DNA of 64,000 nucleotides, from positions 32,001-96,000 of the forward strand of contig CAWFGE010000011.1 in the NCBI GenBank assembly GCA_963815195.1, written 5' to 3'. Both the position numbers and the translations under genes were made by a program. Every line of letters begins with the position of its first letter. Positions within the stretch are counted from its first letter, which is position 1. The stretch comes from an uncultured Planctomycetaceae bacterium (GTDB lineage: Bacteria; Planctomycetota; Planctomycetia; Planctomycetales; Planctomycetaceae). Under the pieces are notes generated by a model. The model was not told the DNA's origin. It searched no databases and worked only from the letters and a program-made list of their open reading frames with translations. Positions 1 to 64,000 of the stretch are shown one piece after another.

Positions 1-518
1 AATCTTTCGCCACGGTGCGGTGATAGCCGAAATGGTGCGCGGCATCGGAAACTTTTGCAAGGCCGGAATTTGGGACAGGTGTTGATGAGTCGATGCCGTT
101 ATTCCAGTCCCGATGCGGGTCTCTCTGTGGAACCGGACGTATTCTATTTTTCCTATGAACGTATTGAATCCAAGCGGGCACGGATGGTTCCCGATCCCAG
201 CGGCAAACCAGGGAGTCCGTGTCGAAATCGAAGGAGCGGCCGATTTGATCGTGGAGATCATTGATGTTGCGACGAAACCAAAGACACCGAGCGGTTGCCG
301 CTGGCTTATTTTCAAGCAGGTGTTAAAGAACTTTGGTTGGTCGATGCCCGCGGGGAGGAATTGACATTCCAGATTCATCATGGCGGGGAGAACGGATTCC
401 AGCCGGCCGGGGTGGACGACGAGGGATTCCAACGATCGAGAGTCTTCAAGCGGCGGTACTGTTTGGAACGGGAGACGCACTCCGCGGTCATTGGACATTC
501 GATTTGAAAGTGGATTGA
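1..518 (+). CDS. Uma2-family (DUF820) putative endonuclease, 5' end outside window, several frameshifts
   Basis: Pieces in three frames join into a Uma2 pattern: VEPDVFYFS...VEIEGAADLIVEII...AYFQAGVKELWLVD. Confidence 0.7.
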
Positions 519-622
519 CAAGGTAAAAGGGGGCAATGGATTGCGAAAAATCAAACCGATGCCAAAGTGAGGTCTTGTGTGCATATTGACCTCATGTCTA
601 TTGTTTTGTCCTGTTAAGTATA

Positions 623-1563
623 TTGGGGCAAGTCATGATTAGTATATGTTATACTAAGCGTAGCTCTTTGCTAGTATTGACAGGTATTGTAGGTCTTTTA
701 CTCCTATATCTTGCTTTGTGTGCAGTTTCAAGCGATTCGGAGATGCCAAAAAAGTCAGATAGACAGAAGGAAACAATCGCTAAGCATTGGAAAAATGAAG
801 ACCTACTAAAGCGATTAAATAGGGAGTTAACCCAGGCGATTTCGAGGAGTAAACTAGATTGGCCTGAAGTGGTTTCCGTCAACGGATTCTGGGGTAGCGC
901 AGTATTTCGGGAAATGTATAGAGAGTCTACGCCGAGTGAATTGGAATGGCTTGCAGAGAATTTACCTTCCTACCCGGCGAAACTTGCCCCATTCGTGATT
1001 GCGGCCGAAAAGCAAAAGCGAATTGCCGCCGAGCGTAGCGGTGCGGTTGGTTGCATCATCCGATCCTCTTCCCACAATGCTAGTCTCCCCAGTGCTGATA
1101 TATCTACAATCGTTGAAACCGGATGAAATCCAATATCCGCAGCTTAAACTTGATGACATATCGTCGAAATATAACGGGCATAAAACTGCGATGGCGGTGT
1201 TGGTCGGCGTGATTAACTACAAAATAATGAGCGAGTGGTTTCATGATAAAAGAACCGATGTGTTCTAGCACCTTGTACTTATTCGTTCTATCAGAATTGT
1301 ATGCGAGGATGCCAAGCGATAATGAGCCTTCGGAAAGGATGCGCGACGCACTATTGACATGTGCGAAGAAATCAAGTCAGGGAAGGCTGGTATATGTGTA
1401 CCATGCTTCAGAGTCAGAACCAATCTACCGTGACACCCTCCGTGCGGTTCTTGAGGATAAACAGATTTCTGACGCTGAATTGGAAGGAGTACTCGTTGCA
1501 AAAGAGTCTACATCAAGGAACACGTCAATTTGGAGAAACTGTCTCTGCCACTCGCGCGCATAG
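623..1563 (+). CDS. AT-rich hypothetical protein with N-terminal TM segment, split over three ORFs (623-1126, 999-1268, 1243-1563)
   Basis: Overlapping same-strand ORFs; hydrophobic LLVLTGIVGLLLLYLALCAV; visibly lower GC than flanks. Confidence 0.4.
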
Positions 1564-1789
1564 AGCATATACGACAACTGTTGGAGCAAGTAGATGATCG
1601 ATAAGGTAACGGGCTGGCCTGCTGTTATCTGTTAAATCAACAACTCGTAATGCCGCGTCAGCCGTTGGGTTCCGCGCAATCACGGACGAAAAAGGGATGT
1701 TACGAGACTGTTTGACTCCGGTTTCCCAACTTCAGGTTATAATGCGGGCCGGTCGGTTTCATCATTCCATCCACCAGAAGAGGTTTCCC

Positions 1790-2242
1790 ATGAACGCAGT
1801 GCTCCTGTCGCTCGCAATTTTCGCCGTCGAACCGAAAACCGCCGATCTCGATCTCCGCGACGAGGCCGGCAAGGTACTGGTGTCGTCGGATGAGATTACC
1901 GGCTATGAATGGTCGTCGCATACGTTGATCTTGAAAAAAGGAGTCGCGGACCGCTTGAGTATTCGGCTCATCCAACAAGAGCAAAAACTGGCGATGCCAT
2001 TCACCTTGGCTTTGGATGGGAAAACCGTTTACCGGGGAGAGTTGACCACTGGCTTTTCTTCGCAATCTTTGAGCGGCATGGTGATTGTCTTAGGCGATCA
2101 ACAACCGGACAAGAACGCAAAAACCGACCGCCTTTCGCTTCAACTGGGATATCCGAGCAAGAAATTTTTCCAGGGGAAGGATCCGCGTGGCGACGACCGC
2201 GTGAAAAATGCACTGCAATCGGCAAAAAAACTGCGAAAATAG
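1790..2242 (+). CDS. Hypothetical exported protein
   Basis: ATG after GAGG; short signal-like N-terminus MNAVLLSLAIFA. Confidence 0.55.
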   Translation: MNAVLLSLAIFAVEPKTADLDLRDEAGKVLVSSDEITGYEWSSHTLILKKGVADRLSIRLIQQEQKLAMPFTLALDGKTVYRGELTTGFSSQSLSGMVIVLGDQQPDKNAKTDRLSLQLGYPSKKFFQGKDPRGDDRVKNALQSAKKLRK

Positions 2243-2284
2243 AAATCGCGCGGCGAGGCCCTCAAGAAATTAATTACAAGACCT

Positions 2285-4165
2285 ATGACAACCGAGTTTC
2301 TCCAAATCAGCCCGAAGATTACCGTATTGCCCATCATTCATGGCAGCGGGGATTTTGCGATTGAAGTCCGGCGAGTGATGCTCTCGCAGTCGTTCGATTG
2401 CCTGGCGGTGCCTTTGCCCGCTTCGTTTCAAAACGATGTGGAACGGGCGATCGCGTTTTTGCCGGGCATCTCGGCGGTGATGCAGGAAGAGGTCGAACAT
2501 TTCTCGCCGAGCGAATGGTCGCCCGATGCGGCCGACGATGACGATGAGGCCCGCAGCTTCAGTTATGTGCCGATCGATCCGTGCCAAGGCGTGATCGCGG
2601 CCTTGCGGATTGCGATTCAGGAGCGCATGCCCCGGGCGTTTATCGATTTGGAGACGGCGGATTTTCATTCCTACGAAGGCGTGTTTCCCGATCCCTACGC
2701 GCTCAAGACCACGCATGCCGACAAGTTCGCCGCCGCCGTCCTCCCCGCCATCAGTCCGGTCCCCGAAGGCCAGCCGCTAAATCGCGTCCGGCACATGACA
2801 AATCGGCTCAGGGATCTCGAGCAGAAGTACGAATCGATTCTGTTCGTGTGCTCGATTCTGGATTGGCCTTGGATCAAGGATGCGTATTTCGATCAGATCG
2901 AATCGACCGCCGAGCATGATCTTGTCGAAGCCGACGTCCCTCTATCGCCGCGGACCCGGCTTCGTTGATGTTCCTCTTGGGCGAGATGCCTTATATCACC
3001 GGGCTTTACGAACGCGCCCGGCAGGAACTCGACGACGATGAGAACCTCTCCATCGACGGCATCAAGGAGCTATTGCTCGCCACGCGGGACCGCTATCAAA
3101 CCGATCTCAAATCGCGGGCCCGCAAGATCACGCCCAAGTTGCTCCGCGTGTATTTCAACTATGTGCGGAACCTGGCGCTTGTCGAACGCCGGATGACGCC
3201 GGACCTGTATACCCTCGTCATCGCCGCCCAGCAAATTGCGGGCGATCAATTTGCGATCTTTCTGACGGAAACCGCCCACAGCTATCCCTACACCGACTTG
3301 ATGCCGTTCCCCGTGTTCAAAATGGGTTTAGGCAAAGGCCGATTGCCGGACGGGGACGTGGTGAAACTGAAAAGCCGCCTGCCCGGCCAATCCCGGCAAT
3401 GGCGCAGCCTGCCAGCTCACGCCGCTGCCGCCCAAACCGCAGCAGCAGGAATGGAGCCACAGTTGGAACCCGTTCGGCCAGTGCAGTTGGCCGCCGGAGG
3501 ATTCTTCGATCGAGAAGTTCCGCACGCACGTCAAAGATGTGGCGATGGCGCTGTTGGGGAACGACCTCGCGCGCACGGAGAAGTTCACGACCAGCCTCAA
3601 AGACGGCTTGGACATCCGCGAGACCTTGCGGAACTGGCACACGGGGGATCTGTTCGTCAAGATTTTCCCGCCCGCCAAGGGGAGCCTCGACTGCGTGGTG
3701 ATGCTCTTCGATTCGCCGGCCGACCCGCGGGATTATCCTTGGCGGATCACCTGGCACGCGGAGCATCACGATGAATCGACGTTGGCGCTCTTCGCGTCGG
3801 ACTTCCGCCAGCAAATGGTCGGGCCGGGGATTGCGCTTTCGACCTACGGCGGCGGGATGTTTCTGTTTCCGCCGCGGCCGATTCCCGACGTCTGGCAGGA
3901 TCCGCGGTTCGACTTCACCGACACGCTGGAAGAACGTCTGATCGCCGCCGCCTGCTATCACAGCCGGGAAAAACACGTCGCGCTCTTGAGCGAAGGCGCC
4001 CCGGGCCTCGGTTGGCGCGGGCTCGCGAAACGCTTCGGCGTAAAGCTCGTCCACGTCCCCATCAGCCGCTTCAGCCAGGCCACGATCCAGCAACTGCGAA
4101 TGTTCCACGTCTTAAACGGCCAACACATCCGCAGCTACGCGGCCCATTTTATACGGAAAGCGTAA
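2285..4165 (+). CDS. Conserved hypothetical protein (~620 aa), frameshifts near 2940 and 3410
   Basis: Three consecutive ORFs (2285-2968, 2965-3774, 3539-4165) with typical coding composition that read as one protein. Confidence 0.65.
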
Positions 4166-4373
4166 GGGTTATCACGCGGGAAAAAGCGTGACAACCCAGG
4201 TTCTCGACTGGAGACGATGCGATTGAAAATAACGCCCTCTTGATCCTGAATGATGCCGAGCAATTCATCACCACACTGGAGAATCACGACGATTTCGGCG
4301 GCCTCGACGCCTTCGGCCAGTCATATTTGCAGGGCTTTCGTAAAGCAAGAGAACGGCTAACAGGAGCTTCCGG

Positions 4374-4778
4374 TTGAACCGCGCCGAGTTACTGGTAAAT
4401 GAACAAATCGACGCGGGCGAAGAATTTATCCGCGACTTCAATGACTGTTTTTCGATTGCCGCGGCTTTTTGGATCCATCCCGCGGATTCAGAAGATTGGT
4501 TCTTGTACATTGCGTCCACGGAAATCGATGATGCCAATATTCGCGCTGCCTACGGCGAGGTGCTTCGGCGTCTCGGCGGCAAACAGAACCCATGGCTTGA
4601 TGCTTTCCGAGTCAAACTTCTGAATGCTTCGGACCCGCTGGCCGCTAAAGTCGTCGAGATTCGAAATCGCGATCCACTGAAAGTCCCTGCACGCTACAAC
4701 GGGTCATCCATCGCTGGTTTGCCAATCGACGGCGCATACATTTACCCGCCGGTCGCGGCTGGCAGTTCCGCACCGTAA
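4374..4778 (+). CDS. Small conserved hypothetical protein
   Basis: 134 aa ORF, AGGAG upstream; LVNEQIDAG...AAFW...WFLYIAS pattern recalled from planctomycete hypotheticals. Confidence 0.6.
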   Translation: MNRAELLVNEQIDAGEEFIRDFNDCFSIAAAFWIHPADSEDWFLYIASTEIDDANIRAAYGEVLRRLGGKQNPWLDAFRVKLLNASDPLAAKVVEIRNRDPLKVPARYNGSSIAGLPIDGAYIYPPVAAGSSAP

Positions 4779-4781
4779 AGG

Positions 4782-6332
4782 CTACTGCCCGCGCGGTTTG
4801 CGCCAATGCCGGCCGGTTTTTGTGAGGAGGCGTTCCGAGGCTGCGGGGCCCCAACTGCCGGCGGGGTAAGGTTCGGGCTCGAACTCCGGCTGCTCCCAAT
4901 GTTCGAGCACCGGCGTGACGAACCGCCAGGCCGTTTCCAGTTCGTCGCTTCGCGTGAACAGCGTCGAATCGCCCCGCAGTGCTTCGAGCAGCAGGCGTTC
5001 GTAGGCTTCGGGCAGGCAGCTTTGAAAGGCGGATTCGTACGCGAAATCCATCGTCACCGGCTGGATTTGATACTGCATGCCGGGGCGTTTTGTGGAGAAC
5101 TGCAGCGAGATCGCTTCCTTGGGCTGGATGCGAAAGATCAGCGTGTTGGGCCGGGCCTGGACGAGATCGCAAATGTCCCCTTCGCATTCGACCGTCGTAA
5201 ACAGATGCTTGGGCGGCTCCTTGAACTGCACCGCGATCTCGGTGACCCGCAGGGGCAGGCGTTTGCCCGTCCGCAGATAAAACGGCACCCCGGCCCAACG
5301 CCAGTTCTCGATGCGGACATCCATCGCCACGAACGTTTCCCGGCGGGAATCGGCCGCCACGCGGTCTTCCTGGCGGTATCCCGCGACCGGTTCGCCGTTC
5401 ATCACGGCTTCGGTGTATTGGCCGGCGACGGCCCAATCGCTGAGCTTCGCCGCTCCGGGGGCCAGGGCTTCGAGGACTTTCATTTTCTCATCGCGGATGG
5501 ACTGCCCGCGAAACAGGGCCGGGGGCTCCATCGCCATCAGGCACAAGAGTTGAAGCACGTGGTTCTGCAGCACATCGCGGAGGGCCCCGGATTTGTCGTA
5601 GTAGTTGCCGCGGCCGTGCTCGATGCCCTGCGACTCGGCCACGCTGATTTGGACGTGGTCGACGTGGTTGCGGTTTAGGAGCGGCTCGAAGATCGCATTG
5701 CCGAAGCGGAACAGCAAGATGTTCTGCACCGTCTCTTTGCCCAGGTAATGATCGATGCGGTAGATTTGGCTTTCGTCGAGCAGTTGGCCCAAGTCGTGGG
5801 CGAGTTGTTGAGCCGACGCCAAGTCCCGCCCGAAGGGCTTTTCGATGACCACGCGCAGCCAGCGGTCGGCTTCGGGGTGCGGGATCATCTCCGCATGTGC
5901 AAGGCCCTGCACGGTGGGCAGAAACAGCGTCGGAGCCGTCGCCAGGTACGCCAATCGGCAGCGGCCCGGATTGCGGGCGGCTTCGATTTCCTCCACCTGG
6001 TGGCGGAGTTTCACATAGTCCTCCGGATTCGTGAGATCCGCCTCGCGGTAGAACAGCCGCTCGGCGAAGCGGCTCCACTCCTCCGGCGAGACGGGGCCGC
6101 AGTGCGGGGACGATTGCACGGCCTCGCGCATTTCCTCGCGGAAGCCGTCGTCGGTTTTGTCCCGCCGGGCCACGCCCACGACGGGCGATTGATCGGAGAG
6201 AAACCCATTTTTCCAAAGAGCATAAAGGGCGGGCATCAGCTTTCGCGCGGTCAAATCCCCGGAGGCCCCGAAGATCAAAATCGTGGCGAGTTCCTTCGCC
6301 GAAGAATCCTCTACAACAGAAATGCTCGCCAC
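4782..6332 (-). CDS. zwf: Glucose-6-phosphate 1-dehydrogenase
   Basis: IFGASGDLTARKL, VIEKPFG, YRIDHYLGKE, NWRWAGVPFYLRTGKRL. Confidence 0.97.
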   Translation of the reverse strand: MASISVVEDSSAKELATILIFGASGDLTARKLMPALYALWKNGFLSDQSPVVGVARRDKTDDGFREEMREAVQSSPHCGPVSPEEWSRFAERLFYREADLTNPEDYVKLRHQVEEIEAARNPGRCRLAYLATAPTLFLPTVQGLAHAEMIPHPEADRWLRVVIEKPFGRDLASAQQLAHDLGQLLDESQIYRIDHYLGKETVQNILLFRFGNAIFEPLLNRNHVDHVQISVAESQGIEHGRGNYYDKSGALRDVLQNHVLQLLCLMAMEPPALFRGQSIRDEKMKVLEALAPGAAKLSDWAVAGQYTEAVMNGEPVAGYRQEDRVAADSRRETFVAMDVRIENWRWAGVPFYLRTGKRLPLRVTEIAVQFKEPPKHLFTTVECEGDICDLVQARPNTLIFRIQPKEAISLQFSTKRPGMQYQIQPVTMDFAYESAFQSCLPEAYERLLLEALRGDSTLFTRSDELETAWRFVTPVLEHWEQPEFEPEPYPAGSWGPAASERLLTKTGRHWRKPRGQ

Positions 6333-6398
6333 GAGAGTTTGTCCTTAGTCCGTTGTCCGTCGCCAAGGAAATAACTTAAACTTTTGAACCACTCAACA

Positions 6399-6483
6399 TA
6401 ACCAGGGGGCTTACGCGGGCACCGACCGCAGGTTGGTCTGCTCGCCTTTTAGTCCCCATGTTGAAGTTGTTTTCTTGATGTTC
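6399..6483. repeat. REP-like element (GGCGAGC...AGCCCCCTGGTT family), inverted copy at 59908-59993
   Basis: ataaccagggggcttacgcgggcaccgaccgcaggttggtctgctcgcctttt is the exact reverse complement of 59941-59993; similarity extends ~35 bp further. Confidence 0.85.
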
Positions 6484-6484
6484 G

Positions 6485-7324
6485 CTAAGCAGACGGCGCG
6501 ATCCGCCCCGTCTCCGGACTCGACGCGGTGGCGTAGAGTTTTTTCGGGATCCGCCCGGCCCCCGCGGCGAGCCGGCCCGACTGGCAGGCAAGCTTCATCG
6601 CCTCGGCCATGCGGCGGGGATCTTTCGCCCCGGCGATGCCCGTGTTGAGCAGCACGCCGTCGCAGCCCAGTTCCATCGCAATCGCCACATCGCTCGCCGT
6701 CCCGACGCCGGCGTCGACAATCACCGGATAATTCGGATCATCCTCTTTGAGGTATTCCAGGCAGATGCGGATGTTGTTCGGATTCAAAATCCCCTGCCCG
6801 CTGCCGATGGGACTGCCCGCCGGCATCACCGAAGTCGCCCCGGCCTGTTTCAATCGGCGGGCGGTGATCGGATCGTCGGTCGTGTAGCACAGGACCTGAA
6901 AACCCTCGGCCACGAGTTGCTCCGTCGCGGCGAGCGTGGCGATAGGATCGGGGAGCAGCGTTTTCGTATCGCCCAGCACTTCCAGCTTGACCCAATCGGC
7001 TCCGGGGTTCTCCAATCCCGAGAGAATCTCCCGCCCCAACCGGGCCACGCGGACGGCGTCCTCGGCGGAAAAACACCCCGCGGTGTTCGGCAGGATCGTG
7101 TACCGGGACAGATCGATGAAATCCAAGATGCTCCGGCCCTCGGCATCGATCAACCGCTCCCGCCGGACCGCGACCGTGATCACCTCCGCCCCGCTGATTT
7201 CCAGGCAGTCCCGCATCAGTTCATAGGTGGCGTATTTCCCCGTCCCCACGATCAGCCGCGATAGAAACGCATGCGTGCCCAGTTGAAGCCGACGCGGTTC
7301 GGCGGGAGAAAGATCGGTCGTCAT
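6485..7324 (-). CDS. thiG: Thiazole synthase
   Basis: [47 protein letters not shown]. Confidence 0.97.
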
Positions 7325-7374
7325 ATCGATGCAAACTTAGAGAGAAGACTTAAGGGGACGCTTCGGCCGAGGAT

Positions 7375-7590
7375 TTATCCGCCGCCCACGAGCGTGACGA
7401 TTTCGATTTGATCGCCCGCCTCGAGCCGGCATTGGGCGTGCGTTGTCCGCGGCACGAGTTCGCCGTTTCGCTCCACGGCGACGAATTTGGGCTCGAGCTT
7501 CAGGTATTCGATCAGCCAGGCGACGCTGGCGTCCGCCGGCACTTTTTGCGGCTCGCCGTTGACCTGAATTTCTTGGTAGCGGATTTCCAT
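7375..7590 (-). CDS. thiS: Thiamine biosynthesis sulfur carrier
   Basis: IQVNGE...[12 protein letters not shown]...[10 protein letters not shown]-terminus, adjacent to thiG. Confidence 0.93.
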
Positions 7591-7710
7591 CGGTCGATTC
7601 AAACGTTTGTTGTGAAGGGAACAACCAGCCTTTCGCGAGTTTAGGATGGGGCCCGGAGACCGTCAAGGACTGATGGATTTCGACGGCCGTCCGCGATGAA
7701 AGCGCACCGC

Positions 7711-9141
7711 CTATTCTCGCTCGGGCGACTCCGAGAGATGCTTGATGTGATTGAGCACCCGCTCGTGGATGCGGTGGATGCTCGTGTCGGACCAGAGCGT
7801 CCAGTAGGCTTGCGGGAACATTTCGAAGGTGTACCAGGTTCGGCCTTCGAGCCGGGTTCGGTTTCCGGGAAGCGGAATGAGGCGGAACTCGCCCCGCCGG
7901 CTTTGTAAGGCCTGATGCTCGAGGTGCGGAGGATGGACGTGGCGATAGGGGCTGAGTTCCCGCATCGGGTCGGGCTGTTTTGTGACATCGAACGCCAGCC
8001 GCCGGGGCTCGTCCCAGACGGTGATTGGCTCGACGAACGCCCCGGTCGTGAATTCGCAGTAGCGGACGGCCCCCACGCCTTGCCCTTCGATCCGCGCCCG
8101 CATCGGGCAGGCGATTCCCGTGCGAAAGAACCACTCCTCCGGATCGGGCATGTCGGAAAACTCGACGACGTTTCGCCAGACCGTTTCCGGCGGGGCGTCG
8201 ATCTCGACGCGGCTCACGACGACATATTCCGGGGCCGGGTGATACAGAGCCTCGGCCCCCGCCAGGAACGGCAGCGCCAACAGCACGGACCACGTCTGCC
8301 GCAGGCTGGTTCCCGTCGAGTCGGCGATGGCCTTTCCCAACGCCGCCCCGATTAGCCCAAGCGGAAACACCAACGGCACCGCCATCAACAGGCAAATCAG
8401 GCCTTCCAACGCGAACAGCAGCAAGGTTCCACCGGCGGCCAGCATCAGCAGCATGCCAACGCCCAGCGTTCCGCTCCAGCTTTGCGGATGCGGGCGGTTG
8501 TAGAAGAAACCCGCACAGGCTCCCATCAACAGCGGCGTCCCGAAAAACAACGTCGCCCCGTAAAGCTGGAAGGCATAAACGCTGATCCCCAGCATCACGA
8601 GCCCGACAAATAACCCGGCACCGACGGCAAGCAAGGCGTGCCGATATTCATGCCGAGGTTCGTGCCGGTCGCTCTCCCGGGGCGAATCGGGGTTCCAATG
8701 CCGCTCCGAATCGTTGGGAACCAGGGCCAGAACGAGCATGACGACGAGATTCACCACGGGAACCAGCACGAGCATCCCGATCCAAGGCGATCCCACCTCG
8801 GCCGAGCGGCGGACGCTCATCGAGAACGCGATCCAGGCGAAGGGCAGATTCCAAGCAAACAACGCCCAGCCGAGCCATTGGGGGGCGGGCTGCAAAATCG
8901 CCTGCCGCGAACTGAGCAGCGGGTTCAAAAAGTCCCAAGGCGTCAACACATGCTGCGTGAAATAAAAGATGACCCCCGCCTCGACGGCGTATTTGAAGAG
9001 CATCAGCCCCAACCCGCTCCAGGCATACATGCCGCGCGTGACCTCATCCCGCACGCCGAACCAGATTCGAACGAGAGAAGGCCGCGGGCGATCGTGTCGG
9101 GCAAAGTCGTTCTGCGGATAGTCCGGTGCCGAGTCGGGCAT
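7711..9141 (-). CDS. Membrane protein, DUF805-like N-terminus plus SRPBCC/START-like C-terminal domain
   Basis: Multiple TM helices, SMSVRR...GSPWIGMLVLVPVVNL; VVSRVEIDAPPETVW...VRYCEFTTG. Confidence 0.75.
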   Translation of the reverse strand: MPDSAPDYPQNDFARHDRPRPSLVRIWFGVRDEVTRGMYAWSGLGLMLFKYAVEAGVIFYFTQHVLTPWDFLNPLLSSRQAILQPAPQWLGWALFAWNLPFAWIAFSMSVRRSAEVGSPWIGMLVLVPVVNLVVMLVLALVPNDSERHWNPDSPRESDRHEPRHEYRHALLAVGAGLFVGLVMLGISVYAFQLYGATLFFGTPLLMGACAGFFYNRPHPQSWSGTLGVGMLLMLAAGGTLLLFALEGLICLLMAVPLVFPLGLIGAALGKAIADSTGTSLRQTWSVLLALPFLAGAEALYHPAPEYVVVSRVEIDAPPETVWRNVVEFSDMPDPEEWFFRTGIACPMRARIEGQGVGAVRYCEFTTGAFVEPITVWDEPRRLAFDVTKQPDPMRELSPYRHVHPPHLEHQALQSRRGEFRLIPLPGNRTRLEGRTWYTFEMFPQAYWTLWSDTSIHRIHERVLNHIKHLSESPERE

Positions 9142-9282
9142 GGCGAGTTCCTTCTTGGGGAGGACAAGAGGACAAGGCGTCCGTTTGAGACGGGACCCAT
9201 ACCATACCCACCGCAGCGGCGGGGCTCAATTAACGAAGGATTTTGGCCTTCGCTGCGAAGTTGTCGGCGTTGAGGTTTGCTG

Positions 9283-9433
9283 TCACGGCGGATCTGCCGA
9301 CCCGCTCAGACCCAACCAGAGTTTTACGGCCGTTTCGACTTCGGACATTTGGCTTTCCGGCAGCGTTCCAAGTCGGCGAATGAGTTTTGGAGGGTGTCGA
9401 ACGTTTCGAGCCATTGGATTGCCGTTTCTGTCA
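9283..9433 (-). pseudogene. Collapsed toxin-antitoxin remnant (MazF/PemK-like C-terminus)
   Basis: KLIRRLGTLPESQMSEVETAVKLWLGL resembles a PemK/MazF tail; separate start MTETAIQWLETFDTL with RBS in another frame. Confidence 0.5.
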
Positions 9434-9548
9434 TAGGTGGTCGTCCTTTCTTTGAAATCGCACTTTTTTTGCGGCCATACGGAAATTCTAATCTCCAATC
9501 CGACGAACGGAAATAATTTCCCCAAAAACGGGCCCATGCCATTGACGC

Positions 9549-10073
9549 TCACCCTTCCAAATCGGCCGGTTCCATGACGGCGATGTAGGGCAGGTGGCGG
9601 TAGTGGTCGTTGTAATCGAGGCCGTAGCCCACGACAAACTCGTCCGGGATTTCAAAGCCCACGTAATCGGGTTTCAAGGGGACTTTGGTGCGGGCGGTCT
9701 TCCAGAGCAGGACGCAGGTCCGCACGCTCGCGGCGTCGCTGTTCTGGATTTCGCGATAGAGCGTTTGCAACGTGTTCCCCGTGTCGAGAATGTCATCCAC
9801 CAACAGCACGTGCCGGCCTGACAGATCCGGGACCAGATCGGTGTTCCACGAGAACTTTCCCGGCGAGGTGGCGGGGCCGCGGTAGCTCGACGCCTGGATC
9901 AAACCCACCTTGAGCGGCAAATCCATCCGCCGGATCAAATCGGCCAAGAACACCAGGCTCCCCGTCAACACGCCCAGGACCGTGATCGGTTGCCCGCGGT
10001 AGTCGCGGGCGATCTCCGCTCCCAGCACATCGACCCGCGCTTGAATTTCCGTCTCGCTCAATAAAGGCTTCAT
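9549..10073 (-). CDS. hpt: Hypoxanthine phosphoribosyltransferase
   Basis: VLLVDDILDTGNTL PRPP motif, FVVGYGLDY. Confidence 0.95.
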   Translation of the reverse strand: MKPLLSETEIQARVDVLGAEIARDYRGQPITVLGVLTGSLVFLADLIRRMDLPLKVGLIQASSYRGPATSPGKFSWNTDLVPDLSGRHVLLVDDILDTGNTLQTLYREIQNSDAASVRTCVLLWKTARTKVPLKPDYVGFEIPDEFVVGYGLDYNDHYRHLPYIAVMEPADLEG

Positions 10074-10274
10074 GCAAGGGAACTCCGAAAACAGTGGCCG
10101 GTTTGCGATTCAAACTTTAAGGTAAGGGGGGTCTCTTTTCAAAATAGGTTCCTTGAAATCATGCCGGGTTTGAGGCGAGTTCACAATTCATGGAGAAGCC
10201 CGGAATTGACGGGCCGGGCGGCAGGGTCCACAATGGGGTTTCGACAATCCGTGAACTTTCCGTTGGGATCTCGT

Positions 10275-11804
10275 ATGTTTTTCCGCAGAAAACTTCGTCT
10301 TTTCATTTTCGCAGCCGGTTGGTTGTTGTGTTCGATCGGGACGGCTCAAGACAAGTCACCGCCGAATATTATCGTGATTATGGCCGATGACTTGGGCTAC
10401 GGCGACGTTTCGTGCTACGGGGCGGCCGCGCTCAAGACCCCGAACATCGATCGGTTGGCGGCGGAAGGCCTCAAATTCACCAGCGGCTACTGCTCGGCTT
10501 CGACCTGCACGCCGACGCGGTATTCGTTTCTGACGGGAAGTTACGCCTTCCGCAAAAAAGGCACCGGCATCGCGGCCCCCAATAATCCCGCGATCATCCA
10601 GCCCGGCACCGAGACCCTGCCTTCGCTGCTCAAACGGGCCGGCTATCAAACGGCCGTCATCGGCAAGTGGCATTTGGGTTTGGGCGGACCGGATGGCCCG
10701 GATTGGAATCACGACCTCAAACCGGGGCCGTTGGAAATCGGCTTCGATTATTGCTATCTCCTGCCGACGACCAACGACCGGGTGCCGCAGGTGTACGTGG
10801 AAAATCATCGCGTCCCGAATCTCGATCCCAAAGATCCCCTGTGGGTGGGCAACAAAAAGCCCAGCCCCGACCATCCCACCGGAATCACGCATCGCAGCAC
10901 GCTCCGCATGGATTGGGACTACGGGCACAACGGGACGATTCACAACGGCATCAGCCGGATCGGTTTTTATACCGGCGGGCACGCGGCGAGGTTTCGCGAT
11001 GAAGACCTCGCGGACGAGTGGGTCAAGCGATCGGTGAAGTGGATCGAAGACAACAAGGATCGGTCGTTCTTTCTGTTTTTCGCCTCGCACGACCTGCACG
11101 TGCCCCGTATGCCCCACGAACGCTTTCAAGGCAAGACCCCGCTGGGTTACCGCGGGGATGCGATTGTGGAACTCGATTGGTGCGTGGGCGAGTTGATGAA
11201 AACCCTCAAGCGGCTCGATCTCGAACAGAACACGCTCGTCGTGTTTTGTTCCGACAACGGCCCCGTGCTCAACGATGGCTATAAGGATGGGGCCGTCGAA
11301 AAAAACGATGGCCACAAACCGGCCGGCCCCTATAGCGGCGGGAAATACACGATCCAGGAAGGCGGCACGCGGACGCCGTTCATCACCCGCTGGCCGGGCA
11401 CGATTTCGCCGGGCGTGTCGGAGGAGATGGTGTGCACGATCGACCTCGCCGCCAGCTTCGCCGCGATGAACGATGTCCCACTTCCCGCCGACGCCTGCGT
11501 CGATAGTTTTAACGTTCTGGCCGCGCTCTTGGGAGAAAAAGACGCCAAGGGCCGGGAGAGTTTGATCCAGCAGGACAACGGCCAGCGCGGGAATTACGGA
11601 TTCCGCTCGGGCGATTGGAAGCTGCAACGCAAAGCCGGGCGAAAACGCAACCAGCAAGCGAAACCGGACCTCGCGCTGTACAACCTGGCCGACGATCCCG
11701 CCGAAGAGAACAACATCATTAAAGAGCACCCCCAAATCGCCGAGCAACTCGCCAAACAATTGGACGATTCCATCCAAGCCGGCCGCACCCGCCCCGCGAA
11801 GTGA
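10275..11804 (+). CDS. Sulfatase (formylglycine-dependent)
   Basis: PNIIVIMADDLGYGD, CTPTR, GKWHLG, SDNG; signal peptide. Confidence 0.95.
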   Translation: MFFRRKLRLFIFAAGWLLCSIGTAQDKSPPNIIVIMADDLGYGDVSCYGAAALKTPNIDRLAAEGLKFTSGYCSASTCTPTRYSFLTGSYAFRKKGTGIAAPNNPAIIQPGTETLPSLLKRAGYQTAVIGKWHLGLGGPDGPDWNHDLKPGPLEIGFDYCYLLPTTNDRVPQVYVENHRVPNLDPKDPLWVGNKKPSPDHPTGITHRSTLRMDWDYGHNGTIHNGISRIGFYTGGHAARFRDEDLADEWVKRSVKWIEDNKDRSFFLFFASHDLHVPRMPHERFQGKTPLGYRGDAIVELDWCVGELMKTLKRLDLEQNTLVVFCSDNGPVLNDGYKDGAVEKNDGHKPAGPYSGGKYTIQEGGTRTPFITRWPGTISPGVSEEMVCTIDLAASFAAMNDVPLPADACVDSFNVLAALLGEKDAKGRESLIQQDNGQRGNYGFRSGDWKLQRKAGRKRNQQAKPDLALYNLADDPAEENNIIKEHPQIAEQLAKQLDDSIQAGRTRPAK

Positions 11805-11915
11805 AACCTTTCCCGCTCTCCTCGATCGCTCTGACGAGTGGAGCGGCGTAGAGCTGGCCCTACAGCTAAAGAAGGCAGGCGGGAGCCGGCCCTGCAATTA
11901 CTTTGAGAGAAGCAG

Positions 11916-12254
11916 GCCGAGGTTTAACCAATTCCTCAGCCTGAAGCCAGCGACTGGTGGCACTGTCAGTATTACGTGTGGTTTTTGTGAGTTGTTTTTC
12001 GGGTGCCACTGGCAACTTGTTGCCAGTGCGACTATGCAGTCTCCGAGATTGCGGCAGGGTGGCATGCTCATGGCTTTGCATGAGCATGCGATACGAAGAA
12101 ACTTGAATCTCTTGGAATCGAACGGCACGCCCACTCCAGGCAGTGATAAAAACTCACCTTGTCACTTCCTGGATGCTTGCGAGACATGCTCATGCAAAGC
12201 CATGAGCATGCCACCCCGCCGAGGTTTAACCAATTACTCAGCCTGAAGCCAGCG
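11916..12254. repeat. 37-bp direct repeat (11916-11952, 12218-12254) enclosing two REPIN-like palindrome pairs
   Basis: gccgaggtttaaccaatt(c/a)ctcagcctgaagccagcg twice; inside are 11953-12029 and a perfect 32-bp inverted pair 12057-12088 / 12185-12216. Confidence 0.9.
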
Positions 12255-12483
12255 CAATGGACGGTTTTTCAAGGCGATGTCTGGTGGCGCACGGTCATGC
12301 CGCGGCTCTAATCGTAGCGATTCTGCCGGTCTGAGGGTTTCCGGCCGCCGTTGTTTCCGGGAATCAACGCGAGTGTGCCACTGGCTCCGCCAGTGCGGTT
12401 TTGAGACAATCGTTGTGACGAGGCGCCCGTAGCCTGCTTCAATCGTTCCGGTCTTTGCCACTTCGATGCTCTGGAGCAATCCC

Positions 12484-13062
12484 ATGCCTCATCGGAAAAC
12501 CGTTCGGCATTATCATGAACCGGGCCATCTCCATGAGTTCACTTTCTCCTGCTATCAACGTCGGCCATTGCTGACAAACGACGATTGGCGGGAAAAACTG
12601 GCCCGCTGTCTCGACCAGGCCAACCAGGAATACCGCTTTGAACTCGTGGCATTTGTGTTGATGCCCGAACACGTCCATCTCTTGACGTATCCCCTCGAAT
12701 TAGAACCAAACTTCGGGGGCTATCTTGCTCAAATCAAGCAGCCTTTCTCCAAGCAAATCAAACAGGTGCTCACCGAAAACCGGTCGCCGCTCCTCCAACG
12801 GCTGACCGTCCGGGAACGAAAGGACAAATACTGCTTTCGATTCTGGCAGGAAGGGCCGGGGTTCGACCGAAATCTATTCAGCAAGGAGGCGATCGTCGGT
12901 TCCATCAATTACATCCACGAGAATCCCGTCAAGCGAGGATTGTGCCAAAAAGCCACCGACTGGAAGTGGTCCTCGGCCCGATATTATTTGAATGAACCGC
13001 CCGGTCAACAGGAAGCCGATTTACCCTTGATCCACGGCCCTCCCATAGGCATGCTGGACTAA
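12484..13062 (+). CDS. REP-associated tyrosine transposase (RAYT / TnpA-REP, Y1 HUH)
   Basis: HEFTFSC, FVLMPEHVHLL (HUH), FWQEG, YIHENPVKRGL, DWKWSS; flanked by inverted GTGCCACTGGC..GCCAGTG palindromes. Confidence 0.92.
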   Translation: MPHRKTVRHYHEPGHLHEFTFSCYQRRPLLTNDDWREKLARCLDQANQEYRFELVAFVLMPEHVHLLTYPLELEPNFGGYLAQIKQPFSKQIKQVLTENRSPLLQRLTVRERKDKYCFRFWQEGPGFDRNLFSKEAIVGSINYIHENPVKRGLCQKATDWKWSSARYYLNEPPGQQEADLPLIHGPPIGMLD

Positions 13063-13348
13063 CTCCGGCAAACACACTGGCAGAGCCAGTGGCACACAAA
13101 CAGATCGTGTTCCGCTTCGGAGAGAACGACTACTATCGTTGGGAACAAGAAATCAACGAGCCGTAGTCGCAGGAACATTTCACCGAGGCACTGGCGGAGC
13201 CAGTGGCACACAAGATCCGCCAGTGCCACCCCGCCGGATGGTCAAGCCTTGCTTTTTGGAAAGTCGGCGGTCTTTCATGGAAAACCCGTGTTCAAAGCCA
13301 TCGGGAAATACGTCGGGCATTCCGCCCGGCACCGTAGGATTGGACCTA

Positions 13349-13900
13349 TTAATCATTGCTTTGGTGATAGCGGAAATCAAATGCTGCGAATGCAAAAAAA
13401 CCGTAAATTTCAGAAAGGATCAATGGAATAGTACAATTGGAAATTCGGCCAATATTCCCCTTGCCATAAACCCAAAGGCAAGGGGATTGAGTAGTCACGT
13501 CAGAATAGATTTCTCTCCCGAGACAATAAAGCCTCCACTCATTTTCAATAGAATTTGGAAACACAATTCGGACAACGTCTTCTTCCACATCCACATGGAT
13601 TGCACAAGAATTGAACATACTAACGATTTCTACTATTTCTGGATTGCTCGGTAGAGCTAATAGGTTCTTGAAATCGTCAAAAACCTTGCTATAGCCGCCA
13701 TTGGCCAGTTTTGGGACAACAGGCAAATCCTGAAGTTGACCTTTCATGACCTCCATATTTAGGAGATCATCTTTTGGGAGAGAGCAGGAATCAAAACCGC
13801 TAAATTGCTTAGATGATATGAGTGTGTTCCGAATAAACTCCACAGGATTCGGTTGGAGAAAATTTGCTTCCCATTCTGCAAAAAAATCATCGTCACTCAT
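13349..13900 (-). CDS. AT-rich hypothetical protein (REP-bounded cargo)
   Basis: 183 aa ORF with AAGGAGAG RBS; low GC; may continue by frameshift at the A7 run near 13395. Confidence 0.55.
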   Translation of the reverse strand: MSDDDFFAEWEANFLQPNPVEFIRNTLISSKQFSGFDSCSLPKDDLLNMEVMKGQLQDLPVVPKLANGGYSKVFDDFKNLLALPSNPEIVEIVSMFNSCAIHVDVEEDVVRIVFPNSIENEWRLYCLGREIYSDVTTQSPCLWVYGKGNIGRISNCTIPLILSEIYGFFAFAAFDFRYHQSND

Positions 13901-14004
13901 CTAAACTCTCCTTTACAACTGAGGTTATACTATACAAAAGCAACCTTCCTTGAGCATGTTTAATTTCCAACAAGCCAAGTAGGGTCCGCTGTGCGGACCG
14001 TTTT

Positions 14005-14216
14005 TTACTCCCCGGCGTCGGTGACTCTCGCCACGTTTTCGGGAACCGCCGCACCACATCCCCAATCGATGGGATAAACTCCCGCTTTCACCCAACGGTG
14101 AAATGATGAATACGGCCAATCCTTCGGGCATCTTACATAGCCATGTTTGACGGGGTTCCAATGAATATAGTCGAAATGGGCCTCGAAATCATCCTCATCC
14201 TCAATCGTGTGTTGCC
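14005..14216 (-). pseudogene. C-terminal fragment of a second RAYT
   Basis: WQHTIEDEDDFEAHFDYIHWNPVKHGYVRCPKDWPYSSFHRWV; no N-terminus or HUH motif; GTAGGGTCCGCTGTGCGGACC REP on both sides. Confidence 0.88.
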
Positions 14217-14927
14217 AGCCAAGTAGGGTCCGCTGTGCGGACCGTTTTTTACTCCCCGGCGTCGGTGACTCTCGGCGGGGTGGCACTGGCGGACCTTGTG
14301 TGCCACTGGCTCCGCCAGTGCCTTGGTGAAATGGTTGCGGGACTCAGGCTGGCTGATTTTCTGTTCCCCAAAAAACAGCAGACTTTGTCTCCGAAGCAAA
14401 ATGCGATGCCAGGCGAACTTTGTCCATCGTCTCAACAATTGTCTCAAAACCGCACTGGCAGAGCCAGTGGCACACTCGGCCCATCCGTCCGCCGCCCCGC
14501 AAAATCAACGTGTTCCTGCTCTTCGCTTGGTTCTCCGCTCCATCTCTAGCGGTTCTGACGGTCTGAGGGTTTCCGTCCGCCGTTGTTTCCGGGAATCAAC
14601 GCGGCGCTCGCGGATTTTGTTGACGGCCGGCAACTGGGGCCTATGTTTTCCTACCCTCTCAAAAACTGGCTCTCAGCATGCGGGCGGGGCACGTTCTGTT
14701 TTCAGAACACGCCCCGATCCCGCATGCGCGGGCCGTTCGTTCTGTTCGATGCGACCGGAGCGAACGCCTCCGCGAATTGTATTGATAAAACACCCGGTCA
14801 ACTCCGTCCGATTGTGGGGCGGTTGATCGTCTTCGAGCGTTCGCCTTCGCCCACACGAAGCGGGCCGCCCGAAAAATTCCCTCAATGATTTTGCAACTCT
14901 GATCCGCTAGAGCCAAAGAGAGGCATC

Positions 14928-16325
14928 ATGAAGACGAACCACGGCTCGTTGCTGGTGGTCGATGACGACCAGCACGTTCTATCCGCAATGGCCGACTATC
15001 TTCGCAGTTTCGGGCACCGCACCGAGACCGCCGCCTCCTGCCAGGAAGCGAAAACCCGCATGCGGGAGTTTCCCTTCGAGGCGGTGATCTGCGATGTGCA
15101 CCTCCCGGACCAGGACGGCTTCCAGCTTCTCGAATGGGCCCTCGACGAGAAGCCCGAAACCGCGATGATCCTGCTCACGGGCTACGGCACGATCGAAAGC
15201 GCCGTCGAAGCCATCCGCATGGGCGCGTTCGATTATCTCACCAAGCCCGTCATCGACGAGGAACTCCATCTCGCCATTCAGCGGGCGCTCGGGCAGCGGA
15301 AGATCGTCGAAGAGAACAAGAAGCTCAAGCAGCAGCTCGACGAGCGGTTCGGGATCGGGAACATCGTCGGCCACGATTACAAGATGCTGCGGATGTTCGA
15401 TTTGATCGAAAGCGTGGCCGCCACCCGCACCACGGTCTTGATCCTGGGCGAAAGCGGGACGGGCAAAACGATGACGGCCCGCGCGATCCATCAGCTCAGC
15501 GACCGCCGGGACAAGCCCTTCGTGGAAGTCGCCTGCGGCGCGCTTCCCGAGAACCTTCTGGAGAGCGAACTCTTCGGCCACGTCGCGGGTTCCTTCACGG
15601 GAGCCACGGGCGACAAGGTGGGAAAATTCCTGCAAGCCGACGGCGGCACGATCTTCCTCGACGAAGTGGCGACCGCTTCGCAAAGCCTGCAGGTCAAGCT
15701 GCTCCGCGTGCTCCAGGACCGCGAGTTCGAGCCCGTCGGCGGGAACAAAACGCACAAGATCGACGTGCGGCTGATTCTCGCCACGAATGCCGACCTCGAA
15801 GACATGGTCGCCAGCGGCGAGTTCCGCGAAGATCTGTATTACCGCATCAACGTGATCTCCGTCACGCAGCCGCCGCTCCGCGAACGCATCGGCGATATTC
15901 CGCTGCTGGTCGAACATTACCTCACCCAGTTCAACGCGCAGACCGGCAAAGAACTCAAAGGCTTCGACGAATCGGCGATGCACTTCCTGCAGCAATACGA
16001 CTGGCCCGGCAATGTCCGCGAGTTGGTCAACGTTGTCGAGCGGGCGGTGGTGCTGTCCAAGAACGAAGTCATCACGGCCGGCGATCTGCCTGAAAAAGTC
16101 CGCCAAAGCGATCGGCACCCGGCCCGGTTCGTCGTGGCGGGCGCGGGGAGCAATCTCAAATCCGCCATGGCCACGCCCGAACGCCAGATCATCGTCGATG
16201 CCCTGGAAGCCAACGGCTGGAATCGCCAGAGCACCGCGAAGATGCTGGGCATCAACCGCACCACGCTGTATAAGAAAATGAAAAAGTACGACATCGAGTA
16301 CGAGAAGGAAAAGCAGCTCGTTTGA
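14928..16325 (+). CDS. Sigma-54-dependent response regulator (NtrC/AtoC family)
   Basis: Receiver domain, [30 protein letters not shown]-terminal Fis HTH. Confidence 0.95.
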
Positions 16326-16435
16326 TCTCTTGGAAGGAGCAAAGGCCACAGAGGAGCAAAGGCCGCAAAGTTGAAAGCCGCGTAGCTGCCCGGGCTACGC
16401 GGCTTTCGTTCTTTGTTGGACTCGCTCTGCCGCTT

Positions 16436-17721
16436 TCAAAACGGGACCGGCAGCAAGAAGGCGTGGTGCTGGAACAGGACCCATTTGCCCTGGGCACCGA
16501 TGAACTGCGTGAAGAACAGCAGAAACACATACAGCCCCAACAGCGGAGGCATCAGCCAGCGGGCGAGCCATCTCCAGCCGAACCACGCCGGCCGCGGTTT
16601 GTGCATCCCGCGGTAATACGCCCAGCCGGCGAGCACCTTGGCGGGATAAATGCTGACGATGAACAACGGCGTCAATAGCACCAGCGCATCCCGCGGCGGC
16701 AGGACGATTTTGGAAAGATACAAAGGCAGCGCCAAAACATACACGCCCAGGATCGCGAACATGAATGCGACCGGGGCATTGCGAAACGCGCGCCGAATCG
16801 AGCGAAGCTCGAAGAATGCTCGCCAACGATTTTCCGCGGCGAACCGGGCTTGCAAAAACGGCAGCCAACTGAGGACGAGCATCAATAGCACGCCGCCCGC
16901 AATTGTCACCAGCGCGGCCCCGCCTTCGGGTTTGTCCGCCGCCGCGAAAAAAAAGGTGGGCACAGCGAGCCAGGCGAAGGCCCCCACCAATCCGCAGCCC
17001 CAGCGAAAACAAATGCCCGATCCGCCAGCGGGCGATGAAGTCGCGCACGTTCTCGTCCGCCGATCTTAGCGAACCCGTTTTCCGCGACCGCCATCGCCCG
17101 AGCATGTACCGCAGATTTTTAAGCGGCCGAAAGAAGCACCCAAAACTCCCGCCCCGCGCGAGGGCCAGGCAAAGATGGATTGCGATCAACACCGACGCGA
17201 CCGTCTTCGCCGTTTGCCAGCCGGCCGTTTGCGGGCTCGCGGGATCGATCAATTTCGCATCCGAGGCGTAGCTGCCGATCAAAAACAGCGGCAGCAGCCA
17301 AAACCCCACGCCCAACACAATGGAACCGAGCCGGGGCGCAGAGTTCCAACATCGGAAACGCATCGCGAAGCCGGCCCCGCCGAGCGACCCGGCCCTCGAC
17401 TTCCAGAAGGTATCCCAAGGCGAGAATCTGCACAACCGGAATCGCCGCCACGATCGCCCACAACCCGACGAGCGCGAGAATCCCGAGTCCGTTCCGCACG
17501 AACCACGCCGACGCCCGAAGCGGATGTTTGAGCAAATGCGGGCAGCGGGGGATCGGCGGGAAATTCGGCAACGGCGGAAGCTCGTCGCTTTCCCACTCCG
17601 CCAGATGATCGGCGGATTCCAGCGCGGGTTCTGCGCACAAAACCAGATCGCCGTCGCCCGACTCGTCTTCCGACAAAGCCGGCGAAATCGCGGATCGCTG
17701 GGCAAGCAGTTCCCGTTCCAT
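16436..17721 (-). CDS. Membrane protein (DUF4013-like), two frameshifts
   Basis: Segments in 17119-17721, 16395-17705 and 16436-16990 join into a polytopic protein (AIPVVQILALGYLLEVEGRVAR). Confidence 0.6.
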
Positions 17722-17758
17722 TGGCAGATCGATGGTTTTAAGTACGCGTTTGTAAACC

Positions 17759-17844
17759 TGAGCGGTAGGCGCTACCTAGCCTCCGGTCTCGATGAAGAAA
17801 AATCCGTCGAAACCAAAACGGGCGGCGAGCGCCTTGCCGCTCAC
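17759..17844. repeat. REPIN of the GTGAGCGG family
   Basis: tgagcggtaggcgcta...cgccttgccgctcac; related copies at 41015-41120 and 59856-60067. Confidence 0.75.
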
Positions 17845-17993
17845 TTTGGCGGAAACAGGCCGACTAAAATAGGGTTACCTCGATCGGGCCGAGACGAGTT
17901 TCAAAGATTTGCTGAAACGCGGCGAATGTCCATCGAGTATAGTCAAAGTAACCGCAAAGTTCGCGTGTGGAACCGGGAGTGTTTTGGGTGGCG

Positions 17994-19658
17994 ATGCGAA
18001 AGTTTCTCGTGCCGGCGTCGGTGGTGCTCGGCGTGTGTTGGCTGGTCGGCTGGGCCGTGAATAGTCCGGTCGAGCGCGGCCTGCCCGCAGAGACTCCCGA
18101 GGTGCAAGAAATCGCTGGCATCGCGGAGCAGGTCGATCGCCACTTTGAGAAACAATGGGCAGCCGAGCAACTCACGCCCGCGAAACCGGCGGACGAGTTG
18201 CACGTCCTCCGCCGACTGGCGCTCGCGCTCCACGGCACGATTCCTTCGCTCGAGGAAATCCGCCGCTTTGAAGCCGACGAAAACCCCGGCCGCCTTGCCC
18301 GCTGGACGGCGGCGATGCTCGACGACCGCCGGTTCGCCGACTATTTCGCCGAGCGATTGGCCCGCGGTTTTGTCGGCACCGAGGGCGGGCAGTTTATCGT
18401 GTATCGGCGAGACCGGTTTGTGAGTTGGCTCGCGGATGAGCTGCACCAGAACCGCCCTTACGATGCCATCGTCCGGCAGATGATTCAGCAGGACGGCCTG
18501 TGGACCGGGCAGCCCGAGGTCAACTTTATGACGGCCGCGTTCAACGAAGGCGAGTTCGACGAAAACAAACTCGCCGGCCGCACCGCGCGGGCGTTTCTGG
18601 GGCAGAGCATGGACTGCGCCCAATGCCACGACCATTTCTTCGCCGAGTGGACGCAGGAGCAATTCCAAGGCCTCGCCGCGTTTTATGGCCAGGCCCGCTT
18701 GAGCCTGGTCGGTTTGACCGATCAAACCAAAAACAAAACAGGCCCCGTCGAATACCGTTACGAAAAACGTATCCAGGAGAACGGCGAGGAAGTCGTCCAA
18801 GAAATCGAAATCGCCCCGGCGGTGCCGTTCGGCGAGGACTGGCTCCCGAAAGAAGGCAGCCGGCGGGAACGGCTGGCGGCGTGGATTACCCATCCCCAAA
18901 ACCGCCGGTTCGAGCGGGCGATTGTCAACCGCGTGTGGGGCCTGATGTTCGGCCGGCCTTACACGGCCACTTTGGAAATCCCCGCCGCCGTCGATGACCT
19001 CCCCAATCCGAAACCGCTCACCGCGGATTTCCAGGGCGATCTCTTGGACATCTTGGGGCGGGATTTTCGCGAGCACGGCTGCGATCTCCGCCGATTGATT
19101 CTGGCGATCGCCGCGTCCCGGCCGTTTGGCTTGTCGTCCATTCATCCCGCGGAAACTTTGGCAGACTACCAGCGGCACGAAGCGGCCTGGACGGTGTTTC
19201 CCGTCACGAGACTCCGCCCCGAGCAGGTCATCGGCTCCATGCTGCAGGCGGCTTCGGTGAAGACCATCGACCAGAACTCGCATCTGTTGGTGCGGACGAT
19301 CAAGTTCTTCCGCCAGCGGGATTTCGTCAACAATTACGGTGACCTGGGAGCGGATGAACTTCAGGATCGCTCCGGCACGATCGCCCAGGCACTCTTGCGG
19401 ATGAACGGCACGCTCTCCAAGGAATTGACGGACGCAAGTTTGTTTTCCAGCAGCGGCCGCATCGCCGACACCGCCGGCAGCGATCAGACATGCCTGGAGG
19501 CGCTCTATCTCGTCAGCCTCACCCGCCGCCCCACGAAAGCAGAAACCGCCGCGTTCTTGCCGCAATTAACAGACACCCAAAAAGAGAACCGCAAACGGGC
19601 CGTGGAAGACATCATGTGGCCGCTGTTCAATTCCGAAGAGTTCTCGTGGGACCACTGA
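17994..19658 (+). CDS. Planctomycete DUF1549/DUF1553 protein
   Basis: LRRLALALHGTIPSLEE, FLGQSMDCAQCHDH, RAIVNRVWGLMFG, QALLRMNG. Confidence 0.9.
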   Translation: MRKFLVPASVVLGVCWLVGWAVNSPVERGLPAETPEVQEIAGIAEQVDRHFEKQWAAEQLTPAKPADELHVLRRLALALHGTIPSLEEIRRFEADENPGRLARWTAAMLDDRRFADYFAERLARGFVGTEGGQFIVYRRDRFVSWLADELHQNRPYDAIVRQMIQQDGLWTGQPEVNFMTAAFNEGEFDENKLAGRTARAFLGQSMDCAQCHDHFFAEWTQEQFQGLAAFYGQARLSLVGLTDQTKNKTGPVEYRYEKRIQENGEEVVQEIEIAPAVPFGEDWLPKEGSRRERLAAWITHPQNRRFERAIVNRVWGLMFGRPYTATLEIPAAVDDLPNPKPLTADFQGDLLDILGRDFREHGCDLRRLILAIAASRPFGLSSIHPAETLADYQRHEAAWTVFPVTRLRPEQVIGSMLQAASVKTIDQNSHLLVRTIKFFRQRDFVNNYGDLGADELQDRSGTIAQALLRMNGTLSKELTDASLFSSSGRIADTAGSDQTCLEALYLVSLTRRPTKAETAAFLPQLTDTQKENRKRAVEDIMWPLFNSEEFSWDH

Positions 19659-19949
19659 AGCCCTTCGGGAAATCCCAATGTCCAAGCACCAATGACCAAT
19701 AAGATTTCATGTCCTAATTCCCAAGCTCCTGGGAGGGAGGGAAGTAGGAACCACGAATGACACCAATAACACGAATTATTTAAGATAGATTTGACCGCCG
19801 ATAGTTCAGTTTACAGGGACGGAAACTACAAAGAAGAAAACAATCTGATTTTTATTCAGGATCGGCATTCGCTGGGTTTTCTTCGTGTGATTCGTGTGAT
19901 TCGTGGTTGCCTTCGATTTAGTCAAAAACCTTTGATTGAGTTTGTTCCG

Positions 19950-21236
19950 ATGTTCGATTCACAAGCCATCACTCGGCGGAATGTGTTACAGGGGGCTTTG
20001 GGGCTGGGGGTGTCGTTTGCGTTGCCGGCTCTGGATTTGCAGGCGGCTCGGAAGCGTGGGGCGGAGCGGCCGAAGTCGCTGATCGTTTTGTGGCTGGCCG
20101 GCGGGCCGAGCCAATTGGAGACCTGGGACCCGCATCCGGGCACGAAGATCGGCGGCGAAACCAAATCCATCGCCACTAAGCTGCCGGGCGTCCGGATCGC
20201 GGACTTTTATCCTCATCTCGCCGAGGAAATCGATTGCCTGAACGTTATTCGCTCCTTGACATCGAAAGAAGGCGACCATGAGCGGGGGACGTATTTGCTG
20301 AAGACCGGTTTTCGCCCCGTGCCGAAATTGACGCACCCTGCGCTCGGGGCGGTGTTGGCCCACGAACGGCCTGCGCCGAAGCTCGAGATTCCCCAATTTG
20401 TTTCGCTGGGCGGCACAGAGTGGCCGGGCCGGGGCGGGTATTTGGGGGATGAGTACGATGCCTTCCGCATTTTCGATCCCGGCCGAAACATCCAAAACAT
20501 GCGGGCCCGGGTTCCCGAAGATCGCCATCAGCAACGGCTCAAGAACTTGGAAGTCATTTCCAACTCCTTCGCCAATCGCCGGCCGTTCGCTTCCCGGAAA
20601 ACGCTGCATCAGGAAATGATCCAGCGGGCGCTGACCATGATGAGTTCCGAGCAGCTCAATGCCTTCGAGATGGCAGGCGAACCGAAAGCCACCACCAAAG
20701 CGTATGGCGATTCGCCGTTCGGCCGCGGTTGCCTGGTGGCCCGGCGACTCGTCGAGCAGGGCGTCCGCAGCATCGAGGTGAACCTCGGCGGCTTCGACAG
20801 CCACGCCAACAACTATGAAGCCCACAAAACGAACGCCGCCATTCTTGACCCCGCCTTCGCAGCGCTCCTCAAGGATTTGAAGGAACGCGATCTGTGGGAC
20901 TCGACGGTCGTCTTGTGCATCGGCGAGTTCGGCCGCACGCCGACGATCAACCCCTTGGACGGCCGGGACCATTGGCCCAAGGGCTTTTCCTGCCTCGTGG
21001 GCGGCGGGGGAATGAAACGGGGCCAGGTCATCGGCGAAACCGACCCCACCGGCCAAAAAACCGACCCCGCCGACCCCATCGAAGTCAAAGACCTCTACGC
21101 CACGTTGCTGCACGTCTTCGGCGTCGAATACGGCAAAGAACTCCAAACCCCCATCGGCCGCCCGATGCGCTTAAGCGAAGGCCAACCGATCCGGCGACTG
21201 CTTCAGGCGAGCGGGGGGCGTAAGCCCCCTGGTTAG
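19950..21236 (+). CDS. DUF1501 protein (Tat-like signal)
   Basis: TRRNVL, LWLAGGPSQLETWDP, FGRGCLVARRLVEQGV, GEFGRTP, GRDHWP. Confidence 0.93.
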   Translation: MFDSQAITRRNVLQGALGLGVSFALPALDLQAARKRGAERPKSLIVLWLAGGPSQLETWDPHPGTKIGGETKSIATKLPGVRIADFYPHLAEEIDCLNVIRSLTSKEGDHERGTYLLKTGFRPVPKLTHPALGAVLAHERPAPKLEIPQFVSLGGTEWPGRGGYLGDEYDAFRIFDPGRNIQNMRARVPEDRHQQRLKNLEVISNSFANRRPFASRKTLHQEMIQRALTMMSSEQLNAFEMAGEPKATTKAYGDSPFGRGCLVARRLVEQGVRSIEVNLGGFDSHANNYEAHKTNAAILDPAFAALLKDLKERDLWDSTVVLCIGEFGRTPTINPLDGRDHWPKGFSCLVGGGGMKRGQVIGETDPTGQKTDPADPIEVKDLYATLLHVFGVEYGKELQTPIGRPMRLSEGQPIRRLLQASGGRKPPG

Positions 21237-21351
21237 CCATGAACGCTCAGGTTGCCGCCAATGGTTTTTGTCGTTTCAGAAACATTCGGCAATCGAATTG
21301 GGATTCACGAAACCAGGGGGCTGACGCCCGGGCTGACGCCCCCCGCTCGCC
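21206..21351. repeat. REPIN of the GGCGAGCGGGGGGCGT(A/C)AGCCCCCTGGTT family; single copies at 22272-22300 and 57742-57769
   Basis: Inverted pair 21206-21234 / 21311-21351, the latter with a 12-bp internal tandem duplication. Confidence 0.85.
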
Positions 21352-21410
21352 TTGGAAATTCCACAGACCTGAGTTTCCCCAGGGCGGCGCTCTGCTAAAA
21401 TGGCGGGGCC

Positions 21411-22268
21411 ATGAACGACTCCGCTGCTTCGCCCGCTGATTTTCCGAAAGTCCTCGCCATCGTCGGCGTGGGTTTGATCGGCGGTTCCATCGCGGCGGCG
21501 CTCAAGTCGCGGGATTTCACTGGAACCATTTGGGGCGTCGGGCGAAATCCCGATCGGCTGAAAGCCGCGATTCAAGCGGGGTTGATCGATGAGTTCGCGG
21601 AACGCGTGGAAGATGTTTTTGCCGATCTGTGGGTATTCTGCACGCCGGTGGATCGGATCGCGGCCGGTGTTTTGAGCGTTCGCGGGCAGCCGGGGAAGAC
21701 CACGTTGATCACTGACGCCGGCAGCGTGAAGCGGGCGATTTGCGAAGAGGTTCGAGGGAAACTCCCTGCGGGCGTGGAGTTTATCGGTTCGCATCCCTTG
21801 GCCGGTTCCGAAAAACGCGGCTTCGAGCATGCCGAGGCCGATTTGTTTGTCGACCGCCTGTGCGTCCTGACGCCGGATTCCTCGACATCGAAAATTGAAC
21901 TTCAAAGGCTGCGGGGCTTTTGGGAGTTTTTGGGAATGCAGGTCGTGGAGATGGACGCCGCGGCCCACGATCTGGCGCTTGCGGAAACCAGTCATCTGCC
22001 GCATTTGGTGGCGGCGGCTTTGGCGGGGACGCTTCAAGAACAAAACGCCCACCTCGCCGCCACGGGCTTTGCGGACACGACGCGCATCGCCGCGGGCGAT
22101 CCCGGGTTGTGGTCGGCGATTTTTCTCGGGAACGCGGAGGGAATCTCTCAGGCCTTGTCGCGGTTTTCCGACAGGCTCGCGGAATTTCAAAGAGCCTTGG
22201 AACAGAAAGACGCCGGGGCCTTGCAAAACCTGTTAGAACACGCCAAAACCAACCGCGACCGGCTTTGA
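21411..22268 (+). CDS. tyrA: Prephenate/arogenate dehydrogenase
   Basis: IVGVGLIGGSIA, ITDAGSVK, GSHPLAGSEKRG, SHLPH, DTTRIA. Confidence 0.9.
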   Translation: MNDSAASPADFPKVLAIVGVGLIGGSIAAALKSRDFTGTIWGVGRNPDRLKAAIQAGLIDEFAERVEDVFADLWVFCTPVDRIAAGVLSVRGQPGKTTLITDAGSVKRAICEEVRGKLPAGVEFIGSHPLAGSEKRGFEHAEADLFVDRLCVLTPDSSTSKIELQRLRGFWEFLGMQVVEMDAAAHDLALAETSHLPHLVAAALAGTLQEQNAHLAATGFADTTRIAAGDPGLWSAIFLGNAEGISQALSRFSDRLAEFQRALEQKDAGALQNLLEHAKTNRDRL

Positions 22269-22371
22269 CAAGGCGAGCGGGGGGCGTCAGCCCCCTGGTT
22301 TCATGGAATATTGAAAACCATTCATCAAACAACAACCGACAAGCCACGGACAAAAGGACAACTGACAAAGA

Positions 22372-25290
22372 ATGCTGTGGGAAGTTGAAATCCAACCGGC
22401 CGCGGGGCGGCCGGACCGGGAAGCGGAACGGGTGCTGGCGGACAGCCGGGGCTTTGGGGCCGACTCGGTTCGCCGGGTGCGGTCGGCGAAATCGTTTTTG
22501 ATCGAAGGCGATCTGGACCGGGCCGCGATCGAATCCGCCGCCGCGGGCCTCTTGGTCGATCCCGTCATCGAAACCTGGACCGCGCACCCGATCGAAGAGT
22601 CGGCCAAGCCCGATGCAATGAATGATGGCTTGCTGTTGAACGTGCTCTACAAGCCCGGCGTGACCGACAACGTGGCCCAGACCACAAAGGCGGCCCTGGC
22701 GGACCGGGGCATTCACGCCGACGCCGTCGCCACGTGCCGGAAGTATTGGATCAATCCGGACGCAGCGCCGGCCGACCGCGAACGGCTCGCCACGAAGGTG
22801 CTTTCCAACGATGCTATCGAGCGGGTCGTGTGGGGAACGCTCCGGATGAAAGCCATCTCCTTGGGCAGCCCTTATCAGTTTGAGCTGATCAAAGTCCCCA
22901 TCCGCGAAATGGACGATGCTCGTTTGGAGCAACTCAGCAAGGCCGGGCAGCTTTATTTGAATCTCACCGAGATGCAAACCATCCGGCGGCATTTTATCCA
23001 AGAGGATCGCGATCCCACGGATGTCGAACTGGAAACCCTCGCCCAAACCTGGAGCGAACATTGCTCGCATAAAACACTCGCGGGGCGGATCCATTACCGC
23101 GACGGCGAGCGGGAACTTCAGTTCGAGAACATGCTGAAGGAAACCATCTTCGCGGCGACCGTGAGCATTCGCGAGCAGTTGGCCGAGGATGATTGGTGCG
23201 TGAGCGTGTTCAAGGACAACGCGGGCATCGTGCGGTTCGATGAGAAGCAGAACGTGTGCTTCAAGGTCGAAACGCACAACCATCCCTCGGCTCTCGAACC
23301 CTACGGCGGAGCCAACACCGGCTTGGGCGGCGTGATCCGCGATCCCTTGGGCACCGGTTTGGGGGCCCGGCCGATCTGCAATACCGACGTGTTTTGCTTC
23401 GCCCCGCCGGAGACGAGCTATGACGATTTGCCGCCGGGCGTTTTGCATCCGAAGATCGTTGCCCGCGGCGTGGTGGCGGGCGTGCGGGACTACGGCAACC
23501 GCATGGGCCTGCCCACCGTCAACGGGGCCGTGTATTTCGATTCCCGCTATCTCGGCAATCCGCTCGTCTATTGCGGCAACGTGGGCATGATCCCCGTGGA
23601 CAAGTGCGAAAAGCATCTCTCGCCGGGCGATTTGATTGTCGCGGTCGGCGGGCGGACGGGACGCGACGGCATCCACGGGGCGACGTTTTCCTCGGCCGAG
23701 CTGACCGAAGAAAGCGAAACGCTCTCCGGTGGAGCGGTGCAGATCGGAAATGCCGTCACCGAAAAGATGGTGCTCGACGTGATCCTCGCCGCGCGGGATC
23801 GCGGGTTGTATTCGGCCATCACCGATTGCGGGGCCGGAGGTTTCAGCAGTGCCGTCGGCGAGATGGGTGAACACACCGGAGCCGAGGTCTGGTTGGATAA
23901 AGCCCCGCTCAAATATGCCGGGCTGTCGTACGCGGAGATTTGGATCTCCGAAGCCCAGGAGCGGATGGTGCTCGCCGTCCCGCCCGCGAACTGGGAGGCG
24001 TTTCAAACCCTCTGCCAAAGCGAGGAGGTGGAAGCCACCGTCATCGGAAAGTTCACCGAAACCAAGCGGCTGGTTTTAAAATACCACGACGCGTGTGTGG
24101 GCGATTTGTCGATGGAGTTCCTGCACGACGGCCGGCCGCCGATCGTCCGGCAGGCGGTGTATCAGGCTCCGGAGCCGACGCCGATGTCTATCCCGAAGAA
24201 GGGCCGCTACGACGAGGATTTGAAGAAAATTCTGGGTTCGCTCAACGTGTGCAGCAAGGAGTGGATCATCCGGCAGTACGATCACGAAGTGCTCGCGGGC
24301 AGCGTGGTGAAACCTCTGGTCGGGGCGGCAAGCGACGGGCCGTCCGATGCAGCGGTCGTCCGGCCGGATCTGAAATCCTCGCGCGGCCTCGTGATTGCCT
24401 GCGGCATGAATCCCCGCTTGGGGGATCTCGATCCGTATTGGATGGCGGCGTCGGCGATTGACGAAGCGGTGCGGAACTGCGTCGCCGTCGGTGCGGACCC
24501 GGAGCGGATTGCGATCCTCGACAACTTCTGCTGGGGCAACACCGACAAGCCCGAAACCCTCGGCAGCCTGGTGCGCGCGGCGCTCGCCTGCCAGGAAACG
24601 GCGATCGCCTTTCAAACGCCGTTCATCAGCGGCAAAGACAGCTTGTACAACGAGTTTTCCTACGTCGATCAAACCGGCAACCGGCAAACGGTGGCGATCC
24701 CGCCGTCGCTGCTGATTAGTGCCCTCGGTCAGATTGAAAATATCGAAGAGGCGGTGACGATGGATCTCAAATCGCCCGGCAATCGCTTGTTCCTCGTGGG
24801 TGCCACGAAAGCCGAACTCGGCGGCAGCCATTGGGCGATGGTCAATCATCTCGAAGGCGGCGACGTCCCGCAGGTCGATCTCAAAACGGCCCCCCAAATC
24901 TTCGCGGCGGCGCATCGGGCGATTCGTGCGGGCTCTGTGCGGAGTTGCCACGACTTGAGCGAAGGCGGACTGGCGGTCGCGATCGCGGAGATGGCGTTCG
25001 CGGGCGAATGGGGCGTGGAGATTTCGCTCGATCTTCTTGCGAAAGCGTCAGGGATTTCCGATGCGGGCACATTGCTCTTCGCGGAAAGCAACACCCGGTT
25101 TGTGATGGAAGTCCCGCCGGCCTCTTTGGAAGAGTTCAAGGCCCACTTCGCGGATCTGCCGATTGTGGAATTGGGCACTGTCACCGAAGGCGAGCGCGTT
25201 CGCATTTCGGGAACGGCGGGGAATCCGCTGGTGGAGGCTATGTGGAGCGAACTCAAAGCCGCCTGGCAAAAGCCGCTGCATTGGGATTAG
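22372..25290 (+). CDS. purL: Phosphoribosylformylglycinamidine synthase PurL with N-terminal PurS-like domains
   Basis: [45 protein letters not shown]. Confidence 0.96.
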
Positions 25291-25293
25291 CCC

Positions 25294-25545
25294 AAAGTCG
25301 CCCTTCGCTCCGCGAAGGCAGCGAGACGAAGAGTAATCCCGCAATCATAGCGCTGTTTGCAAAAACCATCAAATGGGCAATCCGCGACGTTCGCGGAGCG
25401 GCTGTGATTTTTTCCGCGGTGGCTCCAACTGCCGACTGGACGCCGAGCCGGCTATTGGGGGCGGCTAGAAGCCGCCGCGACGATCACGTTTTCGCGCTAC
25501 CATCGCGGAGCGATGGGCGACTTTCGCGGAGCGAACGGCGACTTT
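25294..25545. repeat. REPIN-like inverted pair (AAAGTCGCC.TTCGCTCCGCGAA family)
   Basis: 25294-25319 and 25520-25545 are near reverse complements, between convergent genes. Confidence 0.75.
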
Positions 25546-25611
25546 CTCTCTTAATCTCTCACGGGGGCCTCAATGATTTTGGGCGGTTGGTAGCCGGGTT
25601 TCCAGTCTTCG

Positions 25612-26631
25612 TCATTTCTGACTATCCGGAACGGGAGGCGATTTCGGCGTCGCGGCGTTCTCCAAATTGAGGGGCCCCCAAATCGTGAGGTCCACCGGCT
25701 CTCCGGTGTCGAGGAAGACTTTGCCTTTCACCCGCTCCAGGACCTCCGCGACCGTCTGATAATAATAGCGTTCCAAGGCGAGCCGGCGGGCCGCGGAGCG
25801 GGCGTTTGCGTCCGGGGAATGCGGATCGTGAAATTCCTGGATGATCTGCAAGAAGCGGGCGGCCGATCCATTCGCGGCTTGCAAGGTTTCGCGGGCTTCG
25901 CTCTCCGCGGCATCGCGGATTTCGCGGGCGTCGGCTTCGGCGGACCGGCGGCGCTGATCGGCCGACGACAGCGCCATTTGAATCAACTGCTCCCGCTCCG
26001 CCCGCGCATTGGCCACGTCCAAAAAGTCCGCCTTGACCTGCACCGGCGGGGAAATCTCTTCCAACGAAACATCGTCGATCACCAGTCCCAACCGCTGGGC
26101 GTCGGCCCGCCGCTGGAGCCGATCGGCGAGCATTCGCCTGAGTTCGGAGATCCCCGACACCTGCACGAAGTCCACGCCACTCTCGGCGAATCGCTCCGCG
26201 GCGACGGCTTCCGTGGAAGCAGCCAGCCGATTTTCGATCGAATCCGAACCGAAGAAAAACTCCTCGACGCCGGCTTCGGCGATGCGGTATTGCACGGCCA
26301 GCCGCACGTTGAGCAGGTTCTTATCGCCCGTCAAAAACACGAGCTCTCGGGGTGCCCCATCTCCCAGTAAAAGCGACTCGTCGTTCGCGCGGGAATCGCC
26401 CGCGGGAATTTCGAGCGTGCGGACTTCGTTGAGGTTCACGCGGTCCACTTGCGAGATCGGCCAAGGCCAATCGAAGTGCAACCCGTTTCCATAAAGCACG
26501 AGCGAGCCGTCGTCCTGGCGAACCGCCCGCCCGCACCGCCGCACGACCGCCCGTTCGTTGCTGCCCACAATGGAAACCGCCGTGAGCAGCCACACGGCAA
26601 CGAGAGCCAGGATGATTTTGAGAAAACGCAT
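25612..26631 (-). CDS. SPFH/band-7 protein, HflK-like
   Basis: N-terminal TM, ERAVVRRCG, GLHFDWPWPI, LTGDKNLLNV, SPPVQVKADF. Confidence 0.85.
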   Translation of the reverse strand: MRFLKIILALVAVWLLTAVSIVGSNERAVVRRCGRAVRQDDGSLVLYGNGLHFDWPWPISQVDRVNLNEVRTLEIPAGDSRANDESLLLGDGAPRELVFLTGDKNLLNVRLAVQYRIAEAGVEEFFFGSDSIENRLAASTEAVAAERFAESGVDFVQVSGISELRRMLADRLQRRADAQRLGLVIDDVSLEEISPPVQVKADFLDVANARAEREQLIQMALSSADQRRRSAEADAREIRDAAESEARETLQAANGSAARFLQIIQEFHDPHSPDANARSAARRLALERYYYQTVAEVLERVKGKVFLDTGEPVDLTIWGPLNLENAATPKSPPVPDSQK

Positions 26632-26712
26632 CGGGCGGAAAAGTCGAGTGGAGAAATTCGAGACACGAATTCTACCACGAGGTCCGTGTTGCGTCATGTC
26701 GCGGAGCCCGAT

Positions 26713-27663
26713 TTAATTGCACTCGGCCACCAAGGGGCCGGCGAGTTCTTTCAGGAAGTACAACCGGCCCGGCTGCGTGGGCATGTACGTGGACGGGATC
26801 CAGGGCGTGGGTTCGTGGCGGAGCGTCATCCACAGGCTGAGTCCTTGCCACATCATGCCCCGGCCCAACGCTCCGTCCGCGCCGCCGATGATCGAATCCG
26901 CATTCAAAAACAGCCCCGGCCCGATCGTGTTCGCATACGCGGGGACCAAGGTGGTCCGGCTTTTGAAGCTCGTGATCGCGTTTTGCTCGACGGTGAGCGG
27001 ATGCAGCTTCGCGCCGATGCGGTGCGTCTGCTGTTTCCACTCGGCTTCGCTTTCGTACTCGCCCGCGAACTGCGGCTCCCAAAATGCGATGTGGCACACC
27101 CGCCCGATCCCGAAGATCACCGTCAGCTTGCCGCCGGCCGCCCGCAATTCGCCGATGCGGTCCCCGTAGGTCGGCAGCTTGTCTTTCGTGCCGAAGTGCC
27201 GCTGACTTTCGGGCACGGTGAGTGAACCCAAGGGGCCGTAAAAAGCCTGCTCCATCGCGTTTTGAAACGCCCCCGGATCGGTCGCCGGCAGCGTGTTGCC
27301 TCGGGCGTCGCTCCACTCATCCATGTTGAACCCGTGGACGTGGTCGCAGGGCACGTTCCACTCTTTCAGAAAATACACCGCCCAGCGGTACATGCCCATC
27401 GGCCCGACCGGCAGAATCAGCACCGCTTTCTCGCCCGCCTCCCGACGCCGGCGGATGGTGTGCGCGATCTCGTGGCCCATGAAGGTGTCAAAATCCGCCA
27501 CCGACTCGCAGGGCACCGGCTCGAACTGCGGATGCCACCACGATTGGCGATCCGTGACCGATTGGGGATTGTCATCGACGCATCCGTCAATCTTCGCCAG
27601 GTCCCAACCGGCAGGATAAAAGCCTTCCATCAACGAACCGGGAAGCGTGTTGAGCAAATCCAT
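26713..27663 (-). CDS. Glucosamine-6-phosphate isomerase/deaminase-family protein
   Basis: [26 protein letters not shown]. Confidence 0.8.
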
Positions 27664-27743
27664 GAGTCGTCCTTCAATTGAGAGCCGCGAGCTTTGCGAG
27701 ATTCGGATTTCGGATTAACCGGCGCGGAACCACACATCGTGAT

Positions 27744-28163
27744 TTAACCGTCCATGCCGGGGTGGACCCATTCGGTGCTGCCGTCGGCCCAGTTTTCTTT
27801 TTTCCAGATGGGCACGAGAACTTTCAGCTCATCGATCAAAAACTGCCCGGCTTCGAAGGCCTGGCTTCGATGCGGGCAGCTCACCGCGACCGCCACGCTG
27901 ATGTCGCCCAGCTCCAGATGCCCCAGGCGGTGGACGATGCCTGCTTTGTCGATCGGCCATTTTTGCTCCGCGGCCGCGATGAGTTCCGCCATCTTCGCCT
28001 CGGCCATTTCGGGGAAGGCCTCGTAATCCAAAGCGGCCGTTCGCCGGCCCGCGGTCATCTCCCGCACCGTGCCCAAAAATAGCACCACCGCCCCCGACTG
28101 GGAAGACCGCACCCCCTCGGTGAGGGCCGTGTAATCGATCGGGTCTCGCGTGAGTTCAATCAT
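27744..28163 (-). CDS. moaE: Molybdopterin synthase catalytic subunit
   Basis: GAVVLFLGTVR, LDYEA, HRLGHL, PHRSQAFEA, VPIWKKE. Confidence 0.95.
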   Translation of the reverse strand: MIELTRDPIDYTALTEGVRSSQSGAVVLFLGTVREMTAGRRTAALDYEAFPEMAEAKMAELIAAAEQKWPIDKAGIVHRLGHLELGDISVAVAVSCPHRSQAFEAGQFLIDELKVLVPIWKKENWADGSTEWVHPGMDG

Positions 28164-28197
28164 CTTTGTGGATCATGCCAGATTCGGGAAATGGGCT

Positions 28198-28582
28198 TTA
28201 ACGCAAAGACGCAAAGGCCGCAAAGAACATTAGGATTGCTCGATCAATAATTGTGGCATTTATTCCGGAATCGCGAAGCGATGGCAGCAGATAGCCTTGG
28301 GCGTAAGCCCAAGGATCTCAGCCAAAAGAAACAGGAAAGCCGCGAAGCGGCGACAGCAGGAGCCGTCGCGCCGTCACTTGAGATTTGCTGCCGCCGCTTC
28401 GCGGCTCTCGACTGTTTTTGTCCTGTTTCCGTGGGCTTACGCCCACGGCTACATGCTACCGTCGCTTCGCGACTCCGGAAATGCGCAACTTCAAAGCTTG
28501 CGCTTCGGGCCGATAAAACTGCGGAGAAACTTACGATGAAGGGCGTTATCATGTACGTCTTCCTCGGCGTCTTTGCGTTAAA
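28198..28582. repeat. Nested repeat element: outer ACGCAAAG-type inverted repeats around a ~230-bp multi-hairpin GGGCGTAAGCCC element
   Basis: ttccggaatcgcgaagcgatggcagc...gggcgtaagccc pairs with gggcttacgccc...cgtcgcttcgcgactccggaa; outer ttaacgcaaagacgc / gcgtctttgcgttaa. Confidence 0.8.
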
Positions 28583-28595
28583 AACGAAGATGCTT

Positions 28596-28847
28596 TCAGC
28601 CCCCACTGACCGGCGGAAAACACGCGGCTTGCCTGTGGCTGGCGATCGGCGTGTTGTCGTCGGCGTAGTCGGTGCCGAGGGCGATCAACAGGCTTTGTAT
28701 GTGCGGCTCCAGTTTCGGATAGCTCTCGGCGAGCGCAAACCTGAGATCGCCGACGGTGGCGGAGTCCGCCAAGCTCAATGACACCTTCTCGGTGCCGGCG
28801 AGGTCGCGGGCGCGGGCGAACAGCGTGACATCAATCGTAACGGTCAT
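28596..28847 (-). CDS. moaD: Molybdopterin synthase sulfur carrier
   Basis: VTLFARARDLAG...FPPVSGG; ATGA overlap with the upstream gene. Confidence 0.9.
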   Translation of the reverse strand: MTVTIDVTLFARARDLAGTEKVSLSLADSATVGDLRFALAESYPKLEPHIQSLLIALGTDYADDNTPIASHRQAACFPPVSGG

Positions 28848-31832
28848 GAGACGGTCAGTTTTCCGGTGGTGCGTTGGAGTTTGTTGGCGATCTGGGGCAT
28901 GAGGCCGTAACTGTAGGCCAGCAGCTTGAGGGGATGCAGCGTGGGGATCGTCGTGCCTTGCTCCATCTGGATTTTGCAGCTTGCGCATTCGGTGGTGCCG
29001 ATGGTGAGGTCGCCGTCCCGCATGCGGGAGATCAACCCCCAGCCGAGCTTGATCGAGGTTTGATAATTCTCGCTGGTCAGGCCATAAGCCCCGGCCATGC
29101 CCGAGCAGCCGCCGTCGATTGTAGAGAGCCTTAAATCGGGAATCAAAGCCAAGAGCCTCGCCAGCGAGGAACTCCCCGACATAGCTTTCAGATGGCAGGG
29201 GGTATGATAGCCCGCGTCGAGCGCCAACGAGGCGAAGTCCGTTTTCAGCCCGCCTCGCTTGTGCAGGTTTTCGAGGAACAACCCCGCTTCGATCGTTTGA
29301 TCCGCCACCGAGCTGCACGTCGGGGTGATTGAGCAGCATCGGATATTCCTGCTTCAAACACAGGGCCGCCGACGGTTCGGTGCACAGGATCGGAATGCCT
29401 TCGCGGGCGTAATCGCCGAGCACGCGGAGATTCGTCTGGGCGACTTCGCGGGCGGCGTCCAAATCGCCGGCGGAAATCATCGCCATTCCCGACGAGGTCT
29501 GGCCGCGAGGCACGATCACGGGAATGTCGTGATGCCTTAAGATGGCGACGAGCGCCTGCGACAGCTCGGGATCGTAGTAGTTCGCATAATCGCCGACGAA
29601 ATACACGACCGGCTTGTTGCCGGTGGCTCCGGAGCCGGCCATTGATTCCGACCGCAGCGACCGCAAGAACGACCGCCGGGCGAACAGCGGCAGCTTGCGA
29701 TGCCGGGAGATGCCCAAGAGCTTCTCCATCAGCCAGCGGGCGGTGGGATGGCGGATCATCCAGTTCGCGGCGAAGGCCATCGTGCTGCCCACGGCTCCCA
29801 GCGAATGGGCCCGCGACAAAATCCAATCCGCCCGCGACAGGCCGTTCGCCGCCACGTAGGCGGCCTTGGCTTCGATCATCAACTGCGGGATGTTGACGTT
29901 CGTGGGGCATTCGAGCTGGCACTGCTTGCAGTTGAAGCACAAACTCGCGAGGTGCTTCATTTCGTCCGAGGCGAACTCCTCCGGCAGCATCGCCCCGGTG
30001 AGCACCCCGCGGACCACGTTCGCCTTGGAGCGCGGGCTGGCTTCTTCCACCGGGTCGATGCGGAAGAACGGGCACATCCGCAGGTCGGGCGATTGCGTCC
30101 GGCACACCGCGCAGCCGTTGCAGCGGCCGGCTTCCTCGGCCATTTCGTTCGGCGTCCAATTCAGTTGCAGTTCCACGAACTCCGGCGAGGCTTGGGCGGG
30201 CGGGCGAAAGTTCTTGGCGGTGATGTGGGCATCGTCGCTGATGATCTTGCCGGGGTTCAATAAGTTATGCGGATCGAAAATGTCCTTGACCTGCTGAAAC
30301 ACCCGGTACAACGGCCCGTACTGCGAACGGATGAACGACGTCCGCGCGAGGCCGTCGCCGTGCTCGCCGCTGATCGTCCCGCCCACGCTGCGGACCGCCT
30401 GATACAAATCGCGGGCCAGCGACTCCAGCCGGGTTCCATCCAAGGGCTGCGAAGGCGGCGGCAAGAACGGCCGCATGTGCAGCTGCCCCGAAGCCGCGTG
30501 CGCGTATAAAGACGCCGTCACCTGGTGCTTTTGAAACACCTTCTGCGACGACACCAGAAACTCGAGCATCGCCTCCGGGGGCACGGCGATGTCTTCCACG
30601 ATAGGCAGCGGACGCGACGGGCCTTTGAGCTTCGTCAACAAGGGCACGACCTTCGCCGGCAGCGACCAGAGAAAATCGACTTCCTCGGGAGTCGAAGCTT
30701 CATGGGCGACGACGACCCGCAGGTTGATTTCGCGGACCGTCGCGACCACCATCCGCAGCCGGTCCCGGACTTGCTTTTCACTGGAGCCGAGCTGCTCGAC
30801 CAACACCGCGGCCTCCGCCGCCGGGGAGATCAATTCCCCAAACCGCGGGTCGGCTTCGCGCGCGAGCGTCAACAGCCGGCGGTCCATCAAATCGCAGGCG
30901 CTCGGCTGCAGGCGGGCGATCTGCTGCACGCTGCGGATTGCCCCTTCGAGTTGCCCGAACAACAACAACACCACGCCGCGATGCGCGGGCAGCGGAGCCG
31001 TGTGCAACGTCGCCGCGGTCCATAATCCCAATGTGCCTTCCGAACCGACCAGAAGCCGCGGGAGGTTCAAATGCGTCTCGGAGAGCACCCCCCGCAGCAT
31101 GTAGCCGCAAGAGTTTCGGATCAAAGCCGGCTGGCGTTCGCGGATGAGCTGTTCATTGTCGGCGAGCAGCCGCGACAGCCGGCTGACGAGATTCCGCTTG
31201 ACCGCGAACGCCGACTCGCCGTCGTCCGGCCCGGATTCGGTTCCCGGGCGAACGGCCGAGCGCTGGGGCGGCGGGGTTCTGAGCATCTCCAGAGGTTCCA
31301 CGCCGGCTTCAAACACCTGCCCGCCGGCCAACACGACTTCCAGGCTTTCGACGTGATCCCGCATCGACCCGACGCGGACCGCATGCGAACCCGCAGCGTC
31401 CACGCCCAGCATTCCGCCCACGGTCGTCACGCTCGTGTTGCTGGGATCGGGCGGAAAATATCGGCCGTGCGGACGCAGCAAATGGTTGAGCCGGTCCCGC
31501 ACGATGCCCGGCTGCACGCGGATGGTCTCCTCGTTGATCGATTCCACCCGCCGCATCGAGCGGGAGAAGTCCACGATCAATCCCGACCCCAAAACCGACC
31601 CCGCCAAGCCGCTGCCGGCCCCGCGGGGAATCAAAGGAATCCCCATCTCGGCGGAATACTTGGCCAGCGTGACCACATCTTCGCGGTTCTGCGGATAGGC
31701 GACGCCGAAGGGCGGGATCTGATAGAGGCTCGCATCGCTGGCGTACATCTGCACGGCGAGCGCATCGCAGCGAATCTCGCCCGCGAGCAAGCCCGTGAGA
31801 TCTTCCATCATCCGCCGGCGCTGTTCGTCCAC
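28844..31832 (-). CDS. FAD-linked, Fe-S oxidoreductase (GlcD/GlcF-type fusion), frameshift near 29310
   Basis: PRGAGSGLAG, GSEGTLG, ISGEHGDG, LLNPGKI, CNGCAVC, CFNCKQCQLECP, YHTPCH, CSGMAG, TECASC. Confidence 0.9.
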
Positions 31833-31875
31833 TGTGGGAATTTACCAATGAATGAGAAAAGGTGACGTGCGAAAC

Positions 31876-31932
31876 AAATCCGAAATCCGAATCTCGAAAT
31901 CCGAAACAAATTCGAATGATCGAAATTCCAAA
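31876..31932. repeat. Heptamer-periodic AAATCCG/AAATTCG repeat tract; copies at 43876-43909, 45113-45180, 45225-45292 (inverted), 47309-47375
   Basis: Shared core cgaaatccgaaacaaattc at all sites. Confidence 0.85.
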
Positions 31933-32146
31933 GAATGAACCAAAACCTGGAGATGGAAATCGATGGGAAAAAGGAAGGGGAACTCGATTGGTTGGGTGGC
32001 TGGGGCGCGGATTCCTCTTTGAATAAAGTTAGGCAAGCGAATACTGGGGCGATGGACGCGAGAGAAAAATCTCGCATGGCCCCAGTTCTCGCAACGCCTG
32101 TTTCGTTTGATCCCTTCCTTTGCGCCCAGCCACCCCCGTTGTCTCG

Positions 32147-32377
32147 TTAACCTCCATGAGTTATCAACGCCGCCGCAATCCATTTGATTAAGGCTTTCTG
32201 TTGAGCCCGAACCTCGGGATCGTCGTTCAATACAATCACTCGGCTCAGGGAACCGGCAAAGGCGTCGGCTTCTGGTTTGTCGGGCAACATATGAAAAATG
32301 CGTTTGCCAACGCGGAAAGCCATCACTAAGCAAACGCCTCCGCCGACCAATGCGAGCAGGCCCAGCACAGTTGTCAC
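32147..32377 (-). CDS. Small hypothetical membrane protein
   Basis: GTG after GGAG; TTVLGLLALVGGGVCLVMAF TM segment. Confidence 0.35.
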   Translation of the reverse strand: MTTVLGLLALVGGGVCLVMAFRVGKRIFHMLPDKPEADAFAGSLSRVIVLNDDPEVRAQQKALIKWIAAALITHGG

Positions 32378-32481
32378 AGGAATTCTCTCCGAAATCGGTG
32401 TGTCGTTGTGAATGACGACAGATGGCCTTGCCTTTGCTCCTTTGCTCCTTTGTGGCCTGGTGTGTGGCCTTTGCCCCTGAA

Positions 32482-32952
32482 TTAAGAAGACGCCTTCTGC
32501 CGCAGGGATTCTTGCCGGTAGCGTTCCATGACTTCCAGGTTGAACTTGGGGTGCTGCTCGGGATCGCCGGTCTGCCGGTGCCGGGCTTCGCAGCGGTAGC
32601 AAACCAAGACATCCGGCATCATCGCATAGAGGAGCAAATCCACCAATGCGAATCCCATCAGGATGCCCAAGGCGGTTTTCGGCATCATGTACGCCCAGGC
32701 GACGGTGCTGAGGATGGCTCCGGTGGCGACCATCGACACGCCGAGCCATTGCGGGAAATCCTTCTGCCGCCAGAGATCATGGCAGCCGCAGGCCAGGCAG
32801 CGGGCGGGGGTGTCTTCGATCCAATCGCCCGCAGACAGAGGCCGCGACCAATCGCAATGCCCGCAGGCGATCCGCTCATCACCGGGAGAAACCGCGGTCC
32901 GCCGGGGCAATTCACAATGGGGACAGGCATAAGTCAGGTTCACCGCAATCAC
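32482..32952 (-). CDS. Zinc-ribbon membrane protein
   Basis: CPHC, CGHC, CLAC, CYRC plus two TM helices. Confidence 0.7.
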   Translation of the reverse strand: MIAVNLTYACPHCELPRRTAVSPGDERIACGHCDWSRPLSAGDWIEDTPARCLACGCHDLWRQKDFPQWLGVSMVATGAILSTVAWAYMMPKTALGILMGFALVDLLLYAMMPDVLVCYRCEARHRQTGDPEQHPKFNLEVMERYRQESLRQKASS

Positions 32953-33181
32953 TCCGGTGCAAAATGGTTCAATTCAATCGCGACCGAGCGGCACATCTCG
33001 GTCGGCGATCTTGCGTTTCATTCCTTGTCCGTAACCCAGGCCGGCACTGCCCTTGGCCTGGGCTGAGAGAGGGCCGGGCCTTCGGCCCTAAATCCTTTTT
33101 GGGTCCAGGCATCTCGCCTTCCGCCGCCGAAGTTCGATAGCCGGCGGCAAGATGCCGCCGCGATTTTGGTTGCGGAAGTTG

Positions 33182-33877
33182 TTATTTGAGTTCCCGCAGT
33201 TTGACGTTTTTGTACCACACCTTGTGGCCGTGGTCCTGGAAGCCCACGTAGCCTTTGCGGGCGAAGTCTTTGACGGCGCGGGGTTTGCCGTCCAGCTTGT
33301 ATTTGTGCTTTTGGCCGTCGGGGCAGACGCCGGGCTGGTCGAACTCGTCGGCGTTCATTTTGCAGACTTCTTCGCCGTTGACTTTGACGGCGATGTTCGG
33401 GCCTTGGCAGCGGATGTCGACGTGGTTCCATTCGCCGGTGCCTTTGGAGGTGTTTTTCGAGGTGGGCACCAGATCGTAGATTGCTCCGAACTCGTGCTTG
33501 CCGGTCTTTTCGCCGGCCATCACCTGGATTTCAAAACCGGTGTTGACGGGGTTTTTGGGATCCTCCACGCGGAAGAAGATGCCCGAATTGCAGCGGGGAT
33601 CCTCCCAGCGCACATCGCAGCTGAGCTCGAAATCCCCGAAGGGTTTTTCGTAAATGACGATGTACCCGCCCGACTTGTAAGGCACGAGACAGCCGTCTTC
33701 CACGGGCGTGGCGATCGGTTTGCCGGTGTTGCATTTCCAGCCGGCGTGGTCCTTGCCGTTGAACAGCAATTTCCAGCCCGCTTGTTTTTCTTCTTTCGTC
33801 AGTTGGTTGTCCTCGGCCTGGAGCGCCCCGGCCGAGACCGCAATGAGCACCGCGCACAATCCTGGCAAAATCTTCAT
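33182..33877 (-). CDS. DUF1080 (3-keto-disaccharide hydrolase-like) protein
   Basis: GWKLLFNGKD, NSGIFFR, GEWNH, GFQDHG, VWYKNVKLREL. Confidence 0.92.
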   Translation of the reverse strand: MKILPGLCAVLIAVSAGALQAEDNQLTKEEKQAGWKLLFNGKDHAGWKCNTGKPIATPVEDGCLVPYKSGGYIVIYEKPFGDFELSCDVRWEDPRCNSGIFFRVEDPKNPVNTGFEIQVMAGEKTGKHEFGAIYDLVPTSKNTSKGTGEWNHVDIRCQGPNIAVKVNGEEVCKMNADEFDQPGVCPDGQKHKYKLDGKPRAVKDFARKGYVGFQDHGHKVWYKNVKLRELK

Positions 33878-34148
33878 GAGAAACCTTTCCAAGTTCGAGT
33901 TCAAAAAATCCATTGGCTATAATAACCGCGATCGCCCGCCGAAACGACCATTCCGTGGGGTTTTCGCGGTGCGGTCTTCGAGGAATCGGCGATTTGTCAA
34001 ATAAAAGATCATGAATCACTTCACGCAGCGCGTGCGTGCCCGCTCAAAGCAAACTGTCGCGACCATTGCAAAAAGTGATTCTGCGCCCCATGATTTTGTG
34101 GTTTCAATGACACCGGATTGCATGATGCCTCTCATTGCTGACTGAACG

Positions 34149-34625
34149 ATGAACGAATTGGCTTACGAAATCGCGGACGCCGAGCCGCGGGATTTTCTTA
34201 AGGTGTCGGCTTTGGATCGGATCGCCTGGCCCGCGGAACCGGACGTGTTTATCCCCGATGGAGAACACGCCTGGCGGTTGTGGTGCGAGCACGCGACCGT
34301 ACTTGTGGCAAAGATCTCCGGCCGGGAGGTTTCCGAATCGGGGAACATCGCCGGGGCATTGTTGATGTTTCCCACCAAGCACGGGGAAACGTTTCTGCAC
34401 AAGATTATGGTGCATCCCGATTGCCGGGGCCTGGGCATCGGCTCGGCCCTGATGCGGGCGGGGCTTTCGCAAGCGACGACGCGGACGCTGCTGACGGTCA
34501 ATCCGCAAAATGCGGCCGCGGTGAAACTTTATCAGAATTTCGGATTCGAAATCCGCGAACTCGTGCCCGGCTACTACCGCCCCCACGAAGACCGATACAT
34601 CATGCAATTCACGCCTTCGGCCTGA
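34149..34625 (+). CDS. GNAT N-acetyltransferase
   Basis: VHPDCRGLGIGSALM, NAAAVKLYQNFGF. Confidence 0.9.
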   Translation: MNELAYEIADAEPRDFLKVSALDRIAWPAEPDVFIPDGEHAWRLWCEHATVLVAKISGREVSESGNIAGALLMFPTKHGETFLHKIMVHPDCRGLGIGSALMRAGLSQATTRTLLTVNPQNAAAVKLYQNFGFEIRELVPGYYRPHEDRYIMQFTPSA

Positions 34626-34702
34626 CGCAGAAAAAGCCGTAATATCGCCGCGGCATCCACCTTGCCGCCGTCGAATGGGGTTTTGCTTTCCCTTCGCCAA
34701 AA

Positions 34703-36187
34703 TCAGGGAAGCTGGGTGCTGCCCATCAGCCAGCGGTCGCATTCGCGGGCGGCACCGCGGCCTTCGTTGATGGCCCACACAATCAGGCTTTGTCCGCGCC
34801 GGCAGTCGCCCGCGGCAAAAATGCCCTCGATGCTCGTGTGGTACTTTTCAAACTCAGCTTTATAGTTCGAGCGGATGTCCTGCTCGATCCCCAATTGCTC
34901 GGCGATCAAAGTTTCCGGCCCCAGAAAGCCCAGTGCCAACAGCACGAGGTCGGCGTCCCAGACCTTTTCGGTGCCGGGAAGCCGCGAGAACGGCGGCCCG
35001 CCTTCGGTGACATGGTTCCAATCCACCTCGCAGGTTTTGAGGGCCTTCAAATGGCCGTTGTCGTCGCCGATGAACTCGATCGTCTCGATGCAGAACTGCC
35101 GGGGGTCGTCGCCGAACTTGGCGGCGGCCTCGGCATGGCCATAGTCCACGCGGAAAACCTTCGGCCACTGCGGCCAGGGATTGTTGGGAGCGCGCTCGGC
35201 GGGCGGGCGGGGCACGATTTCAAAATTCGTGAGCGACTTACATCCGTGCCGCATCGAGGTGCCCAGGCAGTCAGTGCCCGTATCGCCGCCGCCGATCACG
35301 ATCACGTGCTTGTCCTTCGCGCTGATATAGTGCCCGTTGTCCAATTGGCTGTCGAGCAGGCTCTTCGTGTTGGCGTGCAAAAACTCCATCGCAAAATGCA
35401 CGCCCTTGAGCTCGCGGCCGGGAATCGTCAAATCCCGCGGACGCGTGGCTCCGGTGCAAAGGACAACCGCGTCGAAGTCTTCCGTGAGGTTTTGGGCGGA
35501 GATGTCTTTGCCGATCTCGGTGTTGGTGACGAACTGGACGCCTTCCTCGGCGAGCAAATCGACCCGCCGCTGGACGATCCATTTTTCGAGCTTCATGTTG
35601 GGAATGCCGTACATCAGCAAACCGCCAACGCGGTCCGCGCGTTCGAATACGGTGACCGTATGCCCCGCCTGGTTGAGCTGCGCCGCACACGCGAGTCCGG
35701 ACGGTCCCGAACCCACCACGGCCACGGTTTTGCCCGTGCGGGTTTTGGGCGGCTGCGGTTTGATCCAGCCTTCCTCGAAGGCTTTATCGACGATGGAGCA
35801 TTCGATGTTCTTGATCGTCACCGGCGGCTCGATGATTCCCAGGACGCAAGACCCTTCGCACGGAGCCGGGCAGACGCGGCCGGTGAACTCGGGGAAGTTG
35901 TTCGTCTTATGCAGCCGATCAATCGCTTCCCGCCATTGGTTGCGATAGATCAAATCGTTCCATTCGGGAATCAGGTTATTGACCGGACACCCGGACGCCA
36001 TATTGGCCATCAGATCGCCGGTATGGCAGAACGGCACGCCGCAGTCCATGCACCTTGCCCCTTGTTCCCTCAGTTCCGCCACGGGCATGTGCTCATGGAA
36101 CTCGTTCCAATCGAGAATCCGCAGCAGCGGATCGCGCTCTCCGGGCGTTTGTCGCGTGAACTCCTTAAAACCGGTCGGTTTACCCAT
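34703..36187 (-). CDS. gltD: Glutamate synthase small subunit
   Basis: [58 protein letters not shown]. Confidence 0.97.
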
Positions 36188-36205
36188 AATGACTAACCAT
36201 CTCAA

Positions 36206-36278
36206 GTAGGGTCCGCTCTGCGGACCAAAAAACTAGAGGCTGAAAATGCTTTGGAATGGTCCTGACAGCGGACCCTAC
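36206..36278. repeat. GTAG-type REPIN between gltB and gltD
   Basis: gtagggtccgctctgcggacc (36206-36226) and inverted ggtcctgacagcggaccctac (36258-36278); one mismatch to the REP at 13979 and 14223. Confidence 0.85.
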
Positions 36279-36311
36279 GAATTCTTCGCGGCTCATCCTC
36301 ACGCGGTTCGC

Positions 36312-40966
<4,655 letters not shown>

Positions 40967-41014
40967 CTTCGTATCTCGCTTCATCAGACGGTCATCGAAT
41001 TGAGAAGGTGTTTC

Positions 41015-41120
41015 GTGAGCGGCCAGGCGCTAGCCGCCGGTTTTGGTTTTAAGACCGGAGGCTAGCGCCTACCGCTCACATTTTCATCGAGACCGGAGGC
41101 TACGCCTGCCGCTCACATTT
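41015..41120. repeat. GTGAGCGG-family REPIN with tandemly duplicated right arm
   Basis: gtgagcggccaggcgctagccgccgg then two copies of agaccggaggcta(g)cgcct(a/g)ccgctcacatttt. Confidence 0.8.
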
Positions 41121-41229
41121 TTCAAACACATTCGGACTGAACTCGGGCGGAAATCCGACCGGCTCCTGCCGCCTTTACGGGAGGAGTTTTCACGCGGCAT
41201 CCTGCCAAAACAGCCGTCTCGAACTCACT

Positions 41230-42207
41230 TCAAGAGACGGTTTGGCGTCGGGAGCCCTGTCCCGGGGAATGGGTTTCGGAAGAAGGGAAGCTGCCCGCGA
41301 GAGAATCCGGCTCGTCGTGCAACATTTCGACAAACTTGTTCGCGGCCGTGCTAAGCGTTTTGTGCCGTTTATGAACAATGCCCAGCGGACGAAACCAGAG
41401 CGGCCTCTCCGGGGGATGATGATCCAAAGACAAGTGGACCTGACACAGCGAACCGCCGTCGCATTCCCGGCGGACGGTGGGAGCGGGCAACAAGGCGATT
41501 CCCGCGCCGATCTCCACGGCGCGTTTGATGTTTTCGATATTGTCGAACTCGTGCACGACATGCACCGAAACCTTCGCCTGCTTGAGCCAACGGTCGATCT
41601 GGCGGCGAATGGTGAGTTCCGTGGTGAAGCCCACGAATTTTTCGCCGTTCATTCGGGCGACGTGGATCCACTCCTCGCCGGCAAGCCGATGAGCCGGGGA
41701 GACCACGAGCACCATCTCCTGTTCCAGCCAAGGAATGCAGCCGATCTCGCCGCCGTCCTTGGGAAATGAAACCAGCCCGATGTCCGCCGCATCCTGAAGC
41801 ACCCGGTCGTAGACCGCTTCGGGATGCAGATATTCCAGTTGCAATTCCGTCTCGGGATACCGCTCCTCGAATTGTTTCACATACGCGTCCATTTGCAACA
41901 GACCGACCGAGTAAATCGCCGCCACGCGAACCCGCCCGCTGACCAGATCCTTGGCCTGGCGGACCTGGTCCTCGATCAGGCGGAAGCCTTCCAACAACTC
42001 CCGGCAGCCTTCGTAATAGATTTTTCCCGCCGCCGTCAGTTCAAACGGCCGTTTCGATCGATCGATCAGTTGGGTTTCCAGCCGTTTTTCCAATTGATGC
42101 ACGGCCTGGCTCGCGGAGGATTGGGACACGTGATGCACCTCCGCCGCCTTGGAAAAGCTGCGCAGGCTCACCACTTCACAAAAAATCTCGACGTTCCGCA
42201 GGTGCAT
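41230..42207 (-). CDS. LysR-family regulator upstream of gltB
   Basis: SFSKAAEVHHVSQSSASQAVHQLEKRL HTH; AVEIGAGIALLP. Confidence 0.93.
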   Translation of the reverse strand: MHLRNVEIFCEVVSLRSFSKAAEVHHVSQSSASQAVHQLEKRLETQLIDRSKRPFELTAAGKIYYEGCRELLEGFRLIEDQVRQAKDLVSGRVRVAAIYSVGLLQMDAYVKQFEERYPETELQLEYLHPEAVYDRVLQDAADIGLVSFPKDGGEIGCIPWLEQEMVLVVSPAHRLAGEEWIHVARMNGEKFVGFTTELTIRRQIDRWLKQAKVSVHVVHEFDNIENIKRAVEIGAGIALLPAPTVRRECDGGSLCQVHLSLDHHPPERPLWFRPLGIVHKRHKTLSTAANKFVEMLHDEPDSLAGSFPSSETHSPGQGSRRQTVS

Positions 42208-42475
42208 CGCTGGGTGTGGATTCTGGGATCAGACTCTGTATCGGTTAAACTAATGGGCCGACCAGATATGTATTGGAAAAATTGAAATCGCAGTCTAGGC
42301 ATGCTCGACCGCGTCCGTCAAGAGTTTGCCCCCGAAAAACCAAAATTCCAGACGCATGGAGATTGTTCGATTTTAGATGCATTTGTTCAGAGATCGGCTC
42401 CCTTGCATTGAGGTTCCGGCTGGCAAACAATGGGGCGATGACCCCGTCTTGCCTCGCCTATTCGGAGAGAATCTC

Positions 42476-43870
42476 ATGAGCCTGCGGACTTTGTATCTGG
42501 CATTTTTGGTGTCGAGCACGATTGTCAACGTCGGCCCGGCGGCGGAATCGCGGCCGAACTTTGTGTTTATCATCGCCGACGATTGCACGCACCGCGACCT
42601 GGGATGTTACGGCGGGCAAGCTCTGACGCCGAACATCGACCGGTTAGCGAGCGAAGGCCTGCGGTTTACGCATTGCTTCCAGGCCGCTCCGATGTGCTCC
42701 CCCACGAGGCACAACATCTACACCGGACTCTATCCGGTGAAAAGCGGGGCCTATCCCAATCATACGTTCGTCAAGGGCGGCACGAAGAGCGTCGTCGGGT
42801 ACCTGAAACCGCTCGGCTACCGCGTGGCCCTCAGCGGCAAGAAACATATCGCCCCAAAGAGCATCTTTGATTTCGAGTATTCCGGCAAAGGCAACAACCC
42901 CGATCCCGCGGCCATCGATCGGCTCTTCGGAGAATGCGAAAAGTCCGAGACGCCGTTCTGTTTGTTCGCCTGCTCGAACGAGCCGCACTCCCCGTGGAAC
43001 AAAGGCGATCCCTCGAAATATCCCCAGGATAAAATCCAGCTCCCGCCCTACTTCGTGGACACGCCGACGACGCGCGAGAACATGTCCCGTTATCTCGCGG
43101 AGATCACGTATTTCGACGGGCAAGTGGCGACGATTTTGGATCTGCTCAAACAGCACCATCTCGCCGAGAAGACGCTGGTGATCGTCACGACCGAGCAAGG
43201 CTCGAGCTTTCCGTTCGGCAAGTGGACCTGCTACGACACGGGCCTGCAAACCGCGCTCATTGCCCGCTGGCCGGGAACGGTCGCACCCGGCACCGTCAGC
43301 GACGCGCTCGTCGAATACATCGATGTGCTGCCCACGTTTATCGAAGCCGCCGGCGGCAAGGTGCCCGACGTTTTGGAAGGCAAAAGCTTAATGCCGGTGC
43401 TGACGGGGCAAGCGAAGGAGCACAAAGACTATGTGTTCGGCCTGCAGACGACGCGGGGGATTATCCGCGGCTCGGACTATTTTGGCATTCGCTCCGTGCG
43501 GAGCCGGCGGTACAAGTACATCAAGAATCTGACGCCGGAAGTCAAGTTTCAGAACGCTTGCTCCACCAGCGAGCCCTTTTTGTCATGGAAGGACAAAGCC
43601 AAGACCGACAAGGACGCGGCCGAGAAAGTCCGGCGGTACGAGCGCCGCCCCGCGGAAGAGCTTTACGACGTGGAAAACGATCCCTACGAGTGGCACAACC
43701 TCGCCGACGATCCCAAGTACGCCCAGATCAAAACGGAGCATCAAAAAGAGCTCGCGGCCTGGATGAAACGCCAAGGCGACAAAGGCCAAGAAACAGAGCT
43801 CGCGGCCCTCGAGCACCAGGCCCGCAATCGAAAGAAGGCCGGGACTAATCAGAAGAATAAAAGGAAGTAA
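42476..43870 (+). CDS. Sulfatase
   Basis: RPNFVFIIADD, CSPTR, EELYDVENDPYEWHNLA. Confidence 0.93.
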   Translation: MSLRTLYLAFLVSSTIVNVGPAAESRPNFVFIIADDCTHRDLGCYGGQALTPNIDRLASEGLRFTHCFQAAPMCSPTRHNIYTGLYPVKSGAYPNHTFVKGGTKSVVGYLKPLGYRVALSGKKHIAPKSIFDFEYSGKGNNPDPAAIDRLFGECEKSETPFCLFACSNEPHSPWNKGDPSKYPQDKIQLPPYFVDTPTTRENMSRYLAEITYFDGQVATILDLLKQHHLAEKTLVIVTTEQGSSFPFGKWTCYDTGLQTALIARWPGTVAPGTVSDALVEYIDVLPTFIEAAGGKVPDVLEGKSLMPVLTGQAKEHKDYVFGLQTTRGIIRGSDYFGIRSVRSRRYKYIKNLTPEVKFQNACSTSEPFLSWKDKAKTDKDAAEKVRRYERRPAEELYDVENDPYEWHNLADDPKYAQIKTEHQKELAAWMKRQGDKGQETELAALEHQARNRKKAGTNQKNKRK

Positions 43871-44116
43871 CGGTGAAATCCGAATCTCGAAATCCGAAAC
43901 AAATTCGATTGAGCGACATCCCAAGGCTCCAAACCCCGCAAAAACGTTCCGACTCGCCGGCTTGGGATTTGAGGATTTCCGTGGTTCCAAATCACTGAAA
44001 AGGGCCTTGGGCCCTCAATCTTTTTGGTGCAGGCGCCTCGTGTGCTCATGTGGCCGGGACGGTTGCACCACAATCACACGAAGTTTGGAACGACTGAATT
44101 TGACGAATCGCGGGGA

Positions 44117-45049
44117 TCAGGCGATCGCGATCAGTTCCGCGACCTCCCAGACCGCGGGAGGCACGCGCTCGGCGGGCGTGCTCAACACGGCGCCGGCCCA
44201 AATCTGCCAGGCGGAACGCGGTTCGTGCAGCGGGGTGACGGCGATGGGATCCTCCCCGGCGGCGCGTTCGTAAGATCTCAAAATCTCAGCCGCGTCCCGG
44301 GCCGTGAGTTCCCCGAGCGGGATGTCGAAAAGCTCCACATCGACGGCCTGAGCCTCGAAACCGGCGGGAACCGTTACGATCGCGGCGGTCGTGGTTTCCG
44401 AAGCCCGCCGGAGCACCGCAAACCGCGTTTCGGAAAGGTCATCGGCCTTCGCATCGGCACCGAAAACCCGCACGCCCAACAGCGTCCCCAACGGAAGCCT
44501 GCGGTGATAAATGCGGAGCTGATCCCGGCCTCGGTCCAGCGAGCGGGACAATTCGCAATCGGGATCCGTTGGAACTCGCACGATATCCTCTGGCCGCGCC
44601 GCGGCTTTACCCGCGGAAGGCTGCGGCGGGCTCAGTTTCACCCCGCCGAGGGCCCGGCTTTTTGAAGCAGAAGCTGCCGGGGACGAGACCGCGGCTGATG
44701 CGGTTGGTTGGGCGGAAAGGCGGGATCGCATCGGCGAGGCGGCCGCGCGGGCAGGTTTCGGGCGGCCTTGGGTTCTCGCGACGATGGCTCCAATGCGGGC
44801 CAGTTTTCTCAAAGCGTGCGGCGAACGCGCGGCCTCGGCTTCCAACTCCCGCCGGTCTTCCGCGCTCAATCGCCCCTCGAAATAATCGAACATCGCCGCG
44901 GTGTCAATTTCGCTCGCCTCGTAAGCCGCCTCCAACACGGCTTCATCCACAACCGGCGGCTCGTGGTTCAAAAAATCGCGAATCTGCTCGAACCAATCGT
45001 CCGCCCCGGGCGAATGAAGTTGACCATATGACATCGTCTGTATCTCCAA
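44117..45049 (-). CDS. Hypothetical protein, possible anti-sigma-like N-terminal helix bundle
   Basis: AMFDYFEGRLSAEDRRELEAEA pattern; downstream of a sigma-like gene. Confidence 0.5.
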   Translation of the reverse strand: MEIQTMSYGQLHSPGADDWFEQIRDFLNHEPPVVDEAVLEAAYEASEIDTAAMFDYFEGRLSAEDRRELEAEAARSPHALRKLARIGAIVARTQGRPKPARAAASPMRSRLSAQPTASAAVSSPAASASKSRALGGVKLSPPQPSAGKAAARPEDIVRVPTDPDCELSRSLDRGRDQLRIYHRRLPLGTLLGVRVFGADAKADDLSETRFAVLRRASETTTAAIVTVPAGFEAQAVDVELFDIPLGELTARDAAEILRSYERAAGEDPIAVTPLHEPRSAWQIWAGAVLSTPAERVPPAVWEVAELIAIA

Positions 45050-45320
45050 CCAAGCAGCACTTTCATTGGGGCTGCGGTTTTTTTTGTTCTTTGGTTTCTG
45101 TCGTTATTTTGGAAAATCCGAAGCACGAGATTCGAAATCCGAAACAAATTCAAAATCCGAAATTCCAAGGCTCCAAACTCCGCCGCCGACGGTTTTCCGT
45201 TCGGGAAACGTCATCCTCGCTTGGGGTTTGGAAGATTGGAATTTCGGTCATTGGAATTTGTTTCGGATTTCGAGATTCGAATTTCGGATTGGAAAACTTC
45301 CGTGCAAAGCCGCGGCCGGT

Positions 45321-46343
45321 TTATTCGGACGCAAAGGGATTTCCTTCAAACCGCCCCAGCACGTGGGCTTTGACTTCCTTGACGAAGTTAAACATCTGCG
45401 TGGTTCCGTAGGGGTAACCTTGGCCCCTGAGGGTTTCCGCCACTTCCTGGTACGTCAGCCCTTCGCAGACATACAGCTTGAAAGCCAGGACCCGCTCGAA
45501 CGGGCACACGCCGGTCTCCACAAGTTGGCTGCAAATCTCGTCCACTTGGCGGAGGGACTCGGCGACGTCCTGCTGCCGGCGGTAATCGCGAACGTAGCGG
45601 AGCGACTGCTTGGGGGAACTCGGAACATCATCGGAGGCGGTGTCTTCGTCGCCCGGTCCGCCGAGCCCGCGTTTGAGGGTGTCGCTTTTCCGCGGTCGGA
45701 CCGCGGCGGCGAAAAGATTGTCCACGACATCATCGAACCAGGTGCTCAGCATGGCCCGGCGGGAATCATCTGGATTGAAGCGGGTGATCACCTGCTGAAA
45801 ATGGGCTGAGGCCTCCTGGATCAAATCGTCCACTTCAAACCCCCGTTTGGCCGCGCTTTTCTGATAGCAATGAGCCACCCGTTCCACCTGCGGAGCCAAT
45901 TCCAGCCAAAGTTCCTCCCGGATGCGTTTCTCCTGTTCCCGAGACAATTTCTCATCGAGCAAAGTTTGCACCAAAATCAACTGCCGGAGGGCGTGGCGAA
46001 GTTTTTCGACCACGGGAGAGAGATCCGCTTCCGTCACCGCGGTTAGGGTGAGGGTTTGGCCGGTTCCCAGTTGCCGGGCTTTCCGCCGGGCGATGCTCCC
46101 CGCCTGCCGCCGAGTCCAGGCGTCCCGGTGCGGCTGGAGGCGTTCCCACCAAACGTGTTGCTGCTCTTGAAGTTCTGTCGATTGAAGTTTGCTCCCCGAG
46201 ATGAGTTCTGCGAAAGATGGGTCAAATAGTCCGTTCCAGCTCGTTTTCAAATGGTTTTGCAGCGTGCTCATAATTTGCGAGCCAACTTCGTCCATTAAGT
46301 CTCCTTCTCGGTGTTCGATCAACTCCCCGGAAAAACGTGCCAT
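45321..46343 (-). CDS. Atypical sigma-70/ECF-like factor with long N-terminal extension
   Basis: Region-2-like GFEVDDLIQEA and region-4-like AFKLYVCEGLTYQEVAETL. Confidence 0.6.
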   Translation of the reverse strand: MARFSGELIEHREGDLMDEVGSQIMSTLQNHLKTSWNGLFDPSFAELISGSKLQSTELQEQQHVWWERLQPHRDAWTRRQAGSIARRKARQLGTGQTLTLTAVTEADLSPVVEKLRHALRQLILVQTLLDEKLSREQEKRIREELWLELAPQVERVAHCYQKSAAKRGFEVDDLIQEASAHFQQVITRFNPDDSRRAMLSTWFDDVVDNLFAAAVRPRKSDTLKRGLGGPGDEDTASDDVPSSPKQSLRYVRDYRRQQDVAESLRQVDEICSQLVETGVCPFERVLAFKLYVCEGLTYQEVAETLRGQGYPYGTTQMFNFVKEVKAHVLGRFEGNPFASE

Positions 46344-46442
46344 CGCCTCGAAACGGTTGGGAACTCACCAACCCAACTCTCAATACGCCGCAGCCCTGCG
46401 ATTTTTTCACAAAACTGCGGAATTCTCTGAAAAACCTGCTTT

Positions 46443-46637
46443 CAACGCAAAGGCGCAAAGAAAAGACGCAAAGGGCCGCAAAGATGAAACATTTCTCCAC
46501 AATAGACTTTCTGTAGCATTTTCCTTGGCGCTTCGGCTCAGGTGTGTGTTTTGTGGTCATTCTTAAGTAAAAAACCTTTGCGCCCCTTTGCGTCTTTTTC
46601 TTTGCGCCTTTGCGTTTTTCTTTGCGCCTTTGCGTTA
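46443..46637. repeat. Inverted pair of CGCAAAG-periodic tracts
   Basis: aacgcaaaggcgcaaagaaaagacgcaaag vs ctttgcgcctttgcgtt repeats; same family as 28198/28570. Confidence 0.8.
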
Positions 46638-46666
46638 CCAAAATCGATTTCGACTTTGATTCGATA

Positions 46667-47229
46667 TCATTTACCCTCAGCACTTAGCAGTTTTTTTAAG
46701 GCCGCGAGCTCGGCTTCAACCTGGTCGGCCCGCGAGGCGTCGGCGTCGGCGTAATCCTCTTCGGGTTCCATTTCCAATTCGGCGGCCTGGTTTTCCAGCG
46801 TCAGGCCCTGTTCCAGGAGGCGGAGCTTGCGGCGAGCTTCCGTCAGCCGGGCTTCCAGGGCCCGCAGCATCGTCTGCAAGTGGTCGCGGGTCGCGATCGC
46901 GGCGGCGTGCTGCTGCTCCAGACCGGCGACGACATCTTCGATCTCCTGCTTGCGGACGAGGGCCGTCCGCGCCCGGCTTCGTTGCCTTTTTGGAGCTCCT
47001 CTTTCGCCTGGGCCATCCATTGGTCGGCCTGGGCCTGATGCTCCCCGATCTCGCGGTTCAGCCGGGCCACCGAACCGTTCGCCGTCGAGACGCTCCGCTT
47101 GGCCCCGGCCAGCCCTTCCTCCATTTCCCGCACAATCGTTTGAATCGCGGCTTTCGGATTGGATTCCTGCGACAGGATTTCCGTCAGGTTGCACGTGACG
47201 ATATCCGTCAATCGGCTGAAATAACTCAT
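46667..47229 (-). CDS. pspA: PspA/IM30-family protein, frameshift near 46975
   Basis: MSYFSRLTDIVTCNL, coiled coil, VEAELAALKK C-terminus. Confidence 0.8.
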
Positions 47230-47466
47230 CGAACAAAACCTCTCAACGAAACCCCACCGCCGGGCTTTAGTGATAAATTCTAAACCAGTGTGCGCGATTC
47301 CGGGCAGGAAAATCCGAAATTCGAATCTCGAAATCCGAAACAAATTCCAATGTCCGAAATTCGAATATCCAAACCCTGCGCGTGGACCTCTGCATCCAAG
47401 GATAACGTCTCAAATCCGTGTGCGGATCTGTATGTTTTTCTATCCACAATCCTCATTCCTCTATCC

Positions 47467-48066
47467 TCAATCCTCAACCGACTTCCGCGGATCGGAGACG
47501 CCGCGCTCTTTCAGTTTCTCCTGCAGTTTCTCCCGCGCGAGCCGCAGCCGGCTCTTGGTCGTGGGGAGCGAAGTCTCCATGACCTCGGCGACTTCGGGGA
47601 GCGACAGGCCCGCGTAATGGTGCAGCGTGAACGTCAGCCGCTGCTCTTCGGGGATCTCGTCCAACAGCCCATCCACAAGCTCCGCGAGTTCCCGCTGCCC
47701 CGCGTGAACGTCCGGCGGCAGGACTTCGCCGGCGAGCCGGGCCATCGCATCGGCCTGGTCTTTGTCGTGATGGCCTTTGACCGCCCGGATCAACGCATCA
47801 CGCGACTGCTTGCGGACGTTGTCGATCATCAAATTCCGCCCGATGCGGTACATCCAGCCCCGAAACCGGCCCTGCGGCAGATAGTCCCACGACTGGTCAT
47901 AAATCCGCAAAAGCGTTTCCTGCGCGAGATCCTCGGCCATTTGGGCATCCCGCGTGTTGCGGAAGAAAAACCCGATCAAAGGCCCTTGGTGCCGGTCCAT
48001 CAAGTCCCGAAACGCCCGCGGATCTCCTTCCTGGATTCGGACCATCAACTGATCGTCTTCCGTCAT
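47467..48066 (-). CDS. ECF RNA polymerase sigma factor
   Basis: AEDLAQETLLRI, FRGWMYRIGRN, TKSRLRLAREKL. Confidence 0.92.
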   Translation of the reverse strand: MTEDDQLMVRIQEGDPRAFRDLMDRHQGPLIGFFFRNTRDAQMAEDLAQETLLRIYDQSWDYLPQGRFRGWMYRIGRNLMIDNVRKQSRDALIRAVKGHHDKDQADAMARLAGEVLPPDVHAGQRELAELVDGLLDEIPEEQRLTFTLHHYAGLSLPEVAEVMETSLPTTKSRLRLAREKLQEKLKERGVSDPRKSVED

Positions 48067-48407
48067 GGGCGAAACTTCCCGAGTGGCGAGAACCGCACCA
48101 GCCCGGCGTTTTGGGCTGATGTTTTCTCCTCGATGAATAGATCTCAGCGGGCAAAGAGAACGGACGCAAAACCCGCGGCTGTTGACCGCGTGTTTCTGCT
48201 TTCTACTATAATACCTTTGGCTGAGAGCCGAAAGTTGAAAGAAACGGATTGGGTGGCGATCGCAAAGACCACGCCCTTCGTTCCTCAGGGACGTGCCACC
48301 CGTGCCACCCAAGTTCCTGTCTACTTTTGTGGAACACACTCTGTTTTAAACGTCAATCCCTTCACGTTTCATGGAAAAGGCTGTTTGTGTCGTTGGCGAA
48401 TTTGCGG

Positions 48408-49620
48408 ATGGTGAGCGTTCCGTATGGAACCCGAAAAGAGTTTTCCTGCGAGATCGATGCCTCGCGGATTATCGAAGTGGCTCCCAGCCCCCGGCCCCAT
48501 CCGGATTTGGCGAGCCAGCTTCGGCAGGCGCTGGCGTGCCCGCTGGATTATCCGCCGCTCGCGCGGTCGGTGATTCCCGACGACCGCGTCGTTTTGGCCC
48601 TCGACCGCGAAACGCCCCAGGCGAAGGAACTGCTCGCCGGCGTCTGGGCCGACCTGGAAAAAGCCGGCGTCCGCCCCCAAGACGTGACCCTGCTCCAGCC
48701 CGCCCCTCGATCTGGATCGCCTTTTTTGGAGGCTGCCGAGATTCTGCCGCATCCGGAGATGATTTCCGTGGTGCATGCCCCGGCGTCCGAGGACGATTGC
48801 CGTTATTTGGCCTCCACGGTCGGCGGCGAGCGGATTTATCTGGCCAAGGAACTCCTGGAAGCCGAGGTCGTGATCACCATCGGCCCGATCGCGTTCGATG
48901 CGGTGATCGGCTACCGAGGCACGAACAGCGTGTTCTATCCCGGCCTGTCGTCGCCCGCCGCCAAAGTCAAAGCCGCGGGCCAAGGGCACCGGGAGCTCGG
49001 GCCCGAGAACGACCGCCCGCTCCGGCAGTTGATCGATGAAGTCGCCTGGCTGTTGGGCTCGCAGTTTTCCGTGCAGGTTGTGCCTTCGCTGTTCGGCGGC
49101 GCGGCCCATGTGCTGGCCGGGCAATCGGACGCCGTGCTCCGCCGGGGCAAGGAACTCATCAATCAGCATTGGCTGGTCGAGTCTCGATTACCGGGCGGAG
49201 ATCGTGGTCGTCGGCGTGGAAGAAGACGCCGCGGGCCACGGCTGGACGCAGATCGGATCGGCCCTCGCCGCCGCGCGGAGCCTGGTCTCCAAAGGCGGGC
49301 GGATCGTGGTGCTGTCGGACGTGAACGTGCCGCCCGGCGAAGGCCTCAAAATGCTGATGCGCTACGAAGACGCGACCGAAGGCCTGCGCCCGCTGAGGCA
49401 GGCGGCTCCCGAAGATTTGATTCCCGCGACCGAACTCGCCGAGGCCGCGGATTGGGCCGACGTGTACCTCTTAAGCCGGTTGGACAGCGACCTCGTGGAA
49501 GACCTGTTCATGGCCCCGTTGGAATCCGAAGCCGAGGTCAAACGCCTGTTGGGCCTCGATGAGCAGGTCCTGTTCCTCCCCTCCGCCCAACACCGCTTCG
49601 GCCGCATCCGCGAGCGGTGA
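48408..49620 (+). CDS. Lactate racemase (LarA) domain-like protein, frameshift near 49185
   Basis: QALACPLDYPPL, VIGYRG...FYPGLS, VSKGGRIVVLS. Confidence 0.65.
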
Positions 49621-49684
49621 GAAACACCCGGCGAGGGAGAGCCGTAGAGTGGGCACCAGTGGGCACTCTACTTGCTGCTGGAAA

Positions 49685-49754
49685 GCACCGGCAACAAGTT
49701 GCCAGTGGCACCCGAAAGACTCTTAACAATAACCCGGACTGACAGTGCCACCCC
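49685..49754. repeat. REPIN homologous (inverted) to 11953-12029
   Basis: gcaccggcaacaagttgccagtggcacccgaaa...actgacagtgccacc. Confidence 0.85.
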
Positions 49755-51555
49755 GCCGCGTTGATCGACCAGCCAGCCCTCATCGAACAGGTTGAGGAAC
49801 GGCTTCCACACGTTGGGGTGGGCTTTCTCGGCTTCGTCCAAGAGGAACACCGCGTAGGGGTCGGCGTTGAGTTCGTTGACCAGCCGACCGCCTTGGTCGT
49901 GGCCCACGTAGCCCGGCGGCACGCCGATGATCCCCGACACCGTGTGCGGCTCGGTGAAGTTGCCCATCGAGTACACTTGTAATCGACCCGTGGCCGAGTA
50001 CAACCGGGCCAGGGCCTTGGCCAGTTCCGTTTTGCCCACGCCCGTCATCCCGGCGAACAGCAGCACCGAGGCGGGGCGGTCCGGTTCGGTCAGGCCGGCT
50101 TTGATCAGCTTGAGTTCGGTGGCCACGACCTCGACGGCCTCCGCCTGACCCACCACCGAAGCCTTGAGTGCCGCTTCGTAATCCGCCGAGCCGCCATCGC
50201 CGGAGAGCGTTTCGACCGGCACGCCCGTGAGTTCGGCGACCACCCGCACCACATCCTCGGCCCGCACCCGGTTCTCGTCCGCCGATGCTCTGAGTGCGGG
50301 CGAAGCTGACGTTCTCACAAGCCCGTCTCAGAATTTTTTCCGCCTTGGCCGGATGCCGTTCGCTGAGCACAAACGCCGAGGCCAGCGCCACCGTGCGTCT
50401 GGGCACATCGTCATCCAGTCGCACTTGATGCTCGCGTTCGAGTTCGTCTCGCTTCGCTTCCAGAAACGCCAGGCTCTCCTCATCGCTGGGCTCATCGATT
50501 TCGATGCGGGTGATGAGGTCCGAAAGCCCGGCATCGCCAGCCAGGAGGTCTTGATATTCCCAAGTCGAGAGACTGCCGATCAATTGCAATCCCGACCGCG
50601 TGAGCACCGCCCGCAGAAAGGCCAGGTTATCGGCGGAGCGTTTGAGGAGCGGACCCAAGCCATCCAGACACAGCACCAGATTCTCCCAATCCCCCACCTC
50701 ACGGACGATTCGCTCCAACACCGCCCGCCCATCTTCGGGCGGCACACTCGAACAATCCAACCGCAAAAACCGCTTGTCGGCCAGAAACGGATACCGCCCC
50801 TCCGCCGCCCGCCGCGCCAGTTCCCGAAGCACCACCGTCTTGCCCACCCCCTTATCCCCGGTCACCACCACATGCTTCGCCTCCCCCCGAAACAGCGACC
50901 GAGCCATCTTCTCATACACATCCCCCTGGGCAAAACTCCGCTCCATCGCCGCCGGCAACCCACCCGACAAAGCCAAAAACGTCAAATCCTCCGCCCCCAA
51001 TGCTTGCCGCATCACCGGCGAAAGCCGCTCCGTCCAATCATCCACCGAAGTGCGTTTCCTCCGCCTCATTGCCGGTTTCTTCTTCCCCCTGCTCAAACTC
51101 CACCTGAAACGGCAACTTCTCAAACACCTGCTTCAAGAAATGCGGCGCCTCCGCCAAAACCGCCGCCCAAAGATGCTGCGGTTCGATCTGTGATCTGCAT
51201 CGTTCTCCGCAAACTCGAAGGCCGTCACTAACACCCGCTGCACATCCTCCGTCAGGAAGTTGCGTGATAGTTCTAACGGTTTCCGTGGTGTTTCCTCGGC
51301 TCCAACGACCTCCTTCAGTTTCGCCGTGAGTTCTTGAACTGCCTCAGCATTGTCACCCTCACTCGGCTGATCGATCATTGAGAGCAGCAACGCGCTGAGG
51401 CCAATTTGCGCATGGCCTAATTGTTCGGCTTGGATCAACGACTTTTCGATAATGAGCCATGCCGTTTCGCCGAACAAATCTTCTGACAAGGCGACTGATC
51501 CACCAGGAAACAGCGTATCCGAAGGAATCTCGTTATTTACATCAACAGTGGACAT
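49755..51555 (-). pseudogene. ClpA/ClpB/ClpV-type double AAA+ ATPase, 3'-truncated, ~3 frameshifts
   Basis: Clp-N-like repeats, GDKGVGKT, GMTGVGKTELAKALA, GVPPGYVG, LLDEAEKAHP; similarity stops at GWLVDQRG where the REPIN begins. Confidence 0.85.
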
Positions 51556-51717
51556 ATTCGTATATTCCCGAAAGATAAGAGGATTTCATTCCCATATTGC
51601 TATCTAATGGTTTGTCGATGTCCCACCATGCTCGATTCATCCCCTTGTATTGTGCCATTTATCTCGCACAGCAACCTCCCCAAACACTGGCCGTCAACAG
51701 TAGCAATGATTTGACGT

Positions 51718-52518
51718 TCACAGGAAAATCAGATTCTCAGCCTTTAACGTGTCAAAAACAGCTTGGCGCTGATTATCAGAAACTTCCCAGAGCTTGACTC
51801 GCTCATCGATTTCCTTCAATGTTCCGCGTGAAGGGTCTGCCTTGATCCATTCCTCCAAACGCTTACCCTCCACATTACCATCGAGTTGATACGACGTCAG
51901 AAAATTCCACGGATAAACATCTCGAAGAATACCCTTCTTATAAACCTCGTTAGGTATGGCGTTATATCCCCATCGCGAAATTCTGAGACCCTCAGCATCT
52001 CTCTCTTTTTCTATCTCCGGTGAAGGATCTGGAGAGCGATATTTATTCAATCCCACTGCATACAAAACTGGCCCTAAACTGTGAGCACGAGCGTAACCAA
52101 TCCCATAGCATGGCTGGAGCTTCTCGCAGATCGTATGTGCAAATTCAGTCAACAATGTGTCTTCGAAATTCAAAAACGTCTTTCGAACTCCAAACGTGAA
52201 GTACGACTCCTCGCGAAGGTCTAAATCAGCCGTCGCCTCCCAATCTGAAACAGGTATCTTACCACCAGGAGTCATACGATAAATCGATATTCCTTCGACA
52301 TTACTTATGCCAGTACGTTGGAGCCTAGGATGGATTCGTTGAAATGAGCCTGGTCGTCCGGAAAAGCCCGTGCCGGTGACAGCAAGTTTGTCCGGCCCTA
52401 GTCCAAGTCTGGAAAAAAAATCAAGCAGAGCGTGATAAAATGATGTGACTGGCTTTGCACGCTTGCGCAATCCATAGAAAGCAAGCGCCACACACTCATC
52501 AGAAGCTTCATCAATCAT
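51718..52518 (-). CDS. Putative immunity protein
   Basis: Starts ~20 bp after the toxin stop with AAGGA RBS; low GC; GILRDVYPWNFL...LEEWI...LWEV. Confidence 0.6.
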   Translation of the reverse strand: MIDEASDECVALAFYGLRKRAKPVTSFYHALLDFFSRLGLGPDKLAVTGTGFSGRPGSFQRIHPRLQRTGISNVEGISIYRMTPGGKIPVSDWEATADLDLREESYFTFGVRKTFLNFEDTLLTEFAHTICEKLQPCYGIGYARAHSLGPVLYAVGLNKYRSPDPSPEIEKERDAEGLRISRWGYNAIPNEVYKKGILRDVYPWNFLTSYQLDGNVEGKRLEEWIKADPSRGTLKEIDERVKLWEVSDNQRQAVFDTLKAENLIFL

Positions 52519-52539
52519 GCTTTTATCCTTTCTCAAATT

Positions 52540-54176
52540 TCAAATTGGATCGCGGTCCAAGACCCGAATCTCACCCTGTTTGTCATCTGGCAATCGCTGC
52601 ATTTCGCTAGATAATCTTGATCGAAGTTCTCGAGCTGTATCTCCTTCCGACAAAACTTCCCAGGCATCAACTTTGCCATCACATCTAATGCCGATAATGT
52701 CTGGGCGGAAGCCTGAGGGATTTTCACGGCCTGTTGCGGTCCGCCAAGCCAAATCCATTGTCAAATACTGATACTTTCCAGTTTTGGCTTGTTCTTCCGC
52801 AATCCGCCGCACGGTTTCCGCATGTGGATTTAGTCCCGTGGTTTCGTCATCAGATCCAGTTTCTTGAGCTTCTCCGTAAACAAAGACTGGGCCCTTAGAA
52901 CTGTAGTATACTTGCGCACCAAATCCAGTTCGATAAACTATGTCAAAACCACTGTCGCATTCATTGTCCAATTCGCACTTTTCAGCGATCGCTTCTGCCA
53001 AAGCGTAGACGGCCTCCACAAGCGTTCGATACATGCGAGATTTTTCTTTGCCGATTCCCTTTGTGAGTCGTATATTATCGTAGTCTCGTTCCGCATGTTC
53101 GACTGCATCCTTCTCACTCTGAACTTTCTTTTTGCATTTTGCGGACATCCCATCCCAATCCTTGGTCGGACTGGCCTTAATCCAGATCGTCCCGCCTTTA
53201 TCAATCCAGACTGTGGCGAGTTGCTTCTTCGCACGAGCCGTTTTCGCAAAGACTTTATCATCGGATTTTATCCCAAACTTTGCCCCAACAGCTTTGACAA
53301 CTCTCTCAATCGGTGAGAACACAGCTTCCACAAGCTTTTGCAGAAGTTCGTCTGCTTTTTTCTCTAGGCCGCCGAGAGCTTCGCTGATCTTTCCAGGTAA
53401 GTCAGCGATCTGCGCAATTTTCGCAATGAATTTGAAAATGGGAACCAATGTGTCCGAAAGCCCCTGTTCGACCTTTGTCGCGATGGTGCCAACCGCCTTA
53501 CCGGTGACGACATCATCGACCGTTTCCACAAACTTATTCAGCAAGCATCTCAGGCCGGGACAACTTTCAAGGAAGCCGGCGATCACATCCAGAATCAAAA
53601 GAATCCAACCGGCTCCCGGAACGGCCTTGACCAACAGCTTCGTGACCAGTTTGGCGATGAAGCCCGGGAGGATGTCGGTAATAACGTTTGTGAACAGGGA
53701 GCCAATGTTTTCTTCCAACTTTTGTGGTAGCTGCTGCAAATACTCAAATGCCTTGTCGGCCCATGTCCCCAGAATATCCTTGATCCAATCAATACCGGCG
53801 TCAATCCCTTTATCGGCAAACTCTTGCAAAGCCCCTGCCGCTGACATGAAAAATCCGATAGCGCCCGGCAGGATCTGGTCAGCCTTGGAACGCACGTTTT
53901 CAAACGTCCAACCCAGAGTGTCGGCAAGCACCTTCACAAGCCCAAGGAAATTGAATTTTGGATAAATGGCATTAACGAAGCCTTGAAAATCAATTTTATC
54001 CAGCTTCGTCCATTTCTTGAGGGCGTTTCCGAGTCTCTTGAAAAACTTATTTGGATCCTTAAATCGCTCGAATCCCTGTCCTACGCCTTCGGCAAGGGTC
54101 TGAAAAGCCTTTTGGCTGCCGCCAAAAATCAAATCGAGCAGTTTCGATCCGGCATTGGCACCATCTGTAAGTTTTT
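52540..54176 (-). pseudogene. 5'-truncated polymorphic toxin: helical delivery-type domain plus putative PD-(D/E)XK nuclease tip
   Basis: Frame is open into the REP at 54177 with no convincing start; amphipathic helical region; C-terminal RPDIIGIRCDGKVDAWEVLS. Confidence 0.65.
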
Positions 54177-54224
54177 GTAGGGCAGGCTCCCGCCTGCCTT
54201 TTTCCGTTATTTGGCAATCGTCAA

Positions 54225-56002
54225 CCCGGATTATTCATCAGGTCCGTGCGTGGTGAGTATTTCCGTGGCGGAAAGTGCACAGGGTGGTTGGGGAGCGGAG
54301 GATGGGCGGACCGCCCCCTTTCCCCCTGGGGCCTGGCGATCGTTGGGTGAGTGAAGGAAAGAAACAGAAAGGCGGATGCCACGATGGCGAACTGCTCAGT
54401 CCCGAAGAACCAGTTGCTCATGGGCGTGACGTGGGAGAGGTGTGTAGGGCCGCGGGCGAGCTCCACGCGGACGTGGCCAGAGGTTGGCCAGACGCAGCGA
54501 TCGGATGCGGGAAGACATCGCGGCCCAAAACGCGCTCACGCTTTCCTCAATGTAAATCACGAGGCGGCGGGAGTGCTTCACGACCCGCGCTCCTGTCCGC
54601 AGCACCGACTGCTGGAAACGATGCAAGTCCCAGCAACCGCCCAACTCGTCCTCGAACTCGATCCGCAGCATCGACGCCAGGTTGAACGCCAGCAGGCCCA
54701 ACAGCAACGTCACTTCGTTCTCCGCAAACACCGATGACGAAAGACGGCAGCCAATCACCGCGTTGAATTCGCCCAGCCGGTCCTCGAACGTGCCGCGCTT
54801 GCGGTAGTGCGACAACACCTCATCCGCCGAGCGTTGCTCCTCGGTCCAGTTTGTGATCAGGAAGAAGTAACGCGGAAACAGAGCCAGTTGGCCCGTCTTC
54901 GCCTCCGGCTTGTCGACGATGACCAGAATCACCCGCTGCGGATGACGCCAGCCCTCGGCTTGGTACTTTCCGAGTTCGATCACGTCCTCATATCCCCCTT
55001 TGGGCGGCCGGCCCGCGGGACGTGTCAGATAGGGCGCGGCCATCTCTTCCAGCACGTTGTTCTTCTTGATTCTCCCGCAAAAACGGATGTTTTCGTCGGT
55101 CAACTCATCCAACACCGGGCCGGCGATGAAACCCGCATCGATCCGGAGGTCGAAGCTCCACGCCAGTTGCCGGGCCTTGCCGACCACGTTGCGAATAAAC
55201 CGCCGGATGCCATTGGCCGTATGCACGCTGCCTTGCCGCAGGATGGCATGAATGAAGCCGTTCCCCAGCCGCTGGCCTTCCCGCGCGCTATCGTAGTCGC
55301 CGCCGACCGAGAAACTAGCGACCAGCGGATGATAGACGGTCTCCTTGTAGTAACCGTTGTAGCGGGCCCCCGGCTGCTGGCCATAAACCTGCATCGGGAA
55401 ACTGTCGATGTCGATGGTGGCGTAGCGGACGCGGCGGTCGCTGTCGCCGGTGCTTTTGATGTGCCGATGGATCCAGTCGAACAAGGCGCTCCGCACGGCC
55501 TCGAGATTCGTCTTGCAGTCGGCCAGCCAATCGATGAGCCGGGATTGGGTGGGTTGGCTGGCCAGGCGTTGGTTGAGCACTTCTTCGCCGGGCCGGTCCC
55601 AGGCGGCCATCTTCATGGCGGGATCATGGGCGAGCCGGTCGAGATCATCCTGATCGGACTCTCCCAGGGCCATGGCGTAGATTCTTTCCCGCAGCAGTTC
55701 GACGCCTTGATAGCGGACGCGGTCTTGCCGGCGAGGATCGATCAGTCGATCGGCAAGGGATTCGGTGAGTCCGAGCCGATGATCGAAGTCCCGCAGCAGA
55801 ACGGCACCGGAGTGTGACGTGAGCCGCCCATCGACGGCCTTGACCTTGATGGAACGATTGAAATCGGGCTCGAAAATGTTAGGCTGAGCTTCACCCATCG
55901 CGTGATTCCTCCGTATGGTGTTGGGATTGCATATAACACTTAAACGCAGAGGGTCACGCGATGGTTCCTTCTTTTTTCAGCTTTTTTGGTGAATAATCCG
56001 GG
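54225..56002 (-). mobile_element. IS1380-family insertion sequence, 1778 bp
   Basis: 13-bp TIR cccggattattca / tgaataatccggg; 5-bp TSD GTCAA at 54220-54224 and 56003-56007. Confidence 0.92.
54396..55898 (-). CDS. IS1380-family DDE transposase
   Basis: LTSHSGAVLL, LASQPTQSRL, IDIDS, YHPL, RIDAGF, YRKRGTFEDRLGE. Confidence 0.92.
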   Translation of the reverse strand: MGEAQPNIFEPDFNRSIKVKAVDGRLTSHSGAVLLRDFDHRLGLTESLADRLIDPRRQDRVRYQGVELLRERIYAMALGESDQDDLDRLAHDPAMKMAAWDRPGEEVLNQRLASQPTQSRLIDWLADCKTNLEAVRSALFDWIHRHIKSTGDSDRRVRYATIDIDSFPMQVYGQQPGARYNGYYKETVYHPLVASFSVGGDYDSAREGQRLGNGFIHAILRQGSVHTANGIRRFIRNVVGKARQLAWSFDLRIDAGFIAGPVLDELTDENIRFCGRIKKNNVLEEMAAPYLTRPAGRPPKGGYEDVIELGKYQAEGWRHPQRVILVIVDKPEAKTGQLALFPRYFFLITNWTEEQRSADEVLSHYRKRGTFEDRLGEFNAVIGCRLSSSVFAENEVTLLLGLLAFNLASMLRIEFEDELGGCWDLHRFQQSVLRTGARVVKHSRRLVIYIEESVSAFWAAMSSRIRSLRLANLWPRPRGARPRPYTPLPRHAHEQLVLRD

Positions 56003-56196
56003 GTCAATCAATAGAAAATAGAAGGCAGGCAGGAGCCTGCCCTACTCGCCTGCCTTTTTCCGTTATTTGGCAATCGTCAATCAATAGAAAATAGAAGGCA
56101 GGCAGGAGCCTGCCCTACTCGACTGTTCCTCCCCTCCGCCCAACACCGCTTCGGCCGCATCCGCGAGCGGTGAGAAACACCCGGCGAGGGAGAGCC

Positions 56197-56259
56197 GTAG
56201 AGTGGGGATCGCCCACCATTATTTGGTCGAGAACCATTGGTGGGCGATGCCCACCCTAC
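56197..56259. repeat. GTAG-type REPIN
   Basis: gtagagtggggatcgcccacc and inverted ggtgggcgatgcccaccctac. Confidence 0.8.
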
Positions 56260-56548
56260 TTACCTTGCAAATGGACGCGACCGCGTTGCCCGCGAAGCCT
56301 GCGAGGATGCAGGCCAGCCAGAGATTCGAGAGGCCGCCGCCGGTGAGGAGGTCGGTGTAAGCGCGGGTCAAGCCGCAACCCGGGCAGGCGTGGAATGTCG
56401 CCTGGACCGGGCAAGACCAGCCGGCCAGCGGAACCAGAGCGCGGAGCCCGGCGTACATCGTCCAGAGAACGAACGGCAGATTGTAGCCTATGACAATCCG
56501 CCACGCGCGCCGCTTCGGGCTAACGCTTGAGCTCGTTTCCCTCGGCAT
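56219..56548 (-). CDS. DUF2752-family membrane protein
   Basis: CP....HACPGCGLTRA motif, next to a TM2 gene. Confidence 0.75.
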   Translation of the reverse strand: MPRETSSSVSPKRRAWRIVIGYNLPFVLWTMYAGLRALVPLAGWSCPVQATFHACPGCGLTRAYTDLLTGGGLSNLWLACILAGFAGNAVASICKVSRVGIAHQWFSTK

Positions 56549-56735
56549 CCTTCATTTTTCCCATGAGGATCATGATGAAGTCGATCAGGGCCCAAACTCC
56601 GCAGCCGCCCAGCGTGAGAAGCTTCAAGACGCCGAGGCCCGTGTAGCCGAGGTAAAACCGGTCCACGCCCAATCCGCCGAGAAAGAAGGACAACAATGCC
56701 GTCGTCGTAAAGTCCCGTTGCTTCAGTTCATTCAT
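56520..56735 (-). CDS. TM2-domain protein
   Basis: LLSFFLGGLGVDRFYLG...KLLTLGGCGVWALIDFI. Confidence 0.92.
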   Translation of the reverse strand: MNELKQRDFTTTALLSFFLGGLGVDRFYLGYTGLGVLKLLTLGGCGVWALIDFIMILMGKMKDAEGNELKR

Positions 56736-56909
56736 CGTGAGAGGCTCCTGTTGCGAGAGGGGAAAGCAAGAAAGGCGGCCGTCGAAAGGTTCTTCATCAA
56801 GAACGGAAGGCATTCTGCCCCAAGCGTTACTGATTGTCAATTGTCCCGTGCTGTGCAGCTTTTGAGTTTCAACAGCCGACACCCCCCGGCGTGCAAGTTC
56901 TGCGTATCT

Positions 56910-58544
56910 TCACCGCCTGGGCCGGGTGAGCCATTCTTCCAGGGTGGGCAGGTTGGCTTGGATCAGGCTTTTGCCGGCTTTCCAGAATTGCTTGGCCAGC
57001 CGCTCCACGCGGTGGGCTTTGAGTTCCTTATGCAAGGTGCGGAGCAGCGAGCACGCGCGGGCGTTGTCCAACAGGGGCGTCATCGCGGGCAGAAGGGACT
57101 CGTCCACGCCGAATTCCCGATTCCGGGCCACGTCCGCGCACACCGGAACCACGCCGACGAGCGCGCTGGCAAACTGCTCGGCGTTGTAGCGGACGGCCTC
57201 GCGAATGTTGACCTCCTTCGGCCGGCTGCCGGACTGCCAATCGTAAGGCGGCGACCATTCCATCACCGGGCTGAGCAAATCGATGTGCGTCAACACGCCC
57301 AGCACCGGCACGGGCTTGAGCTCTTTACGCACCTCGAACCAGGCCCTGAGCGTTTCGAGCATTTCCCGGTCCGGCTCGCGGGCGGGGCTGTTGGCGTTCA
57401 TCACGAACAGCACCAAATCCGCGTCGCGGAGGGCCTGCTTGGTTTCTTCGAGTTGCTTGATTGTCGCGCCGTCCGCGGCGTAGCCCACCGTGTCGAGCAA
57501 GGTCAGATGGTCGTCGGCTTCCTCCCAGTCCAGCCGATACCGCGCGACCTCGCTGGTCGCCGGGAGAATATCCGTCTTGGCCTGTTGATCGCCCAGGATC
57601 GCATTGATGAGACTCGATTTCCCGGCTTTCGTTTGCCCGACCAAAGCGATCGTGACTTCGGTGCGTTGTTCCTCGTCCGGTGCCTGTTGTCCGTTGTCGG
57701 GTGGGTTTGTTTTTTCGTCGGGCTTTGGAGCGGTCTCCGTGACCGGGGGGCTGACACCCCCCGCTCGCCTTTCCCGGGCTTCCATCTTCTTGAGCGTTTC
57801 GCGGAAGCGGTCGGCGCCGCCGGCGAGCCGGCCGCTGTTGAGTTCGATGGCATAATAACCCACGCGTTCGATGAACATGATCGTGAACCACGCGAGCACG
57901 TTGGACTGGATGTCGCGCGTGACGGGGTTGACGACAAAATGCGACGCCGCGTACCGGGCGACCACGGTCTGCGGAGCCAGAATGGCGGAGATCGGCCAAT
58001 AGAACTTCGAGAGCGTGTTCGACCACTTGGGGATTTTCGCGAGATGCCGATAGTGGTTGACGGTCATGAGATGCGACGCGGGCACATAGTCGTCGACAAG
58101 TTCCGCCAGATCCTCAAACACCAGTTCCAAAGCCGCGAGGATTTCGGGAATGGTGAGTTGGCTGACCGGGTCCTTGGCTTTGGGATGGTACACGTGGGCG
58201 ATCTCCAGGGACAACTGCGTCGCGGTGTCCACGTAGAATTGGATCCGCGTCAAGTCGTCCGGCGGGATTTGCCCCAGGGATTTCGAGCGTTCCAGGACGA
58301 GCTTCCACGCGGCCTGGTCGCGGGGCGTCCAATGCATGGGAATCTCGCTGCTGACGTCGGGCGGGGCGAAATACTTCTTCCACCAGCGGAGCAAAAAAAA
58401 CGCGAGCCCCCAGCACACCGGCCAGGGCACCCATAGCCAGGTGTACCAGCCGTACTTCCAGAGCGCCCAAGTGCCCACGGCCATATAAGCCAAGATCGGC
58501 AACAACAACAGCACAAGGACGACGAGCGAACGCCAGCGGCTCAT
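56910..58544 (-). CDS. Membrane-anchored Era/YeeP-like GTPase
   Basis: GQTKAGKSSLIN, LLDTVG, LTHID; two N-terminal TM helices. Confidence 0.85.
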   Translation of the reverse strand: MSRWRSLVVLVLLLLPILAYMAVGTWALWKYGWYTWLWVPWPVCWGLAFFLLRWWKKYFAPPDVSSEIPMHWTPRDQAAWKLVLERSKSLGQIPPDDLTRIQFYVDTATQLSLEIAHVYHPKAKDPVSQLTIPEILAALELVFEDLAELVDDYVPASHLMTVNHYRHLAKIPKWSNTLSKFYWPISAILAPQTVVARYAASHFVVNPVTRDIQSNVLAWFTIMFIERVGYYAIELNSGRLAGGADRFRETLKKMEARERRAGGVSPPVTETAPKPDEKTNPPDNGQQAPDEEQRTEVTIALVGQTKAGKSSLINAILGDQQAKTDILPATSEVARYRLDWEEADDHLTLLDTVGYAADGATIKQLEETKQALRDADLVLFVMNANSPAREPDREMLETLRAWFEVRKELKPVPVLGVLTHIDLLSPVMEWSPPYDWQSGSRPKEVNIREAVRYNAEQFASALVGVVPVCADVARNREFGVDESLLPAMTPLLDNARACSLLRTLHKELKAHRVERLAKQFWKAGKSLIQANLPTLEEWLTRPRR

Positions 58545-59746
58545 GGAGTGTCGCCTCCCTCGTGGTGCTTCTTCCAAAGCTCGCGCGCTGCGGCGGTTTG
58601 CTCCCGCATGACTTGTTGCAACTCCTCCCGCGTCGGGGCGTGGCCCATCAATTTTTCCCCATAGTACCAGCAGCAGCCCCGCCCCAGGGCATAAGTCGCC
58701 CCAAACGCGAGCGCTGCGTTCGCGGCCAGGCCGACGCCGGGCACGATCTTTAACGTCTCGCGAATGACCTGTCGCAGCGCCAATCGGCTGCTGACGGCCC
58801 CGGCCATTTGAAAGAACTGCTTCGAATCAAAATGCTGCCCGTAAAGGGCCGCGATCCGGCGGATCAATTCGGACTGCACACCCATCACCACGGGGATGTC
58901 GATCCAAGGCACGGGCACCGCCGCCGCCGACGCCGCCATCGTCGCCGCGCTCAACACGTAAGGCATCGCCCGCTCTTCGTGCAAATCCTTGAGGGAATCC
59001 ATCACGTCGGTCATCGTCAAAAACGTCTGCCGATATGCATCGGGCAAGCGGCGGACGAGCGCGGCCTTCAAGCGGTCGCCGCCGAAGTTCGGCTCGGCAA
59101 AGCCTTCCTCCGGTTTGGTCAGATCGACGGGCACGATCTCGTCCGCCAGTCCCGAAAACCGCCGGGATTGCTCCTGCAAACTGCGGCGGAGATCGTCGGG
59201 CACGGCGTCGATGTCCGTGAAGCCGTCGGTTTCCGCGACATCGAACGGATCGGGCTTCGGATGCTGCTGTTGGGGATACAAATCGTGGAGGCAAGTCAGG
59301 ACGAGAACCACCGGCCGCGTGGGTTTGGCTTTGCGGATTTTTTTGAGCGGTCCCACGACGGAATCGAGCGCATGGTCGGCAATCCGGGCGGTGACGATCA
59401 TCAAGTGCGCGGATTGATCGCTGGCTTCGATGTCGTCGGCGGGATCGTACCGGCTTTCGCCGATGCCCCGCGTGTCCAGAAATTCCAGGATGGGGCTCTC
59501 TGCGCTGGGAAAGGCATACCGGCGGGAGAACCGCGTCTCGGGGCGAAAGCCCGTGCCGATCTCGGCGTCCTCGGCCCCGGTGAGGAACCGGATCACCGAC
59601 GTCTTCCCGCTGCCGGTTTTGCCGAACAGCCAAAACACGGGCACGGGGCAGCGTTCGAGCAGCTTGCCCCGTTCGCGTTCAAAATGTTCGGACTGGAATC
59701 TGCGCAATAGCCGGTCTTGAAACCAGCCGCGCACCGAATCAAACAT
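58541..59746 (-). CDS. GTPase with C-terminal YcjF/DUF697-like domain
   Basis: GKTGSGKTS, FLDTRG, AAAVPVPWIDIP...IAALYG; ATGA overlap with next gene. Confidence 0.85.
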   Translation of the reverse strand: MFDSVRGWFQDRLLRRFQSEHFERERGKLLERCPVPVFWLFGKTGSGKTSVIRFLTGAEDAEIGTGFRPETRFSRRYAFPSAESPILEFLDTRGIGESRYDPADDIEASDQSAHLMIVTARIADHALDSVVGPLKKIRKAKPTRPVVLVLTCLHDLYPQQQHPKPDPFDVAETDGFTDIDAVPDDLRRSLQEQSRRFSGLADEIVPVDLTKPEEGFAEPNFGGDRLKAALVRRLPDAYRQTFLTMTDVMDSLKDLHEERAMPYVLSAATMAASAAAVPVPWIDIPVVMGVQSELIRRIAALYGQHFDSKQFFQMAGAVSSRLALRQVIRETLKIVPGVGLAANAALAFGATYALGRGCCWYYGEKLMGHAPTREELQQVMREQTAAARELWKKHHEGGDTP

Positions 59747-59855
59747 GGCGGGACTTTATCCTAAAGGAAAGCTCGGCGAGGGAGCCGCTGTCATCGTTAT
59801 TCGTTCTTGCCTTCTCAATCTTATCGTTTCACCAGGCGAGCCAGAAGCCCTTCTC

Positions 59856-60067
59856 GTGAGCGGCCGGGCGCTGGCCGCCGGTTTTGGGGATCGCAAGACA
59901 CCCATAGGAACGTGAAGAAAATAACTTCAACATCGGGACAAAAAGGCGAGCAGACCAACCTGCGGTCGGTGCCCGCGTAAGCCCCCTGGTTATGTCGAGT
60001 CGTTCAAATCTTAGATTATTTTCTTGGCGATCCAGAAAATCACCGGCGGCTCGCGTCCCGCCGCTCA
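59856..60067. repeat. GTGAGCGG REPIN with a GGCGAGC-family element nested inside (59908-59993)
   Basis: Outer arms gtgagcggccgggcgctggccgccgg / ccggcggctcgcgtcccgccgctca. Confidence 0.75.
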
Positions 60068-60163
60068 AGGATTATTCCCCAATGATTTGGCAAACGCGAT
60101 CGAAATTGCCAAGATGGAGACGGTATAGCGTTCCGATTCTCGTATCAAGAAGACAGATCTGCG

Positions 60164-60998
60164 ATGTTGCGAAAGAACCTTGGGCCGTGGTCGGCGATGC
60201 TTGCGGGACTCCTCTTGGCTTTGGCTGTTTCGCCGCTCCGCGCACAGATGCAATATCCGCTCGCGGTCGCGGGGACCGAGAAGGGGCCGATCTATGTCGC
60301 CGACCGCAAGCTGCCCGGGATTTGGAAAATCACCGACGGCAAAGCGGAAGCGTTTTTTCAGGCCTCGAAAAAATTCCGCACCCCGCTGAACGCGGTCAGG
60401 TGCCTGGCGTTCGACAAGGACGGGAAACTGCTCGCGGGGGACTCGGCCACGCGGGAGGTTTACCGCTTCGACGACAAAGCCCAACCGCAGCCTTTGACCG
60501 CAGGCAAGATTGGCATTCCCATGTCGATCGCCGTGAACGGACAAGGCGAACTCTTCGTGGCCGACTTGGAAACCCAGCGGATCTGGAAGGTCCCCGCCAA
60601 GGGCGGCGAACCGGAAGAGTTCGCCGTGCTCGCGGGGGTCCGCGGGTTGGCGTTCGATTCCGAAGGGCAACCTGATCGCCGTCACCAATCTCTCCGATCC
60701 CGTCAAAAAGATCTCGCCCGAAGGCAAAATCGAAGTCCTGGTCAAAGGCAGCCCGTTTGAGTTTCCGCACCACGTCGCGGTGGGCGAGAACGACGAACTC
60801 TACATCGCCGACAACTACGCCGGGTGCCTCTGGAAAGTCCCGCCCGGCGAACAGCCGGCAAAATTCGCCCAAGGCAAACCGCTCCAAAAACCGGTGGGCG
60901 TGACCCGCATCGGCAAGACTCTTTATGTCGCCGATCCGCACGCCCAGCAGGTGTTCTCCGTCGATGCGGAAGGCAAAGTGACCCCGCTGGTCAAATGA
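60164..60998 (+). CDS. NHL/SMP-30-type beta-propeller protein, frameshift near 60670
   Basis: Signal peptide; repeated YVAD/FVAD/YIAD blades. Confidence 0.8.
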
Positions 60999-61048
60999 AA
61001 TTGGTCCCCGAAGGATCTCCAAGAACAACGGACAAAGGACCAAAGACG

Positions 61049-62499
61049 ATGCTCTCTCTGTTTCGGCCAAAATGCCCGCTCGATCCCAGCGAGAAGACGT
61101 GGATGGAATCGCGCGTGTCCTGGCTGTTGGGGCATTTGGGGTTCGAGCGGCTCCAGCAGATGGAAACGATTTTGCCCACGGGCGAATTTTTCCCGCTGCC
61201 CTACCACGGCGAGCCGGAGCAGGCTCAAAAGGTGTTCGAGCAAGTCTGCCGCTATATGCAGGCCGACCCGGGCAACTATCGCTTGAATGTCTTCGACGAT
61301 GACACCGACCCGCGCAAGCTGCCGCACATGGAAAAGTGGGTCAGTTGGAAAAATGCGACGGCGTTCCCGTTTTACGAAGGGGCGGTGTACGAGCCGAACG
61401 AAAACCCGGGCGAACCGCATCTCGCCACGCTGCACATTCATCAGTCGATGGCGCGGGATTTGGAACTGGTGATCGCGCTGTTCAGCCGGGACATCAGCCA
61501 ATCGCGGCTGTCGGCGGTGCCGAATCTGGAGATGGATCAAACCGAATATCAGCACACGCTGGAACTGCTGCCGCTGTTTTACGGGCTGGGCATTTTCGGG
61601 GCGAACGCGGTGATGCGGGAGCGGGCGGAGAACCTGCTCGGCTGGCATTATTGGTCGATGGTTCCGCAAGGGGCCTTGCCCGCGAGATACATCGGCTATG
61701 CCTTGGCTCTTTTATCGTGGCTCAGGCAGGAACCTTTGCCGGCCTGGCGGTCGTACTTGCGGAGAGACGCCGAGGTCACGATGCAAGCGGGCCTCAAATA
61801 TCTGGAGAAGACGGGCGATACAATCCTCGATCGCGAGCCGTCGGCGAAACCTTATGACAGGCGTTCGCCCAGCCAATGGCTTGATGACCTCAAGACGGGC
61901 ACACCGAGCCGGCGGATTGCCGCCTTGTGGGCGATCCAGTCGCACCCGGCCACCGTGCAGCCCGGCGAGTCGATCCATTTGATGACCGAAAACCTCTCGC
62001 ATGCGAACGCCGTGGTGCGGGCCTCGGCGGCGGCGGCTTTGGACGCGATCGGAGACCCTGCCGCGGACGCCGTGCCCGCTTTGCTGGTTGCCGCGCTCGA
62101 AGACCGCCGGGGGACGGTGCGAACGGTGGCGGCCTTGGCTCTCGGCAAAATGTCCTCGCGCAGGAGGAGATCATCCCCGAGCTTCTGCCGCTCTTAAAGG
62201 ACCGCAATCTCAACGTGGCGAACGCGGCGGCGTGGTCCTTGGGGCAGTTCGGCCGCCGGGCGGAAGCCGCCGGCCCCTCGCTGGTCTGGCTGTTGCGGAA
62301 AGGAATTCTGCACTGCGAGGAATCGACCTTGAACGACATCCTCGATGCGCTCCGGTTCGTCACCGATCGACCGGACGCCGTGATTCGCGAAACCCTCGCC
62401 GAGCGCGACGCGGAAACCTGCGAGCGGGCGGTCAACTTGCTCAAAGAGCGCCAGATCGACGCCCAGTCGGAGCAGACTTCAGGCCAGGGGACCGATTAA
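61049..62499 (+). CDS. Hypothetical protein with C-terminal HEAT repeats, frameshift near 62155
   Basis: VRASAAAALDAIG, VRTVAALALGKM, VANAAAWSLGQFG. Confidence 0.7.
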
Positions 62500-62629
62500 G
62501 CCACCGTGCGCGGTTCCGCGTTCTAGATTTGCTTGTGCATCTTGAACCGATCCTGTTCGGCGGGGGACTCATTTCGTAGAATCGGTGCAGTCAATCCTTT
62601 GCGAGGAAAATGGAACGGTCGAGAGTACG

Positions 62630-63634
62630 ATGTTTGTAGATCGCGTGACGATATATTGTGAAGCGGGCGACGGCGGCGACGGCTGCATGAGTTTTCGCCG
62701 GGAAGCCCACGTGCCGCGCGGCGGTCCCGACGGCGGCGACGGCGGGCGCGGCGGCAGCGTCGTTGTGGTCGCGGATGAAAACGTCAGCAGCCTCTCGAAC
62801 ATCGTCGGCCATAAGCATTGGAAAGCCGAGCGCGGCCGGCACGGGGAAGGCGACCTCCGAACGGGCCGCAGCGGCGACGATGCCATCATCCGCGTGCCGC
62901 CGGGCACCCTGGTTCGCGATGCCGACCGCGGGCATCTGCTCAAAGATTTGACCGAAAACGGCGAATCGATCGTGATCGCCCAAGGCGGCAAAGGCGGCAA
63001 AGGCAACAAACGCTTCGCGTCCGCCACCAATCAGGCCCCCCGCGAAACCGAGCCCGGCGAACCGGGCGAGAAGCGAAACGTCGTTTTGGAACTCAAACTG
63101 ATCGCGGACGTGGGACTCATCGGTCTGCCCAACGCAGGCAAGTCCACGCTGCTCAGCCGGGTCTCCAGGGCCACGCCCGAAATCGCCAACTACCCCTTCA
63201 CCACGAAATACCCCAACCTGGGCCTCGTGCAAGTGGGGTTCGAGCATCAGTTCGTCGTCGCGGACATTCCCGGTTTGATCGAAGGCGCCCACGCCGGCGT
63301 CGGTTTGGGGCACGAGTTCTTAAAGCACGTCGAGCGCACCCGCGTCCTGGTGCATCTCGTGGAACCCGATCCGATGGATCAAAGCGACCCTTTGGAAAAC
63401 TACCGCCAGATCCGCGAGGAACTCAAACTCTACGATCCGAAGCTCAGCGAACGGCCGGAGATTCTCGTCGTCAGCAAATGCGAGCTTCCCGATGCAGACA
63501 CCGTGGCCGAGTTTTTGGAGGAAACGTATCACCGCCCGGTGCTGAAAATCTCCTCCGCGACCGGGCAAGGCCTGGACCAGCTCATCGGCCGCATTCTGTC
63601 CGAACTGCAAAAACTGGAAGAGCCCGCGTGGTGA
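62630..63634 (+). CDS. obgE: GTPase Obg/CgtA
   Basis: MFVD...GGPDGGDGGRGG, GLPNAGKSTLL, YPFTT, ADIPGLIEGA. Confidence 0.97.
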   Translation: MFVDRVTIYCEAGDGGDGCMSFRREAHVPRGGPDGGDGGRGGSVVVVADENVSSLSNIVGHKHWKAERGRHGEGDLRTGRSGDDAIIRVPPGTLVRDADRGHLLKDLTENGESIVIAQGGKGGKGNKRFASATNQAPRETEPGEPGEKRNVVLELKLIADVGLIGLPNAGKSTLLSRVSRATPEIANYPFTTKYPNLGLVQVGFEHQFVVADIPGLIEGAHAGVGLGHEFLKHVERTRVLVHLVEPDPMDQSDPLENYRQIREELKLYDPKLSERPEILVVSKCELPDADTVAEFLEETYHRPVLKISSATGQGLDQLIGRILSELQKLEEPAW

Positions 63635-63757
63635 AACGCGATTGTGGAGCGAAACGGCCTGCCTGCGGAATGGTTTCGTGGAACGCCGGTCCCCTCTGCC
63701 GTACAATAGTTTAGGCTCCTGGTAAAACCGCAACCTCCATCACCCGAAGGCCGGCTT

Positions 63758-64000
63758 ATGGCGACGACGATTACGGCTCCGCGAACCACGTGTCTCCCCA
63801 CGCATTGGAGTCTCGCGGACATACAAAATCATCTCGGCGGGATTCCATTGGAACGCATCCGCAGTTTCCCGCCGCCTGGACTGGCCACCATCGAAGATGC
63901 GGAAAACCTGGCTTCCCGGAAAGAAGCGATCTGCGAACTGATCGACGGCATCTTGGTGGAGAAGACGATGGGCTTTTACGAATCGTTCCTGGCGATGCTG
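63758..64000 (+). CDS. Uma2-family endonuclease, runs off window
   Basis: LGGIPLERIR...CELIDGILVEKTMGFYES. Confidence 0.75.
   Translation, partial: MATTITAPRTTCLPTHWSLADIQNHLGGIPLERIRSFPPPGLATIEDAENLASRKEAICELIDGILVEKTMGFYESFLAML

Follow-up and report, generated by a model that had tools for sequence, protein, structure and literature searches.

A RAYT gene and long direct repeats at REP hairpins

The window, the whole 64,000-nucleotide stretch of an uncultured Planctomycetaceae genome (G000) that was analysed, encodes an intact RAYT/TnpA-REP protein of 192 aa (12484..13062, plus strand), in whose translation the Y1-domain motifs HUH, WQ, and Y-x3-NP can be read. Its identification as a RAYT in the initial annotation was confirmed by NCBIfam model NF047646 (99.7 bits, cut-off 80), vs. 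26.3 bits for the IS200-type model NF033573, below the cut-off of 55; the class 2 signature used for RAYT/TnpA-REP follows the available text of PMC6006769. Cognate GT[AG]G-tagged hairpins flank the gene, with GTGG-class REP arms downstream (13074..13236), and are abundant throughout the genome. Several broken relatives of the gene also occur in the genome and, like the intact copy, are flanked by the same GTGG REPs. Inverted REPs at short spacing, as expected of REPINs, form 121 GTGG and 44 GTAG doublets.

Five long duplications associated with REP palindromes had been listed for the window, and repeat comparison recovered all of them where they were claimed. A 37-bp repeat (one mismatch) encloses a 265-bp insert with two GTGG-class REP units (11953..12217), 98% of which is duplicated at other genomic positions; the left copy (11916..11952, plus strand) has a CG at its end, adjoining a GTGG REP end, and the right copy (12218..12254, plus strand) begins at the CG closing the REPIN. 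The two copies of a 57-bp repeat differ at three positions. The extra copy (12315..12371, plus strand) has a CG joint to the REP beside the RAYT gene, and the resident copy (14547..14603, plus strand) lies upstream of a sigma-54 response regulator gene and is single in the relative G001. At all three variable sites the G001 base is that of the left copy, and G001 shares the upstream flank of the right copy, which makes this pair unlike the prediction for a fresh target duplication. Also between these copies are a low-GC passenger ORF of 183 aa (13349..13900, minus strand, GC3 0.37) and an exact 58-bp repeat. The left copy of the latter (13973..14030, plus strand) contains a GTAG REP, its boundary being a CT on the minus strand, and is separated by a 186-bp single-copy insert (14031..14216) from the right copy (14217..14274, plus strand), which has a CG joint to the end of a GTGG-class REPIN of ~205 bp (14275..14480); a close relative of this REPIN occurs four times at locus L007 of G001. 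The REP-end joints of both the 57- and 58-bp pairs lie on the minus strand, which corrects the earlier reading. Two short-read contigs from one public run, which may derive from the source sample, match the window without differences, each entering the 58-bp repeat from its own upstream flank and ending 30 nt inside. None of the short-read contigs from public runs crosses any whole pair, and runs X2 and X3 match the repeats only.

The exact 84-bp repeat encloses the largest insert in the window. Its left copy (49570..49653, plus strand) starts with CT and comprises the last 51 bp of a LarA-like gene, a spacer, and the start of a GTAG REP, and its right copy (56123..56206, plus strand) begins at a CT four bases past a REP end. 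In between lie a ClpA/ClpV-like AAA+ gene in pieces (49668..51555, minus strand), part of which is 85% identical to a REPIN-bounded fragment at G001 L007, and two low-GC, single-copy passenger ORFs of 272 and 530 aa (51718..54132, minus strand), neither of which has a family match. Searches with the 530-aa and 183-aa passengers gave no Pfam or NCBIfam match and no usable Atlas match. The remaining, 73-bp case consists of 34 bp (54191/56047) plus 39 bp (56008/56081) and repeats most of a GTAG REPIN head to tail. The first unit (first part at 54191..54224, plus strand) is split by an element at 54225..56002 (minus strand), and its remainder together with the second unit (56008..56121, plus strand) terminates in a GTAG REP end. 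The element satisfies the description of IS1380, with a DDE_Tnp_1_4 transposase (NCBIfam IS1380, 274.8 bits, cut-off 180), inverted ends of 13 bp and a target duplication of 5 bp visible in the sequence, and at least five near-full copies in G001; it is a later, independent insertion. The enclosed DNA being IS1380, no captured cargo lies within the 73-bp pair, and cargo capture is ruled out there. Grouping the five duplications under one signature, as the initial annotation did, holds for the four that obey the single genome-wide rule described below.

Duplications at REP ends across the genome

Enrichment of duplications at REP ends had been set beforehand as a check on the proposal, and it was positive for both REP classes. 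In one assembled genome (G000), from which the motif families were also defined, we scanned for unique local duplications and compared starts near GT[AG]G REP ends (0-8 nt; 446 GTGG and 197 GTAG ends) with those further out; an unanchored repeat listing was too noisy to interpret. Among de-duplicated pairs, 17 of 39 in the GTGG class (7.9-fold, p = 1e-8) and 8 of 13 in the GTAG class (16-fold, p = 3e-6) start 0-8 nt from a REP end, vs. 11 of 76 (1.7-fold, not significant at p = 0.07) in the controls, seven repeat families of other kinds that exclude one regularly spaced CRISPR-like family. In the largest REPIN family, 18 of 156 ends have a CG-starting copy of at least 20 bp just upstream, vs. 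0.15 expected (tandem arrays included); none of the 134 ends of one GTGG family has a duplication nearby. The duplicated lengths at the joints range from 23 to 317 bp. A same-genome count revealed no excess of 4-8 bp duplications at REPINs, and the idea of a continuous range of short target duplications was dropped. Since most REPINs also lack an adjoining duplication, the joints may represent a secondary event rather than the normal insertion route.

About 28 joints are preserved in the genome with both donor end and target site readable, and they share a class-specific dinucleotide. The joint lies 4-7 nt past the GT[AG]G tag of the REPIN end and connects it to a chromosomal site bearing the identical dinucleotide, CG for the GTGG class and mostly CT for the GTAG class. 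A CG within the first 4 nt of both copies of the duplicate is present in 23 of 23 near GTGG rows of the scan, vs. 10 of 26 far rows, and CT occurs at these positions in five of the eight near GTAG rows and is missing from the other three. According to PMC3333891 and PMC8266576, in the sections available, TnpA-REP cuts at CT. The published guide rule, by which GTAG specifies CT and GTGG specifies CC or CA, agrees with those five GTAG rows and does not predict the CG of the GTGG class. Cleavage at CC according to this rule was rejected, as the base before the target CG is not C in four of six cases. The usual order is one copy of the duplicate, variable DNA with the REPIN, and the second copy abutting the REP end (20/23 GTGG and 6/8 GTAG rows); one joint is precise and the other imprecise.

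Inserts, empty sites, and alleles

The inserts examined range from 0 to 6.5 kb and consist of REPINs, RAYT pieces, IS elements, and small genes, often broken; 19 of 28 distinct pairs enclose at most 450 bp, mostly a REPIN and little else, and several contain single-copy low-GC DNA. Twelve of the 28 pairs overlap a long ORF, eleven of them at the ORF end, and three RAYT loci are contained in, or straddle, such duplications. A search of the genome for donors of the REPIN-only inserts yielded none with a matching flank.

Comparison with relatives, another check on the proposal, succeeded for part of the genome-wide set. Three of six loci tested (77, 36, and 229 bp) have a clean empty site in G001, with a single copy of the duplicate continuing into the right flank and no REPIN, whereas none of the window's own pairs has a clean empty site in the relatives compared. 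For the 84-bp pair, the gene end is present once in each of three relatives, but next to other neighbours. Locus C6 and the 57-bp pair display signs of two alleles. Divergence between copies reaches 12 of 169 bases, and copies around large inserts are more diverged (25/1134 bp vs. 15/1329 bp, p = 0.04). From these sequences, the large-cargo cases look like two alleles spliced together rather than fresh target duplications.

A one-ended model and its alternatives

One-ended, RAYT-made joints at REP ends are probably the best explanation of these patterns. The joints look like the in-cell footprint of a transposase, and we infer the involvement of the RAYT from the shared joint dinucleotides, which suggest that it cuts and transfers single-stranded DNA at CG or CT. 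The RAYT would nick single-stranded DNA at the dinucleotide shared by donor and target, and transfer of the REPIN strand onto the target would create the precise joint. The other end would be completed by host synthesis or recombination along one of three routes: rolling-circle-like copying in cis, giving tandem units of duplicate and REPIN; displacement synthesis from the free end of the target until it captures the 5' end of the donor, leading to REPIN-only inserts whose 5' tails vary; or homologous recombination with a second allele, giving the kb-size cases, in which the duplicate would be the stretch common to both alleles, from the nick to the end of homology. Donor-strand DNA upstream of the REPIN would ride along, so that foreign genes may accumulate at such sites as a by-product.

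It is unlikely that the RAYT is a bystander and that REP hairpins stall forks or are cut by host nucleases, with the ends joined by template switching or 2-nt microhomology. Recombination hot spots are known at REP clusters (PMC11708052, available text), the two-allele signs require just host recombination at one end, and CG is frequent at 59% GC. However, the lack of significant enrichment in seven other abundant repeat families, the constant offset of the joint outside the hairpin, and a dinucleotide that changes with REP class, CT being the known enzyme site, all argue against a purely host-made joint. An assembly or binning artefact at hairpin repeats is very improbable: although this is a metagenome-assembled genome in which some genes appear frameshifted, and the public short-read data consist of contigs, the copies have diverged and a strict class-specific dinucleotide rule would not be expected of an assembler. 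The short-read contigs also run into the 58-bp repeat from two different flanks, and a similar REPIN-end repeat is visible by eye at G001 L007.

The joints could also stem from a true long target-site duplication, with each REP of a REPIN guiding one nick in its own strand and tens of bases between the two nicks. Both inner joints are at REP ends in the 37-bp pair of the window and in 3 of 121 GTGG REPINs (33, 77, and 22 bp, non-tandem), the 77-bp case having an empty site in G001, and in 1 of 44 GTAG doublets, a tandem case. With so few both-ends cases, staggered cutting was dropped as a general rule; it is highly unlikely, as in most pairs the second joint coincides with neither a REP end nor CG/CT, and diverged copies and native DNA within inserts would be left unexplained. 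A dedicated capture system, in which RAYT and REPINs gather small genes such as those for toxin immunity into arrays, is quite unlikely as well. In integron-like systems, a dedicated integrase acts on uniform cassettes, each with one gene and its own recombination site. Array-like loci do occur in G001, where SMI1/KNR4 and ankyrin ORFs at L007 have four near-identical REPINs between them, and 25 ORFs picked by eye from such regions include four SMI1/KNR4, three SUFU, and one Imm22 match. Moreover, a 1-kb passenger is 88% identical in G003, where it sits next to a GTGG REPIN at a different locus, compared with ~76% for core flanks. Yet the inserts vary in size up to several kb, are mostly short, and are often broken or IS-interrupted, and of the eight SMI1/KNR4 or SUFU genes in G000 just two are found 300 bp or less from a REP end (p = 0.02 against a 3% background; p = 0.08 at 1 kb), leaving immunity-gene specialisation weak on these counts.

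With the one-ended RAYT joint as the favoured reading, the original proposal, that RAYT activity inserts foreign DNA and duplicates tens of bases of target, stands in part. REP-end enrichment, the RAYT itself, the joint dinucleotide, empty sites at half of the loci tested, and low-GC inserts speak for it; the short inserts in most pairs, the IS1380 in one of the five original examples, the frequent two-allele character of large cases, and the lack of specialisation for a cargo class limit the capture component. The model makes a sharp prediction of one RAYT-made CG/CT joint, one host-made joint, and a variable duplication, accessible to an assay with a single small enzyme and short oligonucleotides. 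Should the model be right, it would link RAYTs to gene gain and provide a mechanism for long target duplications hitherto tied to restriction-modification genes alone. A broader possibility, which we regard as tentative and rather doubtful, is that RAYT and REPINs offer a general route of horizontal gene integration, in which an incoming REP end is ligated to a resident CG or CT and the other end recombines by homology, installing passengers (immunity arrays, the RAYT gene) behind intact host genes; if true, this would account for many insertions with long target duplication.

Comparison with known systems

Insertion with long target duplication was reportedly the subject of earlier work by Nobusato in 2000. 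As in the cases described by Furuta et al. (2010, PMC2853133), the present loci have genes between long, variable direct repeats and an empty site in a relative. A start or stop codon frequently lies within the published repeats, and here 11 of 28 pairs overlap an ORF end. At three of six loci, a direct repeat longer than 30 bp is present once at the relative's empty site, but none of the inserts examined is a restriction-modification unit without a mobile element. That study described the phenomenon for restriction-modification genes without a linked element, whereas here one of the two boundaries is set by a REP end and a fixed dinucleotide.

Close relatives are the RAYT/TnpA-REP, REP, BIME, and REPIN systems (Ton-Hoang 2012, PMC3333891; Bertels and Rainey 2011, PMC3116915; Corneloup 2021, PMC8266576), which, in the portions of these papers available, likewise combine a Y1 HUH enzyme with neighbouring GT[AG]G hairpins, the CT joint dinucleotide, tandem arrays of REPIN plus flank, and an asymmetric unit with a 5' tail. 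Cargo capture by such a system is not the undescribed idea that the initial annotation took it for, since it was proposed in 2012 (PMC3333891) that TnpA-REP can sequester genes next to it; amplification of a rolling-circle-like kind has also been proposed for these systems. A long target duplication starting at the cut dinucleotide and the CG site are absent from the available parts of the published descriptions, which also characterise tnpA-REP as lacking mobility, in contrast to the three RAYT loci that such duplications enclose or overlap here. The footprint was not found in literature on REPIN/RAYT target duplication, long target duplication, and immunity arrays, a search mostly outside subscription papers; Figures S7 of PMC3333891 and PMC3116915 may bear on its novelty. 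REPIN spread and the role of RAYTs in cells are presented as an open question in the available text of PMC3337134 and PMC8266576.

Among other HUH elements, IS200/IS605 and IS91/ISCR resemble the proposed RAYT joint in nicking and transferring a single strand at a short conserved site, and ISCR and Helitrons capture neighbouring genes (PMC3333891 and PMC10288648, available text). According to the same portion of PMC3333891, IS200/IS605 and IS91/ISCR generate no target repeats, in contrast to the duplications of 23-317 bp found here with an enzyme that is RAYT-like rather than an IS200-type TnpA, and the present loci fail the IS200/IS605 description on both counts. A precedent for the joints is Replitron-1 of Chlamydomonas (Craig 2023, PMC10288648, available text), an HUH element with one precise dinucleotide end and one fuzzy end that carries donor flank, and with a variable duplication that includes the target dinucleotide. 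Unlike RAYT/REP, however, Replitron-1 is an autonomous element with a eukaryotic Rep-type HUH enzyme and short terminal direct repeats.

Long duplications at REP ends

We scored, for each repeat end in the source assembly (8.87 Mb, 25 contigs), the start of any local, otherwise unique duplicate of at least 20 bp at offsets of 0–100 nt. The GTGG class of REP tags (446 ends) yielded 23 starts near the end (0–8 nt) and 26 farther away (9–100 nt), and the GTAG class (197 ends) 8 and 7, respectively. After conservative de-duplication, near starts made up 17 of 39 GTGG pairs (7.9-fold, p 1e-8) and 8 of 13 GTAG pairs (16-fold, p 3e-6) in this one genome, compared with 11 of 76 (1.7-fold, p 0.07) in seven control repeat families, from which one CRISPR-like family with regular spacing was excluded. 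One GTGG family with 134 ends had zero near starts. The distinct near pairs (20 GTGG and 8 GTAG, 23–317 bp long) include three from the window, of 37 bp (11916/12218), 58 bp (13973/14217) and 84 bp (49570/56123), while a 57-bp pair (12315/14547) was missed by the anchors and has, on direct reading, the same CG joint on the minus strand.

The initial annotation had derived a RAYT/REP DNA-capture system from five long duplications in the window, all of which were recovered, with one mismatch in the 37-bp pair, three in the 57-bp pair, none in the 58- and 84-bp pairs, and a split 73-bp unit (54191 plus 56008, and 56047). The last is no example of capture: most of a GTAG REPIN (two inverted REPs) is repeated in tandem, and the enclosed DNA is an IS1380 (54225–56002, 5-bp target duplication, multi-copy here and in the relative G001) that splits the first unit. 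In one public run, possibly the source sample itself, two contigs without differences come from different flanks and each break off 30 nt inside the 58-bp repeat, the pattern that a real repeat should give.

The source is probably a planctomycete, as a motif of its genome matched records of uncultured Planctomycetaceae. The over-represented words of the genome are GTGG-tagged hairpins, GTAG-tagged hairpins and several other families. Of eight arms that were folded, seven form hairpins, with z at or below −2.9. CG follows 96–98% of GTGG ends (first set, n = 54), and GTAG ends tend to have CT 4–5 nt beyond the tag. Many copies of the largest GTGG REPIN family carry an extra tail of 15–25 nt beyond the CG, either on one side or on both (156 ends; both sides 46, neither 41), and duplications were commoner at ends with a tail on the 5' side only (8/35 vs. 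3/34). A separate intergenic family of ~35-bp units (31882, 43875, 45249 and 47311), of which one 20-mer matches 49 times in the genome and which forms a tandem array in relative G003 (locus L003), lacks the duplication signal at its ends. Another family, c8 (including contig C14 at ~100–102 kb), resembles a CRISPR array, with ~50 regularly spaced copies of a 37-nt repeat, and exact inverted 55-bp copies at 6396 and 59941, 53 kb apart, belong to a further dispersed family.

Anatomy of the joints

CG lies within the first 4 nt common to both copies in all 23 near GTGG rows (single starts before merging) vs. 10 of 26 far rows, and CT in five of eight near GTAG rows. Because the second copy displays the target, the target itself carried the dinucleotide. 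Most rows (20/23 GTGG, 6/8 GTAG) share one layout: left flank, duplicated stretch, REPIN-ended insert, joint, duplicated stretch, right flank. The REP-end joint is precise, and the position of the opposite joint is variable, falling in a 5–30 nt tail, within the first REP or kilobases upstream. Only the 37-bp pair and 3 of 121 GTGG doublets have both inner joints at REP ends, and three pairs with a 0–1 bp insert are pure tandem copies. In the largest family, 18 of 156 REPIN ends have a CG-starting copy of at least 20 bp within 150 nt upstream (0.15 expected), and duplications of 4–8 bp showed no excess at these ends; the footprint is thus bimodal, and only a minority of REPINs carry it. Long ORFs overlap 12 of 28 pairs, 11 of these at the ORF start or stop with the gene kept whole, a placement for which selection could account.

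The ORF at 12484–13062 is indeed a RAYT (profile NF047646, 99.7 bits vs. a cut-off of 80). The genome contains six Y1 matches and additional disrupted fragments of this RAYT clade, most of which adjoin GTGG-tagged hairpins, and three RAYT loci lie inside or span REP-end duplications (the window, C13 at ~59–64 kb and C15 at ~624–627 kb). The RAYT relatives at C13:58900–63900 and C13:936700–939500 carry a frameshift, a partial duplication (271 bp) or a splitting insertion, and that at C15:625689–626105 is truncated at a GTAG REPIN.

Empty sites and alleles in related genomes

For six loci lying outside the window, the sequence was set against three genomes of the same genus (G001–G003). At three of these loci (77, 36 and 229 bp), G001 has a clean empty site, in which a single copy runs into the right flank with no REPIN; at the others, a single copy sits beside other neighbours or synteny is broken. 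The 84-bp window pair gives no such site, its gene end occurring once in each relative with different neighbours. The LarA-like gene at 48249–49620 appears in two overlapping frames, through either a frameshift or a misassembly. No relative examined showed the state named as refuting capture, in which the two copies are present and the insert is absent.

After the 229-bp stretch, G002 and G003 enter the start of the insert and G001 enters the right flank. The copies differ at two bases, at one of which one copy agrees with the G002/G003 lineage and the other with G001. For the 57-bp pair, G001 has the right copy's upstream flank yet the left copy's three bases. Copies diverge more around inserts >450 bp (25/1134 bp) than around small ones (15/1329 bp, p 0.04). 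Judged from these sequences, the most fitting reading of the large-insert cases is a splice of two alleles at a REP end.

Passenger genes

Small inserts are almost entirely REPIN; large ones comprise single-copy DNA, IS elements and REPINs. G003 has a counterpart of the 1-kb passenger carried by the 229-bp locus (88% identity), placed at a different locus beside a GTGG REPIN. A fragment in G001 (locus L007), which lies among SMI1/KNR4 and ankyrin ORFs with four near-identical REPINs between them, shares 85% identity with part of the window's ClpA/ClpV-like gene; by eye, a ~45-bp repeat near 180 of that locus reappears immediately beyond the final REPIN end, at about 9030. This array (L007:1–9530) also holds unassigned ORFs, its near-identical REPINs are of both tag classes, an ISAzo13-type IS lies within a duplicated stretch, and a carbamoyl-phosphate-synthase-like gene (named from its translation) follows downstream. 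The G001 counterpart of window 12300–14550 (L001:5400–12000) is the same hot spot with different passengers, namely three or more ankyrin-SUFU genes with IS-like ORFs among them. Tandem ankyrin-gene copies with GTAG REPINs between them, together with REP-end duplications of 61 and 163 bp, occur at C15:246500–255000.

SMI1/KNR4, SUFU and Imm22 are families of toxin-immunity proteins. Among 25 hand-picked ORFs, four matched SMI1/KNR4 models, three SUFU and one Imm22, and nine had no match. A fair test in the source genome gave a weak association: two of eight SMI1/KNR4 or SUFU genes lay no more than 300 bp from a REP end (p 0.02), and widening the distance to 1 kb gave p 0.08.

Mechanism and comparison with known systems

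The position, the dinucleotide, the asymmetry and the empty sites are direct observations. In published work (PMC3333891, PMC8266576), TnpA-REP cleaves single-stranded DNA at a CT flanking the REP on either side and carries out strand transfer. RAYT would attach the end of the REPIN to a matching dinucleotide in the target, leaving the other end to be closed by host synthesis or by homologous recombination. We consider a RAYT-made joint at the REP end with a host-closed other end the probable origin, with appreciable room for doubt. The guide rule published for GTGG (PMC8266576) does not predict the CG site, a real gap in the RAYT reading.

The footprint is real and statistically strong, and the system is of a known kind with an undescribed product; dedicated capture is not shown. 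Ton-Hoang 2012 (PMC3333891) already proposes sequestering of flanking genes together with rolling-circle-like BIME amplification. A literature search of limited coverage, which also took in parts of PMC6006769, PMC3733652, PMC11708052 and PMC3337134, returned no paper linking RAYT/REP ends to long duplications beginning at the cut dinucleotide. Clusters of REPIN plus flank in tandem, and an asymmetric mode of excision, are described by Bertels and Rainey 2011 (PMC3116915), insertion of restriction-modification genes with long target duplication by Furuta 2010 (PMC2853133), and a similar three-part footprint for Replitron-1 by Craig 2023 (PMC10288648).

Follow-up and report, generated by a model that had tools for sequence, protein, structure and literature searches.

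How could a 6,469-bp insert, made up of a 5'-cut polymorphic toxin gene, an intact immunity gene, a 3'-cut Clp-like ATPase gene and an IS1380 element with its own 5-bp duplication, have been placed behind a larA-like gene within a long duplication of its target? The first-pass annotation had described a perfect 84-bp direct repeat over the 3' end of the larA-like gene, ending inside a REP, and this description was confirmed: both copies are 84 nt long and 100% identical, and the sequence occurs twice in the whole 8.87-Mb genome, both times at the island. The identity of the copies also supports the view that the event was recent. The repeat covers the end of the larA-like gene (Table 1) and stops 10 nt inside a GTAG REP. 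The gene has a single frameshift near 49180, either real or a long-read error, and NCBIfam racemase models score it below cut-off.

Table 1. Coordinates of the features at the island and of related loci in the genome.
Feature	Position	Strand	Remarks
larA-like (Lar_N) host gene	48408..49620	+	last 51 nt inside left repeat
Left copy of 84-bp target duplication	49570..49653	+	
Hairpin-collapsed remainder of resident GTAG REPIN	49654..49671	+	three colinear blocks
GTG[GC]-type (family A) REP element fragment	49673..49758	-	meets Clp gene at CG 49757-49758
Clp-like two-AAA ATPase gene	49757..51555	-	3' part lost at CG
Intact, predicted cognate immunity gene (266 aa)	51718..52518	-	homologues cover 98%
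Polymorphic toxin gene, 3' part	52540..54171	-	cut at CT adjoining REPIN
GTAG REPIN "B1"	54170..56124	.	CT-bounded on both strands: AG 54170-54171, CT 56123-56124
IS1380-family element (DDE_Tnp_1_4, 500 aa), passenger	54225..56002	-	5-bp TSD GTCAA
Right copy of 84-bp duplication	56123..56206	+	starts with CT common to REPIN end
Resident GTAG REPIN (family Y), intact	56197..56259		
Intact RAYT gene (C11:44.5k)	12487..13062	+	NF047646, 99.7 bits (cut-off 80)
C11 insert	13973..14274		58-bp duplication 13973-14030 / 14217-14274 around 186-bp foreign RAYT gene fragment
C4 insert			191-202 bp repeat; 3.7 kb; ribA end; joins at CG on one side, at resident REP's CT on the other
C6 insert			229 bp repeat; 1.3 kb; far join not at REP site
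C15 insert			65 bp repeat; 1.25 kb; far join not at REP site
C23 insert			455 bp repeat; 0.8 kb; upstream join one base off rule
C12 cargo-free tandem duplication			314 bp; CT to CT
C15 cargo-free tandem duplication			114 bp

A foreign slice without an integrase

No tRNA was found by ARAGORN across the 64-kb window (the whole stretch of DNA that was analysed, 64,000 nt), no Rfam match in positions 47000-59000 and no recombinase by Pfam in the 10 frames scanned, in agreement with the earlier statement that the island has neither recombinase nor tRNA. An integrase-driven island or ICE was rejected, as these scans gave no tyrosine or serine recombinase and no att site in a tRNA. The unique repeat of more than 30 bp, the insert of less than 20 kb and the lack of an integrase or tRNA correspond to the published insertions with long target duplication, whose repeats often lie across a start or stop codon so that the gene stays whole (PMC2853133).

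The repeat could be a long-read assembly chimera or the collapse of two strains. None of the listed short-read contigs crosses either junction, IS copies in the 25-contig assembly show about one indel per 1.8 kb, frameshifts interrupt the larA and Clp genes, and some contig ends share sequence. Against this, breaks at several loci that each keep to the dinucleotide of the REP family are not what an assembler would produce. Short-read contigs from run X1 match at least four pieces of the cargo (151-279 nt, 0 differences, depth 2-3.3) and the flanks alike (depth 3-4.4), though X1 may be the source sample and is then not independent. We consider an assembly artefact very improbable. An empty allele was not found in three congeners, in which larA and the downstream genes are on separate contigs; the genes behind larA differ from those here in this comparison, made at the level of congeners.

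The slice was cut regardless of gene limits, as had been claimed, with the 5' part of the toxin gene and the 3' part of the Clp gene missing. Truncated at the REPIN, the toxin gene lacks its N-terminal delivery region; its frame stays open up to the REPIN, and relatives found by phmmer have 89 to about 700 extra upstream residues, while another search, among 7,994 candidates, returned no longer relatives. The toxin tip domain retains conserved PD..E..S residues, which we take to mark a putative nuclease-like domain, and occurs on varied carriers (RHS, PT-HINT, eCIS_core and RTX-repeat proteins; 17/150 matches scanned). An identical-type tip lies directly upstream of the immunity homologue at 10 of the 15 loci with upstream DNA (22 loci in all), and this shared tip with its adjacent immunity gene leads us to predict that the toxin and the 266-aa protein form a polymorphic toxin-immunity pair. 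A TsiV/DUF3396-like identity of the immunity protein is a weak lead, the Atlas TsiV label lying under its recognition threshold. The Clp-like gene, with frameshifts near 51180, 51070 and 50310, is broken at 49757-49758, and its 90% paralogue at C15:323171 continues past the break uninterrupted. The Clp family is not generally linked to toxins: at 0 of 22 loci elsewhere was there a match to the present toxin or immunity protein.

Neither the toxin nor the immunity gene has a second copy in the genome, and the slice has a GC content of 0.46-0.49 versus 0.60; the slice is therefore foreign, as the earlier reading had it. The intact donor locus that a BLAST search was to reveal did not turn up, either in the genome or among the candidates scored in relatives, with no match to the toxin or immunity DNA listed among 40 relatives (best 7 candidates per genome scored). 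A promoter scan gave no signal (4 sites versus 3.0 expected).

Junctions at REP elements

Of the four joins, three lie at REP-linked dinucleotides, and the one on the left shows the resident REPIN copied in collapsed form. CT marks both the cut in the toxin gene and the point where the right repeat begins, 4-5 nt from the GTAG REPIN, and the Clp cut is at CG, 5 nt off the foot of a GTGG-type REP. Inverted doublets, i.e. REPINs, are present at 54177/56118 and 56197/56259; it was probably the second, resident one that attracted the enzyme to the target. In the first-pass annotation the cargo ended within the toxin gene at a REP at 54177. The toxin is indeed cut, but the true join is at AG 54170-54171, and 54177 is the left arm of a REPIN whose far end, past a tandem copy of 73 bp with its join at CT 56050-56051, makes the right junction. 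This REPIN is split by IS1380, and its tandem form is also found at C20:246919-247092, with 2 mismatches in 174. For the other end of the cargo, a start within the Clp gene at a REPIN (49685-49754) had been proposed; the cut was found, at 49757-49758, but the repeat is no REPIN. It is a family A fragment with two same-strand heads and no inverted doublet, 96.6% identical to C13:939412-939498, and its end is conserved in other copies.

The short sequence behind the left repeat (49654-49671), unique in the genome, matches the resident REPIN at 17/18 positions on the top strand and 18/18 on the bottom strand, the best of 300 shuffles reaching 15. As a continuation of the left repeat it is a collapsed copy of the whole resident REPIN, a sign of copying by template switch; being unique, it is not accounted for by a 22-bp hairpin element, a candidate that was rejected. 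The left join is no clean CT join. The earlier picture of a slice delivered between REPs fits the right side, with its clean CT join, but was too symmetric, since on the left side the resident REPIN was copied with a template switch.

Another mobile enzyme could have made these joins, through one-ended transposition of IS1380 or through the genome's IS110 recombinase. IS1380 lies inside the island and has 13 full copies in the genome (one of the 13 lies in a REP), IS110 genes are present (5 matches), and the core of IS621 is presumably CT, a possible link to IS110. The IS1380 target site duplication, however, flanks the IS alone, inside the REPIN; a composite or one-ended IS1380 transposon was rejected on this ground, and the previous conclusion that IS1380 did not make the island holds. 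The sister events on C6, C11 and C12 have no IS1380 match, and no head of family A, B, C or Y is close to the IS110 copies, which lie within repeats of other families. Taken together, this makes another mobile enzyme extremely improbable.

REP footprint, sister events and RAYT genes

A GT[AG]G foot with a hairpin after it is repeated in the genome, with 284 heads in family A, 49 in B, 58 in C and 19 in Y. We found 49 REP flanks of families A, B and C with an uninterrupted second genomic copy, not counting families D-F (3 rows), alignments shorter than 50 nt or below 85%, and partners ending at a REP. The canonical site was present in 46 of the 49, and the second copy shared the canonical dinucleotide in 39 of these 46 testable flanks, which are non-independent (tandem units, shared partners, 85-90% paralogues) and include alignments that run beyond the site and so share the dinucleotide by construction. 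The background frequencies are 4.6% for AG and 11.2% for CG. Homology ended 0, 1, 2 or 3 nt beyond the dinucleotide in 20, 10, 6 and 3 cases, respectively, and 7 of the 46 flanks broke ahead of the site. The neighbouring letters vary in 22 CG and 15 AG cases; the shared unit is therefore two letters. Cutting of family A at C|C was rejected, as G adjoins CG in just 7 of 22 uninterrupted copies. In 165 of 283 family A heads a CG stands 1-2 nt ahead of the GTG[GC], so that a guide tetranucleotide with CG as its last letters is a candidate for this family. Across 410 heads, 52 alignment ends fell 0-6 nt from a REP head and were most frequent at 4-5 nt; between 14 and 97 nt, a stretch of 7 nt held 4.5 on average. 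Sequence no more than 300 bp away from such REPs makes up just 1.9% of the genome. In 20 REP-rich stretches of two congeners, the site was shared in 8 of 13 non-independent rows and no clean host-gene duplication was seen. Judged as a genomic footprint only, the fixed-dinucleotide joins fit a REP/RAYT system, in which CG for family A would be new.

A comparable layout occurs elsewhere in the genome in five other inserts and two cargo-free tandem duplications (Table 1). One end of the 58-bp duplication on C11 lies at CT, the opposite end at CG. Without any transposase, replication forks might stall at REP hairpins and the nascent strand switch template via microhomologies of 2-5 nt, copying foreign DNA and duplicating the target. 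The left join of the island does show template switching at hairpins, and the far joins of two sister events have short microhomology away from REP sites. Microhomology, however, would allow any letters and any offset, whereas in the joins each REP family keeps to a single dinucleotide at a set distance. Among the 110 heads of families D, E and F there were 3 qualifying rows versus 49 for A, B and C, and low-GC flanks amount to 0% in D and E versus 38-43% in B and C. We regard a transposase-free origin as rather unlikely.

The enzyme that made the joins was probably a RAYT acting in trans. Full-length RAYT frames are located at C11:44.5k, C12:908.8k and C13:353k. The first, within the window (Table 1), is flanked by family A REPs, which makes it a candidate enzyme in trans for the CG joins; that at C12:908.8k is flanked by family C REPs, and the RAYT adjoining a family B REP (C10:219k) is truncated.

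Proposed mechanism and relation to known systems

Both cleavage and joining by TnpA-REP (RAYT) take place at C|T, on the 5' or the 3' side of a REP, and reach over more than 400 nt (PMC3333891; PMC8266576). We estimate a probability of roughly two in three that the island arose by RAYT strand transfer followed by rolling-circle-type fill-in, that is, by the BIME amplification model of Ton-Hoang et al. (PMC3333891, Fig. 7B) with a foreign strand interposed. The steps are inferred from the three CT/CG joins, the collapsed REPIN copy and the recurring layout. First, a foreign locus with the toxin, immunity and Clp genes would have received REP ends, at a CT within the toxin gene and a CG within the Clp gene, and these joins would have set the limits of the slice. 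A RAYT bound at the resident REPIN behind larA would nick C|T on the same strand, 74 nt upstream, and the incoming REPIN 3'-OH (the C of its own CT) would attack the 5'-phosphotyrosine link, giving the right join. The host 3'-OH would then prime strand-displacement synthesis, recopying the 84 nt, and the new strand would slip through the REPIN hairpins before being linked to the incoming strand's 5' end. The outcome is one intact immunity gene gained, with a putative protective effect, and the end of the host gene preserved. A point against this reading is that one mobilome study reported no REPIN circles in its strain (10.1101/2024.07.17.603846).

Alternatively, RAYT might have made the joins on a free circle carrying the 84-nt piece of the larA locus, which a RecA crossover of the Campbell type then integrated to give the direct repeat. 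The final sequence would be identical, REP-bounded pieces of genes present elsewhere in the genome (IS1380, RAYT, Clp) are common, and ssDNA circles belong to the published model (PMC3333891, Fig. 7A). Such a circle would, however, have to capture its exact later target every time, with homology of 58-84 bp in three cases. The cargo-free tandem duplications require no circle, and the fill-in model expects new DNA on the left, which is the side with the altered resident-REPIN copy. Integration of a circle appears unlikely to us.

The system here shares with the TnpA-REP system the GTAG foot and hairpin, the inverted doublets, the C|T joins (PMC3333891; PMC8266576) and tandem amplification by nicking, extension and rejoining. 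Ton-Hoang et al. predict the capture of genes and gene fragments, and show amplified codA-cynR and partial tnpA-REP copies (PMC3333891). Unlike the cases in the accessible parts of these articles, the present cargo is of kilobase size, is foreign and not neighbouring DNA, and lies inside a target duplication of 58-455 bp. A second REP family here joins at CG, outside the published guide rule, which predicts CC or CA for GTGG (PMC8266576). We found no paper on REP-linked foreign inserts with long duplications in a literature search that was thin on subscription journals, nor did the literature searched mention, for RAYT, foreign cargo of kilobase size, a long target duplication or CG sites. Ton-Hoang et al. 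(2012) give the in vivo mechanism and frequency as unknown (PMC3333891), and a 2022 preprint states that, apart from REP DNA cleavage, no study ties RAYT to what REPINs do. The natural products in this genome are exact to the base and range from cargo-free tandem duplications to the 6.5-kb insert; they are compatible with a single nick-extend-rejoin reaction. The genome names candidate substrates and enzymes and predicts a new cut site, C|G. A repeat-cutting enzyme that pasted in the slice, as is likely, would give RAYT a role in gene capture.

Rolling-circle capture by IS91, ISCR and Helitron elements has HUH chemistry, one precise and one loose end and gene-fragment cargo, as here. Unlike in those elements, the unit here has no transposase, has interchangeable REP ends and lies in a long target duplication. 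Membership was rejected, as Pfam gave no rolling-circle transposase of its own in the frames scanned. These elements are named in PMC3333891.

Some of the published insertions with long target duplication might have arisen by the proposed reaction. Unlike here, where a toxin tip, an immunity gene and a Clp gene were inserted, the cargo of Furuta et al. (PMC2853133) consists of restriction-modification genes; the available portion of their article leaves the mechanism open, suggests a double-strand break and does not mention a REP-linked dinucleotide.

More broadly, and quite tentatively, REP-RAYT might be a general DNA-capture system in this planctomycete lineage. Two RAYT clades, one cutting at CT and one at CG, a site not described before, would take up pieces of foreign DNA, mostly from toxin-immunity loci, and place them beside resident REPs with a long duplication that keeps the host gene whole; these non-jumping transposases would then be retained because the host benefits from the immunity gained. 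The proposed reaction is also a candidate route for the spread of orphan immunity genes without an integrase. AID/rAID clusters, too, gain immunity genes without the whole cognate toxin, with mobile elements or an associated recombinase and in arrays as far as described in the available text (10.1101/471110), whereas the slices here disregard gene boundaries and lie dispersed at REP sites.

The island and its joins

The island lies behind a larA-like gene, between two copies of an 84-nt repeat spaced 6,469 bp apart. The copies are identical and a search of the genome (25 contigs, 8.87 Mb) found no third, so the perfect duplication described in the first-pass annotation stands. The window is C11:32001-96000 of this genome, which is taken from its named relatives to be a planctomycete's. 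On the minus strand, a REPIN holding an IS1380 is followed by a toxin gene that lacks its 5' part, an intact gene for a 266-aa protein, a Clp-like ATPase gene whose 3' part is missing and, last, a REP fragment; the cargo genes are thus cut, as had been noted. No recombinase was found in 10 scanned frames and no tRNA in the 64-kb window, again as described, and Rfam gave no matches in 47000-59000; other enzymes as the cause appear the least probable explanation. The 5-bp TSD (GTCAA) flanks the IS1380 alone, in agreement with the annotation; of the 13 full copies in the genome, only the island's sits in a REP. The earlier observation was confirmed as a whole, and its interpretation, a slice of a foreign or distant locus delivered between REPs, is partly supported.

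REPs with a GTAG foot have a CT site and family A REPs (GTG[GC] foot) a CG site. The right join, the toxin cut and the Clp cut lie at such sites (Table), and further copies of the GTGG-type element stop at the same place as the Clp join. The incoming REPIN was found at four further genome sites with differing neighbours, at one of which the tandem copy recurs, together with a RAYT gene (RAYT, or TnpA-REP, is the REP-linked enzyme) that breaks off at the REPIN's CT. Past the perfect repeat at the left end lie 18 nt made up of three colinear blocks from the resident REPIN, matching its top strand at 17/18 and its bottom strand at 18/18 positions (best of 300 shuffles, 15; one of 18 other family Y heads, 17). 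The left copy therefore spans the whole resident REPIN with the hairpins skipped, and we read this join as template switching during new synthesis. Enzyme-free template switching as the origin of the whole island we consider improbable.

That the island is an assembly artefact seems very improbable. In sequencing run X1, which may be from the source sample of the assembly and has an organism depth of 2-4, four cargo pieces and several flank pieces matched without difference, and no contig bridged any join, among the matches listed. Congeners have no island behind larA, yet their neighbours there differ too. The larA and Clp frameshifts could be sequencing errors, since the twelve other IS1380 copies carry 0-5 gap openings per 1.8 kb.

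Table. Features of the island, related insertions and other loci (C, contig of the genome under study, for L025 of congener G001; L, locus cut out for study)
Feature	Location	Details
84-nt repeat copies	window 49570-49653 / 56123-56206	
Incoming REPIN	window 54170-56124	
Resident REPIN	window 56197-56259	family Y, GTAG
Right join	window 56123-56124	REPIN end reads CTAC, four bases, CT; CT = first two bases of right repeat
Tandem copy in incoming REPIN	window 56050-56051	73 bp, joined at CT
Toxin cut	window 54170-54171	CT on opposite strand, 5 nt outside other GTAG of REPIN
Clp cut	window 49757-49758	CG, 5 nt from GTGG-type REP foot
RAYT, full-length frame	C12:908.8k	164 bits
RAYT, full-length frame	C11:44.5k (window, 12487-13900 stretch)	99.8 bits; between family A REPs
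RAYT, full-length frame	C13:353k	95.5 bits
Orphan frame	window 13349-13900	low GC
Sister insert	C4:69108/73008	CG at incoming REPIN, CT at resident REP; ribA end restored
Sister insert	C6:145393/146963	far join away from REP sites
Sister insert	C15:388053/389369	far join away from REP sites
Sister insert	C11:45973/46217 (window 13973/14217; 13973-14274)	58-bp duplication, 186-bp RAYT gene fragment; CT at one join, CG at other
Sister insert	C23:42687/43948	fits rule less well
Cargo-free tandem duplication	C12:179525	314 bp; CT in gene to CT behind resident REPIN
Cargo-free tandem duplication	C15:180578	
L014	C20:243000-247400	mosaic of IS1380, low-GC frames, RAYT 5' piece, two copies of island's REPIN; second RAYT cut at CT of that REPIN
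L018	C20:123400-126100	REPINs separate SMI1/KNR4, AHH nuclease fragment and DUF7674 frames; small array of immunity-type genes
L025 (congener G001)	C25:154000-164000	dense family A, B, C REPIN array, spacers 50% GC
Clp-like two-AAA ATPase, ~600 aa	L012:6648-8534; L013:6955-7962; L063	after Rhs or toxin loci
CRISPR-like arrays	C14:99700-103300; C18:150-5300; C3 and C1 starts	two repeat types (repeat scan)
44-bp direct repeat	C12:519362 / 528480	9.1 kb apart, resembles tRNA 3' end; probably ordinary integrase island
AT-rich short-period repeats	window 45111-45290, 47307-47379	direct and inverted; separate family, no link to island
larA-like gene, one-base frameshift	near window 49180	frameshift absent from two congeners; real or long-read error
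IS and REP contexts shared by different contigs	C1 and C21:249000-251500; C19 and C20 starts	possibly contig-end overlap or strain variation

Cargo genes and their donor

In 17 scanned of 345 matches, the toxin tip (~residues 405-544) is common to RHS, PT-HINT, eCIS_core and RTX-repeat proteins, and the middle part aligns to eCIS_core proteins at their residues 480-960, which indicates that the toxin's start is missing. The 266-aa protein has 18 matches including itself, most at 98% coverage. Its gene is, from this gene order, the likely cognate immunity gene, because the same tip lies directly upstream of the homologue in 10 of 15 loci (those with at least 300 nt upstream, out of 22). Toxin and immunity genes have a GC of 0.46-0.49 and no second copy in the genome. 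The donor was probably a close relative with a Rhs-type locus built like two on C15, since the Clp part shares 90% identity with these, each preceded by a Rhs gene and an intervening gene. In three places in the genome the Clp-like ATPase comes after an Rhs or toxin locus, and elsewhere its neighbours are others; translations of L063 give the order Rhs-like gene, small gene, RAYT-like gene, ORF, Clp.

Dinucleotide rule and sister events

We aligned the outward 300 nt of 410 REP heads (families A, B, C and Y) to the genome. Alignments ended 52 times at 0-6 nt from the head, 21 times at 7-13 nt and 4.5 times per 7 nt beyond. An uninterrupted partner was found for 49 flanks; 46 had the canonical site, 39 shared it with the partner and in 20 homology ended exactly there, the letters beside the shared dinucleotide being mixed. 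What counts as real evidence for the rule is where the peak lies, because the rows are not independent and an alignment that continues beyond a site necessarily shares it. Only 3 such rows came from families D, E and F. Flanks below 52% GC made up 43% (family B) and 38% (family C), versus 4% of random DNA. In 20 REP-rich stretches of two congeners, the site was shared in 8 of 13 rows and no clean host-gene duplication was found.

Sister events were chosen by eye from 101 isolated repeats and 32 rows, most of them CRISPR arrays, REP-in-REP mosaics or ordinary repeats. In the inserts a near-perfect duplication goes with a REP site at one join or at both, and the one on C4 is the cleanest. The 186-bp RAYT fragment is 76% identical in amino acids to the C12 RAYT and matches no other DNA in the genome.

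Known systems and proposed mechanism

Excerpts of PMC3333891 predict that BIMEs capture fragments of neighbouring genes, with codA-cynR and partial tnpA-REP copies as the cases shown. For restriction-modification genes, insertion with long target duplication has been described without a mechanism (PMC2853133, in part). For the combination of the two and for the CG site we found no report: the literature search, in which most subscription papers were out of scope, returned none linking REP/RAYT with a long target duplication or a CG site (also compared, as excerpts: PMC3116915, PMC6006769, PMC2817692, 10.1101/2024.07.17.603846, 10.1101/2021.07.10.451892, 10.1101/471110).

According to portions of PMC3333891 and PMC8266576, the C|T at which TnpA-REP cuts ssDNA can lie on either side of the REP, also more than 400 nt away, and the enzyme joins the 3' C to T. 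The Fig. 7B model (PMC3333891, excerpt) comprises a nick, 3'-OH extension, cutting of the new strand and rejoining, and would yield the C12 duplication exactly. A foreign REPIN-ended strand interposed in this reaction would give the island. We infer that an enzyme acted, in what order the events ran and which ssDNA intermediates arose, and from the sequence we favour RAYT-driven insertion with replicative target duplication, at about two chances in three. A RAYT-made circle that then crossed over into the target is an unlikely route, if a little less so than enzyme-free switching. A CG cut is not predicted for a GTGG guide in the portion of PMC8266576 consulted. A guide ending in CG could, speculatively, explain the family A joins; a CG precedes 165 of 283 family A heads by 1-2 nt. 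The genome has full-length RAYT frames on C11, C12 and C13, and the one in the window is followed by a low-GC orphan frame between REPs.
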